In this document: positions 1 through 64,000 of the stretch, one piece after another
Position numbering within the stretch: the first letter of the stretch is position 1
How the letters are laid out: the number at the start of each line of letters is the position of its first letter
NCBI RefSeq assembly: GCF_003790525.1
Contig: NZ_CP033636.1
Source of the DNA: Escherichia coli
GTDB taxonomy: Bacteria > Pseudomonadota > Gammaproteobacteria > Enterobacterales > Enterobacteriaceae
Strand: one strand, 5' to 3'
DNA length: 64,000 nt
The notes under the pieces: generated by a model
Told to the model about the DNA's origin: nothing
The model's input: the letters and a program-made list of their open reading frames with translations, nothing else
Databases searched by the model: none
Translations under genes and position numbers: made by a program

Positions 1-685
1 AGTGAGCAATCTGCGTTCTTGCCACGGGGAGCCCGTACTGGCCGAGAAGTACCGAGCAGAGCCATTCATTTTCAACCGACGAGCTCATGTCGGCTTTCAT
101 GTTCCCCACAAGTCCGAGCGGTAGCTTGAATATATGCGTCGTTGGTGTATTACCCTCCGGCATACACCACCGATCTTCATGCCACAGTAGGGCTGTTTTC
201 TCCTGAGCACCGGCAATAGATAAACGTAAGTCGTCGTTATCTTCTGGCCTGCCCGGTAGCAATGTCTCCGTGGTATTACGCAAAGTTGCCGCAATTTCTG
301 ATTCAGTAAGCGGGTGATACTTCACGGAATATAAATCAGTGGGTTCATCTCCGTCATGAAGCAGCTGTATCGCGCCCACGCAGTCTTTTCCCAGCTCCGT
401 CAGCAGATCAAAAGGCTCCAGGCTATCGGCCTTGTAACGCATTGCCAGACGTCTGCGTATGCCTTCGCTGTCCGGCAGTAAATTATCAAAATAGTCACGT
501 ACCACATTTCCACGCCAGACCTGGTTCCCGGGAGTAAAAGGAAGGGACAATGACAGCGGCCTTCCCTGTTCGTCAGCAACCCATTCAGGAAGGTATTCTA
601 AGCTGTCTACCCCTTTGCTTTTTTCCCAGTACCCGACTTTGATGCCGTTCATCCAAATTACCAGACGTTGCTGTTTCCGGCTCAT
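1..685 (-). CDS. hipA: HipA-like Ser/Thr kinase toxin, N-terminal part (gene continues past window start)
   Basis: Open minus-strand frame from ATG (complement of 683-685) to the window edge; translation MSRKQQRLVIWMNG...SIAGAQEKTALLW...THIFKLP resembles the HipA N-domain; starts 4 nt after the hipB stop. Confidence 0.7.
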   Translation of the reverse strand, partial: MSRKQQRLVIWMNGIKVGYWEKSKGVDSLEYLPEWVADEQGRPLSLSLPFTPGNQVWRGNVVRDYFDNLLPDSEGIRRRLAMRYKADSLEPFDLLTELGKDCVGAIQLLHDGDEPTDLYSVKYHPLTESEIAATLRNTTETLLPGRPEDNDDLRLSIAGAQEKTALLWHEDRWCMPEGNTPTTHIFKLPLGLVGNMKADMSSSVENEWLCSVLLGQYGLPVARTQIAH

Positions 686-689
686 ATCG

Positions 690-986
690 TTACCAATCCT
701 CCTGTCGTGCAGGTGAGTTTGATTTAAGCATTTCTTCCGTCTGCTTCCTCTCTGAAGAGGTGGTTGCCGAGGAGAAGCTGATTTTTACGCCCAGGATGGA
801 AAACACCTTGAATAGCCGTTCAATGCTCGCACTGGCAGGGTTGGCTTCCAGACGTGAGTATGTCTGTTGAGTGACGCCTAACCTTTCGGACAGGTCTTTT
901 TGCGTCAGGCCATTCGCCTTGCGAAAACCAATGAGCAAGGGACGCAGCTGGTTGAGCGTGTTTAACGGGTAATCATTATTGATCAT
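690..986 (-). CDS. hipB: HipB-like HTH (XRE family) antitoxin/transcriptional regulator
   Basis: 98-aa ORF with helix-turn-helix segment GLTQKDLSERLGVTQQTYSRLE; immediately upstream of hipA in the same orientation. Confidence 0.7.
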   Translation of the reverse strand: MINNDYPLNTLNQLRPLLIGFRKANGLTQKDLSERLGVTQQTYSRLEANPASASIERLFKVFSILGVKISFSSATTSSERKQTEEMLKSNSPARQEDW

Positions 987-1040
987 AAGCTGGCCTCAGT
1001 AGTTTCCTCTGATACACCTTGCAGGCTGTTTCCTAAACAT

Positions 1041-1114
1041 ACACCCTAAAAGCTGTAATATCAAATTAACAGCCTAAAAGCTGTTAAATAGGGCGTACAA
1101 CTTTTAGGCTGTTA
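1041..1114. promoter_or_regulatory. Three copies of an inverted-repeat operator ACAGCCTAAAAGCTGT upstream of hipB (putative autoregulation site)
   Basis: Read directly: acaccctaaaagctgt (1041-1056), aacagcctaaaagctgtt (1068-1085) and its reverse-orientation copy acaacttttaggctgtt (1098-1114), 55-130 bp upstream of the hipB start. Confidence 0.55.
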
Positions 1115-1586
1115 CTATGTGGCAGCATAAATCTTGTTAGCGATACAACTTTATTGTCTCATCGCTCCTCTTTGCAACCAGCTACATACGATCATAAGTG
1201 ACACAACATTAATATGAAGCGACATTCACCAAATTAACCTTCGTCATTTCAGATAGTTAGCTTACTTGCATGTCCTCATCCCATGAAGGGGAGGGCCTAC
1301 CCCTGGCATCGAGCAAAACTGACCACCCTGCCCTTATTAAGACCCCACATGCGGCAATGGTGCCCTGTCCACGCCGCCCGCGATTTTTGAGGAAATGGGA
1401 AGAAAATAAAAAGAAAACAAAAAGTTATCGGCTGAAGTATCGGCGCAGATCGGGAATCAGGCGAAGCCTGACAGCACGTTGGGGCCTGGCAGGGGGCTTG
1501 AGGGATGAGGACATGCAACTCTGATAGCCTTCCCGCCACGGGGTCGGTTAAATTCGTATCCGGCCGGTGCAATTCCAACGGCCGCG

Positions 1587-1979
1587 TTACCAGTTCGCCG
1601 GGTAGCATGGCCAGCAAAGCCAGGCATCGAGCACCCGGGTTTCACTAACGGCCGCTGCATAGACGCCGGTATCCGGAAAGAAATAAACCGGGGTGGCGTT
1701 GTTCAGCTGGTCGCCTTCATCGGCCAGAGCGCCGATCACCTCATGAGGCTTCAGCAGCATATCCGTTAAATATTCATCCGGGTGGATGGCATTCAGCGAT
1801 ATGGCCATCTCCAGAAATTCATCCAGTGTGTGGCGGGTACGATACCCCCGGAAAACCTCGTATGAAGGCGTGACGCATTCACCATCCAGGGAACAGGCAT
1901 CGTACCCGGCCAGCTGCTCTTCGGTGAGTCCGGAGGCATGCTTTGCCACAAGATTCGTAAACTGCTCTTTATCGTCCAT
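1587..1979 (-). CDS. hypothetical protein (about 130 aa)
   Basis: ORF with ATG at 1979 preceded by AAGGA; the track ORF 1587..2018 begins at an upstream GTG; no motif recognised. Confidence 0.4.
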   Translation of the reverse strand: MDDKEQFTNLVAKHASGLTEEQLAGYDACSLDGECVTPSYEVFRGYRTRHTLDEFLEMAISLNAIHPDEYLTDMLLKPHEVIGALADEGDQLNNATPVYFFPDTGVYAAAVSETRVLDAWLCWPCYPANW

Positions 1980-2321
1980 CACAATCCTTACTCTGTAGGG
2001 GCCTGTTTGTGTTATCACTGCTTCCGGATTTTACATCGCACAACCCGGCAGGTATCCGGTCGCCCGGGCGTCCTTTGCGGTCATGTTAGCCTTTGGCCTG
2101 TATTACGACGAATCCCTTTCACTACACGGGCTCGCAGGGTGACACCTCCCCTTTTCACCGGAAGCGAAAGAGGAAGAACAGTTTAACAGCCCGGATCCTC
2201 AATAATTTTTGCATAACGGACTAAATGACCGGTTTATGCAGCCCCTGTTACTTACTGTCGCGGTAAGGATAAAACCCTGGTTATGAAACAGAGTTTGTAT
2301 CGACGTTTAGGTTTTGGTTGA

Positions 2322-2693
2322 ATGAGTAACTCTAAGCAACCGGAATATGACATGGCCAAAGTACAAGGGCTCTTTGTTGGATACCGAAAATTTGCTGTTG
2401 ATCGCGAGTGGCTTCGGCAGCAGGAAGAACAACGTTATCGGGATCGCCAGCGACAATTTGATGAATGGTCCAGAAAATGGGTCACTGTAACTAGGCTAAA
2501 AGAGACTCGTTTATGGACTGACGGAGCCATCAGGCGATGGCTGGGTGAACCTCAGCAACAGGGTAAATATAAAGTTTTCCCCGTTGAAGCGGTTTTGGCT
2601 GCTGAGAAGTTGAATGAGTTTCAGCTCTGGCTTAAACCCCGGCTGGAAAAGAAACGTGCCCAGCATCACCACTTTTTAATTCCATTTCTGTAA
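2322..2693 (+). CDS. hypothetical protein (123 aa)
   Basis: ORF from track; charged, Arg/Gln-rich; no recognisable domain. Confidence 0.35.
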   Translation: MSNSKQPEYDMAKVQGLFVGYRKFAVDREWLRQQEEQRYRDRQRQFDEWSRKWVTVTRLKETRLWTDGAIRRWLGEPQQQGKYKVFPVEAVLAAEKLNEFQLWLKPRLEKKRAQHHHFLIPFL

Positions 2694-2784
2694 AGTAGAA
2701 ACAACGACAGTTCCGGCTGCATTCAAGGCTTCGGCATCTGGTCAGAAGTAAAGCGCCATTTTTCATTATAAGGGAGGTTAGATA

Positions 2785-2976
2785 GTGGAAGGTATTGAGA
2801 CACTGAGTTTGCGGCTTGATGAGAACGAAACTATGGCCCTTGCTCAATTTGTTAAACGTCTGAGCTGGAGCGATCTACGTGGTTGTGCTGTGAGTGACGA
2901 AGAAGCCTGGGTAATGAAAAGCGCAGTTGATAAATTACAACAGGCGTTAAGGGAAGAAGGTTATGCGCCTCGATGA
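2785..2976 (+). CDS. hypothetical small protein (63 aa)
   Basis: GTG start preceded by AAGGGAGG Shine-Dalgarno. Confidence 0.35.
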   Translation: MEGIETLSLRLDENETMALAQFVKRLSWSDLRGCAVSDEEAWVMKSAVDKLQQALREEGYAPR

Positions 2977-3025
2977 TGCAGGCTTCGTGTTATTTTCCGA
3001 TGACAAATTTTCTTAAGGACTAAGT

Positions 3026-3307
3026 ATGAGCCAGCACTGGTATGAGGTGAAAAGCAATCAGGGAATTGTTCAGGTGATGTTAGGCTGGGATCCACCTTTG
3101 CAGTGGTTTCATATGTGCATTGATTATGACATTAATGCAGCAGAAGACCCACTCTATACTAATCTGGCTGAACCTGATCCCTACTACGTTACTCCGGAAT
3201 ATCTGCAATTTGTACTTGAACGCTTCGAAATAACGGATATTGTAATAAAGCCCGATACCTCTGGGCTTTACGAAGAATTATTAATGGATCAGCTTTTAGA
3301 CCGATAG
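3026..3307 (+). CDS. hypothetical protein (93 aa)
   Basis: ORF from track; ATG preceded by AAGGA. Confidence 0.4.
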   Translation: MSQHWYEVKSNQGIVQVMLGWDPPLQWFHMCIDYDINAAEDPLYTNLAEPDPYYVTPEYLQFVLERFEITDIVIKPDTSGLYEELLMDQLLDR

Positions 3308-3647
3308 CTAAGCTGCCAGCAACAGACGTGCTGACATAATCGTCACTTAACTGTAATGTCAGATACTTCAGGTACAAATGTCCGGACTCGTTTGAAACCT
3401 ATCCAAAACTGTAAATATATTTTCGTTATAATATAACCTTAATTGAATTGCTTTCTAACAGTTCCCACTCTTCTTTTCTAAGTACATTTTTAATTATTGT
3501 TCCATTGGCAAGCGTCAGCTCATACTCCCTGTCACTATAAATAAGGTTTTTATTTTCGACTCGTCGAAAGCTGGTAATGGCAACCTTTCTTTATCCACCT
3601 AACGAATAATTATCTTTGATTTCTGCGAACATTTAAACTCCCGTATA

Positions 3648-3780
3648 TTAACGTCTTAAAGACAACTGAACCTTCTCGGCCCTTTCTGCGCCCCGACTAA
3701 TGATACTATCGTAGTTGTCGATTTCATCATCAGTTGGTGATTCTTCAGCTATCCATTTCAGGTACTTGATGCGGTCCATA
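3648..3780 (-). CDS. possible small protein (43 aa), not in ORF track
   Basis: Minus-strand ATG at 3778-3780 preceded by strong SD CAGGGAGGAGCAT; translation MDRIKYLKWIAEESPTDDEIDNYDSIISRGAERAEKVQLSLRR; below the track length cutoff. Confidence 0.3.
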
Positions 3781-3869
3781 TGCTCCTCCCTGTACGATTT
3801 CCAGTGAACAAAGGCTCTACAGTATTAAGCTGCTGTAGAGCTCCTTTAACCATGCGAAAACTGTGCGTA

Positions 3870-5111
3870 TTACAGGATGCCTAACCTTTTTGTTTCATCG
3901 ATCCACGGTCTGAATTCTTCCAGTAAATTATCATATAACTTTTCATCGCTGATCGAACCGAAATCATCCATGGCAAAGAAGTGGGTGTTATCAACCCGGC
4001 GGTCAGTAAAGTCATCCAGATTTTTGAGGATACCGTAGCTTGAACCACCCAGGCCGACAAACTTCCAGAAGATGGGGTAGTTGGCAGAACGCCGGATTGC
4101 ATCTTTAATCGCCCGGGTCTTGCTGATCCCGCCATCGGTAATAAATACAACATATACCGGGATTTTCGAGTCCTTAAAGTAGTCGACAATTTCTTCCATC
4201 ACAGGGGGCTCATTGTTTGTCCCACCAAGTCCCGGCAGGTTCTCCCAGGCTGAACGCTTTCCAGACCCGCGAATGGACTGAATATATGTGTCCAGGTTGT
4301 CCAGTGTGACGTTTGGATACTTCTTGTGCTTCTCTCCAAATCCCCAGACATCCATTTCACCGTCGTCGTCGAACTGGGCGGCAAGAACGGCGATGCGGTC
4401 CAGCACAGACTGAACGTTGCCCTTACTGAACTGGCCACTCATTGAGCCGGATGCGTCAAGTACAAATGCAACCGCTGCCTCAAGGGTGTCCAGTTTATTT
4501 TTAGTGAGACTGACCGAGGCTTTTTTAGCGAGGCTTACGAGGCGCGGAGATCTGGTTTCAAGTTTCTTTTCCAGACTGATACGAGCAGGCTTTGCTGGCT
4601 GCGGAGCTGGCTGTGCGACATCAACGCCAAAGCTAATGGCCAGAGGCTCAAGACCACCGTTGAAACCCTGCCCGAGCGCACGAAGCTTCCAGGCGCCATT
4701 GTGCCGATATACTTCACCCAGGATGATTGCTTTCTCACTGCGGCCCTGAGTCTCAGCCTGAAAATCAGCGATACCAGGAGCCTGAATGCTCAATAAACTG
4801 AGCCCACTGATAGTATCTTCACCATCAATGACAACGGTGATCGCAATCTTACTGACGTTCGCCGGAACACGATCCAGTGCTATCTCAATGCTGGACTGCT
4901 GAGAACCGGTAACGAGCTTTACTGCCCCTTCAGGAGAAGACAGATTATTATAAAAGATAAAGTCAGAATCGCCGGTTACCTTTCCCTGAGCATTAAGCAG
5001 GAAGAGGCAGGTATCGGGTTCGCCTTTAAAGCCGGATTTGGCAGGGTACTGAAGATTCAGCCTGATCGCAGATTGCTGAAGCGGTATGTTTTGTCCGGAT
5101 TGTAGATTCAC
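3870..5111 (-). CDS. terF: TerF-like tellurite resistance protein (N-terminal TerD domain fused to C-terminal vWA domain)
   Basis: 413 aa; N-terminal TerD-type sequence ([10 protein letters not shown]...[19 protein letters not shown]), C-terminal vWA MIDAS motif (VLDASGSM...FITDG); AGGAG SD before the ATG. Confidence 0.8.
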
Positions 5112-5206
5112 ATTAACTCTCCTGATTTTTGATTATTTTTAAAGCGCAGCGCTTATATATGTTCCCCAGGCTTAGTTCAGGACGCTGGATTTCTGGTGAG
5201 GCGTAT

Positions 5207-5225
5207 ATATGGTGTGACACCATAT
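5207..5225. promoter_or_regulatory. 19-bp perfect palindrome ATATGGTGTGACACCATAT upstream of terF (candidate operator)
   Basis: Read directly; about 95 bp upstream of the terF start, in the terE-terF intergenic region. Confidence 0.4.
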
Positions 5226-5497
5226 TTCATCACGCTGAAGTTTCTATACCTGTTGAACTGGAATTTTGATTGACCGGGTATCTTATGTTCCAGATCCCGT
5301 TCCTTCATAAACCGCAAAAGTAACATATATCAGAGGGGCATTCTGTTGATAAAAGGCACGGAATACCGGCTTTAACCAGCAACCAGAGATAAATCCGTTT
5401 CCTGCCTTTAAAAGGCTCAGGTCTGAATTAACATGACCTGCTTTCTGAAATTTCCAGTCCCCTTTCTACTACTCCCTCCTGAAAGCGGATCGCAACC

Positions 5498-5522
5498 AAA
5501 AAAAACCCCGGCATTGCCGGGG
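5498..5522 (-). terminator. Rho-independent terminator after terE
   Basis: On the minus strand: CCCCGGC-AAT-GCCGGGG hairpin followed by a T8 run, about 20 nt past the terE stop. Confidence 0.65.
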
Positions 5523-5539
5523 TATGATTCAGCGTTGTT

Positions 5540-6115
5540 TTAGATGTTAACGCCGTGCTGGGAGGCAAGAGCCGCCAGGCCACCGGCAAAGCCCTGACCG
5601 ACAGCTTTAAACTTCCACTCAGCGCCATGACGATACAGTTCACCGAAGACCATAGCGGTTTCGGTTGAGGCATCTTCAGACAGATCGAAACGGGCAATTT
5701 CCGTGCCGTTGTCGTTGTTGTAAACGCGTATGAAGCTGTTGCTCACCATGCCGAAGTTTTGTTTACGCGCTTCTGCATCATAGATGGTAACGGCAAACAC
5801 CAGTTTTTTGATATCTGCTGAGACTTTGGTCAGATCGATTTTGACCTGCTCATCGTCACCGTCGCCTTCACCGGTACGGTTGTCGCCCTGGTGCTCTACC
5901 GCGCCATCAGGGCTGGTTTTGTTATTGAAGAAAATGAAATGCGCATCTGACAGCACTTTACCGTCTTCGCCTACTGCGAACACGGAAGCGTCCAGGTCAA
6001 AAGCCTGACCGTCAGTTACACGGGCATCCCAGCCGAGGCCAACCATAGCGATATTCATGGTTGGTGCTTCTTTGGTCAGAGATACGTTGCCGCCTTTTAC
6101 GAGAGAAACTGCCAT
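5540..6115 (-). CDS. terE: TerE tellurite resistance protein (TerD domain)
   Basis: 191 aa from the internal ATG at 6115 (AGGAG SD); [13 protein letters not shown]... shows the TerD-family pattern; the longer track ORF (to 6319) is an in-frame upstream extension. Confidence 0.85.
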
Positions 6116-6167
6116 TTTTAGCTCCTGCAAACAGTTGAATGAGGGCTGCATTAACAGCCCCGGGTGA

Positions 6168-6178
6168 AAAGTTACTTT
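6168..6178. repeat. AAAGTWACTTT palindrome copy 1 (intergenic terD-terE)
   Basis: Exact match gAAAAGTTACTTTTc read from sequence. Confidence 0.9.
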
Positions 6179-6182
6179 TCGA

Positions 6183-6761
6183 TCAGGACGCGTTAATGCC
6201 GTACTGAGCACATACAGATGCCAGACCACCAGCATAACCCTGGCCCACTGCGCGGAATTTCCACTCACCATTGTGGCGATACAGCTCGCCGAACAGCATG
6301 GCAGTCTCAGTGGACGCATCTTCGGTCAGATCGTAGCGAGCGACTTCAGTCTGGTTATCGTCATTGACCAGGCGAATAAACGCACCGGATACCTGACCAA
6401 AGCTCTGGCGACGAGCCTGAGCATCATGGATAGTGACAACGAAGATGATCTTGTCAACATCAGACGGGACGGCGTCCAGTTTAATTTTCAGCGATTCATC
6501 ATCACCATCACCTTCACCGGTACGGTTATCACCGGTATGGGTTACGGAACCGTCAGATGACGTCAGGTTGTTATAGAAGATGAAATCTGAATCGCCGCGC
6601 ACTTTGCCGTTTGAGGCCAGCAGGAACGCTGAAGCATCCAGGTCAAAGTCCTGACCGTCTGTTGAACGCGCATCCCAGCCAAGGCCCACCAGGACGTTTT
6701 TCATTGACGGAGCTGCTTTACTCAGGGAGACGTTCCCGCCTTTGGAAAGAGAAACACTCAT
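6183..6761 (-). CDS. terD: TerD tellurite resistance protein
   Basis: 192 aa; [15 protein letters not shown]...[10 protein letters not shown]...[19 protein letters not shown]; AAGAGG SD. Confidence 0.9.
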
Positions 6762-6809
6762 AAAATAACCTCTTCGATTAGTAATTGTTCAGGTTAACAC
6801 TTAAGGGGA

Positions 6810-7850
6810 TTAACTCCCCTTTTCCTCAGATTCAGGTTTGCCCGGGAACATGACGCTTGCGAGAATGCCCAGCGCCAGTACACCCAGTACAACATACAGG
6901 CTGGTTGTTGCCGCGATGCTGTAACCATGATGCCAGATGTGATCGGTCGCATTCAGGCCGAGTTTTGCCGCGATGAAGAACAGCAGCACGATAACGGCCT
7001 TCTCCAGATGAACCAGGTACTGTTTCAGTGCCTCAAGGACAAAGTACAGAGTACGCAGGCCCAGGATAGCAAACATCATGGCACTATAGACGATAAGCGG
7101 TTCACGACTGACGGCAATGATTGCCGGTACCGAGTCAAACGCGAACATTACGTCCGAGAGTTCAACCACAGCTACACACAGGAACAGCGGGGTCGCATAC
7201 AGCGCCGCTTTTTTACCACGGCCAATGGTGACATCGCTGTTTTCTGGTTTCGCCAGTTCAGCATCCACTTCCTTCTGGTTAAGCAGGAAGGCATGCCCTC
7301 TGAGCTTCGGCCAGATAGGGAAGAAGCGTTTAACCATGCGGTAAGCCAGATGCTGGGAGTAATCCTCAATTTCATCATCGTCATCACCGCTTTTAAGCAT
7401 CATGACCGCTGTCCAGGCAACGATAATAGCGAAGACAACTTCAACGTACGGCCCCAGACTCAGCAGGCTCGTACCGATGGCGACAAAGATGCCCCTGAAG
7501 ACAATGGCACCAATGATCCCCCAGTAGAGAACACGGTGGCGATAACGATCCGGAACGGCGAACCAGGAGAAGATGGCCATCATGACGAACAGGTTATCGA
7601 CCGACAGCACTTTCTCCAGCGCATAACCCGTGACAAACAGACTGGCAACCTCAGCACCGTGGTGGATATAGAGGAAACCGGCAAATGCCATCGCAACCAC
7701 AACCCAGAATACGGACCAGAGCGCCGCACTCTTCAGCGAGATAGGCTTGTCATCACGGTGCATAAACAGGTCAATAAAGATGGCACCGACTGAAAGCGCA
7801 ATAAAAACAATGACCGTTTCAGTCGGGAAGCCGATGTGTGTGGAAACCAT
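6810..7850 (-). CDS. terC: TerC integral membrane protein
   Basis: 346 aa, multiple hydrophobic helices and an acidic loop (DDDDEIED); position between terB and terD. Confidence 0.85.
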   Translation of the reverse strand: MVSTHIGFPTETVIVFIALSVGAIFIDLFMHRDDKPISLKSAALWSVFWVVVAMAFAGFLYIHHGAEVASLFVTGYALEKVLSVDNLFVMMAIFSWFAVPDRYRHRVLYWGIIGAIVFRGIFVAIGTSLLSLGPYVEVVFAIIVAWTAVMMLKSGDDDDEIEDYSQHLAYRMVKRFFPIWPKLRGHAFLLNQKEVDAELAKPENSDVTIGRGKKAALYATPLFLCVAVVELSDVMFAFDSVPAIIAVSREPLIVYSAMMFAILGLRTLYFVLEALKQYLVHLEKAVIVLLFFIAAKLGLNATDHIWHHGYSIAATTSLYVVLGVLALGILASVMFPGKPESEEKGS

Positions 7851-7872
7851 ATTTTACCCTTAGGGATGTGGA

Positions 7873-8328
7873 TCAGAGGCCAAATTCAGCCGGGTCGAAG
7901 CCCAACGCGATAGCGATCTCGCGGGAGGCCAGTTTCTCGTCCTGATCGAAGTTACCGTCACTTTTCGCAACGGCAATACCAACACGTAAGGCCAGCTGAG
8001 CGGCCTCAGGCTGATCTTTCAGCGCCAGGATGTATTTCATGGTTTCGCCCTTGCCGATTTCAACATCGAAATCGAAGCTTGAAACCAGTTTATTGAAGAA
8101 CTCAATCACCTCATTGGTATCGAAGACCTTCAGCTCTTCTGAAGAGCGCAGAAAGCCCATCATTTTCTGCTTTTCTTCCGAACTTACGCCGTCACTCGAT
8201 ACGGCAATACGGGCACATACAGCAACGGTGCCCTGCATGAATTTTTTGTTTTTGAAACGGCCAACCTGGCGGGTCAGTTCGTCACGGCCTGAGTTAATGG
8301 CACCTTTAACTTTGTCGAAAAAGCTCAT
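7873..8328 (-). CDS. terB: TerB tellurite resistance protein
   Basis: 151 aa from the internal ATG at 8328 (AGGA SD); MSFFDKVKGAINSGRDELTRQ...; the track ORF extends 20 codons upstream. Confidence 0.8.
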   Translation of the reverse strand: MSFFDKVKGAINSGRDELTRQVGRFKNKKFMQGTVAVCARIAVSSDGVSSEEKQKMMGFLRSSEELKVFDTNEVIEFFNKLVSSFDFDVEIGKGETMKYILALKDQPEAAQLALRVGIAVAKSDGNFDQDEKLASREIAIALGFDPAEFGL

Positions 8329-8350
8329 ACCTGTTTCCTTTGTTGCTGTG

Positions 8351-9508
8351 TTATTTAGAACCGGCGCTCCAGCGAAATCCCCAGCCAAATGCCCGGTCCA
8401 TTTCGTCCTGGCCTTTGAAGTACTGGTTAATTCGCTCGACTTTAATTGCGCCGTTTTCGTTTACGAGTCTGGCAATGGCGCACAATGTGCGACGGTTTTC
8501 ACCTTCGGTCAGGCGGGTCTCAATGGGCGGTTGATCCGGCACATGAATGGTGACCACACCATCAGTCTTGTCCCAGCTGGGAACACCTTCATAAATAAAG
8601 GCGTAAATCAGCACTTCGCGGATATGCTTCCATTCACGTCCATTGATATGCAGCCACTCGCCGTCTGATACATCACCCGTACGGTCATCGCCCTTGAGCT
8701 GAACATACGGTTCATCCCGATAATTACCGAATGCATTACCGAGCGCCTGAATGACCGATTTATACCCGTCCTGAAGCTCAACAAAGGCCCCCAGATCCAG
8801 GTCGATTCCTTTGGAGCCGAACATGCCTGCAAAGCCTGATTTGCCGCTGCCCCGGTGCCAGTTCAGGTTGATCCGGATTTCACCGAAGTTATCCCGTTTG
8901 GTCAGGCTGATTGCAGGCTTCTCTTTTGTCAGCGATACCTTGCTCAGGCTGATTTTTGTCTCAACTGGCGGAGGGGTTACAACCGGAGGAGTCGGGGCTG
9001 CGGGAGCCGGTTCGTCGGCAATATTTACGCCGAAATGCTCTGCCAGCGGTTTAAGTCCACCGTTGAACCCCTGCGCAACGAAGCGGAATTTCCAGTCATT
9101 ATTACGACGGTAAAATTCACCCAGAATTAAGGCTGCTTCCTGACGGCCGCTCAGTTCGACACTGCCGCTAACCAGGCCGGTAGCCCCTTGCTCCACGTCG
9201 ATGGAAAGATTACGAAGACCGGACACCGTCTGCCCACCGTCACAGGTCACGGTGAACGCAATTTTCTGGACATCAGGTTTCAGCCGGTTGAGCGCGACAG
9301 TAAAGGTTGAGTACTGGCCTTCACTGACCAGGCTGACGGTACCATCATCGTTACGTGGCTGACCATAAAACACCATGTCCGCATCACCCTGCACCTTCCC
9401 GTCGGCATACAGGCGAAACGCCGAAGCATCCACCTGGCCGCCCGAGGTGATCCGGACCCGCAACTCCTGGGCTGGAACGGGGGCATTGCCCCCCGGCGTC
9501 AGGTTCAT
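8351..9508 (-). CDS. terA: TerA tellurite resistance protein (tandem TerD-like domains)
   Basis: 385 aa; TerD-like blocks; start overlaps the terZ stop by 1 nt. Confidence 0.8.
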   Translation of the reverse strand: MNLTPGGNAPVPAQELRVRITSGGQVDASAFRLYADGKVQGDADMVFYGQPRNDDGTVSLVSEGQYSTFTVALNRLKPDVQKIAFTVTCDGGQTVSGLRNLSIDVEQGATGLVSGSVELSGRQEAALILGEFYRRNNDWKFRFVAQGFNGGLKPLAEHFGVNIADEPAPAAPTPPVVTPPPVETKISLSKVSLTKEKPAISLTKRDNFGEIRINLNWHRGSGKSGFAGMFGSKGIDLDLGAFVELQDGYKSVIQALGNAFGNYRDEPYVQLKGDDRTGDVSDGEWLHINGREWKHIREVLIYAFIYEGVPSWDKTDGVVTIHVPDQPPIETRLTEGENRRTLCAIARLVNENGAIKVERINQYFKGQDEMDRAFGWGFRWSAGSK

Positions 9509-10089
9509 TAGCGAATAACCGCTGAAACGATATCGGAGTGCATATCGTCAATTGTGCGGCCGCGACAGGCATGGCCAAGGGCGGTAAAGTCCCAGTTGCC
9601 GTTATTACGGCGCAGCGAAGAAATAACGATCCCGGTATGTGAGCCCTGCTCAGTCAGCTTGTAGCGAGCCAGCTCTTTGCCGGTTTGATCGACAACGCGG
9701 CAGAACGCGTTTTCGACGTCATTGAACGACTGACCACGGAAGCTGTTTACCGTAAACGCCAGGTATTCAACGTTTGCAGGCAGTCGGGAGAGGTTGACCT
9801 TAATCACCTCATCGTCACCGTCACCCTCACCGGTCAGGTTATCGCCACTGTGCACAACAGCGCCGCAGGTGGATTCCAGTTTGCGGAACCAGATGGTGTC
9901 AATTGTTTTACCGGTGCTGTCCATTAATACGCAGCCAGCATCGAGATCGATTGAGTCGTTGCCTCCAAACAATCCTCCAAGAAGACCTTTTTTCTTAACC
10001 GGATCCCAACCGAGACCGAAATGAAGCTGGCTTAATGCAGATGATTCTTTGCTGAGTGATACCGTCTGGTTCTTAACTAATGAAACCAT
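9508..10089 (-). CDS. terZ: TerZ tellurite resistance protein (TerD domain)
   Basis: 193 aa; MVSLVKNQTVSLSKE...[13 protein letters not shown]; AAGGA SD; first gene of the minus-strand ter operon. Confidence 0.85.
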   Translation of the reverse strand: MVSLVKNQTVSLSKESSALSQLHFGLGWDPVKKKGLLGGLFGGNDSIDLDAGCVLMDSTGKTIDTIWFRKLESTCGAVVHSGDNLTGEGDGDDEVIKVNLSRLPANVEYLAFTVNSFRGQSFNDVENAFCRVVDQTGKELARYKLTEQGSHTGIVISSLRRNNGNWDFTALGHACRGRTIDDMHSDIVSAVIR

Positions 10090-10335
10090 GTTTTATTCCT
10101 TAAAATGGTAATGACCGAGACAATCAAAGGTATATTTAGTAACTGACGAAGAAAATCATATCATGATGAAGTTCTCTGACAAGGGAAATTTTGGTAGTTT
10201 TCTTCAAAAACACAAAAATAAATCCTTTTCATGGTGTTCATTTTTCTATTTTTAATTTAAATATCAATACGTTATAAGGTACTAAAAAAACACTGACGCA
10301 CTCCATAACCACTGAAGTTATTAATCATATTATGA

Positions 10336-10364
10336 TTGACATGTAGCGTAGACACTCATAGACT
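10336..10364 (+). promoter_or_regulatory. Candidate sigma70 promoter for the plus-strand ter-associated biosynthetic operon
   Basis: TTGACA (10336-10341), 17-bp spacer, TAGACT (10359-10364), in the AT-rich divergent intergenic region between terZ and the ATP-grasp gene. Confidence 0.35.
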
Positions 10365-10411
10365 CACTTCTCAATCATAAATTTGCATGGCGTTCCGGAT
10401 AATTAAAAAAA

Positions 10412-11470
10412 ATGAACAAGAAAATTTGGTTTATGGAAGGTTTGTCCTCCCAGCGAGATATTATTCAGGGGGTAAAATCATTTGCACAAAAAAATAATTT
10501 TGCTATTACCGTATTTGCCTCCCACCGTAACGAAAGACATGAAATTCTTTCCGTTGCCGATTATTCTTTGACTGAACCTGAAGATCCTCAAAAACGTCTT
10601 CAGTTTATTCAGGAAACCATTCAGACCTACGGCATCCACCATATTCATACTGGCCGTAACAGCCAGTGGTTTGAAGAACACCGTTCAGCCATTGAATCGA
10701 CCGGAGCCACCCTTACTACCGGTGCAACAGGCGTCGACTGGTTAACTCTGGCTGACGAAAAAGTTACTTTTGCTCAGTTTATGGAGCAAAACGGGCTCCC
10801 GGTCGTACCGTCCTGGCGGGTGAATACGCTGGCAGAATTAAAGACGCACCTCGCGGCCCCGCCGTTCTCGGACAGCCCGGTATGCGTGAAGCCGGTGACG
10901 GGTATCTATGGCATGGGATTCTGGCGCTTTGATGACAGTGCTTCGCCCATGGCCGTCTTTAATCATCCCGAACATCGTCTGGTCAGTCCGCAACAGTATA
11001 TTGCAGCAGCATCGGCTTCTGAGTCGTTTAAACCCCTTGTTTTGATGCCGTACCTGCCAGGCCCGGAATTTTCCGTCGATATCCTCGCGGATAAGGGCGA
11101 AATACTCGCAGCCGTGGGACGCCGTAAGGAAGGGGCTATCCAGTATCTGGTAAACGAAGGAAGCGCCTGGGAACTGGCTTGTGACTGCGCCCGGGTTATG
11201 AAGGCCGACGGGCTGGTGAATGTTCAGACGCGAAACGATGTGAATGGCAACCCGGTGCTGCTTGAAACCAACATGCGTCCGTCAGGCGGGGTGGGTTATA
11301 CCCTTCACAGCGGGGTGAACCTTCCCGGGTTGTTTGCTGCCTTTAAGCTCGGTCTGATGTCTGAAGATGCGGTGATCCAGAGCGCCAGAAATACCTTTTC
11401 TCCGGTTGCAGTGAGATCCATCACAGATGTCATCGTTTACCCGGAATCACTCTCTAACCATCTGAATTAA
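10412..11470 (+). CDS. ATP-grasp family protein (ter-associated biosynthetic module)
   Basis: 352 aa; ATP-grasp-like fold pattern; gene order matches the ter-linked biosynthetic operon described in comparative genomics. Confidence 0.7.
   Translation: MNKKIWFMEGLSSQRDIIQGVKSFAQKNNFAITVFASHRNERHEILSVADYSLTEPEDPQKRLQFIQETIQTYGIHHIHTGRNSQWFEEHRSAIESTGATLTTGATGVDWLTLADEKVTFAQFMEQNGLPVVPSWRVNTLAELKTHLAAPPFSDSPVCVKPVTGIYGMGFWRFDDSASPMAVFNHPEHRLVSPQQYIAAASASESFKPLVLMPYLPGPEFSVDILADKGEILAAVGRRKEGAIQYLVNEGSAWELACDCARVMKADGLVNVQTRNDVNGNPVLLETNMRPSGGVGYTLHSGVNLPGLFAAFKLGLMSEDAVIQSARNTFSPVAVRSITDVIVYPESLSNHLN
10760..10770. repeat. AAAGTWACTTT palindrome copy 2 (inside ATP-grasp CDS, encodes K-V-T-F)
   Basis: Exact match cgaAAAAGTTACTTTTgc. 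Confidence 0.9.
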
Positions 11471-11473
11471 GGC

Positions 11474-12622
11474 GTGTTTATGTCTGATACCCTCGAAGAT
11501 ATGATTTATCGCCGTACCCTCTCATGCGGTACGATACAGGTAACCCGCGACCAGGGTGATGTTTCGCTCGATGACCTGTTTGATATCGCTGAAAGACGTA
11601 ACCCGAAACGCGCCTTTCTGTTTGTCAGCAAAGTACTCGGCAGGCACATTCCCGTGCCACCCTCAGTCATGCGGCAGGCCTACAGACAGCTTGCCAGCCA
11701 GTTCCCCGCAACGCTGACAGGGCCCGTACTTTTTATCGGTATGGCTGAAACCGCCGTTGGGCTAGGGGCCGGTGTGTTTGATGAAGTGCGCCACCAGCAT
11801 CGTGAATCTGTCTATCTGACCTCTACCCGTCACCCGGTTGATGGCACGTTACTTTGCGAGTTCAAGGAAGAACACAGCCACGCCACCGATCATCTGATCT
11901 ATCTGCCAGATGATGAAGAGAAAAGACGTCGTGTTACCAACGCACGAACGCTGGTTTTGATTGATGACGAGGCAACCACCGGTAATACCTTTATTAACCT
12001 GCTTTCTGCCCTGCGTAATACCGGCAAGCTTCAACATATTGAACAGGTTATCGCCGTTACGCTTACCGACTGGAGTAGCAACGCCCTGTCGGAGCGCACA
12101 TCCTTGCCCGTCACTTCGGTTTCGCTTGTAAGCGGTCAGTGGGGATGGACCCCATTACCTGATGCACCTGTCCCGGACATGCCGAAAGTCAACGTAACTT
12201 CACGCGGAGAATGGGACATCCTGGGAAAACAGTCCTGGGGTCGACTGGGGATGCTCGCACCTGCGGCCGATCTCGGCCATGAGGTCTCCGTCCGCAAGGG
12301 GGAACGTATTCTGGTTCTCGGGACCGGGGAATTCGTCTGGGAGCCGTTCCTGCTTGCTGAACGGCTCGAAGCTGCCGGAGCACAGGCACTTTATGGTTCG
12401 ACCACCCGCTCCCCTATCGCCGTTGGTTATGCCATTGAGTCCGCCATTTCCTTTACGGATAACTACGGGCTGGGCATCCCCAATTTTGTCTATAACGTCG
12501 CCCACCAGCAGTTTGACCGTATTCTTGTGTGTACTGAGACACCCGCAGAAAGTATTGACACGCAGCTTCTTAAAGCCCTGGCTGAGGTTGCGCCCGTCGT
12601 GGAGATTGTTACCTATGAATAA
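11474..12622 (+). CDS. Phosphoribosyltransferase (PRTase)-type protein with C-terminal extension (ter-associated)
   Basis: 382 aa; PRTase PRPP-binding-like motif TLVLIDDEATTGNT; stop overlaps the next start (ATGAATAA). Confidence 0.7.
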   Translation: MFMSDTLEDMIYRRTLSCGTIQVTRDQGDVSLDDLFDIAERRNPKRAFLFVSKVLGRHIPVPPSVMRQAYRQLASQFPATLTGPVLFIGMAETAVGLGAGVFDEVRHQHRESVYLTSTRHPVDGTLLCEFKEEHSHATDHLIYLPDDEEKRRRVTNARTLVLIDDEATTGNTFINLLSALRNTGKLQHIEQVIAVTLTDWSSNALSERTSLPVTSVSLVSGQWGWTPLPDAPVPDMPKVNVTSRGEWDILGKQSWGRLGMLAPAADLGHEVSVRKGERILVLGTGEFVWEPFLLAERLEAAGAQALYGSTTRSPIAVGYAIESAISFTDNYGLGIPNFVYNVAHQQFDRILVCTETPAESIDTQLLKALAEVAPVVEIVTYE

Positions 12623-13388
12623 ACCCGTTGTTCTGAGCGACCTTGACGACACGCTCTTTCAGACCCGTCGTAAAATGGTGGACGAGCTGGCCCTGGAGCC
12701 ATTCCGTACCGGTGCCGTTGATCGCACCCTGAATCCACGAAGCTTTATGACGGAAGAACAGTCCATGTTGGTGGACTGGCTCCTGGAGCAGGCTGAACTC
12801 ATACCTGTTACCGCCCGGGGAACTGAAGAAATCAGCCGCGTCCGGATCCCTTTCCACTCCTGGGCAATCACCACGCACGGGGCCGTCATTCTCACGCCTG
12901 AAGGCAAACCCGACGAGGAGTGGAAGGCCCATATGCTTGGCCAGCTGGCTCCCTACCAGGAAAAGCTGACATCGATGCAGCGTCTGATCACTGAAATGAT
13001 GGACGCAAAAGGGATCAATGCCTGGGCAAGGCTGAACTTCGAATACGGTGAAACGGCGGTTTATATGGTGATGAAGCACCGCGACAGCACCCGCCTTGAC
13101 GAGCTCAATGCCATTGCAGATGAGATAGAAACGGTGTTTCCGACCGAGGGCTTCTACATCCACCGCAACAGTAATAACGTGGCCTGGCTTCCCACCCCGG
13201 TTGAGAAAGGGCTGGCCGTCAGATGGCTGCTTGAAAAACTTCGGGCTGAACGCGGAGTCTTCCCCGTAATTGGCCTGGGCGACAGCCTGAGCGATCATCG
13301 TTTTATGAAACTGTGCAGCTGGTTTGGCATCCCGCGTCAGAGTCAGTTTGCAGATGCCATTTCACAGCGAATTTTTGGAGAAAATTAA
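12615..13388 (+). CDS. HAD-superfamily hydrolase/phosphatase (ter-associated)
   Basis: 257 aa from ATG 12615; HAD motif I VLSDLDDTLF at the N-terminus; the track ORF from 12279 is an upstream extension overlapping the PRTase gene. Confidence 0.7.
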   Translation: MNKPVVLSDLDDTLFQTRRKMVDELALEPFRTGAVDRTLNPRSFMTEEQSMLVDWLLEQAELIPVTARGTEEISRVRIPFHSWAITTHGAVILTPEGKPDEEWKAHMLGQLAPYQEKLTSMQRLITEMMDAKGINAWARLNFEYGETAVYMVMKHRDSTRLDELNAIADEIETVFPTEGFYIHRNSNNVAWLPTPVEKGLAVRWLLEKLRAERGVFPVIGLGDSLSDHRFMKLCSWFGIPRQSQFADAISQRIFGEN

Positions 13389-13389
13389 A

Positions 13390-14469
13390 ATGCAGCCACA
13401 TGACACATTTACCGGCTCATACCAGCCCGGTGACGTGGAATTTCTGCTAAAGCCGGTTGTCATTGAGATGACGCCGGTTGAGCAAAAAGAAGAGCTGATT
13501 CAGTCAGGGAAGAAACATTATTCGGACATGCTCAGTCAGGAGCCAGCGCCAACACAATGGCATCTTGATTTGTTTCACCGGGCGCTGGATCGGGGCGCAG
13601 AGAGACTTGCAAAAGAAGTCACACAGCTCGCTATTGCTCTGGCCAAACGCTTTGGTGATGAGCCCATTGTACTGGCCAGTCTTGTCAGGGCTGGCGTGCC
13701 GCTCGGCGTTATGCTGCACCAGGCCCTGCGTGACATGGGGAAAACCTCATGGCATTACGGTATCAGCATTATCCGGGATCGTGGAATTGACGGTGCAGCC
13801 CTCGACGTCATTGAAGAGCGGCATGGTACCAGCGGTATTGTCTTTGTTGACGGATGGACAGGTAAAGGCGCAATTACCGGAGAGCTTGTACGCGCACTGA
13901 AAGATCGCCCGGGCTATCCTGAGCAGCCGCGACTGGTTGTCCTGGCCGATCCCTGTGGCTGCTCCTGGCTTGCAGCCAGTGATGATGACTGGCTCATTCC
14001 TTTTGGCATCATGGGTGCGCCGGTGTCAGGCCTGATCTCCCGGTCAGTGTGGTCCTCTGAAGGATTACACGGGTGCATGGTTTGCGAGCATCTCAGTGAA
14101 TTCGAATGCAGCCGGATGCTTGTCGATACCGTCGCTCATTTCCGTAAGAAGTTAACCCCGTCATCCCTCGCTCCCCTGAGCTGGAATACGGAGTCAGCCC
14201 GGATCTTATGGCAGACAAGTCGCGACGTTATCGCGTTCCTGGCCGATGAATTTAAAGTGGACAGCGTCAATCGTATAAAACCCGGTATTGCTGAAGCAAC
14301 CCGGGCTGTATTACGTCGGGTACCGGACCATGTATTTGTGCGTTCTATTGACGACCCGGACGTTGCCTTGCTTGTAGGGCTTGCTCGTGAAAAGGGAATA
14401 GTTGTTACAGAAATGGGGGGAACCCTCGGCCAGTATCGGGCTGTAACCATTATCAAGAAGGTACTTTGA
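13390..14469 (+). CDS. ter-associated protein with PRTase-like segment and conserved cysteines (possibly StiP-like)
   Basis: 359 aa from ATG 13390; segment GIVFVDGWTGKGAITGEL resembles a PRTase nucleotide-binding loop; CGCSW and CMVCEH cysteine clusters; exact family not certain. Confidence 0.5.
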   Translation: MQPHDTFTGSYQPGDVEFLLKPVVIEMTPVEQKEELIQSGKKHYSDMLSQEPAPTQWHLDLFHRALDRGAERLAKEVTQLAIALAKRFGDEPIVLASLVRAGVPLGVMLHQALRDMGKTSWHYGISIIRDRGIDGAALDVIEERHGTSGIVFVDGWTGKGAITGELVRALKDRPGYPEQPRLVVLADPCGCSWLAASDDDWLIPFGIMGAPVSGLISRSVWSSEGLHGCMVCEHLSEFECSRMLVDTVAHFRKKLTPSSLAPLSWNTESARILWQTSRDVIAFLADEFKVDSVNRIKPGIAEATRAVLRRVPDHVFVRSIDDPDVALLVGLAREKGIVVTEMGGTLGQYRAVTIIKKVL

Positions 14470-15425
14470 TGAAAAATCGTCTTTCTCCCTGGAATCTGGG
14501 AGCCACGCTATACATGCCTGCAACACGGGAAGATATTGCTGATGCCGTCCTGCACGGGAAAATCCCGGGTTTGCGCTCTCTGGTGATTTGCCTGGAGGAT
14601 GCTGTCAGTGAAGCAGACATCCCCGTCGCCCTCAAAAATCTGGAGCACCTGCTGCACGAGCTCAGTAACAGCATGCATAGCCTGGGTAAAAATGACTGGC
14701 CTCTGGTGTTCATTCGCCCCCGGCATGCCGAAATGGGCAGATGGTTAAAAGCGCATTATGATCTTTCCGCTGTCGACGGGTTTGTGTTGCCGAAATTTAC
14801 CCTCAGTTCGTTAGCTGAATGGTGGGATATCATGGGCGGGACTCACCTGTGCATGATGCCAACGCTGGAAACAGAAGACGTCTTTGACGTGGTTCAGATG
14901 CGGGAGCTGGCCACCCGTCTGGTGGAACATCCCTGCCACGACCGCATTATTGCGCTTCGAATCGGCGGCAACGATCTTATGAACGTTGTGTCGCTTCGCC
15001 GTCCCCGGGACCTGACGCTGTATGACAGCCCGATGGGCTACGTCATCAAAATGCTCGTTTCGGTCTTCGGCCCGCGTGATTTTGCCCTGACCGCGCCCGT
15101 ATGTGAGCATATTGACGATCATGCCGTAATGGCCAGAGAGCTGGCTCTTGATATGGCACATGGGCTTGTTGGGAAAACGGCCATTCACCCGGGTCAGATA
15201 GAGGTCATTCAAAACGCGCTGATGGTCACTCAGGGTGAGCATTCTGACGCTCTGCGGATCCTGAACTCTACCCAGGCCGTGTTTAAGTCGCAGGGAGCAA
15301 TGTGTGAACCCGCCACACATCGCCGCTGGGCGGCTGGCATTCTGGACAGAGCTCGTTTTTATGGGTTACAGAACGAGCAAAGCGCTGATGGAATCAGATT
15401 ACTTACCGTGACCCAGCATCATTAA
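14469..15425 (+). CDS. HpcH/HpaI aldolase / citrate-lyase beta-like TIM-barrel protein (ter-associated)
   Basis: 318 aa; motif VICLEDAVSEADIP; ATG overlaps the upstream stop (TGATG); AAGAAGG SD. Confidence 0.65.
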   Translation: MKNRLSPWNLGATLYMPATREDIADAVLHGKIPGLRSLVICLEDAVSEADIPVALKNLEHLLHELSNSMHSLGKNDWPLVFIRPRHAEMGRWLKAHYDLSAVDGFVLPKFTLSSLAEWWDIMGGTHLCMMPTLETEDVFDVVQMRELATRLVEHPCHDRIIALRIGGNDLMNVVSLRRPRDLTLYDSPMGYVIKMLVSVFGPRDFALTAPVCEHIDDHAVMARELALDMAHGLVGKTAIHPGQIEVIQNALMVTQGEHSDALRILNSTQAVFKSQGAMCEPATHRRWAAGILDRARFYGLQNEQSADGIRLLTVTQHH

Positions 15426-15435
15426 GGAAATCATA

Positions 15436-16644
15436 ATGGGGTTCAGATTCAGAAAGTCGATCAACATTATTCCTGGTGTTCGCCTCAACCTGAGTAACGG
15501 TGCACCGAGCCTGAGTGTCGGGCCGAGAGGTGCTTCCGTTTCTTTTGGAAGCCGGGGGACCTATGCCAATCTGGGCTTGCCCGGTACCGGGCTGAGTTAC
15601 CGTACCCGGCTTGATCGGGCCGCGCGTTCCGGAGGTGGGAACCGGACGGCTACCGACCCGGGGCTCAGACAGGCGCTTGAGGAGGAAGCCGCTGATCTCA
15701 TGTCAGCGGTGACCGCAATCCGTAATATTCACGAGCTGACGCCGGATCCTAAAACAGGCATCAGCTGGGCAGAGCTGGAAGCAGTATACCTGCATAACAG
15801 AACGTCGCCTTTTCAGGTTCCGGCACCGGTGCGTCCAGAAAAGCCAGACTATCTTGCATTGCCGGAAAAGCCTGCCGAGAGCGAAGGCATTAGTTTTCTG
15901 GGTAAATGGTTTGAATCGGAATCAGCTAAAGCTGAGCGCCACGCCGAAAATCTTCGCCGGTGGCAGCAGGAGCTGATTGATGTGGAGCGTGAGAATACCC
16001 TTCGACAGCACCGGTACCAGCAACAACGGACGGCCTGGGCCGAACAGTATGCAAACTGGAAGTTTGAGGCTGAAGAACATGAAAAACGGCTCGCCACGGC
16101 TCAGGCAGATGCCCGGCAGCAGTTCCGGACAGACGCCGCGTTTTTCGAATCATACCTGGCGGGTGTGCTGGCAGAAACTGAATGGCCGCGTGAAACGCTT
16201 GTTGCATTTGAAGTAAAGCCGGAGCTATCAGCAGTCCTGCTGGATGTTGATTTAGCTGAGATTGAAGATTTCCCTGATAAGATTTACGGCGTTAATGCCC
16301 GGGGCACGGAGCTGACGGAAAAAGCCATGACGCAAAAAGCCGTACGCGAAAACTATGCCCGCCACGTCCATGGCTGCTTGTTCCGCCTGGTCGGTATCGT
16401 TTTACATACGCTACCGTTCGACAACGTGATTGTGTCAGGCTTTACGCAACGGGTCAGTAAGCGGACCGGCTATCTGGAGGATGAGTATATCCTGTCCTGC
16501 AAATGCAGTCGCAGCCAGATGTCGTCAGTAAATTTTGCAGGCTTAGAACACATTGATCCGGTTGAAGCGTTAGGCGATCACCCGGTTATTCGAAAGATGA
16601 GCAGTACCTTCATTTTTCAGCCTATTGAACCACTAACCCTTTAA
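15436..16644 (+). CDS. DUF4236-like protein
   Basis: 402 aa; N-terminus MGFRFRKSINIIPGVRLNLSNGAPSLSVGPRGASVSFG resembles the DUF4236 signature; remainder charged and helical. Confidence 0.55.
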   Translation: MGFRFRKSINIIPGVRLNLSNGAPSLSVGPRGASVSFGSRGTYANLGLPGTGLSYRTRLDRAARSGGGNRTATDPGLRQALEEEAADLMSAVTAIRNIHELTPDPKTGISWAELEAVYLHNRTSPFQVPAPVRPEKPDYLALPEKPAESEGISFLGKWFESESAKAERHAENLRRWQQELIDVERENTLRQHRYQQQRTAWAEQYANWKFEAEEHEKRLATAQADARQQFRTDAAFFESYLAGVLAETEWPRETLVAFEVKPELSAVLLDVDLAEIEDFPDKIYGVNARGTELTEKAMTQKAVRENYARHVHGCLFRLVGIVLHTLPFDNVIVSGFTQRVSKRTGYLEDEYILSCKCSRSQMSSVNFAGLEHIDPVEALGDHPVIRKMSSTFIFQPIEPLTL

Positions 16645-16661
16645 GCAGGCTAAATCTTACG

Positions 16662-17129
16662 ATGCAATTAAATACCAGACAGGCCCGGATTTTTAAGCTT
16701 GCCAACTTACTGGGCACCGGCAAGCCCGTTTCCGCTGCCGACATTATAACCAGTCTGGAATGCTCAGAGCCGACATTAACCCGGGCACTCAAAGAGCTAC
16801 GCGAGTCATATTCTGCGGAGATCAAATACAGCAAGGCAGGTCATTCCTACCATCTCGTTAATCCGGGCCAGCTGGATAAAAAGACCCTTCGCCGGATGAA
16901 TGAAGCGCTCGCACAGAATGCTGAACTGAAAACCGGTGAGTCCACAGGGAAGGTCGTACTCGATAAGGATAAAAAAACAGCCGTGTCATTATCGCTACGC
17001 ATGCGGATTTTAAGAAAAATTGACCGTCTGGCTGCGCTGAGTGGCTCGACCCGAAGTGAAGCGGTAGAGAAGCTGGCTCTGCACTCCGTTGATGAACTGA
17101 TAAAAGAATACAGCGCTAAAAAGTCCTGA
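16662..17129 (+). CDS. terW: TerW-like DNA-binding protein
   Basis: 155 aa; size and position (just upstream of the terY/terX module) match terW; HTH-like segment SAADIITSLECSEPTLTRALKEL. Confidence 0.7.
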   Translation: MQLNTRQARIFKLANLLGTGKPVSAADIITSLECSEPTLTRALKELRESYSAEIKYSKAGHSYHLVNPGQLDKKTLRRMNEALAQNAELKTGESTGKVVLDKDKKTAVSLSLRMRILRKIDRLAALSGSTRSEAVEKLALHSVDELIKEYSAKKS

Positions 17130-17142
17130 CGCTAAATCTCAG

Positions 17143-17168
17143 ACCGGGGTGAAAACCCCGGTTTTGTC
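17143..17168 (+). terminator. Rho-independent terminator after terW
   Basis: ACCGGGGT-GAAA-ACCCCGGT hairpin followed by TTTGTC, 14 nt after the terW stop. Confidence 0.6.
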
Positions 17169-17591
17169 ATATTTCACCTCTGTATCTGCGTGACGGAGTT
17201 TTGATCTATTCTCCTCCCGCAATGTCAGCAGCGCCTTTCTGCCTACAAAACCTGGTGTCTTGACATCCTCTTGTGCTACACATCAATCTTTGGGCGATTT
17301 ACACTCCATTCATGCAGATCTGTGATGTATGATGATTTTCATACATAAGAAAGTTTATTTTTGCCGGAGTTTTTTTCAGAAATTTATATTCCAGTACGGT
17401 CTGAATTTTTTTCTCTGATAAGAGGCCATTCACATGTCGGTAATTCAATGGTGGTTAACTTATTTCTTTAATGCCGCTTCTGAGTATTTAATCTCCACCC
17501 GACAGATGTCGTGCCGTTTTATCAAATCTACAAACTCTGGCCTCTTCCTGAAACTACTCTCCTCTTCCGATCTCTTAAGAAGGAATTACAT

Positions 17592-18230
17592 TTGAGACGC
17601 TTACCCGTATATCTGCTACTCGACACGTCCGGCTCTATGCACGGAGAGCCTATCGAAGCGGTTAAGAATGGCGTTCAGACGCTGCTTACCACGCTGAAAC
17701 AGGATCCGTATGCACTCGAAACGGCTTACGTGTCAGTGATCACCTTTGATTCTTCAGCCCGACAGGCAGTCCCCCTGACAGACCTCCTGAGTTTCCAGAT
17801 GCCAGCACTAACAGCCAGCGGCACCACCTCTCTTGGCGAAGCGCTTTCCCTCACGGCCAGCTCCATTGCCAAAGAAGTACAGAAAACGACGGCTGACACT
17901 AAAGGTGACTGGCGTCCCCTTGTATTCCTGATGACGGATGGAAGTCCGAATGATGACTGGCGTAAAGGCCTGAATGACTTTAAAGCGGCCAGAACCGGCG
18001 TTGTTGTGGCATGTGCAGCCGGGCATGATGCCGATACCAGCGTCCTCAAAGAAATCACTGAAATCGTGGTTCAGCTCGATACAGCTGACAGTTCGACGAT
18101 TAAAGCTTTCTTTAAATGGGTCAGTGCGAGCATTTCGGTAGGCAGTCAGAAAGTGGAGTCCAGCAAAAAAGAAGTGATCGGTCTTGAAGACCTGCCACCG
18201 CCGCCGCCAGAAGTAAACGTGGTCTTATAA
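17592..18230 (+). CDS. terY: TerY-like vWA domain protein
   Basis: vWA MIDAS motif LLLDTSGSM...LMTDGSPND; proposed TTG start at 17592 preceded by AAGGA, in the same context (AGGAATTACAT) as the next terY paralogue; the track ORF starts at ATG 17511 without an SD. Confidence 0.65.
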   Translation: MRRLPVYLLLDTSGSMHGEPIEAVKNGVQTLLTTLKQDPYALETAYVSVITFDSSARQAVPLTDLLSFQMPALTASGTTSLGEALSLTASSIAKEVQKTTADTKGDWRPLVFLMTDGSPNDDWRKGLNDFKAARTGVVVACAAGHDADTSVLKEITEIVVQLDTADSSTIKAFFKWVSASISVGSQKVESSKKEVIGLEDLPPPPPEVNVVL

Positions 18231-18252
18231 TTTTATTAATTAAGGGGATGTC

Positions 18253-18894
18253 ATGTCTGTCAGTCTGAGCAAAGGCCAGGGCGTAAGCCTGAAAAAAAAT
18301 GAATACGATCTCTCGTCCGTTACTATCGGCCTGGGTTGGGATATTAATGAGGAAAAGAAAGGTTTCCTCGGCGGGATCTTTGGTAAAAAAGAAGAAGAAT
18401 ACGACCTTGATGTGATCGCTTTCCTGTGTAATTCAGCCGGAAAGGTGACCGATCTCGGCAATGTGGAAAATGGTAAACCAACGCTTGTGAATGGCGATAT
18501 CATCTTTTTCAACAGCCTTCGCCATAAGTCAGGAAATATCTGGCTGACGGGCGATAACCGAACCGGAGCCGGTGATGGTGACGATGAGCAAATTATTGTG
18601 CGCCTGAATTCCCTTGACGCTCAGTACGAGAAAATTGTGTTCATCGTTCAGATCTACAATGGTGAAAAGCTCCAGCAGCACTTTGGTAAAGTTCAGAATG
18701 CCTTCATCCGGGCAGTAGATGCCCGTAATATTGAAATGGCACGATTCGATCTTTCTGGCGGACCCGCCTTCGCCAGCCAGCGCTCCATGGTTTTTGCCGA
18801 GCTGATACGCGAGGCTACAGGCTGGAAACTCAGGGCAATTGGTGAGCCTTCAGAATCAGATTCGTTTGTCTCGCACCTGAGGAATTACATGTGA
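18253..18894 (+). CDS. terX: TerX-like TerD-domain protein
   Basis: 213 aa; [15 protein letters not shown]...GDNRTGAGDGDDE TerD-family pattern; AAGGGGA SD. Confidence 0.8.
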   Translation: MSVSLSKGQGVSLKKNEYDLSSVTIGLGWDINEEKKGFLGGIFGKKEEEYDLDVIAFLCNSAGKVTDLGNVENGKPTLVNGDIIFFNSLRHKSGNIWLTGDNRTGAGDGDDEQIIVRLNSLDAQYEKIVFIVQIYNGEKLQQHFGKVQNAFIRAVDARNIEMARFDLSGGPAFASQRSMVFAELIREATGWKLRAIGEPSESDSFVSHLRNYM

Positions 18895-19532
18895 TGCGCC
18901 GCCTGCCTGTTTACCTTGTTATCGACACATCCGGCTCGATGCGCGGTGAGTCCATCCATTCCGTTAACGTTGGAATTCAGGCGATGCTTAGCGCTCTTCG
19001 CCAGGATCCCTACGCCCTCGAAAGCGTTCATATCTCCATTATCACCTATGACAATGAGGCGCGTGAGTTCATTCCTCTCACGCCGCTGGAAGACTTCCAG
19101 TTTTCTGACATCGTTGTGCCAAGCGCAGGCGGGACGTTCACCGGTGCTGCCCTTGAATGTCTGATGCAGTGTGTTGAACGGGATGTACGTCGCTCAGATG
19201 GTGATACAAAAGGAGACTGGCGTCCTCTGGTATTCCTGATGACTGATGGAACCCCTTCTGATGCCCTGGCGTACGGTGAAGCGGTAAAAGCGATTCGCGG
19301 CCGGGGATTCGGATCCATCATTGCCTGCGCCGTTGGTCCTAAAGCAGGCCATGAGCACTTAAAACAGCTCACCGATAAGGTTGTGTCTCTGGAGACGCTA
19401 GATTCAACCGCGTTTGCAGGTTTCTTTAAATGGGTATCGGCCAGCGTGTCTTCCGGCAGCACAAGCGCGGGGATCAATAACGGAACTGATACCCTTCCCC
19501 CTCCTCCACCAGAAATCCAGCTGGTGCTCTGA
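18894..19532 (+). CDS. terY: TerY-like vWA domain protein (second copy)
   Basis: MRRLPVYLVIDTSGSMRGE...LMTDGTPSD; ATG overlaps the terX stop (TGATG). Confidence 0.7.
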   Translation: MRRLPVYLVIDTSGSMRGESIHSVNVGIQAMLSALRQDPYALESVHISIITYDNEAREFIPLTPLEDFQFSDIVVPSAGGTFTGAALECLMQCVERDVRRSDGDTKGDWRPLVFLMTDGTPSDALAYGEAVKAIRGRGFGSIIACAVGPKAGHEHLKQLTDKVVSLETLDSTAFAGFFKWVSASVSSGSTSAGINNGTDTLPPPPPEIQLVL

Positions 19533-19535
19533 CAG

Positions 19536-19572
19536 ACAGAAAGGTGCTGCTTTCCGGGCAGCACCTTTCTGT
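19536..19572 (+). other. Perfect 15-bp-stem hairpin between two terY genes (intercistronic RNA structure)
   Basis: ACAGAAAGGTGCTGC-TTTCCGG-GCAGCACCTTTCTGT; no U-run follows, so not a canonical intrinsic terminator. Confidence 0.6.
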
Positions 19573-19617
19573 ACAGCAACGTTTTCTGCTGGCCGTACCA
19601 GCCGTACGAGGAAAATT

Positions 19618-20658
19618 ATGAGACGCCTTCCCGTGTTTTTTGTCCTGGACTGTTCAGAGTCCATGATTGGTGAAAACCTGAAAAAAATGACTGATGGTCT
19701 GCAAATGATCATCGGAGATTTAAGAAAGGATCCACACGCACTTGAAACAGCCTGGGTTTCGGTAATCGCATTTGCCGGTGTAGCCCGTACGATTGTACCT
19801 CTTCACGAAATTGCCTCGTTCTACCCTCCCCGCCTTCCCGTTGGCGGCGGTACGAGCCTTGGGGCCGCATTGCGTGAGCTGACCGTACAAATTGATACCC
19901 AGGTCAGAAAAACCACTCATGAGGCTAAAGGCGACTGGAAACCCGTCGTGTATCTCCTTACCGACGGACGTCCGACTGACGACACAACCGCAGAAGTGAA
20001 GCGCTGGAAGGATCACTACGCGAGTAAAGTGAATCTCATTGCCGTTGGCCTGGGGCCGTCAGCGGACCTGAATACCCTGCGGCAACTGACAGAGAATGTC
20101 ATGCTGTTCACCGAGTCTCAGGAAGGGGACTTTACCCGCTTCATCAAATGGATCACAGCCTCGGTTACGGCGCACAGCCGCAGCGTCGGAGACGACAAAC
20201 AACCTGAGCTCAGCCAGACTGAATACATAGTCCGGCTGGCCAAGGACGAGCCAGTAAAAGCGTACGACGAAAACTGCGTTACGCTTACCGGCCGTTGCAG
20301 CAAGACCCGTCGTCCGTATCTGATGAAGTATGAACGGCCACCAGCAAGGATTTCCGGGCTCGATTTCAGCCTGAACCTGAACAGCTTTAATATTGCCGGA
20401 TGCTATCCCATCGATGAAGACTATTTTGCATGGTCAGATGCCACCGCTACCGGTTTGCAGGTAAACACCAGCGAACTGCATGGCGTACCGGGTTGCCCTC
20501 ACTGCGGTAATGCCAGTGCGTTTGCCCTGTGCTCATGCGGAAAATTGCTGTGCATTGACGGCCCGGATGACGTGATCTGCCCGTGGTGTGAAACAGGTCT
20601 GTCATTCAGCAATGATGGCGGAAACACTAACTTCGACGTAAACAGAGGGAGAGGTTGA
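19618..20658 (+). CDS. terY: TerY-like vWA protein with C-terminal cysteine-rich zinc-ribbon-like domain
   Basis: 346 aa from ATG 19618; MRRLPVFFVLDCSESM...LLTDGRPTDD; C-terminal CPHCGN...CSCGKLLC...CPWCE; the track ORF from 19414 is an in-frame upstream extension across the hairpin. Confidence 0.7.
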   Translation: MRRLPVFFVLDCSESMIGENLKKMTDGLQMIIGDLRKDPHALETAWVSVIAFAGVARTIVPLHEIASFYPPRLPVGGGTSLGAALRELTVQIDTQVRKTTHEAKGDWKPVVYLLTDGRPTDDTTAEVKRWKDHYASKVNLIAVGLGPSADLNTLRQLTENVMLFTESQEGDFTRFIKWITASVTAHSRSVGDDKQPELSQTEYIVRLAKDEPVKAYDENCVTLTGRCSKTRRPYLMKYERPPARISGLDFSLNLNSFNIAGCYPIDEDYFAWSDATATGLQVNTSELHGVPGCPHCGNASAFALCSCGKLLCIDGPDDVICPWCETGLSFSNDGGNTNFDVNRGRG

Positions 20659-22295
20659 TGTCGCAAAATGTTTTACTTGAAGAGAAGATTATCCGCTTAG
20701 TGCTGTCTGAGCTGGGCCACCCTGTAGAAGGTGAGCGGCTTTTTCTTCTATCGCACGACCCTTCCCTTACTGAAGAGATTATGCGGCTTAAAGAGCGGAT
20801 TGAGAGCCTTGCACAGGGTTTATCTGCGCGGGTTAGCGAAGGTTATAACGACGCAGAGATCGCCCCCTCGTCAGCATCCAGCCTTTCCGATCAGCAACAA
20901 ACGGTCGTAAGTGATGCTGATAACCCGGGCATTGACGCTACCGATACACCATTACTGCAACCCCTGCCAGAAAATGAACCTCATCCTCCGTTCTGGAAGC
21001 TGATGCCTTATTACGAATTTGATAAACCAGCACAGAGGGAAGACGAAAACCTGTCTTCCCTGGTATTAAAACCCGGGCAGATACCGACAGGCCAGCAGCG
21101 GGCCGGATTAGCTGTGCCACCTGCCGTTCCCCCGAGAGCTAAAATAGTTATTCCCAACGCCCGCGCAGGCGAACGTTTCTCTTCGCCGGTTGCTATAGTT
21201 CTGGATGAGGGCCAGCAGGCTACTGTCAGGGACGTTGTCTTTCCCAGGAACATTGGCCTGACCTTTGACAAAGAGCATAAGTTGCTGACAGGTACACCCA
21301 CCGAAAGCGGCGATATAGAGCTTTCAGTACTCTGGTCATGCGCTTCGCACGACGAATGCGAAACAAAACAGCTTTTTATAGTCAATCCCGATCCGAGAAG
21401 CCTGTGGAAGGTGGTAGAGCCACCAGCAGACGCTTCCTACCCTAAGTCCCATCTGGACGCTGCTGGCCTGGTCAGGGGTGACATACGTATTGCTGCCGCC
21501 AGTCGCCGGGGACGATCTCATGAGCATGCCGGGAGCTTCAGAGATGACGACTTCTATATCAACCACTGCCAGGAAACAGGATGGTCTGTCATGCTGGTCG
21601 CAGACGGGGCCGGTAGTGCGGTAAATTCCCGGGAAGGCTCCCGGATTGCAGTCCAAACGGCTGGCGATTACCTTTTCAATCAGCTCAGTGGTTTGAAAGG
21701 CGTCCATCTAAAGCAGCACATCACGGCGTGGGAAGGGAGCGATCAGCAGGCAACCATAAACGCCATGCTTCATCATTTTAAACAGGCAGCTACGCTCGCG
21801 GTCAACAGTATCCAGAACGAAGCCATTTGTGCAGAACAACCTGTGAAATCCTATTCAACAACCCTACTGGCAACTGTAGCGCTACGAACTGATAACGAGC
21901 TGTTTGCGGCTGCATTCTGGCTTGGTGATGGTGCGATAGGTGCATACAGCCCTTCCGGTAAAGTCAGGATACTGGGAAATCCCGATAGCGGAGAATACGC
22001 AGGACAAACCCGCTTTCTTGACCAGAGCATTATCGCAGACCCCTCGTTTAGCGGCCGCATCAGCGTGGGTAAATGGAATGATGTATCTCACTTGATCCTC
22101 ATGACAGATGGCGTATCAGACCCTCTGTTTGAGACAGATAACGGGCTTCGCAGTGACGAAAAATGGACCCGTCTCCTTGATGAGCTCATCCCTGTCCTTA
22201 CAGACGCCAGTATTGCGCCTGAGAGGTTAGGCGACTGGCTTAACTTTTTCTCCACAGGGAACCACGATGACCGCACTATTGCGGTGTTGTGGTAA
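20655..22295 (+). CDS. PP2C-family Ser/Thr protein phosphatase (ter-associated)
   Basis: 546 aa; PP2C-like motifs (RGRSHEHAGSFRDDDF, LVADGAGS, LMTDGVSD); GGGAGAGG SD; ATGA overlap with the upstream stop. Confidence 0.75.
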   Translation: MMSQNVLLEEKIIRLVLSELGHPVEGERLFLLSHDPSLTEEIMRLKERIESLAQGLSARVSEGYNDAEIAPSSASSLSDQQQTVVSDADNPGIDATDTPLLQPLPENEPHPPFWKLMPYYEFDKPAQREDENLSSLVLKPGQIPTGQQRAGLAVPPAVPPRAKIVIPNARAGERFSSPVAIVLDEGQQATVRDVVFPRNIGLTFDKEHKLLTGTPTESGDIELSVLWSCASHDECETKQLFIVNPDPRSLWKVVEPPADASYPKSHLDAAGLVRGDIRIAAASRRGRSHEHAGSFRDDDFYINHCQETGWSVMLVADGAGSAVNSREGSRIAVQTAGDYLFNQLSGLKGVHLKQHITAWEGSDQQATINAMLHHFKQAATLAVNSIQNEAICAEQPVKSYSTTLLATVALRTDNELFAAAFWLGDGAIGAYSPSGKVRILGNPDSGEYAGQTRFLDQSIIADPSFSGRISVGKWNDVSHLILMTDGVSDPLFETDNGLRSDEKWTRLLDELIPVLTDASIAPERLGDWLNFFSTGNHDDRTIAVLW

Positions 22296-22320
22296 GGGAT
22301 ACGCTTCTTCGGTGATCAAT

Positions 22321-23820
22321 ATGGCAAATATTGTTACGTGCAAAACAAAGGACGGCGAAACAGTCCAGTATGTTGACGAGGTAATTGGTTCGGGCTCGAT
22401 GAAGGATGTTTACTTCTCGCCTGATAAATCATACGTCGTCGCTTTTTATCATAAACCGCAGAACGAGCAGGCCCGGGATCGGATTGATATGATCACCGGA
22501 CGCTACAGGCAAAACATTTTTGGCCAGTCCGGAGGTGAATACTGGAAGGACCTGTTTTGCTGGCCGACCCACGTTGTTGAGCATGGGGATAAAATCGGCA
22601 TCGTGGTTCCAACCTACAAAAGCTACTTTTTCTTTAAATACGGCTCTAAAAACGATGATTTTCTTGGCATAAAAGGCCGTGAAAAGGAAGGCAAATGGTT
22701 TGCCAGCGCCAGCAACCAGAATAAATTTCTCGACCCACGTGAACGAGGCAATACGCTTACCTATCTCAAGGTCTGTCTGCTGCTAACAAGAGCCGTCAGA
22801 AGGATGCATGCGGCAGGTCTCTGTCACAGCGATCTAAGCTATAAAAACGTGCTTATCGATCCAGAAATGGGACATGCCTGCATCATTGACGTAGACGGCC
22901 TGGTTGTCCCTGGAAAGTATCCTCCCGACGTCGTGGGCACCCCGGATTTTATCGCTCCGGAAGTGGTGAAAACCAGCCATCTTTCCAAAGAGGATCCGAA
23001 CCGCGTATTGCCAAGCATTTCTACTGACCGTCATGCGCTGTCGGTGCTTATCTACATGTATCTGTTCTTCCGTCATCCGCTACGTGGCGGAAAAATACAT
23101 GACATGTCGGATGAAGTACGTGATGAGACCTTATCTATGGGTGAGAAGGCACTCTTCATTGAACATCCGACAGACAAAAGCAATGCAGTCAAAGTCAGTC
23201 AGCTATCCTCCTTTTCACTGCCCTGGGCTGACCCGGAGAAAATTCCTTACACCATCATGGGCCCTTATTTGACGCCTTTGTTTGAACGCGCCTTTATTGA
23301 TGGCTTACACGATGCCAATAAACGCCCGACCGCCGATGAGTGGGAAAGTGCCCTGGTTAAAACAGTCGATCTGATACAGCCCTGCCAGAACAAGGCGTGT
23401 GAACAGAAATGGTACGTTTTCTCAGGTAAGACAAAGCCGGTTTGTCCCTACTGCGGTACGCCATACAAGGGTAAATTACCGGTTCTAAATTTATATTCAT
23501 CCCGAAAGGAAGGCAGTTATCGTCCTGACGACCACCGGTTGATGGTGTGGAGCGGGCAGTCAATCTATGCGTGGCATGTGAATCGCCTCATTGCGCCAAA
23601 TGAGCGCACAACCGATGCACAAAGGAAACGAGTTGGGTATTTTGTTTTCCATAACGATCAGTGGTGGTTAGTAAATGAAGGCATAAATGGGCTTATGTCA
23701 TTACCGGATAAACGACAGATTGCCATTGGGGAAAAAATTGAACTGACGAATAACGCTCAGTTTGTTCTGTCAAAGGAGGAAGGCGGCAGGCTGGTCGTCG
23801 TTCAGTTAGTTGAAAACTAA
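22321..23820 (+). CDS. Ser/Thr protein kinase with C-terminal zinc-ribbon (ter-associated)
   Basis: Kinase catalytic-loop-like HSDLSYKNVLID and IIDVDG; C-terminal CQNKACEQ...CPYCG; start taken at ATG 22321, track ORF starts at 22267. Confidence 0.7.
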   Translation: MANIVTCKTKDGETVQYVDEVIGSGSMKDVYFSPDKSYVVAFYHKPQNEQARDRIDMITGRYRQNIFGQSGGEYWKDLFCWPTHVVEHGDKIGIVVPTYKSYFFFKYGSKNDDFLGIKGREKEGKWFASASNQNKFLDPRERGNTLTYLKVCLLLTRAVRRMHAAGLCHSDLSYKNVLIDPEMGHACIIDVDGLVVPGKYPPDVVGTPDFIAPEVVKTSHLSKEDPNRVLPSISTDRHALSVLIYMYLFFRHPLRGGKIHDMSDEVRDETLSMGEKALFIEHPTDKSNAVKVSQLSSFSLPWADPEKIPYTIMGPYLTPLFERAFIDGLHDANKRPTADEWESALVKTVDLIQPCQNKACEQKWYVFSGKTKPVCPYCGTPYKGKLPVLNLYSSRKEGSYRPDDHRLMVWSGQSIYAWHVNRLIAPNERTTDAQRKRVGYFVFHNDQWWLVNEGINGLMSLPDKRQIAIGEKIELTNNAQFVLSKEEGGRLVVVQLVEN

Positions 23821-23986
23821 CGGACGCCCATTACGACTAAAACGTTCTGGCAGCATACTGAACCTGTTTAATGAATCACTATATTAAGCAGTGTCAAATT
23901 TAAGCTGCCAGAAAAAACTGACTGTCTGTGCCGGATATGCGGTACACCGCCTGCGGCAAGGGTTTAATGCGCAAAGCCCAAGTTAT

Positions 23987-25069
23987 TTATAAAAGTGAAT
24001 AATTTTGTGACTCTACCCTGCCGCTCTTCTTTCCAGTGTCATGGTTTTTAACATCTGAAATACTGACATTGTTAAGCCGGTGATTGTAAAAGGCGATGCG
24101 GACAATCTCATGAAGATATTCAAGTTCGTTTTGTGTCAAGGACTGGCCTTCCTGGGTTTTTGAAATCATTTCCTGCCAGCAGATCAGTCTTTCGTAACTG
24201 ACATGTTCGCTGTTTTCCAGGCAGTGCAACCTGAAATAGCGAAGGAACAAAGGAAATTCATCGGTCTGAGCGATGTCATAAGCCCGAACCGTTAACCGAC
24301 ACAGACATACAATCGTATCCTGCTGTAACCTGACTAGCGCGTTATGACTGCCCGGAAGGATATCAGGCAATTTCATCTTACAGTCAGCAAGGCGCTGAAG
24401 AAGAGGCCCTTCCTCTGAAGGCTCCCGTCCCCGATACTCCTGAAGAGGTTCAGATTCAAGTTCATGCATTAATGGATGATATAGCCATTCCCGGGAACTG
24501 GTCTCATCAATGATCAGGCTTTCAATGCACTCACTGTATGTTGTTTTACGTCGCCCGAGCTGCACCTGACTGATTTCATATTCAATATCAGGAAGATCGA
24601 TACGCAATGCGGCAACTCTTTCGGAAGGATGAAGATGGTCAAAGGTTAACTTCTCTGAAATGCTGCGATCCCTGTCCAGAAAGACGGCCACACATAAATC
24701 ATTAACCTTTACGAACAGATCAGCTGTGCCTCCGAACATACTGCCGCTTCCACTAACCTCATTCAGTGAAACCGGCCCACCATCGTCGCCAGCGAGAAGA
24801 TTTGGGAAACCAAGAACCTGGTGCTCGTTGATGACTTCAATAATCTTTCCCCGGATGGCTTCCATCAGACCATCACAGTCACCGGCTACAGCTGTACTGT
24901 GTGAGAAATGCCAAAGCTTGACCTCCCCCTGCTTTGCTAACAGATCAGTTTTGCAAGCGGGGCAGATGCAGTTACAGTCAATACCCCGGCTGACCTCTGT
25001 AATATCTAAAAAGAGTCCTGATTCTCGCTGGAGTCCAAATGGAATACCAAATGTATAACTCTTACGCAT
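23987..25069 (-). CDS. hypothetical protein with CoiA-like N-terminal zinc-finger motif (possible nuclease-related)
   Basis: Motif CNCICPACKTDLLAKQGEVKLWHFSH resembles the N-terminal motif of CoiA-like proteins; start ambiguous (TTG 25099 or ATG 25069). Confidence 0.4.
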   Translation of the reverse strand: MRKSYTFGIPFGLQRESGLFLDITEVSRGIDCNCICPACKTDLLAKQGEVKLWHFSHSTAVAGDCDGLMEAIRGKIIEVINEHQVLGFPNLLAGDDGGPVSLNEVSGSGSMFGGTADLFVKVNDLCVAVFLDRDRSISEKLTFDHLHPSERVAALRIDLPDIEYEISQVQLGRRKTTYSECIESLIIDETSSREWLYHPLMHELESEPLQEYRGREPSEEGPLLQRLADCKMKLPDILPGSHNALVRLQQDTIVCLCRLTVRAYDIAQTDEFPLFLRYFRLHCLENSEHVSYERLICWQEMISKTQEGQSLTQNELEYLHEIVRIAFYNHRLNNVSISDVKNHDTGKKSGRVESQNYSLL

Positions 25070-25228
25070 GGCTGCACCCCGTTTTTGATAATGATTCAAA
25101 CTATATCCGAAATAACGGAGGAGGATTTCTGTAAAACGTATTAAAAGAAATGATTTTTCCGTCTTCCAGATTAATGTTTGACAAAAATCAAATGAGAGCC
25201 TTACAAATATTGAGAGAGAAGTTTAGGT

Positions 25229-25239
25229 AAAGTAACTTT
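25229..25239. repeat. AAAGTWACTTT palindrome copy 3 (intergenic)
   Basis: Exact match ggtAAAGTAACTTTTatc. Confidence 0.9.
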
Positions 25240-25429
25240 TATCACTTCTAATAAAATGAAGGAGAATATCGGATGTATTTAGCAGTGGGCTTGGCTTATG
25301 ATTAAAGTTTTTCTCCGAACTTAATAAACAACTTTAAAAGACAGGCTATTACAATGCCTTTAGCCCCGAAAGGGGCATAAACTATTTTCAAATCTAGGCA
25401 CAGTCTTTTTGTTGTGCCAATATTAATAA

Positions 25430-25648
25430 TTACTCGCGAACAAAGGTCCACACACTCGCAGGAACTTTGTCATATAACTTTTTCATTGTCAGTTCGGCTT
25501 TACGATGATCATAAGCACCAGAAATTTCAAGAGAGGCGACACCCGAGTTTTTTTCACATAACCTTTCAAATACTTTTTCGAGCGTTTCGAACGAACTACA
25601 CTTACGGAATTTCATTAAATAAGACTGCTTTGTGTCAGACATAATCAA
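25430..25648 (-). CDS. hypothetical small protein (72 aa), divergent from the recombinase gene
   Basis: ORF from track; no motif recognised. Confidence 0.35.
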   Translation of the reverse strand: MIMSDTKQSYLMKFRKCSSFETLEKVFERLCEKNSGVASLEISGAYDHRKAELTMKKLYDKVPASVWTFVRE

Positions 25649-25803
25649 CCTTCTTTAGACAGGCCTCAACTGGCCAGGGATAATCTTAATATCATTTTTC
25701 ACTTAAGCCTAACGATTTCACAACCTTTTTCGTTGTTTCCACCCTGTTCATAACCAGGTACATGAGTGCTAAAATGACCTGTAATTAAAACCAGTGTATC
25801 CCG

Positions 25804-26988
25804 GTGAGCAGGATGAAGAATCAATCAGTGATCAGACAGTTTTCGGAAAGCGAATTGCATCAGCAGCTGGAAACGTTCGGCAACCATGATAAACAGCTTT
25901 CACGCTTGATCCGTTACTTTTCCCATCTGAGATACAACACTGCTAAAACCTATCTGCACTGGCTACGAGTATGGAACGAATGGTATCTGGCGAATGCCCG
26001 GTTGCATACAGACTGGCCAGTAAGTTCGCTCCCCGTGTCTGAGGACGCTCTGCTTGCGTTTATGGGGCATCTTGAAGGCAAATTGTCACGAAGCAGCATA
26101 AACAGCTGTCTTCAGGCCTTAAATAGTATCCATAAAAAAGGGCTTAACCTGCCCGGGATTATTACGTCTGAAGCATGGTACATGCTGGAAGCCTTAAAAC
26201 AATCGGAAGCCCGGAAGCGAAAGACGACTAAACAGGCAACTCCCTTTCTTATTGGCGATCTCAAGGCTCTGATAAAGTTACGCAGTACTACAAACTCAGT
26301 TCGTAAACTTCGTGACCTGTGCCTGATCTGGACAGGCTTTGAAACACTGCTCCGTTCATCCGAAATTCGACGTATACGTCTGAAAGATCTGTCTCTGGAT
26401 AGTATGACCGGTGAATTTAACCTGACGGTATACCGTACAAAAACGAACATTAGTACACTTCTTACCTACCGGCTGACACGTCAGTTAACTAACTGCCTCT
26501 TGAGATTGATGAACCTCGTGAAAATGGATCAGCACAGTCATCCGGATGAATTCCTTTTCCAGGCCGTAAATTTCCATGATACAGGCTATATGCCACCCGG
26601 CTGGAAGCTTCGGAGTAAGGGGAATGAGCTATCTGAACTTCTTAAAAGGCATAACCTACCCTATCGTGCTAAGCAAAGTCTTCTGAACGATGAAGATGAA
26701 GAAGACACTGTGGACGATGCCGGTATGCTCAGCAAAAATTCCCTTTTACGAGCATTTAAAGAGATGTGGAATGAGCTTTATCCAAATGAGACTAAAACTC
26801 GTTACTGGACAGGGCACAGCGTTCGTGTAGGCGGAGCGATACAGCTAAATATTGAAGGTTACTCGCTACCACAGATTATGGAAATGGGGAACTGGTCGAA
26901 TGAAGAAATGGTTATGCGCTACATTCGTAATATTGAAGCTGGTAAAAAAGCAATGATCAAGCTTATGCGAAATGCCTTTGATGAATAG
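25804..26988 (+). CDS. Tyrosine site-specific recombinase (phage-integrase family)
   Basis: 394 aa; C-terminal catalytic-region pattern HSVRVGGA...GNWSNEEMVMRYIRN (His-x-x-Arg, terminal Tyr) and upstream Arg block LRSSEIRRIRLKDL; alternative ATG at 25813. Confidence 0.75.
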   Translation: MSRMKNQSVIRQFSESELHQQLETFGNHDKQLSRLIRYFSHLRYNTAKTYLHWLRVWNEWYLANARLHTDWPVSSLPVSEDALLAFMGHLEGKLSRSSINSCLQALNSIHKKGLNLPGIITSEAWYMLEALKQSEARKRKTTKQATPFLIGDLKALIKLRSTTNSVRKLRDLCLIWTGFETLLRSSEIRRIRLKDLSLDSMTGEFNLTVYRTKTNISTLLTYRLTRQLTNCLLRLMNLVKMDQHSHPDEFLFQAVNFHDTGYMPPGWKLRSKGNELSELLKRHNLPYRAKQSLLNDEDEEDTVDDAGMLSKNSLLRAFKEMWNELYPNETKTRYWTGHSVRVGGAIQLNIEGYSLPQIMEMGNWSNEEMVMRYIRNIEAGKKAMIKLMRNAFDE

Positions 26989-27018
26989 CGCCCTCACGGG
27001 CGCATAACTTTATTTTTT
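26988..27018 (+). terminator. Probable terminator after the recombinase gene
   Basis: GCGCCC-TCAC-GGGCGC hairpin at the stop codon, T-run 27011-27018. Confidence 0.45.
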
Positions 27019-27354
27019 CTTGAACGGGTTAAGTCTGGTGAGATTAGAGAGTGCCCCTCCCGGAGGCAAAATTCCCGTTCTTTTATATTTGTACACGCCA
27101 TTTAATTTCATTGTCTGGATTCCAAGATTAATAAGCGTGACAAGTTTAAGGGTATACAGAAGTGTAAATTGTGGAGCAACCTGAATAAAAACCAATAACA
27201 AGCCTGCACACATTACACGTAGCCATGCCGCGTACTCCATGCTCAGCGGACGCTTGAAATAGAATCTTTCGAGCAAATCAACTGTCTTATTACTGATCCA
27301 CGCCGCCGCCACGGAGAGTAACAACACGATGCACACCATAATGCCCAGTTCCAT
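27010..27354 (-). CDS. hypothetical membrane protein
   Basis: Hydrophobic N-terminus (GIMVCIVLLLSVAAAW) and second helix; GAGAAGGGA SD. Confidence 0.4.
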   Translation of the reverse strand: MELGIMVCIVLLLSVAAAWISNKTVDLLERFYFKRPLSMEYAAWLRVMCAGLLLVFIQVAPQFTLLYTLKLVTLINLGIQTMKLNGVYKYKRTGILPPGGALSNLTRLNPFKKK

Positions 27355-28195
27355 TTTCACTCCCTTCTCTTTTAGTCTCTTTAAGTTGAGGCTTAGCCAC
27401 AGTAGTTTTGTTTTTTGCTTTTTTCTTAGGTTTGGTATGATGAAACAGAAAACAATCCACCATTACCCAACCATTTTTATATCGAGCCACCAGCATCTTC
27501 TGGCTGGGGTAATGAGCATGAAACAGCATTTTCACGTCCATGGTGCCCATCAACGACTGTTTGCGCTTTAGCTCATCCTCAGCCATCTGAAATTCTTGTA
27601 AGAATTCTGAAGACAGACGCTGACGCAGGATTCTTATGGCACTGGAGTTTTCATCATTCTTTGCCAGATGCCCGAAGCGTACTAGTGCCTTGTGGGTTAT
27701 CTGGATGGGTCCCAGATGAGAGCTGAGCTGTTCGTACTGCCAGAAGTAGGTCAAATCCACCTTAACCCAGCTGATGCTGTCCAGCAGAGCCTCGTTCATG
27801 ATGGTTCCGGACATTGGTACCATTGTCAGCCTGGCCAGACGCATATGTATGTAGTCCGTAAGCAACCTCAGCGACTCAGGAACGTTTTTATTGAGCAGGA
27901 GATGCTGAAGCACCGGGGTTGCGGTCTGCCAACACAGATTGCGCCCGTCAGGCAGGAAAGCAAACTTTTGATCGTCAGGCGCAGAGTTCGAAGCGTTTTC
28001 CTTACGAAGCAAAAAATAATGGCCGCACAGCAGCTCTGCTCTTACCTGGTCCTCGTCAGGGTCATGTCGGGCTTTACTTAGATCAACGGTAAGCACAACG
28101 CGGTTAATCGCATCAGCGTGATATTTTTTTACCCAGACGCAGACACGATAGAGACGCTCATCGATTTTCTGGCTGGCTGTGGAAATCCATTGCAT
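27290..28195 (-). CDS. hypothetical protein (301 aa)
   Basis: ORF from track; lysine-rich C-terminal tail overlaps the next gene by about 65 nt. Confidence 0.45.
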   Translation of the reverse strand: MQWISTASQKIDERLYRVCVWVKKYHADAINRVVLTVDLSKARHDPDEDQVRAELLCGHYFLLRKENASNSAPDDQKFAFLPDGRNLCWQTATPVLQHLLLNKNVPESLRLLTDYIHMRLARLTMVPMSGTIMNEALLDSISWVKVDLTYFWQYEQLSSHLGPIQITHKALVRFGHLAKNDENSSAIRILRQRLSSEFLQEFQMAEDELKRKQSLMGTMDVKMLFHAHYPSQKMLVARYKNGWVMVDCFLFHHTKPKKKAKNKTTVAKPQLKETKREGSENGTGHYGVHRVVTLRGGGVDQ

Positions 28196-28204
28196 TGTTG
28201 TTCC

Positions 28205-29185
28205 TTAATTTTCGGGGCTGACAATGAAAATGCCCAGCTCAGCCCCCGGCACGAGTTCTGTATATTTCAGGCTCAGCTTCCGTTGGTTGGACGGGCCCTG
28301 GCTGTTTTCAGGAGCCCAGTCAGAGAGCGTTTTTAATTGAGGTATGTTGCCTGCTGCGAAAATGGGCAAGGATGCTTTTACTACTGAATAATCAGTCTCA
28401 GCATATTTATTCCCGTTTCGTTCCTGCCCTTCAGGCCTAAATGCAAAAATGTGAGCAATCGGAACAGGGAAAGAGTTAGTTCGACAAAGGCGATAAGATT
28501 CGCCCTGCTTCAGTGGGTGAAATTCAAGACGGTGTAAAGCCTTATCGATATTAGACACGACATTCAAATTGGTAGTTGCTACATTTTTTACTTCTGAGGC
28601 TCTCCTGCGCTCCAACAAACTCACAAGTTGCTCTGCTGTTTTAACTTCCTGGTTTCGGTTTAGCCGCCATGAAAAAGTAACTTTTTTAAGCTGGGACTTG
28701 ATGAAAAGGACATTTCTTGTTGAGTGCATAGCGACAAGGCCCGGGAGCTTCTTGTGCACTTTATCAAAACGGACATTCTTTTTATTATCGATACGCCTCA
28801 TTGCCGCAGCAAAATCATTTTTTGCTTCATTTATAGATGTGATCAAGCTTTCGAGAAGATCTGCTCTTTCTGGGACAATGATAAGACCCGGGTATTTAGT
28901 GGTCACTTTGGTGGAATCATGACTTAATGACTCTATGTCATCCACACAGATGTCAGTAAGTGCCTGAATAATTTCCTCAACCGAAGCATCGTCTTTAACA
29001 CTAACCCTGATGGGTTTAACCTGCTTCAGTCGCTCTTCTGTTCGAGATACGGTGGAGACAGTCATCAGGTTTGCCATCAGCGGGGGGGTGTTCGAAAGAA
29101 AACACTTAAGCGAGTCGATACGTTCCAGAATCTGGTCACGAAAATAGGGCAAATCGTCATAACTCATACGTTTCTCCAGGCTCAT
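28205..29185 (-). CDS. hypothetical protein (326 aa)
   Basis: ORF from track; codirectional tightly packed gene. Confidence 0.45.
   Translation of the reverse strand: MSLEKRMSYDDLPYFRDQILERIDSLKCFLSNTPPLMANLMTVSTVSRTEERLKQVKPIRVSVKDDASVEEIIQALTDICVDDIESLSHDSTKVTTKYPGLIIVPERADLLESLITSINEAKNDFAAAMRRIDNKKNVRFDKVHKKLPGLVAMHSTRNVLFIKSQLKKVTFSWRLNRNQEVKTAEQLVSLLERRRASEVKNVATTNLNVVSNIDKALHRLEFHPLKQGESYRLCRTNSFPVPIAHIFAFRPEGQERNGNKYAETDYSVVKASLPIFAAGNIPQLKTLSDWAPENSQGPSNQRKLSLKYTELVPGAELGIFIVSPEN
28675..28685. repeat. AAAGTWACTTT palindrome copy 4 (inside CDS 28205..29185, encodes K-V-T-F)
   Basis: Exact match tgaAAAAGTAACTTTTTTaag. Confidence 0.9.
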
Positions 29186-29257
29186 GTTATTTCAAATCAA
29201 TTTTGCTGCCCTGGCTGACCTTGCAGAACATAAATGTCATGTAAACCTCTAAAGAAG

Positions 29258-29704
29258 TCATTTTGAAACAGCTTTCACAGCATGCGATTTATGTTCGATA
29301 GGGCTCATGAACAAAGGATGATAATGGAGACGCCATGGATAGTGGATAGTCTTACCCACCTGGGTGATCCGATTGAGGCGAAAACGACCATTTATACAGT
29401 CAACTGACCAAAGCCCGGGAGAAACTAACCTCTTCCAGCGGTAAAAAGAGAAACCTGCAACACAGAGGTCATGCTCCAGGAAATGTTGAGTTTCGACGAC
29501 GCGAACTTTTATCAAAAACCCCAGCATTGGCGAAAACCAGATCAACAACCATGTTGGCGGCAGGATGACTTTGTTCAGGAGATGATCTGTCATAAGCAAG
29601 GCAGATAACATCAGAAAACTGATAGTCAACCACAGGGCCATCCAACCGGCCCATACGCGGCTCTGACAGGGTTTCCATTCGAGAAGAAAAAGTTTTTTAT
29701 GCAT
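29258..29704 (-). CDS. hypothetical membrane protein (148 aa)
   Basis: Two to three hydrophobic helices (WAGWMALWLTISFLMLSALLM, LLIWFSPMLGFLI). Confidence 0.4.
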   Translation of the reverse strand: MHKKLFLLEWKPCQSRVWAGWMALWLTISFLMLSALLMTDHLLNKVILPPTWLLIWFSPMLGFLIKVRVVETQHFLEHDLCVAGFSFYRWKRLVSPGLWSVDCINGRFRLNRITQVGKTIHYPWRLHYHPLFMSPIEHKSHAVKAVSK

Positions 29705-29720
29705 TCTGCCCCGCCTAATT

Positions 29721-30257
29721 TTAATGTATTGCCGAAGTATGCTGCATCATGATGGTGGTGCGGGGAAAGATTTCAAACTTCCACAATTCTGAAGCCGTGT
29801 TCCAACCATGAAAGATCCCGTCTCCACAGCGAGTGTTAAAAGCAAGAATTTCATCCCTGACCTGGTAAGCGAGCACTTCTGGCATATCAATAAATTCAGG
29901 TAAGGAAAGAAGAATCCCATGGATAACTTCTCCGGTTAACTTACTCATAACCTCTTCCTCAGACAGGGCAGCGTCCGGGAACAAACACGACGGAAGTGAA
30001 AAACAACATAGGTCAAGACCAAGAGCAGCCCTTCCTGCGTCGTAGCCTTCTTCATTAACGACAAAACGAAAGAATTTTTCAGCCTCACCCAGTAATGTTG
30101 ACGGTCCTTCAGACGGAACTTCAATACCACTGAAGACTTTATCGGTCCAGTTGGTAAATGGACTGGTGAAAACCCAACAAATTAAGGATAACGCCAGCTC
30201 TTCCTTAAACATACGTTCAGTGCCGGTTGTTCTGGAAAGTTGCTTTTGAGTACTCAT
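29721..30257 (-). CDS. hypothetical protein (178 aa)
   Basis: ORF from track. Confidence 0.4.
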   Translation of the reverse strand: MSTQKQLSRTTGTERMFKEELALSLICWVFTSPFTNWTDKVFSGIEVPSEGPSTLLGEAEKFFRFVVNEEGYDAGRAALGLDLCCFSLPSCLFPDAALSEEEVMSKLTGEVIHGILLSLPEFIDMPEVLAYQVRDEILAFNTRCGDGIFHGWNTASELWKFEIFPRTTIMMQHTSAIH

Positions 30258-30330
30258 GTTTTACCTGTTGCATGAAATTATTGATGTTATATAAACACAA
30301 CCGGCATTTTATCTAATAGGTTTGAAAACA

Positions 30331-30588
30331 CTAAAAATCGCAAATGCTGGTACCTTTCTGTTTTAAGAGATTTTCAAGGTAAAGTGAGCCGAGATCAATT
30401 GGCTGGTTCTCTTCAAGACAGGCTCGCACAAGATCTTCAATAGAGACCGAATCAACCCCCCTTCCCTGTAAAATTTCTTTAGCAGATGCCAGCGTTTTAT
30501 GAACGCTTCGACTTAGTTGTAATCTGACTTGTGTGCGGGTATCAAAAAGACAATCTTCTGTGACACTTTGTGAAACGGTTCTACTCAT
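30331..30588 (-). CDS. hypothetical protein (85 aa)
   Basis: ORF from track. Confidence 0.35.
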   Translation of the reverse strand: MSRTVSQSVTEDCLFDTRTQVRLQLSRSVHKTLASAKEILQGRGVDSVSIEDLVRACLEENQPIDLGSLYLENLLKQKGTSICDF

Positions 30589-30595
30589 TGAAAAA

Positions 30596-31186
30596 TCACT
30601 CCATTTCTGGGATCGAATGAAAATTAACAGCTATAGATGTATCAGGTTTCCCATTTTCTACGATACTCAACCACGTACGCGCTGAGATTTGTTGTTCACA
30701 GACGAGTATGTAACCTGTTCCCTGTTGATGATGTAGCTCAAGAGCTTTTAGGATAGGCCCTGAATGAGGTCCGAGAGCATCACGCGTGTGAATAAGCGTT
30801 TGCTCTGGCAATACGTTGCTAAGCATAGACAGCAGAACATTACGCTCATCCTCATTATCCGACAAAACAAGAATTATACGAAAACCCGTTTTTATACGAA
30901 ATCTGATCTCTGAAACTAACTTTCTTAATCTTAATTTATATATGACCAGGCGGAATCGAGTCATCAGTAAAGAAACCACTGTGAAGATAACGATTACTGC
31001 GCCATATTTTGACCTGTAGAACCACCAGTTAAGGCCTCCAGCAACTATCAGGATTAACATTAAAATTAAACTCCCATAGAAAAAAAGTGCTGGGTAGCGA
31101 GTTGTCTTTCCTTCAATTAGTGCTGAGGCAAATATCAAAATGGATATTCCGTAAATTACCCAGTCAAAAATACTTTCTCCAATCAT
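30596..31186 (-). CDS. hypothetical membrane-anchored protein (196 aa)
   Basis: Three N-terminal hydrophobic helices then a soluble C-terminal domain. Confidence 0.4.
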   Translation of the reverse strand: MIGESIFDWVIYGISILIFASALIEGKTTRYPALFFYGSLILMLILIVAGGLNWWFYRSKYGAVIVIFTVVSLLMTRFRLVIYKLRLRKLVSEIRFRIKTGFRIILVLSDNEDERNVLLSMLSNVLPEQTLIHTRDALGPHSGPILKALELHHQQGTGYILVCEQQISARTWLSIVENGKPDTSIAVNFHSIPEME

Positions 31187-31230
31187 TCTTTAGTGAACAT
31201 CCTTAAAAGTGGAAATGTAGGTTTATGGGT

Positions 31231-31536
31231 TTATGCATTTTCCTGATGGCCTTGACAACCAAGGATTTCACAGAAATTGTCACAGTGTGAAGCTGTAACA
31301 AAGCGCTCTCCACGTTCGAATCGCTCAACCAAATCCTTTCTTACTTCACTTCCAGGTTTCTGGAAGATGTACTCAAGCTGGAGATCCTCGGCCGTAGAAA
31401 GTAGTCGTTCTATGCTGAAATCAACATGGTAAAAGCAAAACTGATTATCAACCGGGGGAAAGTTGCTTTTGGTACTGTTCTCGTTTTTGGATTTTAGTTC
31501 ATTCATGAGCTCTCCTTGGTTGAGAACAGTATACAA
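31231..31536 (-). CDS. hypothetical protein (101 aa)
   Basis: ORF from track. Confidence 0.35.
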   Translation of the reverse strand: MYTVLNQGELMNELKSKNENSTKSNFPPVDNQFCFYHVDFSIERLLSTAEDLQLEYIFQKPGSEVRKDLVERFERGERFVTASHCDNFCEILGCQGHQENA

Positions 31537-31704
31537 ATCTCTTTAGGGATTTTTTTTCGTTAATAGCACTTTTTTGAGTTTAAAGAGTATGTTCATACCA
31601 GAGCATTAGAGGCTACGAAAAGGATAATGGAATTAGAAAGATAGATTTTAAGTGGTGATGTAAGGTGGGATAGGTAGAAGAGGAGTAGACGCTTGTAAGC
31701 GAGG

Positions 31705-31730
31705 CAAAAAAAAGGCACGGAAACCGTGCC
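31705..31730 (-). terminator. Rho-independent terminator ending the paralogue array
   Basis: On the minus strand: GGCACGG-TTT-CCGTGCC followed by T8; about 40 nt past the P5 stop. Confidence 0.65.
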
Positions 31731-31769
31731 ATAAGAGTATGTGAGAAAAAATCAAAATCAGGGAAAGAA

Positions 31770-32726
31770 TCAAGCAGCTTGTGAAACTGAATCTCCAACT
31801 GCAAGATTTAAATTTCTTAGGTTATCGAAAACTTCAGATACTAAGTCATTACGGTCGTGGATTTTAATCCGCCCACCGGTTAACTCTGAAACATAAACGG
31901 TATGGCAGAGGTCAGTAACCACTTCGCCGTATTCATCAACGACTTCCAAAGATGCAATCATCGGAATATAAGAAGCCGCAGCATAGCTCTCATAAATACT
32001 TATTATGGAGTCATTGTTGCGTCGAGAAATTACCCTACCAGAAGGTAAAGCCTCATCTTCCATATAGCAATCAGATAGGTCCTCACAGAAGTCATTTTCT
32101 TTAAGTGAAATATTAAGGGTCAATTCACTGTTGATAGAGCGTGAATAAGAATATTCACTCAGTTTATAGCAAGCCAAACTAATATCACTAAAAGTTTCAT
32201 AAGCTTTATAGAGGCTCGATGTTATAGACTCAGATACAAATGTTATTAGTCCAATAAAATGAGTATCCCAGAACTGTTGCAAAGCAAAACGGGCAATCAT
32301 AACCTGACCATCAACCTGCATCAGTCTGTTATATTCATCCCGGTCATAACCTTTCGACTGAGAAACATCATTAGACATGCTAAGAACTTCACTACAAACA
32401 TCATCATATTCAAAACGACTAGTTGCAAAGTGTTTTCCTGAAATTTCAAGGTACTGACCAGAGACTGCGTCAAACACCTCAAGAAAGTAACAGAGTCGCG
32501 ATTTTAAAGATTCTCTGTTTAAAGCTTCTATTTCATTCTCAGAGATACTATCGACATATAAATCAACAACATTCTTGAGTTCAATAGCTTTGATATTACA
32601 GGTAAAAGAAAGCTCGTCACTTTGACAATGGCAAACACTTAATACTATATCCGCCTCATCAAAATCTATGCCAAGATAACTCAGAACTGCTCGGACATAG
32701 TTTTTATCATCAGATGAATGTGTCAT
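31770..32726 (-). CDS. paralogue-array protein P5 (about 318 aa, unknown function)
   Basis: Clear similarity to P4 (e.g. QVDGQVMIARFALQQFWDTHFIGLITFV versus KVDGKVLVAKFALKQFFHSDFGDFISFV); ATG 32726 preceded by GAGGTAGTGTAT as for P4. Confidence 0.55.
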   Translation of the reverse strand: MTHSSDDKNYVRAVLSYLGIDFDEADIVLSVCHCQSDELSFTCNIKAIELKNVVDLYVDSISENEIEALNRESLKSRLCYFLEVFDAVSGQYLEISGKHFATSRFEYDDVCSEVLSMSNDVSQSKGYDRDEYNRLMQVDGQVMIARFALQQFWDTHFIGLITFVSESITSSLYKAYETFSDISLACYKLSEYSYSRSINSELTLNISLKENDFCEDLSDCYMEDEALPSGRVISRRNNDSIISIYESYAAASYIPMIASLEVVDEYGEVVTDLCHTVYVSELTGGRIKIHDRNDLVSEVFDNLRNLNLAVGDSVSQAA

Positions 32727-32866
32727 ATACACTACCTCGAATTTGAGAGGAAGTGCCCCAGAAGGGAAGCGACTTCCCCACTGGGTTAGATAAAAATTTG
32801 GTTAAGCTAAAAGAAGATGCCAGCGACAGATTTTACATTGTCATAGACAAGTGTCTTCAGCCAACC

Positions 32867-32877
32867 AAAGTTACTTT
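32867..32877. repeat. AAAGTWACTTT palindrome copy 5 (intergenic P4-P5)
   Basis: Exact match ccAAAGTTACTTTTTTgg. Confidence 0.9.
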
Positions 32878-32897
32878 TTTGGACTGAAGCAAAAGGA

Positions 32898-33836
32898 TCA
32901 TTGAGACGCGTTACGAAAATCGTCAAAAGCTTCAGTTATTAGTAATGTGCGATCAGTTACTCTGTATCGGTCATTACTTTCGAGAGATACGTAAGTTGAA
33001 TGCGAAGAATCACAGACAACACGCCCTCTTTTATTGATCAATCTTACTTCCATCATCACCGGCACATTGATAATTGAAGCAACATCGGTATAGAGGGATA
33101 TGAGGGCATCATTGTCACAATATAACGCCCCGTTCCCATCAAATGTATCGTTAAACTTAATATATATATCTGGCATATTTGCCGGATAATCATCAGTATT
33201 GAAATCAATGCATAACTTTAAGTCATCATTAATACGGCGATTAATCTTATGCTGCCCTACACGTACAAAGCCATGTTCAACAGCTTTGATAATCCTTAAA
33301 GTTTCATTAAGACAATCTGTAATTCTTTTCTCGACAAATGAGATAAAGTCACCAAAGTCGGAATGAAAAAACTGTTTAAGTGCAAATTTCGCAACTAACA
33401 CTTTCCCATCCACCTTCATTTTATCGAGATAAAGATTTCTTATAGCATCAGTAGAAGAATTAGCTTTAGATAACTCTTCACAGTCATTAATAATCATTGA
33501 AACAATATCAATAACTTTAACTGGGCTTAAAGTATTACTATATCCGCGAATATCAAACGTAAAAAATCCGAAATTCTTAAATACTCCAAGAAAATAAATT
33601 ATTTTTTGTTTCAAAAGAATAGAATCGGAGTAAGATGCGTTGTGCTTTATTAGCTCAGATATGTAGAGATCCAACATACAATTTAAATTATCGATATCTA
33701 CATCGTAATCAAAGGTTACTTTGTCGAACGAAGTATCAGATAATTGAACGGTTATATCGTCAGCGGAAACATTAAGGCCTAAATTTTGATAAAGAAAGGC
33801 ACTAACAAATTCCACGTGGTCAGATTCTTTAAACAT
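32898..33836 (-). CDS. paralogue-array protein P4 (312 aa, unknown function)
   Basis: Paralogous to P5; GAGG SD. Confidence 0.55.
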   Translation of the reverse strand: MFKESDHVEFVSAFLYQNLGLNVSADDITVQLSDTSFDKVTFDYDVDIDNLNCMLDLYISELIKHNASYSDSILLKQKIIYFLGVFKNFGFFTFDIRGYSNTLSPVKVIDIVSMIINDCEELSKANSSTDAIRNLYLDKMKVDGKVLVAKFALKQFFHSDFGDFISFVEKRITDCLNETLRIIKAVEHGFVRVGQHKINRRINDDLKLCIDFNTDDYPANMPDIYIKFNDTFDGNGALYCDNDALISLYTDVASIINVPVMMEVRLINKRGRVVCDSSHSTYVSLESNDRYRVTDRTLLITEAFDDFRNASQ

Positions 33837-33902
33837 TTACACTACCTCATGACTAAAAAGGAAGTGCTTCCCACCGGGAAGCAGGTTCCCGGATGGGTTA
33901 GA

Positions 33903-34823
33903 TTAATTATAAAAGAGTTCTTCAGAAGGTACATGCATTTCTGGTTTGAACTGTTTTAAGGAGTTGTTTATAGCTTTTCGATATAACCCTGAAGAGTGTG
34001 GCTTAAACATTTGATATTCCGTAACGAGCAGAGGAGACGTAAAGCATCCTAAGTTCACTAGTGAAATACTTGATGTTTCTTCACAAACATCTAATTCAGC
34101 GTATATCCGCCTCTTCATTACCCTGCCTGCTAAATAGCGACGAACATGATTTATAAACTTGTCCGCATCTGATATAGAATTAACTATATAATCAGATGTG
34201 ACTATCTGATTAGATACAGTTTCAGGTATAGCTTCGGCTATTATTTTTACGTTCATTTCATAATCAACACTATGGAAGCAAGCAAGAATTTGTGGCTTCG
34301 CGCTTTCTAAAATCTTTTCAAGAACAGAAAAAATCAGAGAGAACTCGTTTAAAATTCGCTTTTGTATAAGTCCATGTAGATGTTTTATGAAAGGAGAACC
34401 GTGTTCAACAAGGCCTAGTATAAGATCCTTAGAGGCCAAATCTGAGCGGTAATAAACGTATTCTAGATTATCCCGGTTAAATCCTTTGAAAAGCAAATCA
34501 GGCTGCTCTGAGACCAGTCGTAAATGAGTTGAAGCTATAGAAACTTCAAAACGAAAGTTCGCGAGATTTACAGGACCTGCTTTTAATGTAGCCGCTTCGG
34601 AAAAATAAATGAAAAGAGGATGCAAATCATCGTTACCACTGTAAAGATGGTCTGCACCCTTAAGATATTTCACCAAATGAGGTAGAAAAGATATTACTGG
34701 AATATCAGCCACAAATCGAATATGCCGAAATGGTTTTGAATCCAAATATATATTTTCCACTACAGCGCCAACAAAACCCATTTTAACAAGAATAGATTCA
34801 ACTAACTTTTGTATAGCATTCAT
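33903..34823 (-). CDS. paralogue-array protein P3 (306 aa, unknown function)
   Basis: Same size class and array position; AAGAGGG SD; homology to P4/P5 not verified. Confidence 0.5.
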   Translation of the reverse strand: MNAIQKLVESILVKMGFVGAVVENIYLDSKPFRHIRFVADIPVISFLPHLVKYLKGADHLYSGNDDLHPLFIYFSEAATLKAGPVNLANFRFEVSIASTHLRLVSEQPDLLFKGFNRDNLEYVYYRSDLASKDLILGLVEHGSPFIKHLHGLIQKRILNEFSLIFSVLEKILESAKPQILACFHSVDYEMNVKIIAEAIPETVSNQIVTSDYIVNSISDADKFINHVRRYLAGRVMKRRIYAELDVCEETSSISLVNLGCFTSPLLVTEYQMFKPHSSGLYRKAINNSLKQFKPEMHVPSEELFYN

Positions 34824-34843
34824 TTCAATACCCTCTTAATAGA

Positions 34844-34879
34844 GGGATTTCTCCCATAGGGAGAAATCCCTATGGGAGA
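34844..34879 (-). repeat. Two overlapping, mutually exclusive perfect hairpins between P2 and P3
   Basis: GGGATTTCTCCC-ATA-GGGAGAAATCCC (34844-34870) overlaps TCTCCCATAGGGA-GAAA-TCCCTATGGGAGA (34850-34879); followed by CCCTCT-ATTA-AGAGGG which pairs with the SD of P3. Confidence 0.7.
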
Positions 34880-34891
34880 AAATAATTTTAA

Positions 34892-35827
34892 TTAATAATT
34901 ATAGCGAAGCGCATGTTCTTTTTCACTAAGATGGTTTTCATATTCCGACTTACCAGAACTTAAACACTCTTTGAAAAAGACCTTTGAAAAATTCTTCAAG
35001 TCACTTCGGTTATTAATTTCTTTGTCAGACATCAACTTAGCTGAGTGTGAGGTATCAACAGGCCCCAACCACCATTCATATTTAATATAAACACAATTGG
35101 TTTGTGTATGTCCATTTAGAAATCGTTTTGCATTTCTAAGTATTTTTCTACAACCGTTAAGGTCTGAAAGTAAGATATCTGGAGCAATGAGCTCTTCCAG
35201 AATATGACCAGGTAAGCCTTTCCTAAAAAGCTCAACATCGTAACTACAATACCAGTCACGATAATTAAAAGCTTTAATAAGTCTTTCAGGTGTATCCAAA
35301 GATATCTTATTCAGGATTTTTAATGCAAAGCATACAGCATCTTTTAACAACTCGTGCACCTCAACATTGATAAATGAGAAAAACGAGCTTAATTCTTTCT
35401 CTAAGGAATTATACAACTTACCGTAAATATCCTGAGAAAAAAGATACTGCAATCTTTCTTTATTATAAGTGCAATTCGAAATTGAATAGACTTCTCCTCT
35501 TTCGATTTTGCACCCTTCCCTTAAAACTATAGGAAACCTCAAATGGTTAACAAAGAAAGAATGATTCTTTCTTTGCTTCAAAGCATCTAATTGAAATTTC
35601 GTAATTTCCTCCAGATTTGCATCTTCAAAACCTGGAAAGGGAATATCACAGAAACAAGAACTATATGCTTTTGCTGATTCATACATAAACTCCAGTGAAA
35701 CATCAGCATCAAAAGACATACCAGAGAACATGCCCTGCCCATTGTCTAAAAATGTAATGTTTTTAACCTGTATTTTTTTATGTTGAACAACCAAAAAGGC
35801 ATTAATGATTTTTTCGATAATTTTCAT
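34892..35827 (-). CDS. paralogue-array protein P2 (about 311 aa, unknown function)
   Basis: ATG at 35827 preceded by GAGAGAGG; the track ORF starts at an upstream TTG (35842). Confidence 0.5.
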   Translation of the reverse strand: MKIIEKIINAFLVVQHKKIQVKNITFLDNGQGMFSGMSFDADVSLEFMYESAKAYSSCFCDIPFPGFEDANLEEITKFQLDALKQRKNHSFFVNHLRFPIVLREGCKIERGEVYSISNCTYNKERLQYLFSQDIYGKLYNSLEKELSSFFSFINVEVHELLKDAVCFALKILNKISLDTPERLIKAFNYRDWYCSYDVELFRKGLPGHILEELIAPDILLSDLNGCRKILRNAKRFLNGHTQTNCVYIKYEWWLGPVDTSHSAKLMSDKEINNRSDLKNFSKVFFKECLSSGKSEYENHLSEKEHALRYNY

Positions 35828-35843
35828 GTGATCCTCTCTCAAT

Positions 35844-35879
35844 AAAAAAAGGGATCACTCCCATATGGGGTGTGATCCC
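35844..35879 (-). terminator. Terminator-like hairpin with U7 between P1 and P2
   Basis: On the minus strand: GGGATCAC-(13-nt loop containing palindrome CCCATATGGG)-GTGATCCC followed by T7, then the SD and start of P2. Confidence 0.6.
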
Positions 35880-35897
35880 CACATGGGTATAATTTAA

Positions 35898-36776
35898 TTA
35901 AAAATCTGTAAGACCTAAATCTTTATTTCTACCACAAACTGTAGAAGATATAAGACGTTTTACTCGCTTTCGAGCACTTCGGCCTGACGTATCTTTCAAG
36001 TACATCGGTAATGACAATGATGAAATTTGATTACTTCGCTTATGATGGCAGACTATATAGCCCTGCCTCCACCCCGAACGCACAAACTCACGGATGCGGT
36101 TAATATATGCCGAAGCTTGAGATTTTGTACTTATCGATTCAGAACACTTTAAGTTCTGTTCGATAGAGTAAAGCTCAGCCGCCATGAATTTCACCTCATA
36201 CAGCTCATCGCCATAACTTATAGTTTTCAACAGCTCTTCCTTTTCCCGAATGAAAAATACTTGCTGCATTCCAAGGATCAGGTCATAGGCCTCTCGAAAG
36301 AGGTCGATAAGCTTATTACGAACATAAATCATAAACTCCTCAAAGTGCTGAAGCCAGAAATAAGCCGCATTACTTATTTGTGAATTGTGAGAACAAACAA
36401 GCCCTTTAGCAAGCTCGACCTCTTCCTCCCGAAAAGTAAAGTTACTTTTCTTAAACCGACTTTGTTCAAAAATGCTTTGATGCATTTCTATCCATACAGA
36501 AACAAAACCGAGGGATTCAAATTCTTCGTTTAACAAATGTAAACTTTCGAAGATTTTCTGAATTTCGATCCCGATGTCATATGACAGTGGACATTCTTTT
36601 ATAGAATAAACATAACCGGGTAGGAAGTGAGATAAATGCTCAGTTCGCAAATATAAACTGAATTTAAGTTCTGTCAGTGGTTGTTTCAAAGATAACTTAG
36701 ATGATTCGCTTATATTTACTGGTTCAACGCCATTTCTAATCAAAATAGCTTTTACCAGGTCCGTAGCTAACTTCAT
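35898..36776 (-). CDS. paralogue-array protein P1 (292 aa, unknown function)
   Basis: First gene of the array; GGAGG SD. Confidence 0.5.
   Translation of the reverse strand: MKLATDLVKAILIRNGVEPVNISESSKLSLKQPLTELKFSLYLRTEHLSHFLPGYVYSIKECPLSYDIGIEIQKIFESLHLLNEEFESLGFVSVWIEMHQSIFEQSRFKKSNFTFREEEVELAKGLVCSHNSQISNAAYFWLQHFEEFMIYVRNKLIDLFREAYDLILGMQQVFFIREKEELLKTISYGDELYEVKFMAAELYSIEQNLKCSESISTKSQASAYINRIREFVRSGWRQGYIVCHHKRSNQISSLSLPMYLKDTSGRSARKRVKRLISSTVCGRNKDLGLTDF
36438..36448. repeat. AAAGTWACTTT palindrome copy 6 (inside P1 CDS, encodes S-N-F register)
   Basis: Exact match gaaaagtAAAGTTACTTTTc. Confidence 0.9.
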
Positions 36777-36854
36777 ACAGCCTCCATTCGTTATTGAGGC
36801 CTCCCTGATGCAGGTTGGCCATCAGGGAAAATATGTAAATCAATTAGCAATCAA

Positions 36855-37376
36855 TCAGACCGTTGCCATGACATTGTCAATGTATCTGACAAGGGATGGG
36901 CGGTCGTCCTGTAAGGCAAAACGGCGAAGGTCATCAAGATTATACGCAGGAAGATAATCAGCGTAACCTCGAATACGAAGGTCCTCAACCACAACTTTTA
37001 TATACTCAAATCGTCCAAGATTCCCTTTTAATGGGGGTTTTCCTGGACTAGACAGCATATCGTCTGCTTGCTCCCATGTGATTTCTTTAGCTTCACCACT
37101 ATGTAGATCAAGATGGACATATATGAATGACTTATAATCTCCACGGCAACGAAGATAATATTTCGGATAGAAATATTTGTCACAACGCAACAAACACGTT
37201 CCTGAAGGACGAACTACGTACAACAGGTTTCTGTCATTTTCTAATATGCTATGTTTCAAAATCGTTATATCTATCTCATTATCATGCAGCAAATAGCATG
37301 ACGATGGTTCATTGACGATGCGCGATTTTATAACAGCAGCAAATTTATTAAAAACTTCGTTAATTTGAAAATTCAT
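36855..37376 (-). CDS. hypothetical protein (173 aa)
   Basis: ORF from track. Confidence 0.4.
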   Translation of the reverse strand: MNFQINEVFNKFAAVIKSRIVNEPSSCYLLHDNEIDITILKHSILENDRNLLYVVRPSGTCLLRCDKYFYPKYYLRCRGDYKSFIYVHLDLHSGEAKEITWEQADDMLSSPGKPPLKGNLGRFEYIKVVVEDLRIRGYADYLPAYNLDDLRRFALQDDRPSLVRYIDNVMATV

Positions 37377-37569
37377 TAAAATGCTCTCCGATGTAAAACG
37401 ACGAGCATCACCATAACGGTAATACTCCCGTTATGGGTTTTAATAGTTTATGGAATAACCATGTCATACAACCGACCATAGCCAGTAGTACCGCACATTT
37501 ATTTAACTGAGCAAGCATCTCAGCCGTGAAAAGACCTTAAAGGCAGGTAATTATCACGAAGGAAAGCGG

Positions 37570-37613
37570 TTATCTTATCAATACAATTTTAAAATATAAT
37601 ATTGATAAGATAA
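37570..37613. promoter_or_regulatory. 14-bp perfect inverted repeat TTATCTTATCAATA / TATTGATAAGATAA with 16-bp AT-only spacer (candidate operator or origin-like site)
   Basis: Read directly; immediately followed by the CCCCCGC-AAAAA-GCGGGGG hairpin (37614-37636); lies between the primase stop and the next gene. Confidence 0.5.
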
Positions 37614-37646
37614 CCCCCCCCGCAAAAAGCGGGGGAGTTATCGTTG

Positions 37647-38879
37647 TTACAGCTGATTAAGACATTCAGGAGCCCAGTGAATCGGGAATCCATCCTGCCC
37701 TGTTAACTGGAGAACATCGTTCCAGTCGATACCCTTTTTCCCATCAGGAATATCTTGTGCTGGTTCGAAGACTTCAATTGTCAGCTTTGATGCGGGATAT
37801 CGTTTAGCCAAAAACTCAACCATGCGGCTTTGAAGTCGCTGAGCAGCTTCAATACCGGCACGAGTGCCTTGTGAGTTAGCAATATCCTTATCCGCCCAGA
37901 TATAAAAGTTTATAGATTTTACATCCGGCGGAGGCAGTAAAAAATCAGGAACAGTAACGTTTTCAAGGCACCATGCGGAGCTGGCTGCCCAGCATGGTGT
38001 TGAAGTCGCTTCTACAACAGAAAGCGCGTTCTCGATCCCTTCAGCCACTCCCAGTGTCCAGGTCGAACTACCTGAATCATAGTGAGGGTCAAACAACTGA
38101 ATTGAGCCACCTGTCATATCGGCAGGAGGCTTCATCATCAGCTTTGGATTTTCTACAGGTGCCTTATCACCATTTTTGTCTACGTATGTTCTATGAATAG
38201 TCAGAGGCCGACCTCGGGTGTCACGATAGATCGCAATCATTCCCGGATAGATAATCGATTTCTGCTTATCTTTATCCCAATAGTAGATCCGGTTATTAAA
38301 GCCTAAATCCTTTGGTAAGTGACTCAGTAAGCGGGAGATCCCACGATTACGGAGGTACAAAGCAACAGGAGTATTAGGCTTGATTTCACCGGTATAGTGA
38401 TACATCACATCAAGTTTTCGCATTCGCTTTGCCACTTCCTCTCGGTCAAGAGTTTCTGTGGCACGAACTGCTGATTTATAGCGTCGTTCATTTTCAATGT
38501 CGGCGTCAGTTAACGGAGCATGCAGATCCATCCCGAAAAAATCTGAGAGAATCTTTTTGCAAGTCTGCGTTTTACTTAATTCATAATATTTCGCCAGAAC
38601 ATCAATTCCGTCGCAAAACTCATTTACCGGAAAGTCATTATGGATCGCACATCCGGTATAAAGGTCTTTTTGTCGGAAACGAAACTTCGATTTCCCTGCG
38701 CCAGTAAACGGGCAAGGAACCTGGCTCGGGGCTTTTGCACAAGCGTCTTTGAAAGCAGGTATTCTTTCGAATATATACTTCCAGCCAGACACTTCAGCAA
38801 TTCGAGCATGAACGAGTTTAATAAAGTGTTCAGATACTTCCTGTGGATTACGACGAAGAGCCGGGGATGCATAAGTCAT
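37647..38879 (-). CDS. DNA primase-like protein (CHC2 zinc finger plus TOPRIM domain)
   Basis: Zinc-binding motif CPFTGAGKSKFRF...C.H; TOPRIM-like GVAEGIENA and WADKDIANSQG; start taken at ATG 38879, track ORF starts at 38951 and overlaps the upstream terminator. Confidence 0.65.
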   Translation of the reverse strand: MTYASPALRRNPQEVSEHFIKLVHARIAEVSGWKYIFERIPAFKDACAKAPSQVPCPFTGAGKSKFRFRQKDLYTGCAIHNDFPVNEFCDGIDVLAKYYELSKTQTCKKILSDFFGMDLHAPLTDADIENERRYKSAVRATETLDREEVAKRMRKLDVMYHYTGEIKPNTPVALYLRNRGISRLLSHLPKDLGFNNRIYYWDKDKQKSIIYPGMIAIYRDTRGRPLTIHRTYVDKNGDKAPVENPKLMMKPPADMTGGSIQLFDPHYDSGSSTWTLGVAEGIENALSVVEATSTPCWAASSAWCLENVTVPDFLLPPPDVKSINFYIWADKDIANSQGTRAGIEAAQRLQSRMVEFLAKRYPASKLTIEVFEPAQDIPDGKKGIDWNDVLQLTGQDGFPIHWAPECLNQL

Positions 38880-38960
38880 GATGATCTCTCTTATCTGGCA
38901 TTGTGAGTTTCTCAATGCCTTCTGCGGTGCAGAAGACAGGGAGAAACCCACAACGCAGAA

Positions 38961-38987
38961 TTTAAGAAAGAGGGCCCGGGGGCCCTC
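38961..38987 (-). terminator. Terminator-like hairpin after the 73-aa gene
   Basis: GAGGGCCC / GGGCCCTC stem followed on the minus strand by a U-rich tract (TTTCTTAAATT). Confidence 0.5.
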
Positions 38988-38992
38988 AACAT

Positions 38993-39214
38993 TTATGCTT
39001 CAGTCGTGAAGCCATTATTCTCAAGACACTGTATGTAGTTATCTACAAGTAACGCAGCCTGCTGGCTATTACCCTCCGCTATAGTGACTTCGCGGAAGAT
39101 TCTTTCCTGAGGGCTATCATTGCTTATAACTTCACCAACACGTCCGAAAATACGGACTTTATGCATCGCACCGACTTTTTCATGTTCTACACGGTAAGTT
39201 TTTATCTGAGTCAT
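38993..39214 (-). CDS. hypothetical small protein (73 aa)
   Basis: AAGGAG SD; no motif recognised. Confidence 0.4.
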   Translation of the reverse strand: MTQIKTYRVEHEKVGAMHKVRIFGRVGEVISNDSPQERIFREVTIAEGNSQQAALLVDNYIQCLENNGFTTEA

Positions 39215-39242
39215 ATTTTGCTCCTTATTCCTTCATGGAGCA
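39215..39242 (-). other. Hairpin that pairs with the SD of the 73-aa gene
   Basis: TTTGCTCC (39215-39222) pairs with GGAGCAAA (39235-39242); on the mRNA the AAGGAG SD lies inside the stem. Confidence 0.45.
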
Positions 39243-39285
39243 AAAAGACCCACCGGGGCCTTTTGCCCCGATTGGGTAGAGTTTA

Positions 39286-41298
39286 TTAAGAAAGTATTTG
39301 ATGAACTAGCTTACTGACTTCAATAGACAATAAAGAAGTATCATCAACTGTTACGAAAGTGTCCGTTTCAAAACCAATTATTTCATCAGTCTTAATACCA
39401 ACACCAACGATTTCTATTCCATTACATTTAGCCTTTTCCATAACTTCGCCGATAGTAAATTCCGATTTATTCGGATAACCATCAGTTATAAGAAAAATTA
39501 TTTTCCTATCGAATTGGCTGTCAAGTAACAGATCAACAGCTGCCATTAAAGCCGATCCCGTAGGGGTATAATAACCCTTACATCCAAGAGTGAATTTCGA
39601 TAGAGATTCCTCAACGCTTTGATCAAACGTTTTGATAATCTCAAATTCACTTTCCTTGAAGGGAAAGACTATATTGGAGACATGCATTTTTGACAAACTT
39701 TCAGCGGCCATCGATAAAGCAAGATCTGACTTAATGGCATGAATATATCTTTCATCATTAGCCATTGACGCTGAAATATCACGAACTAATACGAGGCCAA
39801 CATGCCCTCTATTTTTAGATTCGCTTTGAGCTCTGAAGACATCACGAACTCCCATTGGTGACAGAATTAATCGATTTCCATCGAAGGTAATTCCACGCTC
39901 ATGAGTTTTGTTTCGGCCACGCATTTTAACCTGCTGTAAAACAGACAAGTCGCTACCGATTGAATGACTCAGAGACAAAGCCTCATTGTAAACATTCAAA
40001 TCGATAAGGAGATCAGGGATATCCCATTCAGAAGCACCGAATTCGGCTTTCACGTCATCGGATACTTTTGATGCAATACCTTCAATCTCTTCAGCCAAAG
40101 CATCGTGATAATCTTCGCTATCCTCATCACTGCCAAGAAAGGCATCCAACAAATCTGCCAGTATCTCCCATTGAGCCGATGAAAAGTTACTTTCATCTTC
40201 AACGTTAGTCGAACTGGCTTCATCTGATTCACTCTCGGAAGGGTTAATCGCATCAGTATCGTCTTCAATAATGTTATCACCTGTGGGATTGCCACCGGTG
40301 GGTTCATTATTTCCCTCGTTATCTTCAGCAAGTTCTGAAGGCTCAGAACATCCCTCTTGAGCAAGATCAGAGTTATCGGAAGTATCTGCCTGACCTTCAC
40401 TATCGTCCTCAGAATCATCCTCACGACTATCAGTCGACTCAAGCGATTTATCTTCTGATTCGGTATCGGTATCGGTATCGGTCTCGGATTCATCATATGC
40501 CTCCTGCTCCTCCTGCTCTGTCTGCTGCTGTTGTTCCCTTGCCTCATCCCGCAGTCTCTCTAAAAGAGCCAGGGTCTTACGAGCAAGGGATTCACAGCCC
40601 TGAGTATTTTCACAACCAAGAGCATCATGAAAAATTTCCTCAACATCAGAAATTACTGGAGAAAGTATCTTTTGGGCATAGTCAAAAAACGGATCGAGTG
40701 TTTCTTTGTGACCTGCCTGCTGAAGGACTTTTACTCGCAATGAGTTAAGCAGATACCACTCAATAAATAGGACAGGATTTTCCGGACGAGAAGATATATC
40801 AGGAGTCATCCTTCCGGCTTTAACCATCAGTGCGTAAGTGGCTGCAAGCCGCCGCTTTGCATCCGGATAATCGTTACCAACCTTCTCTTCCATCTGTACA
40901 TCATCGAACAGATTTATAAGCCCGGTAAGACGTTTTGCCCTGCTATAAGCTTTACGTTTCTCAGCGAGGCTCTCAAACTCTGCATTCATTCCGTCATCGA
41001 AGCGTGTAAACCCTTCAGATGACTTGAGAACACTATTAAAGGCGTCACTGTAAACCTCGCTGTCGGTATAGCGACCATGACCAGCTTCATGACAGGTAAA
41101 ACCTTCAATCAGACTGACAAAGTCATCATCGCTATAATCGCCGTTTGGTAAAACACAAACTTTATTTACAGGATCAAAATACGGTCCTTTGGTATTGTCG
41201 TCTATTACAACTCTTACATCGCCTAAGCCGCTAATGACTTTTGCTATATTCTGTAAACGCTTAATATGGCGCGGTGATGATTTAAGATCTAATTTCAT
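39286..41298 (-). CDS. vWA domain protein with acidic low-complexity region (CobT-like)
   Basis: 670 aa; C-terminal vWA (LVLVRDISASM...FLITDGYPN); central acidic, Asp/Glu/Ser-rich region with TDTDTDTE repeat; AAAGAGG SD. Confidence 0.65.
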   Translation of the reverse strand: MKLDLKSSPRHIKRLQNIAKVISGLGDVRVVIDDNTKGPYFDPVNKVCVLPNGDYSDDDFVSLIEGFTCHEAGHGRYTDSEVYSDAFNSVLKSSEGFTRFDDGMNAEFESLAEKRKAYSRAKRLTGLINLFDDVQMEEKVGNDYPDAKRRLAATYALMVKAGRMTPDISSRPENPVLFIEWYLLNSLRVKVLQQAGHKETLDPFFDYAQKILSPVISDVEEIFHDALGCENTQGCESLARKTLALLERLRDEAREQQQQTEQEEQEAYDESETDTDTDTESEDKSLESTDSREDDSEDDSEGQADTSDNSDLAQEGCSEPSELAEDNEGNNEPTGGNPTGDNIIEDDTDAINPSESESDEASSTNVEDESNFSSAQWEILADLLDAFLGSDEDSEDYHDALAEEIEGIASKVSDDVKAEFGASEWDIPDLLIDLNVYNEALSLSHSIGSDLSVLQQVKMRGRNKTHERGITFDGNRLILSPMGVRDVFRAQSESKNRGHVGLVLVRDISASMANDERYIHAIKSDLALSMAAESLSKMHVSNIVFPFKESEFEIIKTFDQSVEESLSKFTLGCKGYYTPTGSALMAAVDLLLDSQFDRKIIFLITDGYPNKSEFTIGEVMEKAKCNGIEIVGVGIKTDEIIGFETDTFVTVDDTSLLSIEVSKLVHQILS
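40183..40193. repeat. AAAGTWACTTT palindrome copy 7 (inside vWA CDS, S-N-F register)
   Basis: Exact match tgAAAAGTTACTTTcat. Confidence 0.9.
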
Positions 41299-41314
41299 AG
41301 AATACCTCTTTATA

Positions 41315-41362
41315 AAAAAGGGGTACTCACCCAGATGGTGAAGTACCCATCTGGGGTTTTTA
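41315..41362. terminator. Bidirectional terminator-like palindrome between the 379-aa gene and the vWA gene
   Basis: AAAAAA-GGGGTACTCACCCAGATGGTGAAGTACCCATCTGGGG-TTTTT; nested stems CCCAGATGG/CCATCTGGG and GGGTACT/AGTACCC flanked by A6 and T5. Confidence 0.6.
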
Positions 41363-41375
41363 ATAAAGCAAACAG

Positions 41376-42503
41376 TTACCAGCCTTTGAGCTCGATATCA
41401 AAACCATTTTCAACATTGTCTTCCTGTTGCGAAACTGATTTCTCAGGTTCAGCTACAGGATCAGTGTTTGAAAACGTGCTGTTATTTATATCGTTCTCTA
41501 CGACAGGTTCAACCTGGAACACATTTGTTGAATCTAAAATAGCTTCAATACCTGTGTTCTGTAGCGCGTTCGGTTCTGTTTGTGAGCTTTGATTAAATGA
41601 TCTGGTAATAGATTCCAACCAGTCAGTAACCTTTTGCTCTCCTGAAATAATACGCTTTAACATTGAAGCATCACTCATGAAATAAAACCACTGCTGTAAC
41701 ACCGCAACGTCGCGAGGTTCAGAAATGGCACCTTTAGGTAAATTATTCATTATGTGTTTTATAGCTTCTGCAAGTACTGCCGCCTCTTTATGTATAAACA
41801 TGAAGCTAATGATCTTATTTTGCATTTGCTTCAGTCGGTCAATAGTACTTGAGCGCAAATTGTTATTTTTGCTAATTTTTTCATAAACCTTCATTGCTTC
41901 TTCTGCCAGATCTGTTATCAATTGTTCCTGATAGTAGTCCTGGGTTTCATCACCTTCAACGCTAATAGGCGTAAAAGGAATAAAGTGAGCAATATTAAAT
42001 CTAAAGGATTTTATGAAATCATCTTTAGTTAATTTCAACTGATCAATCAAAGAAGACATTCTTGGGCTTCTATTTTTTTCAGCCTCAATATGCATCTCAT
42101 AATTGTCTACAACGTTTTGAATACCTGCCTGAAACTCTCGTTCAATCTCTTGGGCCCCTTCCAGAAACTCTTCCATACTGGATACTGGTAAAATCCACAT
42201 ATTGCTATAGCGGATGCACAAGCGTGAGCAAAGAGTTGATATTCTGCTGGTAATCGTACTTTTGAAGCTAAGGGCTTTTATGTCAATCCAGCGTACTTCG
42301 CTTTTAGATACGCTTTTTTGATCCGTAATATCATCTCCATCATAAGACAAATCGATTTTATCGGTTCGACGCGATCCTTGACAGCCACTTATTTCAATTT
42401 TTGTTATAACTGCACCTTCCAGTAAATCTGGATATGATTTTGCAAAATTCTCAGAGATTTGTTTTGCAGATACTTTGTTAAGCATTGAAGTATTTAAAGT
42501 CAT
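41376..42503 (-). CDS. hypothetical protein (about 375 aa)
   Basis: ATG at 42503 preceded by GGAG; the track ORF starts at TTG 42515; sits between the AAA+ and vWA genes. Confidence 0.45.
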   Translation of the reverse strand: MTLNTSMLNKVSAKQISENFAKSYPDLLEGAVITKIEISGCQGSRRTDKIDLSYDGDDITDQKSVSKSEVRWIDIKALSFKSTITSRISTLCSRLCIRYSNMWILPVSSMEEFLEGAQEIEREFQAGIQNVVDNYEMHIEAEKNRSPRMSSLIDQLKLTKDDFIKSFRFNIAHFIPFTPISVEGDETQDYYQEQLITDLAEEAMKVYEKISKNNNLRSSTIDRLKQMQNKIISFMFIHKEAAVLAEAIKHIMNNLPKGAISEPRDVAVLQQWFYFMSDASMLKRIISGEQKVTDWLESITRSFNQSSQTEPNALQNTGIEAILDSTNVFQVEPVVENDINNSTFSNTDPVAEPEKSVSQQEDNVENGFDIELKGW

Positions 42504-42871
42504 GGGTTTCTCCAAAAAAAAGGGGAAACCCTCCCCAACGGGAAAGATTTCCCGATAGGGTTGATATTAAAGCTTCTCTGGTGAAATTAAAAGAATACCG
42601 GGAAACTCAGCAACAACATCATCATTGCCCATTGCTCCCTGATACATATAACCTTTTAATTCCATTTGTTTAATCAGACCTTCCATATTTATTTTACCAT
42701 CATGATAAAACAATAAAGAATAGTCGTTATTCAGTTGCATAAGTCCAGTAAAATTAGTTCCGTTTTTTGCTATAGCAATGGTAGCAGCACCATCCGTACT
42801 TAAAAACGCACTAAATTCAAGATGGGATAACTCTGAGATACAAATATCAGAGGTTTCATAACAAATCCCAT

Positions 42872-43930
42872 CTAACTCGACTTTTTTGCTGTGAAATACT
42901 CCAGCGATTTATCCTTGTCTTCGCCAAGAGAAAGATCTATAGCTTGAAGAACAAGATCGACCACATGTAAAGGTAAAGCAGAAGCAAAAGCTATTTTGAA
43001 AGTGTCAAGAAGACTAAAGGTTTTTAACGTCATCGACGTGCCAACCCAAGCTACTAATTGACGAATATCCATCACACTGTCTTCTGTACCAGAGTCATTT
43101 ACTGCAATCGCTACTCTTACGAACTTCTCAATGACCTGAAAAGGCAAAGAGCTATATCGTTTAGTAAGCACATTGGTTAAAGCAACTTTGTCGGGCTTCT
43201 CCATTTCAACTATCAAGAACCGCTTTATAAAAGCTGCATCTTGACGTTGAGAAGAAACGAACCGGCGAGCGCCTCCACTCATGTTTGTGTTTGCAGTACC
43301 AATAAATCGCGTGTAGCCATTAGCAGTTATAACCTCACCACCATTAGCACTGAGTGACCAGGGCTTACGTTCAATGGGCATGTGAAGTTTTGCTGCCGTA
43401 TCAGGATCGATTTTGTCCACTTCATCCAGAAGAATGAGGTGACCATTACGAAATCCCGTTACCAAATCGCTGTGTACAAAACCTGTATTACCACCATTAA
43501 GACTGCGCTCACCTTCAAGCTCATCAACTCGAATATTGCTGTTGATCTGCTTAATTGTCAGCGGCCAATTCATCATGTGGCTAATGTACATTACCATTTC
43601 AGTCTTGCCAGAACCGGACTCACCTTTAAGACACACACTTAAATCTATATCCGGACTGATAAGCAGTTTAACCACTTGTTCAAGTATTCGGGGATTTGGT
43701 ATGTAGTCTTTGTTCAGCGGAGCTCGATACGAGGTTTTAGTTTTGAAAACAGGCACAGCCATCTTTGGATCCATTTCTGGAATACCAAAAAGGTCCTTTG
43801 CTAGAACTAAAAGATACTCACCTTTATCCACATAATGTTTTAACTTTATAACATCCGGGGAAAGAAGAGCTTCTAATTTTTCATAAGCATCAGAAGATGT
43901 TTCATTTAACTTCATAGCGGCATTAGACAT
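42872..43930 (-). CDS. AAA+ ATPase (MoxR/CbbQ/CobS-like)
   Basis: Walker A GESGSGKT and Walker B LILLDEVD; 352 aa; paired with the downstream vWA gene as in MoxR-vWA and CobS-CobT systems. Confidence 0.7.
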   Translation of the reverse strand: MSNAAMKLNETSSDAYEKLEALLSPDVIKLKHYVDKGEYLLVLAKDLFGIPEMDPKMAVPVFKTKTSYRAPLNKDYIPNPRILEQVVKLLISPDIDLSVCLKGESGSGKTEMVMYISHMMNWPLTIKQINSNIRVDELEGERSLNGGNTGFVHSDLVTGFRNGHLILLDEVDKIDPDTAAKLHMPIERKPWSLSANGGEVITANGYTRFIGTANTNMSGGARRFVSSQRQDAAFIKRFLIVEMEKPDKVALTNVLTKRYSSLPFQVIEKFVRVAIAVNDSGTEDSVMDIRQLVAWVGTSMTLKTFSLLDTFKIAFASALPLHVVDLVLQAIDLSLGEDKDKSLEYFTAKKSS

Positions 43931-43987
43931 TTTTAACTCCGGTAAAATGCAAACACCGCCCTCTGGCAGATGTTTGCCAGTGGCATT

Positions 43988-44965
43988 TTATTTGAGATTC
44001 ATTTGGCAAATAGTTGCCATCAGTTTCCTGATTTGAGGCACATTATAACCAAGATGATTTCCCACTATTTCAAAAGCTTCAGACATGATCCATTCAAAAT
44101 GATTTTCGAATATTGGATTGATTTCTAACTTGCCAAAAGCGTTTCGTTTAGTTAACAGATCACATGAAACAAGCTCGTCAAACAACTCTAATGTGGATTT
44201 AAAAGCTTTTATGTAAACATCCATAATTTCCCTGTCAGTCCATTTAACAGCCAGTTTTTTTTCTGACATTAAATAATCCTGATCAAAGAAGATGTCCCAG
44301 CCCATATCGTCATTGCAATCATGCAAAATGATTTCATCATCATTCCTGCATTCAGCTAATTTCGTGTTTTCACTAATCGAACGATGCGAATGATAATAGA
44401 GCCATGATTTTAATTCCGCTCTAAATTCACATGCATCAAGTCCATGACATAAACAAGTGTATTCAAATGATTTTGACATATACCACCGTGTTTCAGCTTC
44501 TAAAAGTGGATTCACTGTGATATTACCATTGTCATCTTTGAAGAATAACTTTCTCCTCAACACTAGTTCTTTAATGATTTCCAAAGACTCTTCCATAGCG
44601 GATAGAAAAACAACATACACATCCTCAGGGGTCCATTCTATTACCAGACCACCCAAATCTGGGTTATATTCTTCAACCGTATATAGATAATCTGTTTCTG
44701 CTGCAAAATTAATTGTATGCAAAATCTGATTTTTAAGTAATTTGGATTTTTCATAAAGGTGATTTTCACGCCTTTCAGAATCATAATTTATCTCAGAAAT
44801 GTTACTTTCTTCTGATTTAAAGTTTAATCCGGACGTGTAAGCATCATTTAAATGCTCTTTGGGTGAATCAACTATTTGCGTTATTTCATCTTCATCTATA
44901 TCGAGTATAGAAAAAAAACTAAGTTGATTACTACTTATTGCAGTAGCCCTAAATTTTTGTTTCAT
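43988..44965 (-). CDS. hypothetical protein (325 aa)
   Basis: ORF from track; GGAG SD. Confidence 0.45.
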   Translation of the reverse strand: MKQKFRATAISSNQLSFFSILDIDEDEITQIVDSPKEHLNDAYTSGLNFKSEESNISEINYDSERRENHLYEKSKLLKNQILHTINFAAETDYLYTVEEYNPDLGGLVIEWTPEDVYVVFLSAMEESLEIIKELVLRRKLFFKDDNGNITVNPLLEAETRWYMSKSFEYTCLCHGLDACEFRAELKSWLYYHSHRSISENTKLAECRNDDEIILHDCNDDMGWDIFFDQDYLMSEKKLAVKWTDREIMDVYIKAFKSTLELFDELVSCDLLTKRNAFGKLEINPIFENHFEWIMSEAFEIVGNHLGYNVPQIRKLMATICQMNLK

Positions 44966-44978
44966 GGGGACTCCAAAA

Positions 44979-45005
44979 GGAGAAATCCCATGAAGGGATT
45001 TCTCC
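44979..45005 (-). repeat. Perfect 11-bp-stem hairpin, arm-swapped relative of the hairpin at 34844
   Basis: GGAGAAATCCC-ATGAA-GGGATTTCTCC; same stem sequence as 34844-34870 with the two arms exchanged; followed on the minus strand by UUUU, SD and ATG. Confidence 0.7.
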
Positions 45006-45025
45006 CCTTTAGGGTGGGTTTAATG

Positions 45026-45403
45026 TCAGATCTGATTAAAGCTACTTTGTCCAAAACCTTTTAGAGGTTTAGGTATGTGAGCCAACTTACTTGTTGCTAC
45101 CACTCTCATGTAGTCAAGAGGATGTTCTCTCCCTTCAATCATAATAGTATCGACAACAATATAACCGGAGACCATCAACTCATCACCCTGATTTATACCA
45201 GTGAAACAGGTTGAATACATTTCAGGCGACACCTTGATTTGAACTGAAAATTCTCTCTCAGTGATTTCACCATCAACTTCTGTCTTCATCCTATTTTTGA
45301 GCTTTATTAACAAACCTATACTCTGGTCAGTCATTTTTTTCTCCACAGCACTGATAACTATCCCGGACACTTTTACTTCATTGATATATTCAAGATATGA
45401 CAT
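45026..45403 (-). CDS. hypothetical protein (125 aa)
   Basis: GAGGAG SD. Confidence 0.4.
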   Translation of the reverse strand: MSYLEYINEVKVSGIVISAVEKKMTDQSIGLLIKLKNRMKTEVDGEITEREFSVQIKVSPEMYSTCFTGINQGDELMVSGYIVVDTIMIEGREHPLDYMRVVATSKLAHIPKPLKGFGQSSFNQI

Positions 45404-45460
45404 TTTCCGCTCCTCGATTTGTTCAAAGAGAAGCCCCGTTAGGGTTCCCCCTTAACAGGA

Positions 45461-46333
45461 TTAAATAAATTTATTAGTTACATACATGAACGTGCAGACT
45501 ACCAAACAGGCAATTCCGGCAATATGTAACCAATTTCTTGTTGGTTTAGTTGGTGCAATCGCTAAAGAGTTCTCCAACTTCTCTGTTACAAGACGTCGAT
45601 TCTCTGCTTTAGCCGCATCATCTAAATATTGAGTTTCACGCTTAGCGAGAGTCTCAATTTTCGATTTTATTGCATGGTCCCATCCTTTAGTTTCAAAAAC
45701 GCTTAACTCACTAAAGGTGTGCGTCATGAGATCTTCTGGGAAACCCAGTTTTTTCATTAACGGACGAATGGTATCATACATTTTTTCTACATTTTCGTAG
45801 TGGGCCTTTACTGCGACATCAAAACGCTTACGTAAAGTTAATTTTTCACGTTTGCAAATGATGTCCGAAACCCAATTTATTAACTGCTCATTTTTGAGTT
45901 CACTGGCTTTTTCAAGTGAGTAATCCAGATTATCCACGTCAAGAAATGAATTTAATCCGTATTTTTCAAACTCCTCAACAAGATATTTATCCAGTTCAGT
46001 TAAGCTTTTAAAAAGTGGTACATCTGGGGAAGCTTTAAGAAGCTTATAAGCTCCTTCGAAATCAATTTTCTTGACCACGAGCTCCACAACATCCACATGA
46101 TAATAGCTTGAATAAGCAGAAAGCTTTTCGGCCAACAAAGACACAGGCTTAAGAGACTTAAGTTCAATGATATTTGGGCCGTCCTCATTCAAAATAACAA
46201 TCAGTTCATTATCACGTTCTGTATATTTCATCAGAACTTCTAAGAGCTGTTTGTTTAGCGCCTTATCCATCTCTGGAATAATTTCACTAAAGGTTTGATG
46301 AAGGGCTTTACTGCGAGCTTTATTTTTAGACAT
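45461..46333 (-). CDS. hypothetical protein with C-terminal membrane anchor (290 aa)
   Basis: C-terminal hydrophobic helix WLHIAGIACLVVCTFMYV; AGGTGA SD. Confidence 0.45.
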   Translation of the reverse strand: MSKNKARSKALHQTFSEIIPEMDKALNKQLLEVLMKYTERDNELIVILNEDGPNIIELKSLKPVSLLAEKLSAYSSYYHVDVVELVVKKIDFEGAYKLLKASPDVPLFKSLTELDKYLVEEFEKYGLNSFLDVDNLDYSLEKASELKNEQLINWVSDIICKREKLTLRKRFDVAVKAHYENVEKMYDTIRPLMKKLGFPEDLMTHTFSELSVFETKGWDHAIKSKIETLAKRETQYLDDAAKAENRRLVTEKLENSLAIAPTKPTRNWLHIAGIACLVVCTFMYVTNKFI

Positions 46334-46462
46334 TTGGGGTCACCTATATATAGTAAGAAGGAAGAAACAATTTTTTGTTTCAACACGAAGGCAAAGCCTG
46401 TCATTCATCTCCCGTAAGCTATGAACCGCCTGATTTATACTATCTGGCATTAGAAGTACGCA

Positions 46463-46487
46463 ACAAAAATAGCTCCAGGAGGAGCTA
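46463..46487 (-). terminator. Rho-independent terminator about 240 nt downstream of the helicase gene
   Basis: On the minus strand: TAGCTCC-TCCT-GGAGCTA followed by TTTTTGTTG. Confidence 0.55.
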
Positions 46488-46628
46488 AATTAGTTACGGT
46501 TTGGTAAATTCAGATTGCCTTTTTCAGGCATGGGAAGTGCACCAGCGACAAAGGTGACATTTTGCCGGTGGTGTCTTACAGCTTGTTTAAGCTGGCCGCT
46601 TTTCACGGCTAAATCAACGCTTAACGCG

Positions 46629-46639
46629 AAAGTAACTTT
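46629..46639. repeat. AAAGTWACTTT palindrome copy 8 (intergenic), paired with an inverted partial copy
   Basis: cgAAAGTAACTTTaagcAAAGTTACTcaa; the two copies can form a 9-bp stem. Confidence 0.9.
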
Positions 46640-46727
46640 AAGCAAAGTTACTCAAATTTGGGAGCTGATATTTAAGCTCATTGTTTTTATACTATAGCTT
46701 TAAGCATAAGTAAATGCCCATATCGAA

Positions 46728-48512
46728 TTATTCTGTATAAACTGGAGAAATTCGAATATTAGCTGCTTCTTTTATCTTTTCTTCACTGCATTCTCTTAAA
46801 AAGAAAGAAGGGTCACCATACCACATTACAAAAAGTTGCTTTTCTGCACGCGTAAATCCAACATAAAGCAAACGTCTTTCTTCTTCTATTGCCTCCTCCC
46901 CAACTGATCTTTTACTTGGTATCTGATCCGCATTACAACTCATTATTATTACTTTATTCCACTCAAGACCCTTTGAACCATGCAAGGTTGATAGGACTAC
47001 TTTCTCTGGGCTGTATTCCTCGTCCTTCTTCCTAGGGCCTAATGACATTGCAGCAGCACGATTGATCATATTCATCCAACCAGTCTTTTCTGCCCACTGT
47101 TTACAAGTGTCTAAAGCAATTTTTGTTAAGGTTGCTGTACCTTTATTACTCCTCATCTTGATTGACGACGATTCCATCCATTTCGTAAGGTTGGCGAAAC
47201 GTTTTGCTATCTCAACTTTATCAGTACTTTCCTGGGTAAAGCGCACGAAGTTTGAATGTAATGTTTTTGTTTCGAGAGAACTGTCCTCCGGGATGGCAAG
47301 GTCGCCAAAAGTAACTTTTCTTCCTCTCATACTCAATGCCACATCATCCAAAACTGATTCCTGTTCTCCAAACAATGCCAATACTCTCTTCATTAAGCGA
47401 GGATCATTTGATTGTCGGAAAAAGGCCATAAGGCTTAACACATCGCTTGTTTCTTTTTCATCCCAGAATGATTTACCTCCGTAACGAATTACTGGCTGTT
47501 CGATCAAACTTTCTAGCTCATCCAAGTGAGCATTATTGCGGCTTAGAATTGCCCATCCATGTGGATCCTGATTTATAAGGCTTAAAATACCCTGTATCTG
47601 TTCCTCCATATCTACATATGAACGAAAAGTGACCTTTCCTCCTCCCTTTTTTGCCGAGCGTAACTCTTTGGCATAACGGTAAACATTCTTTCCTATCAGT
47701 GCTCCGGCCACCTCTAAAATTTCAGGTTCACACCTAAAGCATGTGTTTAAGTAAAATATGTTAGGTCTGAAGTGTTTTTCAAACTGTTGAAATATTTTGA
47801 CTCCTCCTGAGGATCTGAAGGAGTAGATGGCCTGATCATCGTCTCCAACTATACTCGTATAGACTCCAGCTCTTGTATGCAATGCTATCCATGAGAATTG
47901 TATAGAGTCAGTATCCTGAACTTCGTCTACTATCAAATGTGTCAAATCTAACGTGCGCATTTTTCCCGAATGCATTTGACCGACAACAAATTTTGAAAGA
48001 GCATTGAGGTCCGCCACATGGTCTTTCTGGCATAACGCCTGATAGGTATTAAATAAATGGATCTGTTGTCTGTTATGCCGAACTGAAATCACATCCGTAT
48101 CCATTTCTCTGCCGATAGCATCAATAACGAATTCAGCTTCAGCAAACTTCATCGTTACACCGGATTCTTTCAAAGCCCGGTGAATGACAGATCTCTGTGC
48201 TGGCCCTATCAACATCTTTCCCGGCCAGCGAATCATGTCCAGTTGCTTCTTAACGAGTCCGTGAAAAGTATCCACCAGCACCCGGTCAAGATCCTTCTTG
48301 CTCAATCGCTTTTGTAACTTTGCTGCAAGTGCGTTTGTTGCAGCGCGAGTAAAGGTCACCATCCCGATTCTTGCATATGGATACTTTTTGAGAATCGATA
48401 TAACCGCTTCTATCATGGTGAATGATTTGCCTGATCCAGGCGCTGCTATCACCATATTGTTTGCGCTAGCATTCTCGATAACAGGTCTTTGCTCTTCTGT
48501 TGGCTTACCCAT
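46728..48512 (-). CDS. UvrD/Rep-type superfamily-1 DNA helicase
   Basis: 594 aa; N-terminal Walker A AAPGSGKS; UvrD-like layout; GAGG SD. Confidence 0.7.
   Translation of the reverse strand: MGKPTEEQRPVIENASANNMVIAAPGSGKSFTMIEAVISILKKYPYARIGMVTFTRAATNALAAKLQKRLSKKDLDRVLVDTFHGLVKKQLDMIRWPGKMLIGPAQRSVIHRALKESGVTMKFAEAEFVIDAIGREMDTDVISVRHNRQQIHLFNTYQALCQKDHVADLNALSKFVVGQMHSGKMRTLDLTHLIVDEVQDTDSIQFSWIALHTRAGVYTSIVGDDDQAIYSFRSSGGVKIFQQFEKHFRPNIFYLNTCFRCEPEILEVAGALIGKNVYRYAKELRSAKKGGGKVTFRSYVDMEEQIQGILSLINQDPHGWAILSRNNAHLDELESLIEQPVIRYGGKSFWDEKETSDVLSLMAFFRQSNDPRLMKRVLALFGEQESVLDDVALSMRGRKVTFGDLAIPEDSSLETKTLHSNFVRFTQESTDKVEIAKRFANLTKWMESSSIKMRSNKGTATLTKIALDTCKQWAEKTGWMNMINRAAAMSLGPRKKDEEYSPEKVVLSTLHGSKGLEWNKVIIMSCNADQIPSKRSVGEEAIEEERRLLYVGFTRAEKQLFVMWYGDPSFFLRECSEEKIKEAANIRISPVYTE
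47308..47318. repeat. AAAGTWACTTT palindrome copy 9 (inside helicase CDS, encodes K-V-T-F)
   Basis: Exact match ccAAAAGTAACTTTTct. Confidence 0.9.
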
Positions 48513-48691
48513 TTCAACCTCATTACTTCGTTTTAATAATTATACATTTTTATAAAAGCGCTTTTCTTGTGTACTGCTGGTTCTACTGGAAATCACTTTT
48601 TTTCCTTTTTTATGCAATCAGGTTGTTTGTGAAACGCGTGACTATGGAATAATGGTTCCATCTCCAAAAGACATTACAAAAAGGGCTTTAA

Positions 48692-49564
48692 ATGAAACTT
48701 TTACGTTTAGTATCTCTGGTCTCTTCTGTCGTCATTGGTTTTTCCCTATCGGGTTGTGCCGGTGACACCGGCACTACGCCAGGCACCGCTCTGAATGCGT
48801 ACAGTCACGGCCAGTACTGGCATGCTAAAGCAAATGATTCTGTCGCCAAGAATGCCTATTCGTTTGCTGGTTTCGACGTTAATTTTAAGGAGCAAGAGGT
48901 TACTCCTGGAGGGGATGCCGACAACTTTCTTTCTAAGTATCTCATCAATAGTTCGATGGGCTACGTAACAGGCGGTCTAAAAGGTTTTGGGATCATGAGC
49001 CTCGGCTCTTTGTACAGTTCTTCTGACGCCGAATACATCCAGGTCAATCAATACCTAGTGTTCGTCCCCAATCCAAAAAAATTGCCTTACAATGATGAAA
49101 GTTTGGTACGTGAAGGAGCTAAGTATGTTTTTGAGCATACAAAAGCAACTCAGGCCTCATTTGGATACAACCCTGAAAAACAGAAAGCAGCTCTGGCCAC
49201 ATGTAAAATTGATATGGCAGTCGTCAATAAATGGAGTACCTGTGATCTGCCCTCTAAGCCTGATGCTGATGTTTTCCCTACAGATTCAATGTACAGCTTT
49301 CAGGCGATTCGCCCCGCAACAGGAACCGAAACTCCTCAGCTAAACCTTCCCGCTGGTGATTACGCTGTAATTCGTTATGTGTTCATCCCATTTAAAGGAA
49401 ACGAAACAAGCGCTGATTTTTCGGGTATCATTTTCCGTTCTGATAGCCCAAATACAACAACTCCAGGGGGTGTTGCAGCCTCCATCAACGGAAAAGATTA
49501 TTACCTCTTTACCGGTGAATACGGTAAAAAAGGCTTCCCAGAAAAAACATTGAAAGCCAAGTAA
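48692..49564 (+). CDS. putative lipoprotein (290 aa)
   Basis: Signal peptide with lipobox MKLLRLVSLVSSVVIGFSLSGC; only sizeable plus-strand gene in this region. Confidence 0.55.
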   Translation: MKLLRLVSLVSSVVIGFSLSGCAGDTGTTPGTALNAYSHGQYWHAKANDSVAKNAYSFAGFDVNFKEQEVTPGGDADNFLSKYLINSSMGYVTGGLKGFGIMSLGSLYSSSDAEYIQVNQYLVFVPNPKKLPYNDESLVREGAKYVFEHTKATQASFGYNPEKQKAALATCKIDMAVVNKWSTCDLPSKPDADVFPTDSMYSFQAIRPATGTETPQLNLPAGDYAVIRYVFIPFKGNETSADFSGIIFRSDSPNTTTPGGVAASINGKDYYLFTGEYGKKGFPEKTLKAK

Positions 49565-49565
49565 T

Positions 49566-49592
49566 TAAAAAAGGGGCCTAACGGCCCCTTCT
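49566..49592. terminator. Bidirectional terminator between the lipoprotein gene and the traN-like gene
   Basis: AAAAAAA-GGGGCC-TAAC-GGCCCC-TTCTT; T-run on both strands. Confidence 0.65.
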
Positions 49593-52500
49593 TCAATATT
49601 TCGGCAACTGCTTGCCCGTAACCGGATCCAGCGTAGTTGAACCTACCTCACATATGGCCGGTCGAGGTAAATAGCTACAATCTACATTTTCCTCTTTTAT
49701 AGCCTGAGCATTTTCTTGTCTGGCCTTTATCATATTTTCTTCACCGCCCATTGCTTCCTTGGTACGTTCTGATGGAAGTTGATAGTTCTCATTCTGGAAT
49801 GGTAAGTTTTCCACAATTGATTCTTCGGAGAATTTTGAATATTGATCAGGAACTTCTCCTACCTGAACTGCATCATTAATCCACTCCGTCAGATCAATTT
49901 TATCGAAATCCAGTTGCTGTATTTGCTTTATTGATAGCCCCACGCAATTAGAGGCGACAGGGTCTATTCCTAATTGCGGATAAGCTTGTTGCATAATAAC
50001 GCGTGACAACATGGAATTATAACAGCACATGTCTGTTGCTTTTTTAACGCATTTCTTTGTGAAACCAACATTCAGATATTTGACGCATCGTTCCGTATCT
50101 AATGTAAAACAGGATTTTTGATTCTTATGAATAGAAGCTTCCATCTCTTTCTGGTCGCATGCTACCAACATTTCTAAAAGCATTTTAGTGACCTGATAGG
50201 CTGTATAAATCCAACCGATCACGTTTAATGCAAGCATAAAGTTTTGAACCGCAGCCGAGAAGACAACCTCTCCTCCGGTAGTAGCAACGTTCTTAAAGAC
50301 AAAGTCTCGAACTGTATCTGGTAGCAATTCGTAGGCTTTCTTCATTGCCATCTGCTTAAGCTGACCTATACCGAAGCTGGACATTGTTTCCTGTGCCAAC
50401 TGGCCAGCACCTCCTGCCCCTCCAGAAGTTGCGGAAGACCCAACTGCCCTGCTTAGATTACCAGCGACGTTTTCATATACGCTCGTTAAGGAGCTCGTGA
50501 CATTGTTCCACATTTGCCCTACTGTTTTACCAGCTGATGCAGTCCACTCACCGACCGCATTGGACATAGAAGCCCATGTACCTGTATCACCGCCGGTCCA
50601 TTTTATTAGCTGAGCATTAACTCTGGTCCAGTTAGTGTTTCTGATCATAGATCCGGCAAGCATGATACCTTCAAGTGCTCCTGCGGTTCCCTGCGGTGCT
50701 TCGCAGCAGTCCGTCTTTGCCAGGCCATTTACAAAGCCTACTGAACGACCACACCATTCAGGTTTTCCTTCAAAGACAGAACAGGAATTGGCATCGTTAG
50801 GGTCTTCGCATTTGGCTTCGCCCTGCATGTACTGAACCATGTTTGAATAAGCCGCAACTTTTCCAAAATCGTTGTTCTCTTCCTTTGGCCCAGTTTCGCA
50901 TGTTCCTCCAGAACATGGGATCATGCCAACACAGGCATTTGTAGAAGATTCAACCTCACGAACTACATCCTTACCTCTGTCACAGGTGTATTTCTGTTCA
51001 TACATGTAGCAGCTGTTAGTGCCCTCATCGAACCAACCCTCTGCACATGTTTGTTTATCGAGTACACATGCTGCATCATTTTTATAAGAACTACATGCAT
51101 CAGGCATACTCTTAATTTCTTCGTAGTTGTAACAGAGGTCCTTTCCATTAGCGTCTTTCATAATTTTCCCACTGGCGTCATAAGAGCAAATCTTGTCTTT
51201 AGCCAATGGATCACAAAAATAGCCTTCAAGGTTAGTCTTCCAGGTAAGAAAGCCTTTATCGCCTTCATACAGCGGCTTTGCCATAGAAAGCACGCTTTCC
51301 GGAAGCCGCTTCGTGCCAACATCCATATCTTTAAACCGATCGAAACGGCAGAATGTATTTGGTGTTTGTACAGCATCGTAACAACCAGCTGGTTCCTGGA
51401 CGTGCTTATCTTCGAGCTTCATATTTTCAAACGTCAGCTCAACCTCAAAGTACCCTTCACCTCCCCCACCAACCCAGACTCTGGATGCCATTGTCACTTC
51501 ACGATCAGGTTCTTCATAAACTGATTTTCTGACCTTTTCAGTTACATCGTATACTTTGTCGAGTTTCCACGATTTTTTTAACTCCCAAGATCCCTTTGGA
51601 GCCGGATAGTCACTTTCTCGATATGCACCATCTATGTGAGCAAAAATCTGCGTGCCATCAAGTGTTACCCGCATGTGGTCATCCCACTCCGCGTTAACAA
51701 TCTTTGCTGAGGCCAATTTTGCATCCGGATGGAATTTTAATGTCAGTTCGTTATCAAATACCCCGTCACTCCAGTAGTTGTCATCACGGCGACCAAACCA
51801 TATACGCACACAATTATCGCCGCACATCGACATGTCTCCGTTTCCGCCTGAAATGTATACAGGAACAGAGAAGTCACGAGTTATCGTGCAGCTGCTGAAG
51901 TTATCTTGCTTAGGCGAGTTACAGTAGAACTCTTTGTAATCAGGATAGTGTGTGGTTACTGTTTTTTTGGAGGTCTCAACATTACAGTTCTGAAGCCAGT
52001 TTCCAGTACCAGCAACAGCATTGGTTATCTCATTTCTCCCCGCAGTAAACATGGGATCGTTAGGCTTTACAGACGATGCCGGGTTGTCCTTGTTAGCATT
52101 TACGAGGGTGCGGTAGGCAACGCCATCATAACTTTGAGCATCAAATAACTGGCTTTTCCGATTCTTTATATCGTTAACAAAGCCATCCTCATCCCCATAA
52201 CGATCTGCGGCGTTGAACTTTATATCGCTGTGCTTTTGCTCTGAGCTGAAAATCTCTCCCGTATTTGTTTTGGTTCCAGGAGTAGTATTGGGATTACTGC
52301 TTATACCAATGTTGCCATTAGCATCACGAGAGAGCAGCTTTGCCCCTTCCTTGGTGTAGTTTGAATTGATTGTCCCTCCAGACATACTCGGCAGTTGTAC
52401 GGCGCTACCAATAGACTTTCCATCGGATGCGGCATTTTTCATGACACTTTCATTAGAGTTCCCTGCCCCATACTTCCCGAGATTAAGATTAGCGGATTCG

Positions 52501-52781
52501 GCTTTACCCACGTATTTCTCGGTGATCTTCCCACTGACATTCTCGCCTGAATCCGCGTTCTTGTATTTCTCCACAATGTCCTGAGCACTGGTGGTTGCAT
52601 TGCGATTTGCGTTAGGATTTGCAAGGTTAAAATTATTTTCGAGCTGGTCAAATATAGCGTCAGCAGCGTAAACACGTGGTGTCATTACCATGTTTATGAG
52701 TGTGACATAAAAAGCCCAACTCATAGTATTGGCAACCATTGATGCAATAATCGCTGAGGTGATTGTTTTTCTAAGTTTCAC
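49593..52781 (-). CDS. trhN: TraN-like cysteine-rich outer-membrane mating-pair stabilisation protein (IncH TrhN-like)
   Basis: 1062 aa; signal-peptide-like N-terminus; many cysteines in the C-terminal half; gene order peptidase-traW-traU-traN; GTG start preceded by AAGGAG. Confidence 0.6.
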   Translation of the reverse strand: MKLRKTITSAIIASMVANTMSWAFYVTLINMVMTPRVYAADAIFDQLENNFNLANPNANRNATTSAQDIVEKYKNADSGENVSGKITEKYVGKAESANLNLGKYGAGNSNESVMKNAASDGKSIGSAVQLPSMSGGTINSNYTKEGAKLLSRDANGNIGISSNPNTTPGTKTNTGEIFSSEQKHSDIKFNAADRYGDEDGFVNDIKNRKSQLFDAQSYDGVAYRTLVNANKDNPASSVKPNDPMFTAGRNEITNAVAGTGNWLQNCNVETSKKTVTTHYPDYKEFYCNSPKQDNFSSCTITRDFSVPVYISGGNGDMSMCGDNCVRIWFGRRDDNYWSDGVFDNELTLKFHPDAKLASAKIVNAEWDDHMRVTLDGTQIFAHIDGAYRESDYPAPKGSWELKKSWKLDKVYDVTEKVRKSVYEEPDREVTMASRVWVGGGGEGYFEVELTFENMKLEDKHVQEPAGCYDAVQTPNTFCRFDRFKDMDVGTKRLPESVLSMAKPLYEGDKGFLTWKTNLEGYFCDPLAKDKICSYDASGKIMKDANGKDLCYNYEEIKSMPDACSSYKNDAACVLDKQTCAEGWFDEGTNSCYMYEQKYTCDRGKDVVREVESSTNACVGMIPCSGGTCETGPKEENNDFGKVAAYSNMVQYMQGEAKCEDPNDANSCSVFEGKPEWCGRSVGFVNGLAKTDCCEAPQGTAGALEGIMLAGSMIRNTNWTRVNAQLIKWTGGDTGTWASMSNAVGEWTASAGKTVGQMWNNVTSSLTSVYENVAGNLSRAVGSSATSGGAGGAGQLAQETMSSFGIGQLKQMAMKKAYELLPDTVRDFVFKNVATTGGEVVFSAAVQNFMLALNVIGWIYTAYQVTKMLLEMLVACDQKEMEASIHKNQKSCFTLDTERCVKYLNVGFTKKCVKKATDMCCYNSMLSRVIMQQAYPQLGIDPVASNCVGLSIKQIQQLDFDKIDLTEWINDAVQVGEVPDQYSKFSEESIVENLPFQNENYQLPSERTKEAMGGEENMIKARQENAQAIKEENVDCSYLPRPAICEVGSTTLDPVTGKQLPKY

Positions 52782-52799
52782 TTATTTTCTCCTTAGAAA

Positions 52800-53861
52800 T
52801 CAAACGCCTGGAACGTAGCGAACACAACAGTCATTGTAACGCCACAACATATAGACATAATTATCGTTGCCTATTTTTTTGCGCCCACCTTTAAGGGTTG
52901 ACCAGTCGTGTACCGAATCACCAAGACGATGACAGCAATCCGGTCCCTTCGCCTCAGGAGTAGGGAAAAGCATTGAAAGCCGATACTGGGAACGTGGTGT
53001 AAAGTATTCCCACGTTTTCTCACACATTGCGTCTGCTCCCATCGTTCGCATCAGCATGCCTTGGCGATGTAGTTTTGTCAGAAGACGCTGGGTAATCAGT
53101 GAACTCGTCCTTACAGCGTCATCATTTGCGTAAATGTGGCCGGTTAATGGGTAAAGGTTGCCATCGCATCCGGCACAAAAGTATGCAGCGAGATTATCCT
53201 TTCCTGCTGTTACTGCTACACAGTCAGCAGCGCACACCATTGAGGCAATTGGGTTTGCAAAAACTACTGCCTCGGGATTCAGGACGAGTGTAAGCAGATC
53301 ACTTTCCCACATAGGGTCCACTTCGCTTATATAGGTCAGGCTGGCATCTATATAGGGTTCAGCAGTGCACTCGCCAATAATCAGTAATTTGAGCATTGTC
53401 ATGATTGGGAACTCCCAAAGATGAACATCGTAAAATCCGGCTTCAGTTGCTGTCATTGGCTGATTAGTGTTGCTTTTACCAATATCAAACTGCGATTTTT
53501 GAAGCATCGTGCCTTCAAGAAAGGGGCTGCACCAGGGGCTCTTTACAACTTCTACAATCTTCACCGGCTGAAAGAAGCTCAATTGCCAACCTATTTCCGG
53601 TACGCCGTTCTGATCTGTGCAGTAGCAACCCGGACGTGAAGGTGCAGCGCCTTCTGGAGCAGCCCCTATGCCCATTATCCTCATGGGAAAAATGCAGCTC
53701 CAACAGATATTCTTAATCAAGCCCTGCCACACTCCAGCTGACTGACACATAGCCCCAGGGACTCCAGCATCTGCTGCCATAGCCATACCAGGTATAGAAA
53801 GCGAAAGCATAACTGCTACAATGAACTCTAAAAGTAACTTTTTGAATTTTTTCACCATCAT
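52800..53861 (-). CDS. trhU: TraU-like conjugative pilus assembly protein (TrhU-like)
   Basis: Signal peptide MMVKKFKKLLLEFIVAVMLSLSIPGMAMA; cysteine pattern CWSCIFPM, CYC typical of TraU as I recall it; start taken at 53861, track ORF extends to 53960. Confidence 0.6.
   Translation of the reverse strand: MMVKKFKKLLLEFIVAVMLSLSIPGMAMAADAGVPGAMCQSAGVWQGLIKNICWSCIFPMRIMGIGAAPEGAAPSRPGCYCTDQNGVPEIGWQLSFFQPVKIVEVVKSPWCSPFLEGTMLQKSQFDIGKSNTNQPMTATEAGFYDVHLWEFPIMTMLKLLIIGECTAEPYIDASLTYISEVDPMWESDLLTLVLNPEAVVFANPIASMVCAADCVAVTAGKDNLAAYFCAGCDGNLYPLTGHIYANDDAVRTSSLITQRLLTKLHRQGMLMRTMGADAMCEKTWEYFTPRSQYRLSMLFPTPEAKGPDCCHRLGDSVHDWSTLKGGRKKIGNDNYVYMLWRYNDCCVRYVPGV
53831..53841. repeat. AAAGTWACTTT palindrome copy 10 (inside traU-like CDS)
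   Basis: Exact match ctAAAAGTAACTTTTTga. Confidence 0.9.
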
Positions 53862-53999
53862 GCTCACTTGGATGTAATAAATGTTGCAACACTTTCGATA
53901 TAGTCGACGGCTTTGGTAAAATAACTTCTCATCTGGTCCGGATAATTTAGCGTCAGCCATGTTGCAAAGAGAGCGCCTATAATAAATCCGAGTTTCATA

Positions 54000-55511
54000 T
54001 TATTTTTCCTCTGAAAGATTTGGGGCTCCGATTCCACGGACTTCTGCCTCGCTAAACAGGGTGATCCGGAATTTATCTTGGTCAGTAGTTATAAGCGCAG
54101 GTGTATTTTTAATCTGAAAGCGTGAGATAATCTGTTCGTTTACTTTAAACACCTTACCGTTAAATTTTTCACGTAAATCATTTAGGTGATCCCATCCATT
54201 ATCTTTTTGGATACGGGTAAACATTGGCATTACTTTTCCACTACCCAGACGTTGTCGATACTGCTGCTCAGCCCATACCAGCTGGCCCGGATTGAGTGGA
54301 TCGAAAATTATCATCGTCAGGTTTTGAGGAAATCTCGAAAGTGGATTAATCAACTCCCCGGCGGAAGCTATTACACGGCCCTGCTTATCTTTTACGTCCT
54401 GAGTGACCCTCACTGTAGGGTCAATTAAAAATTCTTTGTGTTCCTGGGCAGGAGGGAGATCGACCATCCATTGATTTTTCCAGGTGTCCGCAACGGCCCT
54501 TTTTTTTGCACCTTCCCAGTCATATTTTTGTGCGCGTTCTTCCAGTTCTTTAATGATGCTCTTTTCTTCAACGGGATAAATCGTACCAGCAACAGGAAAA
54601 ATGTCCTGATCGGGTTTTTTAGCAAGTTCTCGCTGAAAAAACTCAACGTTGAAGGACCCTACCATTTTTGCAAAACGAGCTTGCTCCCGAGAAATAATTG
54701 TCGGTACTTGAGTTACTTGATACTGACTGAAGCTATCAGGATCAATTGTAATCAAAGGAGATTCAAATTTTCCTTTGACAATCATTTGGTTTATTGCTGC
54801 CTGTGTCTCTGGTAGCCGAGTAGTTCCTTTCTTTAGACCATTGAAAACTACACGAGCTTTATGCTCTGAGGCCGTACGTAAAAGGTCTTCCAGTACATAA
54901 TCCGGTAAGCTAAATGAAGCAAAGATCGTTATACCATTTTCAGTTGATAGTGCTTCTTCACGTGTGCTATCCATTTTTCTTTCGAAGTCAGCAGCTGTGA
55001 TGCCCGAGGAACCAAACAATTTTTCGATATTTTTAGATTGTCCTCGCATGACTTCCGGCTTATTTTCCACAGCTTTCAGAGCCGCTTCATTAAGGCTGGC
55101 GTTTTCCTGAATTTCATCACGTCTTCTAATTATATCGTTGACAGCATCAGAGTTATTACTTTGGGCCCTTATAGCCTGGGTATGGTCTATAACTGCTTGA
55201 ACACTATCCGCATTCATACCGGGCACGTAACCACGGTTTGTTTGCCTGCTCAGGTCCTGGTTTTTTTTGAGTGCTTCAGATTGCGCAATGTACTTCTGCA
55301 CATCTGGTGAATTTAGCGTAGCATCAAGGCTAAGAGCCCCATCTGGCTGCTGTGCACCTTTAGCCTGAGCGCCAAGCCCTTTTGCTTGCTGAGCGATTAG
55401 GTCAGCATCATGTTGATACTCAGTGCTTGCATTTGTATTACTTAAAACTGCACATAACGCAAGTCCAGGAAGTATTGGTAAATATTTTTTATTTACATTA
55501 AAAGATCGCAT
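54000..55511 (-). CDS. trhW: TraW-like pilus assembly protein with long N-terminal extension (TrhW-like, possibly a TrbC-TraW fusion)
   Basis: C-terminal region (GRVIASAGELINPLSRFPQNLTMIIFDPLNPGQLVWAEQQ) resembles F TraW as recalled; signal peptide; ATG 55511 preferred over the track TTG at 55523. Confidence 0.55.
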   Translation of the reverse strand: MRSFNVNKKYLPILPGLALCAVLSNTNASTEYQHDADLIAQQAKGLGAQAKGAQQPDGALSLDATLNSPDVQKYIAQSEALKKNQDLSRQTNRGYVPGMNADSVQAVIDHTQAIRAQSNNSDAVNDIIRRRDEIQENASLNEAALKAVENKPEVMRGQSKNIEKLFGSSGITAADFERKMDSTREEALSTENGITIFASFSLPDYVLEDLLRTASEHKARVVFNGLKKGTTRLPETQAAINQMIVKGKFESPLITIDPDSFSQYQVTQVPTIISREQARFAKMVGSFNVEFFQRELAKKPDQDIFPVAGTIYPVEEKSIIKELEERAQKYDWEGAKKRAVADTWKNQWMVDLPPAQEHKEFLIDPTVRVTQDVKDKQGRVIASAGELINPLSRFPQNLTMIIFDPLNPGQLVWAEQQYRQRLGSGKVMPMFTRIQKDNGWDHLNDLREKFNGKVFKVNEQIISRFQIKNTPALITTDQDKFRITLFSEAEVRGIGAPNLSEEK

Positions 55512-56010
55512 ATGTTTTCCCAATTACTGAATTCAGCTTTACTGTTCCCCAAAAACGGGAATCCCATGAGTGATCGGTTTGCCCAATTAGGAAAACTTCG
55601 CCTTCAGGAATTATCAATTCTTTTTCAATCAAAATGGACGGAATACTGTATTTCTTTGAAATACGACGTGCATTAGCTTCAAAAAATTTGTCCCCGTTAT
55701 AAACCCCATCCATTGTTACTTTGAGTTTGTCACCGCCCACACCGGCAACAATTTTTATGACTCGTTCATTTTCTGGGATAAAACGAACCGATTTCGGCAT
55801 GTTGAAAGCTATGAGTTCACCAGTTTTAATAGTTTTATCCGAATGATCAATCATATAAAAATCAGCAGGCAGGCACCCATTCAATAAACCGTATCCAAAT
55901 GTATAACGGGTGAAAAAGACACACATAACGAGAATCAGCAATAAAATATTAATGGGGACATACCAATCCAGTATAAGCAGCCCTCTCTTTTTAGGTATGT
56001 AGTCGCTCAT
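55498..56010 (-). CDS. trhP: S26-family signal-peptidase-like protein (TraF(RP4)/TrhP-like pilin-processing peptidase)
   Basis: 170 aa; N-terminal membrane anchor; C-terminal signal peptidase I-like motif GQTDHSWDSRFWG. Confidence 0.55.
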   Translation of the reverse strand: MSDYIPKKRGLLILDWYVPINILLLILVMCVFFTRYTFGYGLLNGCLPADFYMIDHSDKTIKTGELIAFNMPKSVRFIPENERVIKIVAGVGGDKLKVTMDGVYNGDKFFEANARRISKKYSIPSILIEKELIIPEGEVFLIGQTDHSWDSRFWGTVKLNSVIGKTYAIF

Positions 56011-56194
56011 ATTTTTCTCACTAGCACTGAAGAATATTTTTACTAAGTAGATACACCTCTATCCAAGTAACTATTATCCATGTTTTTCAACGCTCGGAAG
56101 TCTGCAAACTAACCTAATATTAACCTATAAGGATGTTAATTTCTCAGCATGTAGACGCAGCCTTGTTAGCGGCCATGAAAGATACCTTTGTAGC

Positions 56195-56205
56195 AAAGTT
56201 ACTTT
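56195..56205. repeat. AAAGTWACTTT palindrome copy 11 (intergenic)
   Basis: Exact match gcAAAGTTACTTTcc. Confidence 0.9.
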
Positions 56206-56241
56206 CCGGTATTAATTTTTCAAAGGTCCAATTGTTGGGCA

Positions 56242-56276
56242 TAAAAAAGCCGGGACAAAATGTCCCGGCTTTATAT
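56242..56276 (-). terminator. Rho-independent terminator after the 1434-aa gene
   Basis: AGCCGGGAC-AAAAT-GTCCCGGCT with T6 on the minus strand (A6 on plus). Confidence 0.65.
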
Positions 56277-56287
56277 TTAAAAATTTA

Positions 56288-59200
56288 TTACTCACTGCTT
56301 GGTATTGATACAGTGTTTTCAGACTTACTTGCCTCTTCAGCCGGTCCGAAAACTGTCACGTGCTGCGTTGCAAAGTCTCCACTATCATCATAAGCAATTA
56401 CTTTTATGTCCTGCTTACCACGGTTAAGGTTTTTAGAAAGTGTAGCCGTACTACCGAAAACGTTCCTTAATTCGCCGTTGATGAACCATTCATATCTAAC
56501 CATTTTTCCATCAGTATCATCACATTTATTGGTAAAGCTCCAGCTTAGGTTGGTTTCCGTGTAGCTCAATGTACAATTAGGCACTGCGTTTTTAACGACA
56601 TCAAACTCAACAGATGCTGAACCTCTCTGTCCAAGTTTACTAACAACATCAATTGTGATCTCGTATTTCTTTTCTTTTAAACCCGAAATCAGTTGAGCCC
56701 AATAATTTTTGCCGCTGGGTATTACCTCACCGTTCACCTTGTATGTGACCGTATCTATCGAGTCCGCCGAATGAGATAGCTTGATGTTTGACCTTAAGGT
56801 TACATCGAGTGGAGCTCTCATATATTTGTTAGAGAACTTGGGTGTCATCTCAACGTTCATTGGCGTTTGTTCATCGACAACAAAGGTATTTTCGATACGC
56901 TGTTCATTGTTGCGGTTATCTTTGAAAACAACCATCAATGTATATTTGCCAGGATTTTCAATTGTAAATTCTTTGGTGTCACCTTCATCTTTAGTGATTA
57001 CCAGATTCTCTTTGTCGTAAATCCATTCTCGGGAATAAGTAACACCAGGATAGTCTCCATCCTTAATACCGCTCAACGCAACGCGTAGGGTGGTCGGTGC
57101 CATGTCGTATTTAAGTTTGGAGCTTATTTTCATTTCGGGGAATTTATAAACCCACGATTTGACAGAAACTCTACGGGTAGAAACCGTATTCACCTTATTG
57201 TCCGCTAACCATGCACTGTATTCAAAAGCAGCATATCCCTGTTTATCCAACATTTGCTCAGTAAGGGTAACAGACAGTGTAGAGCCTTTAAATGTCTGGC
57301 CATCCGGTGTTTTCCATTCTTCAACTACGTTATTACCATTCTGGTACTTACTGTTAGGGTTCGTGAACTTACCTTCCAAAGTAACTTTTTGACCAACCTC
57401 TACCTTAGAAACCCCCGTTACCGAGACAGAAAGGCGCTTGGGTTTTGCGGCTGCCAACCGAGCAGACGTTTCCTTCCATGAAGACTCCTCTGCCAGTTCA
57501 TCGGAATCAAGGTAACGCATCCGGGCATAAATCGTAGACGGTAGGGTATCAGCTGAAGCCACAGTGTAAGTTGTATCTCCCTGCACCCAGTTGACTTTAT
57601 CCTCTGACCAGAGAACCTCAGCGGTGCCTGCTGGTATAGGCTCATCGTTATCAAGCAGGGTTACAGGTACATCTGAGCCCTGAAGAATGTCTGTCACATC
57701 TATACTGAGCTTAGGCTGCTTGTAGGTAACTACCGTTAAGGCATCTGTGTAGGAAACCTTAGATGTGAATTTATTGGTCATTTTTGCCCTATAAAGCCAC
57801 TTTCCTACTTCTGTCTTTTTGATACTTACACTTCTCTTTCCGGTCATGTCGGAAAGCATATTCCAGGTTTGACCATTATCAGAGGACTGCTGCCATTCGG
57901 TGGGGGCAAGTGCGTCAGAGTTAGCAGTACTGGCAGATTTGAAGCTTACCAGAGTACTAAGTGGGATCCTTCCGATAATAAGGCTTTTCGACAGGTTACC
58001 CTCCAGTTCCTCACCTTTATAGATTCGAATGCCTACAGCACTGGTCTCACGTTTCATTTCAAAATCAGAGAATGGCGATCTGACCTTAGCCACACCAACC
58101 AGACGCATATTACCCAGATCCATATTTTCAATTTTAATCTTGGTTTCGACAATGCCCGCATCATTGACCGGCAATGCTTCAGTCAGCGCAGTTCTTTCGT
58201 ATGTAGTTTTATAACGGCCTGTTTCTGGATCTTTGCCGTATACACTTTTTTGCGAGTATATCGTGACGTCCCATTCTCCCATTGTTTTACGGTCAAATGC
58301 ACTTTTACGTGTGGAGTTGTTATAACGCCCCACTGTTACCTTTAAGGGCACTTCAAGAGATGTGGCTGTTTTTCTGTCATCCACTTCCATCGATGCTCGA
58401 ATATTGAAATCAGGCACCGTATATACGTTGAGTGTGTCTGTAGTTCTTAATTCTGGATCCTTTGAGTATTCTACAGCTATGTCAAAGACGTTCTTTGTCC
58501 ACAATGGTGCAGCAGCAACCTTAACCCTTTGTACAAAGGTCGTTGCATCGTTGTTTGAGGAACGATTTTTAAATGACGTTTTGACAGCCTCAGAGCCGTT
58601 TTGAGAGACGATCATCGTAACGTCAGCTGGTACCACCTTCGCTAATATTCGAGCGGCCTCCCCCCCGGTCGTATAAGCCAGAGCAGTGTTCGGATTGATG
58701 CCAGCTATGACTTTATTCTTTTTGTAAGAGATGATCGGGTTGTATGGTAATTGTGTGGTCAGAGTACGGCGATTCCTTGCGGATACCGCTTTAGAGCCCT
58801 TCCCGTTAATCATATAGACTTGATAGTCGAGCAGATTCTCACCTGTTTTATTAAAGAATCCAGTTAGACCCGGGGTACGTCCTTTAAAATAGAACTCCAA
58901 CCCATCAGGGACATTGTTCCACTGAGGGTAGCATGCTGTAACATCTGATTTTTCCCCATACCAGGCGAGGTAAGCATTCGCATTTTCCTCTGTGGTAAAC
59001 AGAGTGCATTTATCACCAGCTGTTTGACTAAGCAGGTCCGTATACTGACGTACACGCGAGTAAAGAGTTACGTTTTTTTCCAGATTCTTGAGAGTGAATC
59101 CAGTAGGTTGATAAGTGAAAACGGTACTGAAATTAACGTTTTTTCCATAAAGGTTTTCAGCCACCACAGTAATCTCGTGATCCGAATTAACTGCTAAATC

Positions 59201-60592
59201 GTCTCCAACCGGCAGGTAGTAAATACCTCTATAATTTGTAGGTGTTAACGAAACTACTTTGTTGTCTATTGTTACTGATTTTATGTCAGCAACCCCAGCC
59301 TGCCCCTGGAAAGCTGCAACGATAATCTCGTTCAGGAAGTATACGGGTGCTCGTTTAGTTAATACCTGCCCATCTTTGAGAACCATAAGCGTTGGGTTAT
59401 CAGACAGCATCAGTTTGCTTTCAGGCTCAGTGTACGTAGAAGAGTTTTTGCTCGTATTTTCTACTGTAAAAGTCGCTGCGTAGGACCCGTTTATAAGATC
59501 CGTTAAGTCGAAGATATAGAGGTACTCATCACCGACTTTTTGAGGTCCACTTACCGGCTGTAAAGTTCTACGTAAAGGGGTTGCCCAGGACTGTTTGAAA
59601 TCAATCTCAGTGCCATCATCTAAAGTCACTTTAGTCGTCGGTTTAAACACGCCATCCGGAGTCATAGTGAGCGACATAGCTGTTGGGAGCCACCATTCAC
59701 CTTCTGTTTCTTGCTGGGGTACCTTAACGGCCACAGCAACGGTTTTGGCTCCGGTATAGATGTCCTGGCCACCTACTTTGATTGTTTTAGCCTCATCGGT
59801 AAAATTCCAAAGTGTATGGTCTACTACAGGAGGCCGATAATCCCAGTTAACAACAAGCTTTTTGGATTCAGGAGGTGCGAAATAATTATTCTTAGAGTTT
59901 GCTGTAATTGTGATATCACGTGAACCCAAAAGTTCATCTGTATCACTGGCCTTAATGCTTCCAACTTCAATGGTACAGGAAGTTCCGCCAATAGGAACTT
60001 CACAGGCGGAGCCTGAACCTATTGAGATGTATTGAATATAATTGCGGGGCTCAACAGAAACAGCGATATCTTTGATCGCTTCATCCTTTAAATACGATTT
60101 GAAAGAAAAGCCGTCATAGACTAATCCGTTCAGGGATGATTTAAGACCGGTGATAGTAGGTTTTACCGGTGCCACACTTTTGATTGAATATTCACCTTTT
60201 ACTATTTCAACTTTTTTCCGTTCAGAACCAGAGAAGTAAGAAATCTTGTAAGGTAGTTTTAAATCACCGGTGGTGTTGGGAACGCCTGAAAGAGTGAAAC
60301 CGTTAGAAGTAAATCCCAAGGTATTGGGTAACCACTCAAAAAAACAAACGAGGTTATCAACAGAGGAAGTCGCTCGATCATCAACCGTTACATTACAGGC
60401 TGTGCCTGCACCTGAGGCAGTGATAGTGTTAGAATTAACGTATGCAACAAAGTCGCCCGGCCCCGGGTCAAAGGATACGGCTGGCAAATCAGCCTGTAGC
60501 TTTCCTGAAATCATAATCGCTTCGGCGTAGACCGCTTTAATCGGAGCAATTAAAGAAAACAACAGGGCTAAACCTAAACCTGATTTTCTCAT
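56288..60592 (-). CDS. large exported protein (1434 aa), beta-rich, possible surface or adhesin-like repeats
   Basis: Signal peptide MRKSGLGLALLFSLIAPIKAVYA; Thr/Ser/Val/Asn-rich composition; no nucleotide-binding motif seen; function unknown. Confidence 0.5.
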   Translation of the reverse strand: MRKSGLGLALLFSLIAPIKAVYAEAIMISGKLQADLPAVSFDPGPGDFVAYVNSNTITASGAGTACNVTVDDRATSSVDNLVCFFEWLPNTLGFTSNGFTLSGVPNTTGDLKLPYKISYFSGSERKKVEIVKGEYSIKSVAPVKPTITGLKSSLNGLVYDGFSFKSYLKDEAIKDIAVSVEPRNYIQYISIGSGSACEVPIGGTSCTIEVGSIKASDTDELLGSRDITITANSKNNYFAPPESKKLVVNWDYRPPVVDHTLWNFTDEAKTIKVGGQDIYTGAKTVAVAVKVPQQETEGEWWLPTAMSLTMTPDGVFKPTTKVTLDDGTEIDFKQSWATPLRRTLQPVSGPQKVGDEYLYIFDLTDLINGSYAATFTVENTSKNSSTYTEPESKLMLSDNPTLMVLKDGQVLTKRAPVYFLNEIIVAAFQGQAGVADIKSVTIDNKVVSLTPTNYRGIYYLPVGDDLAVNSDHEITVVAENLYGKNVNFSTVFTYQPTGFTLKNLEKNVTLYSRVRQYTDLLSQTAGDKCTLFTTEENANAYLAWYGEKSDVTACYPQWNNVPDGLEFYFKGRTPGLTGFFNKTGENLLDYQVYMINGKGSKAVSARNRRTLTTQLPYNPIISYKKNKVIAGINPNTALAYTTGGEAARILAKVVPADVTMIVSQNGSEAVKTSFKNRSSNNDATTFVQRVKVAAAPLWTKNVFDIAVEYSKDPELRTTDTLNVYTVPDFNIRASMEVDDRKTATSLEVPLKVTVGRYNNSTRKSAFDRKTMGEWDVTIYSQKSVYGKDPETGRYKTTYERTALTEALPVNDAGIVETKIKIENMDLGNMRLVGVAKVRSPFSDFEMKRETSAVGIRIYKGEELEGNLSKSLIIGRIPLSTLVSFKSASTANSDALAPTEWQQSSDNGQTWNMLSDMTGKRSVSIKKTEVGKWLYRAKMTNKFTSKVSYTDALTVVTYKQPKLSIDVTDILQGSDVPVTLLDNDEPIPAGTAEVLWSEDKVNWVQGDTTYTVASADTLPSTIYARMRYLDSDELAEESSWKETSARLAAAKPKRLSVSVTGVSKVEVGQKVTLEGKFTNPNSKYQNGNNVVEEWKTPDGQTFKGSTLSVTLTEQMLDKQGYAAFEYSAWLADNKVNTVSTRRVSVKSWVYKFPEMKISSKLKYDMAPTTLRVALSGIKDGDYPGVTYSREWIYDKENLVITKDEGDTKEFTIENPGKYTLMVVFKDNRNNEQRIENTFVVDEQTPMNVEMTPKFSNKYMRAPLDVTLRSNIKLSHSADSIDTVTYKVNGEVIPSGKNYWAQLISGLKEKKYEITIDVVSKLGQRGSASVEFDVVKNAVPNCTLSYTETNLSWSFTNKCDDTDGKMVRYEWFINGELRNVFGSTATLSKNLNRGKQDIKVIAYDDSGDFATQHVTVFGPAEEASKSENTVSIPSSE
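57378..57388. repeat. AAAGTWACTTT palindrome copy 12 (inside 1434-aa CDS, encodes K-V-T-L)
   Basis: Exact match ccAAAGTAACTTTTTga. Confidence 0.9.
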
Positions 60593-60711
60593 GACGAATA
60601 CCTGTTTTTCTGAGCAAAATTAAACTCACTTTACGATGAAAAACAGAAATATCCGTTCGTATAACATTTAAAAAAACCTGTATTTTTCCATGTATTCCGT
60701 ATGTTAATACG

Positions 60712-61293
60712 CTATTTTGAATTCTTGGCTTCAGATAAGCGAAGCGCGGTAATTATAGACTCGGAGCTTACCCAAGGCGTTTTTTGAGCAAGATATCCAA
60801 GTATGTAGAGGCCAATTTTAACGCAGTCCATTTGTGAGACGGGGACCATGTGCATGAAGGGTTTTAAGCCGTCTTTATCGACTGGAACTATCCCTGCTGA
60901 TAACAACAAACCGCCCCTCTCGTTTGGGGTAACGCTTATATTTTTGTATACGACGTGGCCATGATGTGAGGTTTTCCTCTTATCAATTTTTAAAGTATGC
61001 ATGATTCTAAGAAATACAGATGCCATCTGCATAACTTCATTCGTCGACAATTTTAGAAGTACAGAACGGTTTGAGCCCCAGTCATAATCTTTTTTGGCGT
61101 TCCTCGGAGCGACGTGCAATGTAAGATAATAATTATCAATCTCATTTGAAAAAGGTGAAGGTTTTGATGAGCTAACATCTTCATTGTTCATCTCAATGAC
61201 AAGTGCTGCATCCTGACCAAAAGCTTTTACATTATGGTTTTTAAGAGAGAAGTCTGAAGTTGCCATATAAAAAGTCACTTTTGATAAAACCAC
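60712..61293 (-). CDS. hypothetical protein (193 aa)
   Basis: GTG start at 61293 preceded by AGGTGG; a near-variant motif AAAGTCACTTT lies in its first codons (61270-61280). Confidence 0.45.
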   Translation of the reverse strand: MVLSKVTFYMATSDFSLKNHNVKAFGQDAALVIEMNNEDVSSSKPSPFSNEIDNYYLTLHVAPRNAKKDYDWGSNRSVLLKLSTNEVMQMASVFLRIMHTLKIDKRKTSHHGHVVYKNISVTPNERGGLLLSAGIVPVDKDGLKPFMHMVPVSQMDCVKIGLYILGYLAQKTPWVSSESIITALRLSEAKNSK

Positions 61294-61700
61294 ATACCAC
61301 CTAATGATTCATCATCGGCAAGATGCTTGAAATTTGAGAGTGTATATCCTGTTTTGGTTTCAGAAATCACCATGCTGTAAGATGCCGTATGTACAAGGCG
61401 AGAATTGTTTAGATCAAGATCATCACAAAAACCAGGGCTTTTGACGGGGTCAGCCTTTTCAACAAAAGTTACTTTTGAAGCGATGCCGTTGATCACGATT
61501 TTCTCGTTATCAGCAATTTTAATGTTTAAAGAAGGCGAGCTTTTATCACATGGCAGGAAGAGTGATGTCTTTTTAAATGTGTTTCCAGTGAAGTCCAAAA
61601 GGTCAGGTTTAACCGGAACATTGTTTAGGATTTTATAAACTCCAGCAAATGCACATATCACAACAAAACCAGATAAAACATATCTAATCTTAGACTTCAT
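61275..61700 (-). CDS. hypothetical exported or membrane-anchored protein (141 aa)
   Basis: N-terminal hydrophobic segment YVLSGFVVICAFAGV; GAGAGGA SD. Confidence 0.45.
   Translation of the reverse strand: MKSKIRYVLSGFVVICAFAGVYKILNNVPVKPDLLDFTGNTFKKTSLFLPCDKSSPSLNIKIADNEKIVINGIASKVTFVEKADPVKSPGFCDDLDLNNSRLVHTASYSMVISETKTGYTLSNFKHLADDESLGGMWFYQK
61465..61475. repeat. AAAGTWACTTT palindrome copy 13 (inside CDS 61275..61700, encodes K-V-T-F)
   Basis: Exact match caAAAGTTACTTTTga. Confidence 0.9.
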
Positions 61701-62142
61701 CCCCCAGTTCCTCTCCTAAAAGTTTTAACGCACTTACGCACATAAGCCTCAACTGATACAGTAAGTTATCAGCGGTTATTCCACCAACGAAGGTAACTGT
61801 ACGTCGTATTGATGCTCCGCCAGGCTCGCACTGGATATGGCCGATACCAGAATCACGGAGGAAGTCATTTTCTGCACTTACAAGGTCTGACTCTACAGGT
61901 GGAATGATAACTTCAATGAGTATTGTATCAACTGGGGCCCACTCCCAATCGAACTTAAGAGAGGAAATTGGGGATATAGAAACAAGAAGCTCATCAATAT
62001 TAAAAATTACGGGTTTTATTCCCATAACCTCAGACTGAATGAAGTGGCTTTCTACCATAACTACCGGAAACTCTGAAATAGTCAGAACTCCGATTAACTG
62101 GTCTCGGCGTAAACCATGTATTAGTGAGTTGCGAGATAGCAT
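61690..62142 (-). CDS. hypothetical protein (about 150 aa)
   Basis: ATG at 62142 preceded by AAAGG; the track ORF starts at TTG 62169. Confidence 0.4.
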   Translation of the reverse strand: MLSRNSLIHGLRRDQLIGVLTISEFPVVMVESHFIQSEVMGIKPVIFNIDELLVSISPISSLKFDWEWAPVDTILIEVIIPPVESDLVSAENDFLRDSGIGHIQCEPGGASIRRTVTFVGGITADNLLYQLRLMCVSALKLLGEELGDEV

Positions 62143-62467
62143 TCGATCAGCCTTTATTATAATAATCAAACATTTGGGACAAGAACAAAAGGGATTACAG
62201 AAACGAAGATTCTACATGAACATCGTTGTCAGTGACCTTAGGTCCATCGGGTATAAGGGTATCAAAAAATCCTTACATAACCATTAAAGCACAGAGACTT
62301 TATAAGTAAAATAATAATTAAGTACCAGATTTATTAAGATAATTCTTAGGTTTTTTACAAATTTAGGAAAAATCCGCACTTCCTGTAACAGCACCCAAAT
62401 TAACCTAAAATACCGTTTCATTAACAGTAATTTTACATACCCAGGTGAAGCCTGAAATTATTATAAC

Positions 62468-62497
62468 AAAAAAAAGGCCAGCAAGTATGCTGGCTTT
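62468..62497 (-). terminator. Rho-independent terminator after the 212-aa gene
   Basis: A8 then GCCAGC-AAGTAT-GCTGGC on plus, i.e. hairpin followed by T8 on the minus strand. Confidence 0.6.
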
Positions 62498-62545
62498 CCT
62501 GGTAAGACAAGTTGGAACTCAGAAGTCGATTGTACTGTCTCTCAC

Positions 62546-63184
62546 CTATCTTGCCAAAGTTGCCAGTCGCTTGTTTGCCTTAGCTTTAGATTTTATGCTT
62601 ATGGAGGCGGTTTGATTTTCATCCGATACTTTTTCTAGCACTGGCACCACAGCGGAAATGGACTTTTCTTTTGAAATTTTGGATGCATCTGAAGAAAGTG
62701 GGCTTTCAGATGGTATAGAGGTATCGCTTCCCTCATTTTCAATCTTCACACCAAAGCAGGCATGTTCCTTTTGTACAAGGAAGGTTTCTTTTACAGAAAC
62801 AGAATCCTGCTTTGAATTATCTAATTGTAGAGGTGTTAAATACTCCTTAAACTTTTGATCTAAGACATTCTCTAGCAATACATTAATAGGAGGCTTAGGT
62901 TCAGTATCTATAGTATTTCCATCATTCAGAAACCTATTAAGATCTGCAAGTGTTAATCTTTCGTTTAAACCATTTATAAAATTTGCCAAGTCAGGAAATA
63001 AATTATTCAATACCAACCCGGTACTAATAGCCGACCTAATTAAATCCAGTTGGTCACCCCTATGAGAAAGTTCTGTTTTTTTCAAGAAACTATAAACATA
63101 GGGTGCTTTTCTTTCGGATATCCAGAAAGACCGGATCTGAATCCGGTCGTTATCTGCCTTATTTGAGATAGGGTTTTTAGCCAT
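62546..63184 (-). CDS. hypothetical protein (212 aa) downstream of the parM-like gene (possible partition adaptor)
   Basis: Position is where a ParR-type adaptor would sit; no sequence motif recognised. Confidence 0.4.
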   Translation of the reverse strand: MAKNPISNKADNDRIQIRSFWISERKAPYVYSFLKKTELSHRGDQLDLIRSAISTGLVLNNLFPDLANFINGLNERLTLADLNRFLNDGNTIDTEPKPPINVLLENVLDQKFKEYLTPLQLDNSKQDSVSVKETFLVQKEHACFGVKIENEGSDTSIPSESPLSSDASKISKEKSISAVVPVLEKVSDENQTASISIKSKAKANKRLATLAR

Positions 63185-63195
63185 GTTCTAGCTCA

Positions 63196-64000
63196 TTATT
63201 CTGAATAAATAGTATCAGCAATTGCCAAAGATAATGCGAACTGCGGATTGTCTACCATGATAACTTTAGCCGTTTCAAAATGTTTACGAATAGCTGTTTC
63301 GATGAGATATGAACCTCCCCCAACAAGGAAAACATTATGAGGCCTCTCTTCGACTTGTGTAACCGCTCTGATTACTTTACTTTGCAACTTCTGTACCGCA
63401 GAGTTTACCGCATCAAAAACACCGTCACGCTTGTCCTCTGCAACCTTCAAAGCTGATTTATCATGACGATTATCAACAAGATGATGAATGTAAGCATTAC
63501 TCGTATTCAGTTTCTCAGATTCAAGATACCTGCTGATCTCATCGTAAACAATAGAACAACCAATACGGTCAAAACCTTTTACTTTCGAAATCTGTTCTAA
63601 TTGCCCAGTAATACTTGCAACATCAAGAGTAGTACCACCAAGATCAATTACCAAACTTGATTCAAATGAAGCAATATCCTCAATTTCATCTGCCCGGGTC
63701 ACAGCTGGTAAAGATTCAGGGAAAACAGTCACAGACAAAACGTTGAAAGAATAGCGTTTACCGTCAAGATAACGCTCAACTGGTTTCATCAGGTTATCTT
63801 TTTTTCTCTGAATATTTTCAATATTCGTTTCCCCTAAAGCAGTATAGAACTGGCTAAGAGGTAAAGTAACAAAGAGGTGAACATCCTGAGGAACTAAACC
63901 AGAAGCATGAAGTGCATGGTGAACATTTAACCGGCTAATTTCATCGTATTGGTGAGATACATCAGTCGATTCCAGTGAGTTACTAGATTCGCTGTGATGC
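63196..64000 (-). CDS. parM: ParM/StbA-like actin-type partition ATPase, C-terminal part (gene continues past window end)
   Basis: Actin-fold phosphate-binding-like motifs LVIDLGGTTLDV and VFLVGGGS; frame stays open upstream of the first Met to the window edge. Confidence 0.55.
   Translation of the reverse strand, partial: HHSESSNSLESTDVSHQYDEISRLNVHHALHASGLVPQDVHLFVTLPLSQFYTALGETNIENIQRKKDNLMKPVERYLDGKRYSFNVLSVTVFPESLPAVTRADEIEDIASFESSLVIDLGGTTLDVASITGQLEQISKVKGFDRIGCSIVYDEISRYLESEKLNTSNAYIHHLVDNRHDKSALKVAEDKRDGVFDAVNSAVQKLQSKVIRAVTQVEERPHNVFLVGGGSYLIETAIRKHFETAKVIMVDNPQFALSLAIADTIYSE

Follow-up and report, generated by a model that had tools for sequence, protein, structure and literature searches.

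In Escherichia coli K-12, HipB binds its operators cooperatively and bends the DNA by 70° (PMC3920265; PMC3376134), its unstructured tail is a Lon degron, and its W88 is conserved (PMC3376134). Mutating Gly22, Pro86 or Asp88 of the partner protein HipA disturbs dimerisation and raises persistence (PMC7758455). Upstream of K-12 hipB lie four TATCC-N8-GGATA sites spaced 28, 39, and 28 bp, with TTGACT abutting O2 and TATAAT placed between O2 and O1; a simple promoter scan of the K-12 hipBA region returned no match. In Shewanella oneidensis MR-1, HipB uses four GTGTA-N6-TACAC operators separated by 34 bp, one of them inside hipB itself (PMC4150777; PDB 4pu3/4pu4). Among plasmid-borne systems, hipBA of pPSKoxy4_2 was shown experimentally to stabilise its plasmid, the native promoter supplying enough HipB (PMC11487325). 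IncHI2 plasmids rank among the main carriers of mcr-1, mcr-9, blaCTX-M, and oqxAB, and hipBA lies in their conserved maintenance backbone, where hipAB has been listed by annotation only (PMC6617520).

Here we characterise the IncHI2 module and its upstream region in a 64,000-nt stretch of E. coli contig NZ_CP033636.1 (assembly GCF_003790525.1), hereafter the window. The original prediction, made from the letters of this DNA, had proposed a hipBA-like module with a triple ACAGC-N6-GCTGT operator, and hence a HipB whose DNA specificity differs from that of E. coli. It named TATCC-N8-GGATA correctly as the E. coli operator, as the four K-12 sites confirm.

A hipBA module on the IncHI2 backbone

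Bases 1–1300 of the window are 100% identical to many IncHI2 plasmids, e.g. pSA186_MCR1, and 1186 plasmid records match this segment at 95–100% identity. The hipBA module sits on this IncHI2 backbone with both genes on the minus strand:

1–685, minus strand: hipA toxin gene, 5′ part only, starting at 685 and continuing past the window start
690–986, minus strand: hipB antitoxin/repressor gene, encoding 98 aa when read from the ATG at 986
994–997, minus strand: Shine-Dalgarno-like GAGG, separated from the hipB ATG by 7 nt, read from the sequence

In the identical plasmid pSA186_MCR1, HipA has 441 aa (the full gene occupies positions 3360–4685 of our locus L001). The order of the genes, hipB followed by hipA on the same strand with a 4-nt gap, is that of a HipBA module of the type II toxin–antitoxin kind, and the two genes probably form one operon. 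The RefSeq annotation places the start of hipB at 983 (an ATC codon, giving 97 aa), as against the ATG at 986–984 that follows the GAGG and gives 98 aa.

HipA matched the Pfam families PF13657 (Couple_hipA; 75.9 bits against a cut-off of 22.5) and PF07804 (HipA_C; 174.3 bits against 30.5), and scored 93.5 bits with TIGR03071. BLASTP gave 41% identity with K-12 HipA over 425 residues, and among PDB entries the plasmid protein matches E. coli HipA best (E about 1e-100). The autophosphorylated Ser150 and the catalytic Asp309 and Asp332 of K-12 HipA are all kept in the plasmid protein according to the BLASTP alignment, along which residue numbers were counted by hand, and the plasmid segments RLSIAGAQEK, ATDGHAKNFS, and NYDVLSA align with the K-12 kinase motifs. 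The dimer-interface residues Gly22, Pro86, and Asp88 are likewise kept.

HipB matched Pfam HTH_3 (E = 4.5e-15), and its best PDB sequence matches are E. coli HipB. The AlphaFold model consists of four helices with a core pLDDT of 85–92; its best Foldseek matches are again E. coli HipB chains (TM 0.85, rmsd 1.6 Å). Residues 75–92 are modelled with low confidence (pLDDT <50), while the C-terminal Trp (W98) is invariant in the subfamily alignment, a combination that parallels the tail and W88 of the K-12 protein. The antitoxin is thus predicted to be a Cro/Xre helix-turn-helix (HTH) protein that adopts the HipB fold, has a disordered tail at its C-terminus, and ends in Trp. With both proteins being true homologues by Pfam, PDB, BLASTP, and fold, the proposal of a hipBA-like module was upheld.

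Some 470 bp (1113–1586) between the operator array described below and a minus-strand hypothetical gene (1587–1979) appear to be non-coding, with only spurious-looking open reading frames and no Rfam match, and upstream of about position 1140 the sequence differs between IncHI2 lineages (compare locus L012). Further away, a minus-strand gene for a VWA-domain protein (3870–5111) lies in a region unrelated to the hipBA finding; we take the open reading frame at 5540–6319 to be TerD/TerZ-like from its translation, and the region 3870–6319 to be, presumably, the tellurite-resistance region of IncHI2 plasmids.

Four phased palindromes and the predicted promoter

A scan for ACANC-N6-GCTGT found four sites immediately upstream of hipB and none elsewhere in the 64 kb. 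All four fall within 99 bp and overlap the elements of a predicted promoter:

1014–1029: operator O1 (proximal), ACAGCCTGCAAGGTGT in the hipB orientation, over the predicted transcription start and early leader
1036–1041, minus strand: predicted -10 hexamer TATGTT, which shares the last base of O2
1041–1056: operator O2, ACAGCTTTTAGGGTGT in the hipB orientation, occupying the -35/-10 spacer
1059–1064, minus strand: predicted -35 hexamer TTGATA, with a 17-nt spacer to the -10
1069–1084: operator O3, whose sequence ACAGCTTTTAGGCTGT is a perfect palindrome, 4 bp upstream of the -35
1097–1112: operator O4 (distal), ACAGCCTAAAAGTTGT in the hipB orientation, one phase beyond O3

The repeats of the original prediction are therefore real, but their number was not three: the hipB-proximal site at 1014–1029 had been missed, and two of the sites start one base earlier than had been implied. 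The proposed spacing of about 27 bp upstream of hipB stood, with measured start-to-start distances of 27, 28, and 28 bp. Only the site at 1069–1084 is a perfect ACAGC/GCTGT palindrome; each of the other three has one mismatch in one half-site, their plus-strand half-sites reading ACACC, ACACC, and ACAAC.

This clustering is local. A looser scan (at least 8 of 10 core bases) gave 25 isolated matches in the rest of the window, or 0.39 per kb, which is the chance level, and at the same threshold no other pair of sites spaced 26–29 bp was found in the 64 kb. Neither a second hipB copy nor a second operator cluster was found elsewhere in the window. The K-12-type motif TATCC-N8-GGATA had no match between 987 and 1770 with up to two mismatches allowed, and its window-wide counts were at the chance level. 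HipB itself scores 41.5 bits against the NCBIfam HipB equivalog NF007271, below the cut-off of 79 bits. By operator and by equivalog score alike, the plasmid HipB falls outside the E. coli K-12-type class.

Short repeats present in two copies are often due to chance, and a terminator-like stem-loop was called at 1066–1087, so that base composition, a recent tandem duplication of 28 bp, or a hairpin in the hipB leader RNA might account for the repeats, with no protein binding at all. Shuffling leaves little room for chance: 0.37 matches to ACANC-N6-GCTGT are expected per 64 kb, and the observed count was reached in 0 of 100 shuffles. The segments between the sites are unrelated to each other, which argues against a recent tandem duplication. 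As for a hairpin, the stem-loop call was rejected, being the O3 palindrome itself; an Rfam scan of the whole window gave no match; half-sites are conserved across distant taxa while the spacers vary; and O3 and O4, lying upstream of the predicted promoter, would not be transcribed. We regard this explanation, in all its forms, as effectively refuted.

The predicted promoter is sigma70-like, lies on the hipB strand, and is interleaved with the array, so that O2 fills the spacer, O1 sits just downstream, and O3 and O4 lie upstream. It rests on a 9/12 hexamer match, of which about one is expected by chance in the region, and the transcription start is likewise a prediction. The positions of both hexamers are nevertheless retained between species: the -10 is conserved as TAtTGT across Enterobacterales loci, and TTG is conserved at the -35 position in the alignment. 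Four conserved palindromes, as candidate operators for HipB or HipBA, overlap the predicted promoter.

Distribution of the motif across the HipB subfamily

We scanned a set of genomes, one per species, with the HipB alignment, which yielded 80 loci from Enterobacterales, Burkholderiales, and a few other groups. The original prediction was open to refutation by the absence of the repeats from homologous loci; they turned out to be present: in 74 of the 80 loci, the 220 bp upstream of hipB hold one site or more (the remaining six had no site at the threshold used). Site density was 10.5 per kb in the upstream DNA (202 sites in 19.2 kb) versus 0.58 per kb in the flanks of the same loci (164 sites in 281.6 kb). 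Of 78 distances between adjacent sites in Enterobacterales, 77 were 27 or 28 bp, and in Betaproteobacteria the spacing was 27 bp or a multiple of it (54, 81, 108) where an intermediate site fell below threshold. hipA lies immediately downstream in 72 of 89 related loci.

Positions that played no part in site selection were also informative, with T at spacer position 2 in 93% and A at spacer position 5 in 88% of sites, as were the flanks T-1 and A17, giving an extended near-palindrome T-ACAGC-yTaTAg-GsTGT-A. Many loci have a degenerate right half-site (GGTGT, TCTGT, TTTGT). As the sites were selected on their core positions, the conservation of these is in part circular; the spacing, the positions in spacer and flanks, and the blind alignment do not share this problem. 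That alignment (MAFFT, 26 Enterobacterales upstream regions) showed conservation of the four sites, with O1 forming a conserved block, and of the -35 and -10 positions, but of little else, and nothing upstream of O4 aligned: similarity between species stops just upstream of that site.

Plasmids encoding HipBs 40–96% identical to the one studied here carry the same motif. A Klebsiella pneumoniae IncFIB/HI1B plasmid (HipB 72% identical) has four sites spaced 28, 28, and 28 bp in otherwise diverged DNA, and a Ralstonia megaplasmid (HipB 40% identical) has four ACAGC-N6/7-TTGT sites. Together, motif and HipB subfamily occur on IncHI2, IncHI1B/FIB, IncHI1A, IncFIA, and IncU plasmids, on the Ralstonia megaplasmid, and on the chromosomes of dozens of genera. 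Most substitutions between IncHI2 lineages (L012 and L013) lie in the N6 spacers; L013 has two half-site changes as well. By sequence comparison, the repeats are thus a property of the HipB subfamily rather than of the IncHI2 backbone, and their tracking of the subfamily is what is predicted for a cognate operator.

IncHI2 backbones encode many regulators, and phased repeats superficially resemble centromere-like or iteron arrays. The palindromes could in principle be bound by some other plasmid or host factor, such as a partition (centromere-binding) protein, a global plasmid regulator, or a nucleoid protein, with HipB regulating hipBA elsewhere or not at all. Yet the loci that share the motif differ entirely in their neighbouring genes and in the DNA outside the array, HipB is the sole DNA-binding protein common to all of them, the 64 kb hold no other cluster, and the layout mirrors the proven HipB array of E. 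coli. Since HipB is the only factor shared by all these genomic contexts, another binder is very unlikely.

Several loci differ from the standard arrangement. Orphan hipB genes that keep their sites with no hipA were seen at L005–L009, L018, L026, L030, L036, L038, L039, L042, and L043, and further at L045, L060, L083, and L091; at L013, L014, L016, L046, and L047, hipB with its sites is accompanied by a hipA remnant only. Several IncHI2 and IncHI1B plasmids have two HipB-like places each. In a number of Burkholderiales loci (L057, L066 at 1720–1800, L073, and others), the proximal operator runs right up to the hipB ATG and has a Shine-Dalgarno-like GGAG/GAGG in its N6 spacer, and TATAAT lies inside the next operator upstream; these operators hence overlap both transcription and translation signals.

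Such placements bear on a further possibility, namely that HipB does bind the array, but that the array serves chiefly as a DNA scaffold on which HipA is sequestered in inactive HipA–HipB complexes, promoter control being secondary. The strict 27–28 bp phasing and the kept interface residues of the HipA N-domain point to a constraint of protein–protein geometry, and dimerisation of E. coli HipA on adjacent operators occludes the active sites (PMC7758455). However, a pure scaffold would not need O2 and O1 to fall exactly on the promoter core, as they do in Enterobacterales, nor the betaproteobacterial sites to fall on the -10 and on the Shine-Dalgarno/ATG. Orphan hipB genes lacking hipA moreover retain the sites, which argues for a function independent of HipA. 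We consider it improbable that scaffolding is the chief role; scaffolding and repression are not mutually exclusive, and the former is possible as an additional role.

Taken together, it is highly probable that bases 1014–1112 constitute the autoregulatory HipB/HipBA operator array of the IncHI2 hipBA operon. The best reading of the hipBA promoter is that of an ordinary self-repressing antitoxin promoter whose recognition sequence would be unlike the textbook one of E. coli. The original claim of a HipB with a different DNA specificity is supported, at the level of sequence, by the motif's tracking of the subfamily, by its overlap with the predicted promoter, and by a changed recognition helix.

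Recognition, regulation, and relation to known systems

Over the HTH, plasmid HipB is 32% identical to K-12 HipB (57 residues), and its recognition helix reads TQQTYSRLE (T-Q-Q-T-Y-(A/S)-R-L-E in the clade) versus KQATISNFE in K-12. The differences from K-12 HipB are at positions where specificity is expected to be set. In an alignment with the N-terminal domain of the 434 repressor, the clade helix pairs with TQQSIEQLE; PDB entry 1per is a separate, weak match to HipB. In the 434 repressor, Gln28 and Gln29 read the outer ACA of ACAA-N6-TTGT. By analogy, it is plausible that Gln40 and Gln41 of HipB read the outer ACA/TGT, and that the functional difference from K-12 HipB lies in Gln41, Tyr43, and Arg45. 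The outer triplets are 13 bp apart in the plasmid sites versus 11 bp in the 434 operators, so the docking geometry must differ from that of 434. The 13-bp distance would need the DNA bending known for HipB, with which the A/T-rich centre is consistent.

A scheme of regulation can be proposed by analogy with E. coli. One HipB dimer would bind each palindrome through its Cro/Xre helix-turn-helix, with Gln40–Gln41 at the start of the recognition helix probably contacting the outer triplets and the A/T-rich centre of each site favouring bending. Occupancy of O2, in the spacer, and of O1, at the start site, may block RNA polymerase, and O3 and O4 would add cooperativity. HipA would act as co-repressor, HipA2HipB2 units on operators 28 bp apart touching through the HipA N-domains, and the same contacts may keep the kinase inactive, as they do in E. 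coli. Upon plasmid loss, or upon degradation of HipB via its disordered C-terminal tail, presumably through Lon-dependent turnover, the promoter would open and HipA would be freed, and the released kinase could then cause post-segregational growth arrest.

Because the operator code is common to the whole clade, orphan hipB genes on chromosomes or co-resident plasmids could act on IncHI2 hipBA, and they might cross-regulate it or serve as anti-addiction modules against it. A more far-reaching version of these ideas, which we put forward as speculation and judge rather doubtful, is that the uniform 27–28 bp array lets HipA2HipB2 units polymerise into one continuous nucleoprotein assembly, unlike on the two operator pairs of E. 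coli, and that orphan hipB genes, as anti-addiction or cross-regulatory modules, blunt the post-segregational killing of IncHI2 plasmids.

Compared with E. coli K-12 hipBA, the IncHI2 module has the same hipB–hipA order, the same HipB fold, and a predicted set of four palindromic operators over the promoter, with neighbouring operators 27–28 bp apart, as are O1–O2 and O3–O4 in K-12. The half-site, in contrast, is ACAGC rather than TATCC; the inner spacer is 6 bp and the whole site 16 bp, versus 8 and 18 bp in K-12; the spacing is a uniform 27/28/28 bp, versus 28/39/28 bp; and the genes are plasmid-borne and 4 nt apart, whereas the K-12 genes overlap by 1. No ACAGC-type array was found in the K-12 promoter. 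Judged by their sequences, the two modules appear to share an architecture while their operators are mutually exclusive, from which we predict that IncHI2 hipBA is insulated from chromosomal E. coli hipBA. Conversely, we predict cross-talk with the many related HipBs of the same operator code. The operator T-ACAGC-N6-GCTGT-A, in its four copies, offers a handle on the regulation of the module.

The Shewanella oneidensis system resembles the plasmid module in having a non-E. coli operator with an N6 spacer, in four copies, and a related HipB fold, but differs in half-site sequence and orientation and in operator separation; among PDB entries, plasmid HipA is closer to E. coli HipA (1e-100) than to Shewanella HipA (E = 3e-21). 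In the literature searched, which covered subscription journals incompletely, we found no description of ACAGC-N6-GCTGT in connection with HipB. The documented Shewanella operators reduce the novelty implied by a plasmid operator of this kind.

A second plasmid system is offered by the hipBA locus of a Klebsiella michiganensis IncA plasmid (L093). Its HipB is identical to K-12 HipB at 32 of 83 residues (38.55%), the figure published for pPSKoxy4_2 HipB (PMC11487325), so that this locus is apparently that module. Upstream of its hipB (L093:546–645) are four TAACC-N8-GGTTA palindromes spaced 27, 27, and 27 bp, which go unmentioned in PMC11487325 and form an operator class close to, but distinct from, the TATCC class of E. 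coli. Relative to the IncHI2 module, the IncA HipB has the helix KQTTVSDFE and is 38% identical over 48 residues, and its HipA is 44.6% identical.

An EMSA study of HipB has been published for Acidovorax citrulli, where the gene is 507 bp (168 aa) and the EMSA probe was the whole 396-bp promoter, with no motif defined (PMC11990009). We rejected this assay as direct support for the clade, given that longer HipB with its different N-terminus and the lack of a motif. The HipB of the Paracidovorax locus in our set (L066) is short, at about 90 aa.

Phage 434 repressor and Cro share with the plasmid protein a Cro/Xre HTH, a helix beginning T-Q-Q, and half-sites beginning ACA, but 434 is not a toxin–antitoxin antitoxin, and its operator is 14 bp as compared with 16 bp in the IncHI2 array; we infer that the relationship is an analogy of recognition code.

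For the study of specificity within the HipB family, four operator classes and four recognition helices are now available for comparison. The general understanding of how HipBA systems work is unchanged. Each HipB family seems to have an operator code of its own, within a shared plan of about four operators phased at roughly 27–28 bp, and, divergent HipB operators being already known, the IncHI2 module would add one more operator class among them.

Follow-up and report, generated by a model that had tools for sequence, protein, structure and literature searches.

The window, the whole 64-kb stretch of DNA that was analysed, is IncHI2 plasmid backbone, and this backbone is A+T-rich. A pattern scan of the window finds 13 exact copies of the palindrome AAAGTWACTTT, of which five are intergenic. 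The initial annotation had listed the same number, and its positions hold for twelve of them; the remaining copy begins at 28674 and not at 28675. Two copies lie in the ter region. The first (AAAGTTACTTT, 6168..6178) separates terD (6186-6761, minus strand) from a terE-like gene (5540-6115, minus strand), and the second (10760..10770) is within an ATP-grasp gene (10412-11470, plus strand), where it is read in frame 0 as K-V-T-F. Both are kept in Klebsiella, in the pLVPK-like ter cluster and in the ATP-grasp orthologue, respectively, while the corresponding Pantoea sequences are AAAGTTAATGT and AACAAAGCAGAGTTC. Non-IncHI ter clusters lack these copies. Further along, the copy at 25229..25239 is intergenic, downstream of hha and ~165 bp upstream of a hypothetical gene (23987-25069, minus strand), and that at 28674..28684 is within a Tus-like gene (28205-29167, minus strand) in frame 0. 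The latter occupies the same codon in IncHI1, and the Tus gene of an HI3-like plasmid carries its copy at a different position. Three more copies are kept in IncHI1: one between the paralogous genes 31770-32726 and 32898-33836 (both minus strand) at 32867..32877, and two in frame 1, at 36438..36448 in a hypothetical gene (35898-36776, minus strand; K-S-N-F) and at 40183..40193 in a VWA-domain gene (39286-41298, minus strand; E-S-N-F).

Six copies remain. Downstream of trhI and upstream of gene 45461-46333 (minus strand), an intergenic copy at 46629-46639 is followed by the partial copy AAAGTTACTC at 46644-46653, as previously described, and a weakly predicted promoter-like site lies on the minus strand just upstream of the pair. 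The full copy is kept in IncHI1, and the HI3-like plasmid has one in the equivalent intergenic gap. Within trhI itself (46728-48512, minus strand), the frame 0 copy at 47308..47318 is kept in the HI3-like plasmid and, with its central base flipped, in IncHI1. The copy at 53831..53841, at the 5′ end of trhU (52800-53855, minus strand), is kept in both and reads K-K-L-L-L in frame 2, so the window contains a third codon register in addition to the two that had been recognised earlier. An intergenic copy at 56195..56205 separates rsp (56288-60592, minus strand), which encodes a 1434-aa Ig-like protein, from trhF (55498-56010, minus strand), and another at 57378..57388 is within rsp in frame 0; the first is kept in IncHI1 with a flipped central base and the second in IncHI1 and the HI3-like plasmid. 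Finally, the copy at 61465..61475 is in frame 0 of gene 61275-61700 (minus strand) and is also kept in IncHI1 with its central base flipped. Sequence matches to the centre-variant AAAGTCACTTT, a possible weaker site, occur at 59622..59632 and 61271..61281; the initial annotation had placed the latter at 61270 and did not list the former. Its other near-variant, AAAGTGACCTTT, is present at 47626-47637.

The number of copies far exceeds what base composition predicts. Dinucleotide shuffles of the window contain a mean of 0.06 copies and a maximum of 1, with none of 100 shuffles reaching 13, and Markov models of order 1, 3 and 5 predict 0.07, 0.12 and 0.41 copies. The excess extends to the whole replicon. 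The complete IncHI2 plasmid pXD35001 carries 42 copies. Its 178.5-kb backbone has 41 of them, against 0.2-1.1 predicted by Markov models of order 1 to 5, and its 65.6 kb of accessory DNA have 1. No other 8- to 11-mer occurs as often in this replicon as AAAGTWACTTT. Across the plasmid the 11-bp core does not vary, and sequence information ends at position ±6. One-mismatch variants number only 24 against the 42 exact copies, and 7 of the 24 deviate at the centre alone. The central W is split between A (23 copies) and T (19), indicating a site without polarity. The bases flanking the core are A/T in 63% of copies on each side, and only six of the 13 window copies have both flanking bases of AAAAGTWACTTTT, so that the extension to this sequence, which the initial annotation gave for most copies, is a weak one.

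Conservation among IncHI lineages leads to the same conclusion. Between HI2 and HI1, whose aligned DNA is 69.5% identical overall, all 11 alignable sites are kept, compared to 5.5% of all 11-mers (p=1.3e-14), and the central W is the sole base that flips. The motif is enriched in IncHI1 plasmids as well, reaches 73 copies in 191 kb in an IncHI1B (HI3-like) Klebsiella plasmid whose proteins are 22-79% identical to those of HI2, and occurs in loci of the Yersinia and Leclercia types as well. A short perfect palindrome occurs in many near-identical backbone copies (42 in HI2, 73 in the HI3-like plasmid) across lineages in which backbone proteins have diverged to 22-35% identity. It is absent from a Photobacterium plasmid with IncHI-like synteny. 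We conclude that AAAGTWACTTT, with its weak extension to AAAAGTWACTTTT, is a cis-element under selection that occupies 40-70 conserved sites along the backbones of IncHI multidrug-resistance plasmids. The motif did not turn up in searchable publications.

The placement of the sites relative to genes is also informative. On the pXD35001 backbone, 22 of 41 copies are intergenic although only 18% of the DNA is (p=4e-7), a five-fold enrichment, and most of these are 80-230 bp upstream of start codons. The intragenic copies are distributed 11/3/3 across the three reading frames. The replicon statistics, the conservation across lineages, and the occurrence of copies in three frames and between genes bear out the earlier view of a signal at the level of DNA and not of a shared peptide.

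Which protein reads this signal? The binder is likely encoded beyond the window, as an orphan ParB-like protein. Our best candidate (candidate A; WP_001272970.1, 394 aa) is encoded in the leading region, at 189284-190468 of pXD35001 (L004:30578-31762, minus strand). It matches Pfam HTH_ParB (E=1.5e-5), and a profile of its family aligns with ParB, Spo0J and Noc (E=3e-12 to 1e-7) in two regions, a ParB N-terminal (ParB/Srx-like) domain and a ParB-type HTH domain. In its AlphaFold model, most of residues 20-240 have a pLDDT of 85-93, which falls to 70-80 in places. Foldseek matches this model best to the KorB-KorA-DNA complex of RK2 (8qa9; target TM-score 0.65, E=3.4e-8), with further matches to ParB and Noc. 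The S-x-x-H-[LVI]-R of the HTH recognition helix is kept across orthologues that are just 35% identical overall.

The link of candidate A to the motif is positional. In six of six lineages, its gene has 1-6 copies within 870 bp upstream: at -227 and -101 in HI2, -210 and -109 in Yersinia, -333, -226 and -108 in the HI1-like lineage, -257 in the Leclercia-type lineage, six within 870 bp in HI3, and five in K. grimontii. A copy at -101 to -130 recurs in five of the six, and this is the only gene found with multiple upstream copies in all lineages. The loci of remoter family members contain 2 copies in 4.2 kb, 3 in 5.2 kb and 5 in 21 kb, and no covarying motif was found at two loci of distant homologues (L029, L030). 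No sigma-70-like promoter is predicted around the sites upstream of the candidate A gene. Many other backbone genes likewise have a conserved upstream copy, and the link is confounded by shared ancestry, since all motif-bearing loci are IncHI-like. Candidate A is also one of three ParB-like paralogues on IncHI, none of which is adjoined by a parA gene. The paralogue between a dam-type and a DUF4942 gene is a second candidate binder, and the data fit either protein alike. In this family, ParB box II reads G-[AH]-C-R-x-R in place of GERRxR, keeping two of three arginines and losing the glutamate, and box III reads G-N-x-G in place of ENxxR. These deviations make a CTP-dependent clamp doubtful. 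In addition, the half-site centres of AAAGTWACTTT are 6 bp apart, tighter than the 16 bp of parS.

Two other binders proposed by the initial annotation find no support. The IncHI1 stretch syntenic with the window (locus L007) lacks the ter cluster yet is motif-rich, and TerW is therefore unlikely to be the general binder. For the ParR-like protein at 62546..63184, the site would be the lone copy upstream of parM, which is not kept in IncHI1.

Our preferred reading, to which we assign a probability of roughly one half, is that AAAGTWACTTT is a binding or loading site for a symmetric dimer of a plasmid orphan ParB/KorB-like protein, with candidate A the best choice. In a model patterned on KorB of RK2, a ParB-type HTH would recognise the palindrome, and the protein would sit at one site per 2.5-4.5 kb, mainly in gaps upstream of genes. 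From there it could control, directly or after spreading or sliding away from its site, the backbone operons for maintenance, for transfer (Tra1 and Tra2) and in the leading region, and it may autoregulate through the 1-6 copies upstream of its own gene. We infer binding by candidate A, as well as any CTP use and the output, which may be repression, H-NS anti-silencing or plasmid organisation.

The analogy to dispersed KorB operators drawn at the outset appears probable given the replicon statistics, the IncHI conservation and the KorB/ParB-like genes with an upstream motif. In both systems the site is a perfect palindrome of odd length whose centre is degenerate (TTTAGC-S-GCTAAA in IncP-1 and AAAAGT-W-ACTTTT in IncHI), at a density of about one copy per 4-5 kb, with 12 copies in RK2 (PMC10954446). 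KorB exerts long-range silencing from its OB sites, which are likewise located at promoters, far upstream, or inside genes (PMC11790492). In both cases the reader, known or putative, is a ParB-family protein composed of an N-terminal domain, HTH, disordered acidic linker and C-terminal domain, and copies lie upstream of its own gene. However, KorB is only ~18% identical to the IncHI protein in the Foldseek alignment, and the IncHI protein is outside any partition operon, has no IncC/ParA partner and no identified KorA-like partner, carries G[AH]CRxR in place of GERRxR in box II, belongs to a set of three paralogues, and would serve 42-74 sites in place of 12. KorB with its OB sites and the ParB of IncC with its dispersed parS are the nearest precedents for our preferred reading. 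Most likely, the IncHI motif serves a plasmid-encoded KorB/ParB-like DNA-binding protein that had gone unnoticed and that would control or organise the plasmid as a whole.

VirB acting at virS on Shigella pINV and BisD of ICEclc are ParB-family orphans that load at sites and act on distant promoters (PMC10770331, PMC12409273), and like the IncHI proteins they are borne by mobile elements without a partition role. They differ in having kept functional CTP-binding motifs, few sites and defined regulons. IncHI plasmids are described as strongly silenced by H-NS/Hha (PMC7366339), a trait shared with pINV, and anti-silencing is hence a plausible output. A more tentative idea is that IncHI plasmids have an unrecognised plasmid-wide "chromatin" system, made up of 40-75 conserved loading sites and a diverged, possibly CTP-independent orphan ParB-like family of three paralogues, one of them in a methyltransferase module. 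If so, it would determine the transcriptional or epigenetic state of the entire 200-300 kb backbone, and it may contribute to the thermoregulation of transfer that depends on H-NS/Hha. As the ParB-like genes are in the leading region, action upon entry into a new host would be possible.

The reader may alternatively be some other sequence-specific protein, either hidden in the IncHI backbone or a conserved enterobacterial host protein, which we regard as possible but somewhat unlikely. The identity of the motif across lineages with 22-35% identical backbone proteins fits a very conserved, possibly host, reader, and the motif-free Photobacterium plasmid is compatible with specificity for either the host or the plasmid. 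The GTnAC core resembles the reported YbaB/EbfC-type preference. A plasmid-encoded DNA-binding protein could hide among the 20 hypothetical window proteins without family matches, and most IncHI backbone genes have no recognisable domain. Yet accessory DNA that has long resided in these hosts contains a single copy in 66 kb, the ParB-like gene was the only one found to have multiple upstream copies in every lineage, and we know of no enterobacterial regulator with an AAAGTWACTTT site.

A centromere-like or organisational role of the copies, in segregation, cohesion or compaction of a 200-300 kb plasmid and not in transcription control, is improbable in our estimation. The precedent is IncC/IncA, whose ParB binds 12-14 dispersed palindromes by EMSA and uses these parS sites for partition (PMC10954446). 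These plasmids are MOBH relatives, both groups being MOBH/MPF_F megaplasmids of Enterobacteria, and the palindrome is again scattered over the backbone, mainly intergenic with some copies in ORFs, and also near a "parB-like regulator" gene. The product of this gene, itself uncharacterised, is a homologue of the IncHI paralogues (30-34% identical). The conserved intragenic copies and the spacing of HI2 backbone copies, which is more even than random (CV 0.68 vs 0.97, p=0.004), also favour an organisational role, but the HI3-like plasmid has no even spacing (CV 0.96). IncHI already possesses two partition modules. One of them, Par1, has a P1-type ParB (Pfam PF08775) and, next to parA, a tandem array of 249 bp. 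No ParA gene adjoins the orphan ParB-like genes. One IncC parS overlaps the parA promoter, whereas the Par1 parA promoter region has no AAAGTWACTTT copy and none overlaps it. The IncC site itself is unrelated in sequence, being an inverted repeat of 22 bp (core TTTCACATGTGAAA) that is bound by the ParB of parAB053, a canonical GERRWRA protein with a KorB domain. This core and any homologue of that protein are absent from pXD35001, which excludes IncC/IncA-type parS; conversely, AAAGTWACTTT is absent from the IncC stretch examined, and IncHI has 3-5 times more copies. Finally, regulation accounts better for the intergenic bias and for the placement upstream of genes. The dimeric chromosome organisers and sites Noc-NBS, ParB-parS, MatP-matS and SlmA-SBS also involve short palindromes in coding and non-coding DNA that are conserved at the DNA level, but they organise or position chromosomes and show no bias to gaps upstream of genes. 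Such chromosomal sites have a far lower density.

Still less probable is that the motif is a target of plasmid DNA modification, an epigenetic mark perhaps directed by the ParB-like paralogue of the methyltransferase module. IncHI2 has at least four methyltransferase-like genes, and the order methyltransferase, ParB-like, DUF4942 is kept in HI2 and at three further loci (L028, L031, L032). ParB-dependent DNA-modifying enzymes are reported in phages (PMC13229309). Nevertheless, modification alone leaves the over-representation, positional conservation and intergenic bias unexplained, and a contiguous palindrome of 11-13 bp is unusually long for a methyltransferase target. A non-functional by-product of composition, codon usage, a shared peptide or a small dispersed repeat, as the A+T-rich backbone and the K-V-T-F/L encoded by 11 of 17 intragenic copies might suggest, is effectively refuted by the Markov expectations of about 1 copy or fewer up to order 5, the three frames with half of the copies intergenic, flanks without conserved sequence, 11/11 conservation against a 5.5% background, and the lack of these copies in non-IncHI ter clusters.

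A Tus-Ter replication fork barrier was also considered and rejected: Ter is asymmetric (~23 bp, core GTTGTAAC) and read by a monomer in a manner that depends on orientation, while AAAGTWACTTT is symmetric without orientation skew. Tus orthologues are just 25% identical between motif-sharing lineages, and a separate Ter-like sequence, GTTGTAACTAA, is present at plasmid position 172043.

The window corresponds to positions 8707-72706 of the complete IncHI2 plasmid pXD35001 (NZ_CP089134.1, 244 kb), from which it differs at two bases, and a 20-kb stretch of it (30000-50000) is present at 99% identity or higher in more than 1000 sequenced plasmids. First in gene order is hipBA; next come the tellurite-resistance (ter) cluster, hha, an integrase gene and a Tus homologue, then a long run of uncharacterised minus-strand genes, followed by the Tra2 region (trhI, trhN, trhU, trhW, trhF, rsp, htdA) and parM. 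Searching the window for the palindrome AAAGTWACTTT (motif-bearing duplex sequence, AAAAGTAACTTTT) recovered exactly the 13 copies listed by the initial annotation, with one coordinate displaced by a single base (28674), as well as the near-variants it had named. Its estimate of strong over-representation was also confirmed, as dinucleotide-preserving shuffles of the window averaged 0.06 copies with a maximum of one, and window-trained Markov models of order 1, 3 and 5 expect 0.07, 0.12 and 0.41 copies. The complete pXD35001 sequence, which we built from six pieces, contains 42 copies. Forty-one lie in the 178.5 kb backbone, or one per 4.35 kb, where order-1 to order-5 models expect 0.2-1.1, and one lies in the 65.6 kb of accessory DNA (IS26, integron and transposon sequence). 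This sole accessory copy, at pXD35001 90232 (outside the window), is inside a permease gene between IS26 copies and may be a chance occurrence or a captured backbone fragment. Among the 8-, 9-, 10- and 11-mers of the whole plasmid, counted on both strands, the motif ranks first, above A-runs and IS26 ends. A second frequent palindrome, GGATTTAAATCC, proved to be internal to the IS26 copies.

A symmetrised alignment of the 42 copies reveals ten invariant positions, a centre that is either A or T, a weak A/T preference at +/-6, and no information further out. The motif is thus not part of a larger repeat or mobile element, given that its flanks are uninformative. The proposal that most copies extend to a 13-mer, with one A/T base on each side, was half right: both flanking bases are present in 6 of the 13 window copies, and each flank is A/T in 63% of copies plasmid-wide. 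One-mismatch variants number only 24 on the plasmid, seven of which differ at the centre alone, against a chance expectation of about 30 variants per exact copy. Twenty-three copies have A at the centre and 19 have T, irrespective of region, indicating that the site lacks polarity. Such sharp and symmetric specificity points to binding by a dimeric sequence-specific protein, and is a poor fit for a nucleoid protein of loose specificity.

The copies are also placed non-randomly relative to genes. Twenty-two of the 41 backbone copies are fully intergenic, compared with 18% of the backbone as judged from an incomplete gene table (p=4e-7). These intergenic copies are mostly 80-230 bp upstream of a start codon, and about half of the leading-region gaps between genes hold one. 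Coding backbone DNA nevertheless contains 19 copies where fewer than one is expected, and several of the intragenic copies fall where two genes meet, no more than 40 bp into htdO, trhU, trhH and a thermonuclease gene. The occurrence of copies in both coding and intergenic DNA had been taken as evidence for a DNA-level signal, and this interpretation stands. The accompanying description of two codon registers does not, since the copies inside genes use every reading frame (11, 3 and 3), so that a shared peptide does not account for them. A fixed promoter element was not supported, as the aligned flanks show no -10/-35 pair at constant spacing and promoter scans were uninformative. At one locus, a sigma-70-like promoter recognised by consensus match only (window 46691-46720, minus strand; TGGGCA, 18-nt spacer, TATAGT) is just upstream of the copy at 46629 and a partial neighbour. 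Both would then lie ~30-55 nt 3′ of the predicted start, in a roadblock-like position.

Conservation of the motif far exceeds that of the surrounding DNA. Across 43 kb of orthologous sequence, an IncHI1 stretch syntenic with the window is 69.5% identical to it, and all 11 alignable copies are kept there at the ten specified positions, against a background of 5.5% for all 11-mers and 5.0% for A+T-rich 11-mers (binomial p=1.3e-14). The centre base is flipped in three of the 11. In an IncHI1B Klebsiella plasmid (hereafter HI3-like), whose proteins are only 22-79% identical to those of IncHI2 (35% for the VWA protein and 25% for Tus), the 191 kb backbone contains 73 copies. A further 50-kb HI3-like stretch has none in its accessory part and a single copy in a backbone gene beside hha. 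The HI3-like copies in trhI, trhU and rsp are orthologous to window copies, and others have been relocated, as in the Tus gene, where the copy falls at a different codon. Yersinia- and Leclercia-type relatives carry one copy per 3-4 kb, and a Vibrio pAQU-like plasmid and a Photobacterium plasmid (IncHI-like gene order) carry none. The sequence TGTTCAACA in the Photobacterium plasmid turned out to be a coding tandem repeat. The ter cluster is sparser than the rest of the backbone, with two copies in 23 kb (window 6168 and 10760). Both are kept in Klebsiella IncHI1B-type plasmids and are missing from the orthologous positions of a Pantoea megaplasmid ter cluster, which suggests that they arose once the cluster had joined an IncHI backbone.

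The lead to a candidate reader came from the HI3-like plasmid, where one gene is preceded by six copies clustered within 750 bp, none of them more than 870 bp upstream. The product of its IncHI2 orthologue, paralogue A (WP_001272970.1, 394 aa), is encoded in the leading region outside the window (pXD35001 189284-190468; 30578-31762 of piece L004), and its gene is preceded by copies at -227 and -101 from the ATG, one of the two closest copy pairs on the plasmid. Its orthologues have upstream copies in all five further lineages: at -333, -226 and -108 in the HI1-like, -210 and -109 in the Yersinia and -257 in the Leclercia-type lineage, at six positions in the HI3-like one, and at five in K. grimontii. 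Paralogue A matches the Pfam ParB-type HTH (E=1.5e-5), and a profile built from the wider family hits ParB, Spo0J and Noc over both the N-terminal domain and the HTH, with E down to 3e-12. In its AlphaFold model, most of residues 20-240 are predicted with confidence (pLDDT per block mainly 85-93, with two dips to 70-80), the linker is disordered, acidic and rich in proline, and the C-terminal domain is helical. Among solved structures, this model best matches the RK2 KorB-KorA-DNA complex (E=3.4e-8, target TM-score 0.65), with ParB and Noc next.

IncHI2 encodes two further ParB-like paralogues, B (WP_000114859.1) and C (WP_001065779.1), also outside the window, with the two genes at pXD35001 238233-239396 (L005:29527-30690) and 242607-243662 (L005:33901-34956), and mutual identity among the three is 22-26%. 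The paralogue B gene has a Dam-type methyltransferase gene on one side and a DUF4942 gene on the other, and this order is kept on three unrelated contigs (L028, L031 and L032). Because the paralogue B gene also tends to have an upstream copy, the data do not separate A from B; we favour A for its better conserved recognition helix, which reads S-x-x-H-[LVI]-R in all orthologues. Contigs encoding remoter ParB-like relatives hold the motif as well, with two copies in 4.2 kb (one at -43), three in 5.2 kb (one at -130) and five in 21 kb. A scan of species-representative genomes gave one locus only. Covariation of motif and protein was not found among distant homologues, where one contig (L029) has three copies of the 9-mer core only and another (L030) has 20-bp iterons instead. 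The latter, a metagenomic plasmid contig, carries seven tandem iterons (ATAAGAAAGTAAACGACCAA) at 9195-9315, ~700 bp upstream of a distant ParB-like homologue, and they contain AAAGTAA, which is similar to one half of the IncHI palindrome. In the ParB-like family of the three paralogues, the ParB nucleotide-binding motifs survive only in part (G[AH]CRxR versus GERRxR, and GNxG versus ENxxR), making a CTP-driven sliding clamp uncertain.

Position, fold and analogy favour a reading in which the palindrome serves as an operator or loading site of an orphan ParB-like protein; this is the best supported of the readings, and we assign it a probability of about 0.5. The role of this protein would parallel that of KorB on RK2, which binds dispersed palindromic OB sites beside promoters or at distances of up to more than 1 kb, and from them silences replication, maintenance and transfer genes (PMC11790492). 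RK2 has 12 such sites of 13 bp each (PMC10954446). The output in IncHI could be repression, relief of H-NS/Hha silencing, activation, or organisation or segregation; among related proteins, VirB relieves H-NS silencing (PMC10770331) and BisD acts in activation (PMC12409273). A phylogenetically closer precedent than RK2 KorB is found in IncC/IncA plasmids, where a different palindrome is scattered in 12-14 copies, of which most are intergenic and four lie in ORFs, and EMSA shows that the KorB-domain ParB of the plasmid binds them (PMC10954446). The comparison with a KorB-like operator set had been made in the initial annotation, and is strengthened by ParB-like genes with upstream copies and by the KorB-like fold. 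The assignment to this family is one that we infer, since IncHI2 has no homologue of the IncC KorB-domain ParB and what it shares with IncC is an uncharacterised 'parB-like regulator' (WP_000268394.1), which is 30-34% identical to the three IncHI paralogues. The Vibrio penaeicida plasmid pTUMSAT-OK1 has three intergenic copies (10050, 22508 and 31687) of an 18-bp palindrome, ACTTTCACATGTGAAAGT. The core of this palindrome is the IncA/C-type parS (TTTCACATGTGAAA), which the IncC KorB-domain ParB binds by EMSA (PMC10954446), so dispersed parS appears to extend to pAQU-like plasmids.

A different reader, whether a plasmid or a host protein, is an unlikely but serious alternative, argued for mainly by the exact maintenance of the motif over very deep backbone divergence, which would call for a highly conserved reader. 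Several specific candidates were rejected. The Par1 ParB is P1-type and has its own tandem array (249 bp x 10.6) beside parA, whose promoter lacks the motif. This array (pXD35001 78679-81268; 19973-22562 of piece L002), ~6 kb past the window end, holds TGGCGA, which resembles P1 box B, and is probably the Par1 centromere. In other lineages, different short tandem units lie at the same place, CTGGCGATTAAGGGG x 31 in IncHI1 and TCAGAGCCGTCAGAG x 17 in HI3-like. Two binders put forward by the initial annotation did not hold up: the ParR-like protein downstream of parM (62546..63184), because the single copy upstream of parM (64431, just past the window end) is not kept in IncHI1, and TerW as a general reader, because the ter cluster is absent from the syntenic IncHI1 stretch. 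The Tus homologue was set aside in view of a symmetric site without orientation skew, a separate Ter-like site, and only 25% identity between motif-sharing lineages. That Ter-like sequence, AAGTTGTAACTAATA, occurs once, between genes of the Tra1 region and outside the window (pXD35001 172043), and lacks the G at the locking-C6 position; the plasmid's Tus homologue (window 28205-29167) could plausibly target it.

A centromere-like or organisational role is improbable. Spacing along the HI2 backbone is more even than chance would give (CV 0.68, p=0.004), but the HI3-like plasmid shows no significant evenness. That the motif is a modification target is more improbable still, and a compositional artefact is excluded.

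Plasmids of the IncHI1, IncHI2 and IncHI1B types rank among the main vehicles of multidrug resistance in Salmonella Typhi, E. coli, Enterobacter and Klebsiella. To our knowledge, the regulation described for IncHI so far is limited to H-NS/Hha and TrhR/TrhY/HtdA. A family-wide cis-element that is the commonest word of its replicon gives experiments a direct way into the global control of such plasmids. About two thirds of the R27 ORFs are reported to lack similarity to any known ORF (PMC4853401). Literature searches with the motif strings and on IncHI regulators and comparative genomics returned no mention of the motif, and the original R27 and R478 genome papers may hold an earlier note. An R27 transcriptome paper, an IncHI comparative-genomics preprint and an R27 deletion-scan paper mention neither the motif nor the ParB-like genes. 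ParB-family proteins with dispersed palindromic sites on conjugative plasmids are already known; new here would be a diverged ParB-type system in a plasmid family of clinical importance, whose sites outnumber those of IncP or IncC several-fold. Should the ParB-like protein prove to be the reader, KorB would be joined by a second family of ParB-type regulators acting plasmid-wide, and the diverged nucleotide-binding motif of this protein would provide a natural test of the need for CTP in clamp-type spreading.

Within the uncharacterised part of the window, an NCBIfam search of 20 hypothetical proteins found no family, and Pfam tags for the central genes gave nothing useful. Five tandem paralogous genes at 31770-36776 encode proteins of ~300 aa (292-318 aa) without a recognisable domain; they are kept in IncHI1 and in the Photobacterium plasmid and are missing in the HI3-like plasmid. 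Motif sites could also mark IncHI-derived DNA, such as the motif-bearing remnants in Klebsiella virulence plasmids. One of these, pKPZhen (NZ_CP053863.1), a non-conjugative pLVPK-like plasmid of IncFIB/IncHI1B type, has no homologue of the ParB-like paralogues with more than 60% length coverage. Narrowing the reader by gene content shared with pKPZhen was uninformative, because its 12 copies all sit in IncHI-derived remnants. Three of these copies (71255, 71451 and 71788) fall in a 530-bp ORF-less stretch adjoining a truncated DUF1173 gene.

What the first reader, a model, noticed from the sequence alone, without database searches (positions are those of the whole stretch)
10412..23820. Ter-associated biosynthetic operon and vWA/TerD/PP2C/kinase module present in full
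ATP-grasp, two PRTase-like proteins, HAD phosphatase and HpcH-like aldolase are followed by terW, three TerY-type vWA genes, terX, a PP2C phosphatase and a Ser/Thr kinase. As I recall, comparative-genomics work from the Aravind group (around 2012) predicted that such neighbourhoods synthesise a nucleoside-like metabolite and signal through the kinase/phosphatase/vWA proteins. To my knowledge the product and targets remain undetermined, and ter loci on IncHI2-type plasmids have long been linked to phage-inhibition and colicin-resistance phenotypes.
Basis: partly seen in the sequence, partly recalled or inferred. Interest (0 to 1): 0.55.

Follow-up and report, generated by a model that had tools for sequence, protein, structure and literature searches.

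The report
Known IncHI2 plasmid ter accessory genes
The region holds the already-described accessory genes of the tellurite-resistance (ter) locus of IncHI2 resistance plasmids: a putative nucleoside-making enzyme operon and a separate vWA/phosphatase/kinase cassette, all intact, correctly recognised, and still of unknown function.

Summary
Window 10412-23820 carries 13 intact + strand genes whose Pfam families are those defined for Ter-associated systems. The window differs at 2 of 64000 bases from IncHI2 plasmid pEC6622-1, and the same 14 kb is present in over 1200 sequenced plasmids.

- A 402-aa DUF4236 gene (15436-16644) was omitted.
- The gene order is terY1-terX-terY2-terY3.
- RefSeq names the second "PRTase" a "StiP cysteine protease". 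No cysteine is conserved in the family, but PRTase-type loop motifs are invariant.
- The region is two units, not one. A strong terminator follows terW. Shiga-toxin E. coli islands keep only the first unit, and distant proteobacteria carry the second as a free-standing six-gene cassette.

New small details:
- Twin conserved palindromic boxes lie over the divergent terZ/ATP-grasp promoters.
- TerY1 and TerY2 share a conserved polyproline tail.
- The PP2C carries an Ig-like domain, and the kinase a zinc ribbon plus a beta-rich domain.
- mcr-1 transposons have knocked out the kinase or PP2C in field plasmids.

The interpretation restates a 2012 comparative-genomics prediction that papers up to 2025 still treat as untested. 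Tellurite resistance is already known not to need this region. Verdict: real, ordinary, already known.

The parts
3870..10089 (-). Context: terZABCDE plus terF (vWA), the tellurite/phage/colicin resistance operon, divergent from the finding
   Evidence: RefSeq annotation of the near-identical plasmid (locus = window + 2001)
10154..10168 (.). Palindromic box 1 (AATCATATCATGATG), overlapping the -10 of the terZ-side promoter-like site; candidate operator
   Evidence: 5 hits with up to 2 mismatches against 0.53 expected; perfectly conserved island in a locus 73% identical overall
10323..10337 (.). Palindromic box 2 (AATCATATTATGATT), abutting the -35 TTGACA of the ATP-grasp-side promoter-like site (10336-10364)
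10412..11470 (+). ATP-grasp enzyme (ATPgrasp_Ter), 352 aa
   Evidence: Pfam PF15632, E 2.7e-37; E-x-N Mg site present
11480..12622 (+). PRTase_2 plus TRSP protein, 380 aa; PRPP loop VLIDDEATTGNT
   Evidence: Pfam 1.5e-63 and 5.1e-23; sequence
12615..13388 (+). HAD-IIB-like phosphatase, 257 aa
   Evidence: TIGR01486, E 3.6e-9, below cutoff; DLDDT and GDSLSD motifs
13390..14469 (+). StiP (former PRTase_1) domain plus L7Ae/PELOTA-like domain, 359 aa
   Evidence: Pfam; profile hit to L7Ae/Snu13, E 2e-4; invariant SLxRAGxPxG and DGWTGKG motifs and no conserved Cys
14469..15425 (+). HpcH/CitE-like TIM-barrel C-C lyase, 318 aa
   Evidence: Pfam PF15617, E 9.3e-114; NCBIfam RipC/CitE weak hits
15436..16644 (+).
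16662..17129 (+). terW: winged-HTH plus ribbon-helix-helix regulator, 155 aa
   Evidence: RefSeq name; weak HTH_11, RHH_1 and WYL-HTH hits; reported regulator of terZ-E
17141..17175 (+). Intrinsic terminator (10-bp stem, 6 G-C pairs, T-run) ending the first transcription unit
   Evidence: homology with O157 islands stops at about 17193
17592..18230 (+). terY1: vWA with MIDAS DTSGS, TTG start, C-terminal LPPPPPEVNVVL tail
   Evidence: 32% identical to E. coli YegL, E 1e-24
18253..18894 (+). terX: TerD-family protein with GDNRTG...GDGDDE motifs
   Evidence: Pfam TerD 6.5e-52; sequence
18894..19532 (+). terY2: vWA with MIDAS and LPPPPPEIQLVL tail
19618..20658 (+). terY3: vWA plus cysteine-rich TerY_C domain
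   Evidence: Pfam TerY_C 4.5e-53
20658..22295 (+). PP2C phosphatase, 545 aa: helical N-terminus, fast-evolving disordered linker (about 20-160), Ig/cadherin-like module (about 165-245), PP2C_2 (284-529)
   Evidence: (SraP cadherin-like modules, E 4.6e-7)
22321..23820 (+). Hanks-type Ser/Thr kinase, 499 aa, with C-terminal Cys4 zinc ribbon (C355/C360/C375/C378) and a beta-rich domain (about 386-497)

Best explanation
This is the accessory half of the R478/IncHI2-type ter locus. It consists of two separate transcription units next to terZABCDEF.

**Unit 1 (10412-17129, seven tightly packed genes)**
- It encodes five enzymes: ATP-grasp ligase, PRTase_2-TRSP, HAD-IIB phosphatase, PRTase_1/StiP fused to an L7Ae-like RNA-binding domain, and a CitE/HpcH-like lyase. 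It also encodes a DUF4236 protein and the regulator TerW.
- Inferred chemistry: a PRTase joins a base to PRPP, the HAD enzyme removes the 5' phosphate, and the ATP-grasp and lyase enzymes decorate the product. The result would be a modified ribonucleoside acting as a diffusible signal or effector for the TerD/TerB/TerC membrane complex.
- Inferred regulation: TerW feeds back on both divergent promoters through two conserved palindromic boxes.

**Unit 2 (17592-23820)**
- It is an old, self-contained six-gene cassette: vWA, TerD, vWA, vWA-TerY_C, PP2C, kinase.
- Inferred action: a Ser/Thr kinase and PP2C phosphatase reversibly switch an assembly of metal-binding vWA and Ca-binding TerD proteins, as proposed for TerY-P triads.

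**Shown versus inferred**
- Shown here: gene content, intact catalytic motifs, purifying selection, modularity, identity with known plasmids.
- Inferred: the metabolite, the signalling logic, and any role in phage or plasmid conflict.
For: **Identity**
- The window has 2 mismatches in 64 kb to pEC6622-1 and IncHI2 transfer genes downstream.
- 1230 plasmid records carry at least 80% of the 14 kb.

**Domains and motifs**.

**Selection**: dN/dS is 0.02-0.41 for all 13 genes.

**Two units**
- A strong terminator lies at 17141-17164.
- O157 islands keep unit 1 at 97.6% identity and lose unit 2 at an IS66 junction.
- Unit 2 is found in the same gene order in Thiorhodococcus without unit 1. In a betaproteobacterium it sits beside a different HAD plus 2x PRTase_3 set.
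- The kinase is 65-68% identical across these classes.

**Operator boxes**.

**Relatives with biochemistry**: YegL is 32% identical to TerY1 (E 1e-24). PphC and YegI are weak matches (E about 1e-5). YegI and PphC are active enzymes in vitro.

**Literature model**.
Against: - No product, substrate or target has been shown for any of these proteins.
- The one experimental paper on a StiP homologue calls it a protease.
- No solved structure matches StiP or PRTase_2-TRSP by sequence.
- Tellurite resistance does not need either unit.
- No PADLOC defence model, including its TerY model, matches the vWA or PP2C proteins.
- The box-TerW link is inferred only from position and conservation.
- The kinase model is poor in the catalytic core (pLDDT 64).
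Confidence: 0.55

Rival explanations
1. Unit 2 is a stand-alone anti-phage (or anti-plasmid) defence system of the TerY-P kind. It would be functionally independent of the biosynthetic operon and of tellurite resistance, and sits here only because defence genes cluster on mobile elements.
For: - The cassette travels alone in Thiorhodococcus and is lost or kept independently of unit 1.
- TerY-P-like triads with a kinase-OB fusion protected against phage in Gao et al. 2020, as reported.
- A TerD gene is embedded in the cassette, and in distant genomes a TerD gene (and in one of them TerC) lies directly upstream. The cassette therefore carries its own Ter link.
Against: - PADLOC's TerY and other TerY-P models do not match these proteins.
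- The architecture differs: three vWA proteins plus TerD, and a kinase with a zinc ribbon plus an unassigned beta domain.
- Plasmids with mcr-1 insertions in the kinase or PP2C genes have been isolated from the field.
- In a betaproteobacterium the cassette is flanked by TerC-TerD and by HAD/PRTase genes, which argues for a functional tie to Ter and nucleoside genes.
Confidence: 0.25
2. The region's role is to protect the host from the toxicity of the terZABC products and to tune their expression. It would be a regulatory or antidote region with no product of its own that matters outside the ter system.
For: - The title of Whelan et al. 1997 states that a region of R478 protects E. coli from toxic effects of components of the resistance cluster (reference listed).
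- TerW is reported to regulate terZ-E.
- Twin conserved boxes lie over both divergent promoters.
- Constructs with more of terW/terY/terX gave better survival under tellurite.
Against: - Five conserved enzymes with intact active-site motifs under purifying selection are hard to explain as a mere antidote.
- terZ-F alone is tolerated and functional in K-12.
- O157 islands live without terY/terX.
Confidence: 0.12
3. The StiP protein is a protease, as its database name says. Unit 1 would then act on proteins or the cell envelope (morphology, stationary-phase survival) rather than making a nucleoside.
For: Reichert et al. [quoted passage not shown] RefSeq and Pfam use the same name.
Against: - Among 39 homologues at 34-53% identity no cysteine is invariant. 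The best, C229, is present in 74% and is replaced by Ala, Val or Gly in the rest.
- The invariant residues form SLxRAGxPxG and hhhhDGWTGKG, which resemble the PPi and PRPP loops of type I PRTases (the comparison with PRTase loops is from my knowledge of the family).
- The neighbours are a PRTase, a HAD phosphatase and an ATP-grasp enzyme.
Confidence: 0.08

Closest known systems
ter locus of IncHI2 plasmid R478 and its relatives (K. pneumoniae virulence plasmids of the pK2044 type; O157:H7 tellurite-resistance island)
   Same: - The same genes in the same order.
- 100% nucleotide identity to many IncHI2 plasmids.
- The same 13-gene layout at about 73% identity in a K. pneumoniae virulence plasmid.
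- The literature already uses the nomenclature terW, terY1, terX, terY2, terY3.
   Different: Nothing of substance. This copy is complete, whereas O157 islands stop after terW and some IncHI2 plasmids have mcr-1 insertions in the PP2C or kinase genes.
Ter-associated five-enzyme biosynthetic module and TerY-P triad as defined by Anantharaman, Iyer and Aravind 2012
   Same: Every defining Pfam family is present (ATPgrasp_Ter, PRTase_2, TRSP, PF11202, PELOTA_1, C-C_Bond_Lyase, TerY_C, PP2C_2, kinase with zinc ribbon).
   Different: The paper itself could not be read here. DUF4236 and TerW are extra members of the operon, and the 'triad' here is a six-gene cassette with three vWA genes and a TerD gene.
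E. coli K-12 yegL-pphC-yegI (vWA, PP2C phosphatase, Ser/Thr kinase)
   Same: - Same three protein types in one cluster.
- YegL is 32% identical to TerY1 (E 1e-24).
- The kinase alignment runs through the C-lobe into a CxxC element.
- YegI and PphC are enzymatically active in vitro.
   Different: - PphC and YegI are only weakly similar to the proteins here (E about 1e-5).
- YegI is a two-pass membrane protein of 648 aa.
- PphC (253 aa) lacks the N-terminal linker and Ig-like module.
- The cluster has a single vWA without the polyproline tail, no TerD and no TerY_C.
TerY-P anti-phage system (Gao et al. 2020; PADLOC model 'TerY')
   Same: vWA plus PP2C plus Ser/Thr kinase encoded together.
   Different: No PADLOC model matches the vWA or PP2C proteins here. 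The kinase there carries an OB fold where this one has a zinc ribbon followed by an unassigned beta domain. No defence phenotype is known for this cassette.

Membership tests
Ter-associated biosynthetic module (five-enzyme form) | ATP-grasp of the ATPgrasp_Ter family | tested here: met
   PF15632, E 2.7e-37
Ter-associated biosynthetic module (five-enzyme form) | PRTase_2 with C-terminal TRSP domain and an intact PRPP loop | tested here: met
   PF15609 1.5e-63, PF12500 5.1e-23; VLIDDEATTGNT
Ter-associated biosynthetic module (five-enzyme form) | HAD-superfamily phosphatase with catalytic motifs | tested here: met
   HAD-IIB profiles below cutoff (E 3.6e-9), but DLDDT and GDSLSD are present
Ter-associated biosynthetic module (five-enzyme form) | Second PRTase (PF11202) fused to a PELOTA/L7Ae-like domain | tested here: inconclusive
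   PF11202 4.9e-89, PELOTA_1 4.6e-25 and an L7Ae hit, E 2e-4. The PRTase fold is supported only by invariant RAG and DGWTGKG loops; no PRTase hit in Pfam or PDB.
Ter-associated biosynthetic module (five-enzyme form) | TIM-barrel C-C bond lyase | tested here: met
   PF15617, E 9.3e-114
Ter-associated biosynthetic module (five-enzyme form) | Encoded next to terZABCDE/TerD-TerC genes | tested here: met
   Divergent from terZ across a 322-bp spacer
Ter-associated biosynthetic module (five-enzyme form) | Makes a nucleoside-like metabolite | not testable with these tools
   Prediction only; papers up to 2025 still call it unknown
TerY-P triad (vWA / PP2C / Ser-Thr kinase) | TerY-type vWA with a MIDAS motif | tested here: met
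   Three VWA proteins with DxSxS: DTSGS, DTSGS, DCSES
TerY-P triad (vWA / PP2C / Ser-Thr kinase) | PP2C phosphatase with metal-binding aspartates | tested here: met
   PP2C_2 1.8e-46; ADGAGS, TDGVSD and DDRT motifs
TerY-P triad (vWA / PP2C / Ser-Thr kinase) | Ser/Thr kinase with catalytic loop, DFG-equivalent and APE motifs, fused to a C-terminal zinc ribbon | tested here: met
   HSDLSYKN, DVDG and GTPDFIAPE; four invariant Cys in 35 homologues; kinase fold hits
TerY-P anti-phage defence system (Gao 2020 / PADLOC) | Match to the curated defence-system models | tested here: not met
   No PADLOC hit for the vWA or PP2C proteins even at E 10. The PADLOC TerY model exists and weakly hits YegL.
TerY-P anti-phage defence system (Gao 2020 / PADLOC) | Kinase fused to an OB fold | tested here: inconclusive
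   The beta-rich domain at 386-497 is confidently modelled, but no fold assignment was obtained
TerY-P anti-phage defence system (Gao 2020 / PADLOC) | Protects against phage when expressed | not testable with these tools
   No experiment found for this cassette
IncHI2 plasmid backbone | Near-identity to IncHI2 plasmids and linkage to IncHI transfer genes | tested here: met
Cysteine protease (database name of StiP) | Conserved catalytic cysteine | tested here: not met
   No invariant Cys in 39 homologues; the best is 74% conserved

The most novel reading that the evidence does not exclude
Unit 1 makes a modified ribonucleoside, possibly built on or guided by an RNA bound by the L7Ae-like domain of StiP. 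This would serve as an alarm signal read by the TerD/TerB/TerC complex. Unit 2 would be a phosphorylation-gated vWA/TerD assembly whose TerY1 and TerY2 polyproline tails dock on the kinase or PP2C accessory domains. Together they would form a plasmid-borne, signal-based infection or exclusion response, with TerW autoregulating through the twin boxes.
Probability: 0.15. Interest if true: 0.7.

Novelty: already known. Interest (0 to 1): 0.28.

Why it matters
The ter locus is carried by about 18% of complete E. coli genomes searched here (958 of 5426) and by over a thousand resistance and virulence plasmids. It is used as a diagnostic marker, yet the job of these 13 genes is unknown.

If the enzymes make a signalling nucleoside and the kinase/phosphatase cassette is a switch, this would be a very common and unstudied bacterial signalling system on clinically important plasmids.

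As a scan result it adds little. The locus, its domain content and the hypothesis have been in the literature since 2012. What this check adds is practical:
- the two units can be tested separately;
- natural kinase and PP2C knock-outs exist;
- there is a concrete candidate operator for TerW.

Tried and rejected
1. **PADLOC scan of all 13 proteins and the terZ-D proteins.** Only weak generic kinase and PRTase hits; no TerY-P hit.
2. **Rfam scan of 9900-25300 at E up to 1.** No riboswitch or other RNA family.
3. **Conserved elements in the terW-terY1 spacer.** It is unalignable between the IncHI2 and Klebsiella types. A 53-aa ORF (17434-17595) with a Shine-Dalgarno site is absent from the Klebsiella type, so I treat it as spurious.
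5. **Kinase C-terminal domain.** My guess of an FHA-like fold could not be tested, because Foldseek hits were all kinases and the PDB profile search found only zinc-ribbon-like matches. RefSeq's 'helix-hairpin-helix' name was not reproduced by Pfam.
6. **PP2C divergence.** It is the outlier gene (78.7% amino-acid identity to the Citrobacter plasmid copy, against 93-100% for the other genes). This looked like diversifying selection, but the changes are concentrated in the N-terminal part, mainly a disordered linker at about residues 20-160.
7. **Primary sources.** Anantharaman 2012, Whelan 1995 and Whelan 1997 could not be read; they are not held.
8. **StiP versus PRTase_2 pairwise BLAST.** No significant similarity.

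Full report
**What is there**

Window 10412-23820 holds 13 + strand genes. The window differs at 2 of 64000 positions from E. coli plasmid pEC6622-1 (NZ_CP096588.1). Downstream it carries IncHI-type transfer genes (trhI, trhN, trhU, trhF, rsp, htdA, parM).

The 14-kb stretch is widespread:
- It is 100% identical in many Escherichia, Salmonella, Klebsiella and Enterobacter plasmids. 1379 plasmid records match, and 1230 of them hold at least 80% of it.
- 958 of 5426 complete E. coli genomes have a match.

So this is the ter region of an IncHI2 plasmid, divergent from terZABCDE-terF at 3870-10089 on the minus strand.

**Gene by gene**

| Coordinates | Product | Evidence |
|---|---|---|
| 10412-11470 | ATP-grasp | ATPgrasp_Ter, E 2.7e-37 |
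| 11480-12622 | PRTase_2 plus TRSP | PRPP loop VLIDDEATTGNT |
| 12615-13388 | HAD-IIB-like phosphatase | profiles below cutoff, but DLDDT and GDSLSD intact |
| 13390-14469 | StiP domain (residues 9-248) plus PELOTA_1 (277-357) | Pfam |
| 14469-15425 | C-C_Bond_Lyase | E 9.3e-114 |
| 16662-17129 | terW | RefSeq name |
| 17592-18230 | terY1 | vWA, TTG start |
| 18253-18894 | terX | TerD family |
| 18894-19532 | terY2 | vWA |
| 19618-20658 | terY3 | vWA plus TerY_C |
| 20658-22295 | PP2C | PP2C_2 at residues 284-529 |
| 22321-23820 | Ser/Thr kinase | Pkinase |

Active-site motifs are intact throughout:
- MIDAS DxSxS in all three vWA proteins.
- GDNRTG/GDGDDE calcium sites in TerX.
- ADGAGS, TDGVSD and DDRT in the PP2C.
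- HSDLSYKN, DVDG and GTPDFIAPE in the kinase.

Against a Citrobacter plasmid copy, an O157 chromosomal copy and a Raoultella copy, every gene shows dN/dS between 0.02 and 0.41.

**Two units, not one**

Genes from the ATP-grasp to terW are separated by -8 to +17 bases. Directly after terW lies a strong intrinsic terminator: a 10-bp stem with 6 G-C pairs and a T-run at 17141-17164. A 463-bp spacer follows.

- In Shiga-toxin E. coli chromosomes the homology covers query 1-7194, that is window 10000-17193. It then meets IS66 elements, so the whole terY1-to-kinase block is missing while the seven upstream genes stay intact under purifying selection.
- Conversely, the six-gene block vWA-TerD-vWA-vWA/TerY_C-PP2C-kinase occurs in the same order in Thiorhodococcus drewsii without any biosynthetic genes. 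In a betaproteobacterium it lies between TerC-TerD and a different HAD plus two PRTase_3 genes.
- The kinase is 65-68% identical over its full length in those organisms.

The second unit is thus an old, mobile cassette of its own.

1. *Candidate operator.*
   - The 322-bp divergent promoter region holds two copies of a palindrome, AATCATAT(C/T)ATGAT, at 10154-10168 and 10323-10337.
   - One lies over the -10 of the terZ-side promoter-like site; the other abuts the -35 TTGACA of the ATP-grasp-side site.
   - Matches with up to 2 mismatches number 5 in the window against 0.53 expected.
   - In a locus only 73% identical overall, both boxes are perfectly conserved islands in an otherwise scrambled spacer.
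   - TerW is reported to regulate terZ-E and is the obvious candidate binder. This is inference.
2. *Polyproline tails.* TerY1 and TerY2 end in LPPPPPE(V/I)(N/Q)(V/L)VL in Enterobacterales, Chromatiales and a betaproteobacterium. TerY3 and E. coli YegL lack the tail.
3. *PP2C architecture.* A helical N-terminus is followed by a fast-evolving disordered linker. That linker, at about residues 20-160, accounts for most of the gene's outlying divergence (78.7% identity). Next comes an Ig/cadherin-like module similar to those of the adhesin SraP (E 4.6e-7), then the PP2C domain.
4. *Kinase C-terminus.* The kinase carries four invariant cysteines forming a zinc ribbon, followed by a confidently modelled beta-rich domain that I could not assign. 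Pfam did not reproduce RefSeq's 'helix-hairpin-helix' label.
5. *DUF4236 protein.*
   - The gene keeps its position in the Klebsiella-type locus.
   - In Psychromonas it sits among TerD genes without the enzymes; elsewhere it stands alone.
   - The model is good (pLDDT 87.6), but no fold or function could be assigned.

**StiP: PRTase or protease?**

RefSeq and Pfam call the 13390-14469 product a cysteine protease. This follows a 2013 report that A. baylyi StiP is a protease needed for normal morphology and tellurite resistance (cited).

- In 39 homologues at 34-53% identity there is no invariant cysteine. The best is present in 74%.
- The invariant residues form SLxRAGxPxG and hhhhDGWTGKG. From my knowledge of type I PRTases, these resemble the PPi and PRPP loops.
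- The C-terminal domain matches L7Ae/Snu13 RNA-binding proteins (E 2e-4).
- No PRTase was hit in Pfam or PDB, and I had no structure jobs left.

The PRTase reading is therefore likely but not proven here.

**Relation to known systems**

- The locus, its gene names (terW, terY1, terX, terY2, terY3) and its split into a 'putative biosynthetic cluster' and the ter operon are in the literature.
- The model of a nucleoside-like product and a vWA/PP2C/kinase switch is that of Anantharaman et al. 2012, as summarised by later papers. I could not read the paper itself.
- The nearest biochemically studied relatives are E. coli K-12 YegL, PphC and YegI. YegL is 32% identical to TerY1 (E 1e-24); the other two match only weakly. 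YegI and PphC are active in vitro, with unknown substrates.
- TerY-P-like triads were shown to defend against phage (Gao 2020). PADLOC's models, including one named TerY, do not match these proteins, and the architecture differs. I do not file this cassette as a member of that defence system.

**Function**

Papers up to 2025 still state that the biosynthetic cluster's role is unknown.

Phenotypes map elsewhere:
- terZ-F alone confers tellurite resistance on K-12.
- Phage inhibition, colicin and tellurite phenotypes map to terZ, terC, terD and terA.
- terC deletion in Klebsiella reduces phage, zinc and manganese resistance.

The second unit is dispensable:
- O157 strains lack it.
- Field IncHI2 plasmids carry Tn6330 (mcr-1) in the kinase gene, or an mcr-1 cassette in the PP2C gene.

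So neither unit is required for tellurite resistance or plasmid survival.

My best explanation (confidence 0.55 overall; the components are near certain, the mechanism is inferred) is this. Unit 1 makes a modified ribonucleoside acting on the TerD/TerB/TerC complex under TerW feedback. Unit 2 is a phosphorylation-controlled vWA/TerD assembly.

The rival explanations are:
- an independent defence cassette (0.25);
- a protective or regulatory region for ter toxicity (0.12);
- a protease-based envelope function (0.08).

**Verdict**

The finding is real and correctly read, but it is a re-identification of a well-documented locus with a 2012 hypothesis attached. Novelty: already known. Interest: 0.28. 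The open question is genuine and testable, but this window does not make it more so, beyond the practical leads listed above.

Noticed in passing
window 10154-10168 and 10323-10337: Two copies of the palindrome AATCATAT(C/T)ATGAT lie over the divergent terZ and ATP-grasp promoters. Both are perfectly conserved in a 73%-identical Klebsiella/Raoultella-type locus whose spacer is otherwise scrambled. They are a candidate operator pair, possibly for TerW.
   Followed up: partly
window 18192-18227 and 19494-19529 (C-termini of TerY1 and TerY2): A strictly conserved LPPPPPE(V/I)(N/Q)(V/L)VL tail is present in TerY1 and TerY2 orthologues from three proteobacterial orders. It is absent from TerY3 and YegL and could be a docking peptide.
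   Followed up: partly
L016 (pCFS3273-1), equivalent to window about 22840; L015 (pHum4c), equivalent to window about 21364: The colistin-resistance transposon Tn6330 (ISApl1-mcr-1-pap2-ISApl1) is inserted in the kinase gene of one IncHI2 plasmid. An ISApl1-mcr-1-pap2 cassette truncates the PP2C gene in another. These are natural knock-outs of the signalling genes. The window itself has neither insertion.
   Followed up: partly
window 20715-21140 (PP2C residues about 20-160): This proline/glutamate/serine-rich linker evolves much faster than the rest of the locus (45-48% identity between residues 41 and 160, against 93-100% for the other genes, in a Citrobacter plasmid). Synonymous divergence also varies from 0.007 to 0.51 between adjacent genes, which suggests recombination within the locus.
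   Followed up: partly
window 17434-17595: A 53-aa ORF with a Shine-Dalgarno site has a stop codon overlapping the TTG start of terY1. It is absent from the Klebsiella-type locus, so it is probably not a gene.
   Followed up: yes
window 23987-25069 (- strand): A 360-aa hypothetical protein directly downstream of the kinase gene. Its Cys-rich N-terminus is probably the source of the single CoiA_N (competence protein CoiA) Pfam hit obtained when all 14 proteins were scanned together; that hit was not assigned to a protein. Function unknown and not part of the operon.
   Followed up: no
window 39286-43930 (- strand): A cluster of an ATP-binding protein, a DUF3150 protein and a 670-aa vWA protein in the IncHI2 backbone. 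This is another ATPase/vWA set on the same plasmid.
   Followed up: no
window 25430-29167: An Hha/YmoA-family regulator, a tyrosine recombinase and a Tus-like 'replication terminus site-binding protein' are annotated just downstream of the ter region.
   Followed up: no
L007 11515-13917 (betaproteobacterial contig): Here the terY-to-kinase cassette is followed by a HAD hydrolase and two PRTase_3 genes. This is a different, smaller nucleoside-type module from the one in the window, and it suggests a repeated association between the cassette and PRTase/HAD genes.
   Followed up: no

Follow-up and report, generated by a model that had tools for sequence, protein, structure and literature searches.

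A conserved hairpin, possibly a leaky terminator, at the terY2/terY3 junction of the IncHI2-type ter region

Stable stem-loops between the cistrons of bacterial operons have been described in several settings. REP sequences in malE-malF and the hairpins of the Rhodobacter capsulatus puf operon are intercistronic mRNA stabilisers; typical RNase III substrates are longer, with about 20 bp or more of double strand (two helical turns); and internal partial terminators or attenuators include a 'bidirectional' type, with an A-tract before the hairpin and a U-tract behind it. Here we consider a hairpin between the genes terY2 and terY3 of a tellurite-resistance (ter) gene cluster, in a 64,000-nt stretch of Escherichia coli DNA (contig NZ_CP033636.1), the whole of which we call the window. 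The hairpin has not been described before but is of a familiar sort, either an internal intrinsic terminator or an intercistronic stabilising hairpin, and it brings no new principle. On balance we favour, with modest confidence, its being the IncHI2-lineage form of a Rho-independent, leaky terminator or attenuator that has been kept at the terY2/terY3 junction of Enterobacterales.

The region around the hairpin (18800-20700) is 100% identical to many IncHI2-type plasmids from Salmonella, E. coli and Enterobacter. One of them is pKL53-L, on which the two genes bear the names terY2 and terY3 (in 'terY3Y2XY1W') and the names terY1 and terX also match (PMC11003894). Gene order was taken from the RefSeq annotation together with Pfam, for all genes and with their strands (Table 1). 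Neighbouring genes overlap or lie 0-25 nt apart, all on the plus strand, and the 85-nt gap between terY2 and terY3 is the sole sizeable one in the unit. An earlier reading, made from the sequence only, had placed the hairpin inside what otherwise looks like one operon; the co-directional genes and small gaps bear this out, and its placing of the stem between two terY paralogues is likewise borne out, as both flanking products are vWA proteins.

Table 1. Features of the terY region in the window, in order of position (d, terminator discriminant score)
Feature	Position	Strand	Remark
terW	16662-17129	+	
Canonical strong terminator after terW	17141-17164	+	Upstream boundary of terY unit; scoring calibrator, d = 24.4
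terY1 (vWA)	17592-18230	+	Upstream gene, same transcription unit
terX (TerD family)	18253-18894	+	Upstream gene, same transcription unit
terY2 (vWA domain, 212 aa)	18894-19532	+	TGA stop at 19530-19532, 4 nt before stem
Full stem-loop	19536-19572	+	Perfect 15-bp stem, 7-nt loop TTTCCGG
A-rich tract ACAGAAA	19536-19542	+	Pairs with U-rich tract, lengthening the apparent stem; purine-rich in all close relatives
GC-rich core hairpin GGTGCTGC-TTTCCGG-GCAGCACC	19543-19565	+	8 bp, dG -15.3; best terminator decomposition, d = +2.7
U-rich tract TTTCTGT	19566-19572	+	Directly 3' of core; 5/7 T, first three T
Small second hairpin CAGCA-ACGTTTTC-TGCTG	19574-19591	+	Loop T-run GTTTTCT, conserved in close relatives
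Small third hairpin CGTAC-CAGCC-GTACG	19594-19608	+	Abuts ribosome-binding site
terY3 Shine-Dalgarno GAGGA	19608-19612	+	Within cross-genus motif GCCTGAYGAGG / GCCGTACGAGG
terY3 (vWA + TerY-C metal-binding domain, 346 aa)	19618-20658	+	First of TerY-C/PP2C/kinase trio
PP2C phosphatase	20658-22295	+	Downstream; expression would depend on read-through
Protein kinase/HhH protein	22321-23820	+	Downstream; expression would depend on read-through

Almost the whole of the 85-nt gap is structured, the main hairpin being accompanied by two 5-bp hairpins, and about 45-46 nt separate the 3' end of the main stem from the terY3 ATG. Two further sequences in the gap are conserved. The GCCTGAYGAGG motif before the terY3 start is kept to a degree that exceeds the need of a ribosome-binding site alone, and a T-run (GTTTTCTG) about 10 nt 3' of the main hairpin is retained in close relatives (loci L008-L014). 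Sequestration of the terY3 Shine-Dalgarno sequence was also considered and rejected as not robust: a 141-nt fold pairs the site with the CCUCC proline codons of terY2, and a 241-nt fold pairs it with 19643-19646.

The main hairpin reads ACAGAAAGGTGCTGC-TTTCCGG-GCAGCACCTTTCTGT, with 15-nt arms at 19536-19550 and 19558-19572 and a 7-nt spacer. As RNA it folds with a dG of -27.5 kcal/mol (z = -8.4 against 200 dinucleotide shuffles), two additional U-G pairs bringing the fold to 17 pairs and a 3-nt loop. Within a 241-nt context the pair probability is 1.0 for 14 of the 15 stem pairs and 0.93 for the outermost one. The arm sequences and the fold energy thus uphold the perfect 15-bp stem and 7-nt loop claimed from the letters. 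In 200 first-order Markov simulations of the window, no perfect 15-mer inverted repeat with a spacer of 3-30 nt arose, while the real window has three such loci, so that chance does not explain the hairpin.

Its sequence had also been said to be unlike that of the other hairpins in the window, and this holds apart from one single-arm match. Positions 17228-17242 in the terW-terY1 intergenic region (GCAGCGCCTTTCTGC) match 13 of the 15 nucleotides in the hairpin's 3' arm, where ~0.1 such matches would be expected per window; we rejected this match as a related element, since relatives have no copy covarying with their own hairpins, and it is probably due to chance. The window's other perfect 15-bp short-loop hairpin (TTTCTCCCATAGGGA/TCCCTATGGGAGAAA, 34843-34881) overlaps a 13-bp hairpin and has a core, GGAGAAATCCC, in common with a terminator-like hairpin on the minus strand (44979-45005), which suggests that the two may belong to a small family of related hairpins. 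Elsewhere, at 37568-37615, there is an AT-rich 23-nt inverted repeat, 87% complementary and with a 16-nt perfect core (GGTTATCTTATCAATA…TATTGATAAGATAACC), that looks like a protein-binding palindrome or an origin-like site.

The hairpin had been described as lacking a U-tract. For the whole 15-bp stem this is correct, no T-run following it and the nearest further run, GTTTTCT, lying 10 nt downstream; for the 8-bp core it is not, as TTTCTGT (five T in seven) comes directly behind. The core (GGTGCTGC/GCAGCACC) has six G-C pairs and a 7-nt loop, within the range of intrinsic terminator stems (~5-14 bp, GC-rich, with a loop of 3-8 nt), and the terY2 TGA is 4 nt from the stem and 11 nt from the core on the coding strand. 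Judged by its sequence, the stem is built like an intrinsic terminator in which an A-tract 5' of the hairpin can pair with the U-tract. In intrinsic terminators the U-tract is ~7-9 nt long and U-rich at its proximal end; the one here is short and broken by other bases, with a T-score of 3.05 as against 3.4-5.3 in most orthologues that have canonical terminators. GTTTTCT was tried as an ancestral U-tract displaced by a 9-nt insertion and was dismissed, the distance from stem to ATG being similar in Serratia (48 nt) and in the window (about 45-46 nt), with no net insertion.

All hairpins of the window and their tails were scored with our own d'Aubenton-Carafa-type scan, in which the stem is trimmed to its GC core. 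The core with its tail reaches d = +2.7, marginal and above a threshold that is approximate, as is the zero point, the discriminant being the d'Aubenton Carafa 1990 formula with ViennaRNA energies. With both strands counted, no more than 20 sites in the 64-kb window score at least 0, and several of these, when checked against the annotation, are gene ends, e.g., those after terW (24.4) and after the terZ-E operon (58). The junction hairpin is therefore terminator-like and yet marginal on the discriminant score. A simpler terminator scan made no call at 19536-19572. It also misses the clear canonical terminators of Serratia, Pectobacterium and Proteus, perhaps through extension of the stem by A/T pairs and intolerance of bulges; being blind to canonical orthologues, its silence at the window site is uninformative.

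A TerY-C alignment scan of species-representative genomes gave 80 loci, and every terY2-terY3 gap was extracted. In nearly all of the 80, terY2 is directly upstream of terY3, and nearly all Enterobacterales orthologues have a hairpin at the junction. In Serratia, Yersinia, Pectobacterium, Proteus, Providencia, Budvicia, Affinibrenneria, Buttiauxella and one Enterobacter species the hairpin is followed by a T-run; these hairpins begin 5-18 nt after the terY2 stop and reach d values of up to 29. They are canonical terminators of the form GGCAAAG…CTTTGCC with a T-run behind (in Serratia, for example, ACAGGCAAAGCC…GCTTTGCCTGT TTTTTT). The consensus fold of 18 such orthologues has 12 pairs, of which 8 show compensatory double changes, and a T-rich 3' flank. 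The sequence-only reading had proposed looking for the hairpin at other ter loci; it is conserved there, as a hairpin of terminator type. Edaphovirga keeps the hairpin without a T-run (d = -33). The 21-nt gap of Superficieibacter has no comparable hairpin, and the terY2-terY3 gaps of Acinetobacter and of many beta- and gammaproteobacterial loci are short and unstructured. As far as these sequences go, the element looks specific to the Enterobacterales lineage. The ter locus of the K. pneumoniae IncHI1B/FIB type (loci L003 and L004; 2217-2311 in L003) carries a different junction hairpin, GTATGGCAGG…CCTTGCCATAC, which has no T-run, is related to the GGCAGG/CCTTGCC orthologues and is followed by a 6-bp hairpin, GTCCAC…GTGGAC.

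Closer to the window are the junctions of Klebsiella sp. BIGb0407, Silvania, a Rheinheimera-labelled MAG and the pECO109b/K. oxytoca type. Although 8-19 positions have changed relative to the window hairpin, 11-13 paired positions remain, with wobbles or bulges; the stability of these hairpins exceeds that expected after random substitution of equal extent (P = 0.046, 0.013, 0.045 and 0.0014). The changes include a swap of A-U for G-C and a flipped GTGC/GCAC block, and all of these relatives retain a purine-rich 5' flank and a T-rich 3' flank of the core (TTCTTGT, TTTTTTG, TTCCTTT and TTCTCTT). Such a pattern of substitution indicates that the structure of the hairpin is under selection. Discriminant scores are negative in several relatives: -35 for the C·A-mismatch allele of E. 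coli chromosomes, -28 for the pECO109b/K. oxytoca type, -26 for Silvania and -80 for the K. pneumoniae type.

The junction is matched by 1,253 plasmids. Identity to the window is 99% or more in 790 of them and 95-99% in 422, so that ~97% have this allele or a near-identical one. The variants that were retrieved mostly keep a 14-bp perfect stem, and their differences cluster at the top of the stem: one C lost (leaving a 14-bp perfect stem), a G-to-A change that gives a C·A mismatch, or a substitution in the loop. Plasmid pE5_001 of Enterobacter hormaechei (L089) has a natural 37-nt deletion, aligned to window positions 19544-19580, that takes away the upper 5' arm, the loop, the 3' arm and the spacer and so provides a ready-made knock-out allele of the hairpin; what is left, CAGAAAG|GTTTTCTG, can form a 6-bp mini-hairpin through the second copy of TTTCTG. 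Lost in pE5_001 and absent in Superficieibacter, the element is dispensable.

We infer termination, leakiness and a stabilising effect at the hairpin along the following lines. A polymerase leaving terY2 would transcribe the A-rich tract, the 8-bp GC-rich hairpin and UUUCUGU. Because this U-tract is interrupted, termination would be partial, stopping some of the polymerases, and those that read through would express terY3, the PP2C phosphatase and the kinase. No sigma-70-like promoter was found between the hairpin and terY3, in the window or in three orthologues; with no promoter 3' of the hairpin and the ATG so near, expression of these three genes would need read-through. In terminated transcripts the U-rich tail could pair with the A-rich tract to complete the 15-bp stem, and this stem would keep exonucleases from the 3' end of the terY1-terX-terY2 mRNA. 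Stabilisation of the upstream mRNA is plausible as a consequence of the terminator stem, not as a separate mechanism. Overall, expression would fall by a fixed step between the upstream genes and the TerY-C/PP2C/kinase trio. In the literature, a "terY operon" is mentioned for Pectobacterium, and a figure on the ter locus of Pectobacterium versatile shows RNA-seq coverage with predicted terminators (PMC7843439, Supplementary Figure 4); our search found no transcript-end or boundary data for the terY2/terY3 junction.

The products of terY1 and terY2 share a C-terminal motif, both ending in LPPPPPE[IV]-x-[LV]VL (18192-18230 and 19494-19532), and the TerY2 motif hardly varies among the homologous loci that were compared, which range from Enterobacterales to Acinetobacter and Chromatiaceae. 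In TerY2 (LPPPPPE[IV]QLVL) a run of five proline codons, which could be an EF-P-dependent stall site, stands eight codons before the stop. One could imagine the hairpin as a conditional attenuator coupled to terY2 translation: a ribosome keeping pace with the polymerase would cover the lower stem and allow read-through, and one stalled on polyproline, with EF-P or proline limiting, would free the hairpin and cause termination. If true, the ratio of TerY1/TerX/TerY2 to TerY-C/PP2C/kinase would be tuned by translational state. The proline motif is, however, equally conserved in TerY1 and in lineages that lack the hairpin, which makes it primarily a protein feature and leaves the coupling weakly supported; we think it very improbable.

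A different motif of the region is the putative TerW operator, published as AATCATATnATGATT (PMC7843439 supplement). Exact and one-mismatch copies are found at 10154-10168 and 10323-10337, in the divergent region that separates terZ from the ATP-grasp gene, and before terY1 (~17318-17345) there is merely a weak likeness (GTGATGTATGATGATTTTCATAC). A motif search of the window gave no match at 19536-19572.

The main rival to a leaky terminator is a pure mRNA-stability or processing hairpin, lying without termination inside a full-length transcript from terY1 to the kinase. After an endonucleolytic cut downstream, the hairpin would block 3'-to-5' exonucleases and the upstream segment would outlive the downstream one, as happens with the REP sequences of malE-malF and the Rhodobacter puf hairpins. 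A stem that is long, perfect and very stable, with a poor U-tract, is in keeping with this, and so is the stability retained in relatives whose terminator scores are strongly negative, including the T-run-less hairpin of the K. pneumoniae type. Relatives that keep the hairpin and score poorly as terminators fit a stabilising role at least as well. Nevertheless, full canonical terminators stand at the junction in most Enterobacterales orthologues, and the A-rich and U-rich flanks of the core are conserved in close relatives, though a simple exonuclease block needs neither; we consider stabilisation or processing without termination a real possibility but a rather unlikely one. The sequence-only reading had proposed that the hairpin sets differential mRNA stability or acts as a processing site. 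Different levels upstream and downstream of it are indeed possible, but given canonical terminators in the orthologues and a stem composed of A-tract, GC core and U-rich tract, a terminator-type element is a better reading than a processing site devoid of a U-tract. We think it improbable that the hairpin does nothing in IncHI2 plasmids today, whether as the decaying remnant of an ancestral terminator or as a neutral palindrome. The dispensability seen in pE5_001 and Superficieibacter would suit such decay, as would the clustering of variation at the stem top and the existence of one common allele with a C·A mismatch. Against this, the stem is perfect in most plasmids, diverged relatives keep a stability beyond that of random substitution, with compensatory changes, and decay or deletion would be the expected fate of a neutral palindrome.

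Explanations at the DNA level fare worse. A perfect inverted repeat could be the binding site of a dimeric regulator such as TerW, within the operon, especially as TerW sites are palindromes and one has been proposed before terY1 (PMC7843439). Yet the published motif is unrelated to the hairpin and matches only at 10154 and 10323, and across relatives the hairpin sequence turns over fully with pairing kept and the proteins conserved, which is the signature of nucleic-acid structure and not of a sequence recognised by a protein. We give such a site even less credence than coupling to translation. Least probable of all is that a dispersed palindromic repeat or a miniature mobile element (REP, BIME, ERIC or MITE-like) was inserted between the genes, although some lineages have an intergenic hairpin and others lack one. 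In 5,426 complete E. coli genomes the 81-nt segment is confined to ter loci, the doubled count of its places probably reflecting a palindrome that matches both strands, and the window has no second copy. Nor is there an Rfam family match: the Rfam 15 covariance models gave no hit at their gathering thresholds, and a permissive search returned generic miRNA-precursor hairpins only (13-18 bits, against thresholds of at least 74 bits).

If the leaky terminator is confirmed, the terY region of IncHI2 plasmids and the related chromosomal ter islands would be split into two expression tiers, an upper one of terY1-terX-terY2 and a lower one of the TerY-C/PP2C/kinase signalling trio. This would be of use in annotation and in reading the expression of a widespread and poorly understood stress-resistance cluster. 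The locus also illustrates a pitfall, in that a terminator whose U-tract pairs with an A-tract before the hairpin can be taken for a long stem that lacks a U-tract, and so escapes simple scanners.

Set beside the systems with which we began, the junction hairpin resembles each in part. With RNase III stems such as those of rpsO-pnp and of phage T7 early mRNA it shares a long, perfect, intercistronic double strand; unlike them it has only 15-17 bp, short of 20, and its length is not conserved, closer relatives having 11-13 bp with wobbles or bulges, so the suggestion of an RNase III or RNase E processing site finds no specific support. Like the REP sequences of malE-malF and the puf hairpins, it is a stable stem-loop between cistrons that could favour the lifetime and abundance of the upstream segment, but it belongs to no repeat family and its orthologues are terminators; REP and BIME elements exist in many copies at intergenic sites that are unrelated, and this one is found in ter loci only (5,426 E. 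coli genomes) and once in the window. The internal partial terminators and attenuators of the A-tract/U-tract 'bidirectional' type differ from it in that its UUUCUGU is interrupted and fully paired in the folded RNA, its score is marginal, and the junction has no convergent gene to use the reverse orientation. With them it nonetheless has in common a GC-rich hairpin with a 7-nt loop just after a stop codon, a U-rich stretch directly 3' and a complementary A-rich stretch 5', a place between co-directional genes with no promoter found behind the hairpin, and orthologues that are textbook terminators.
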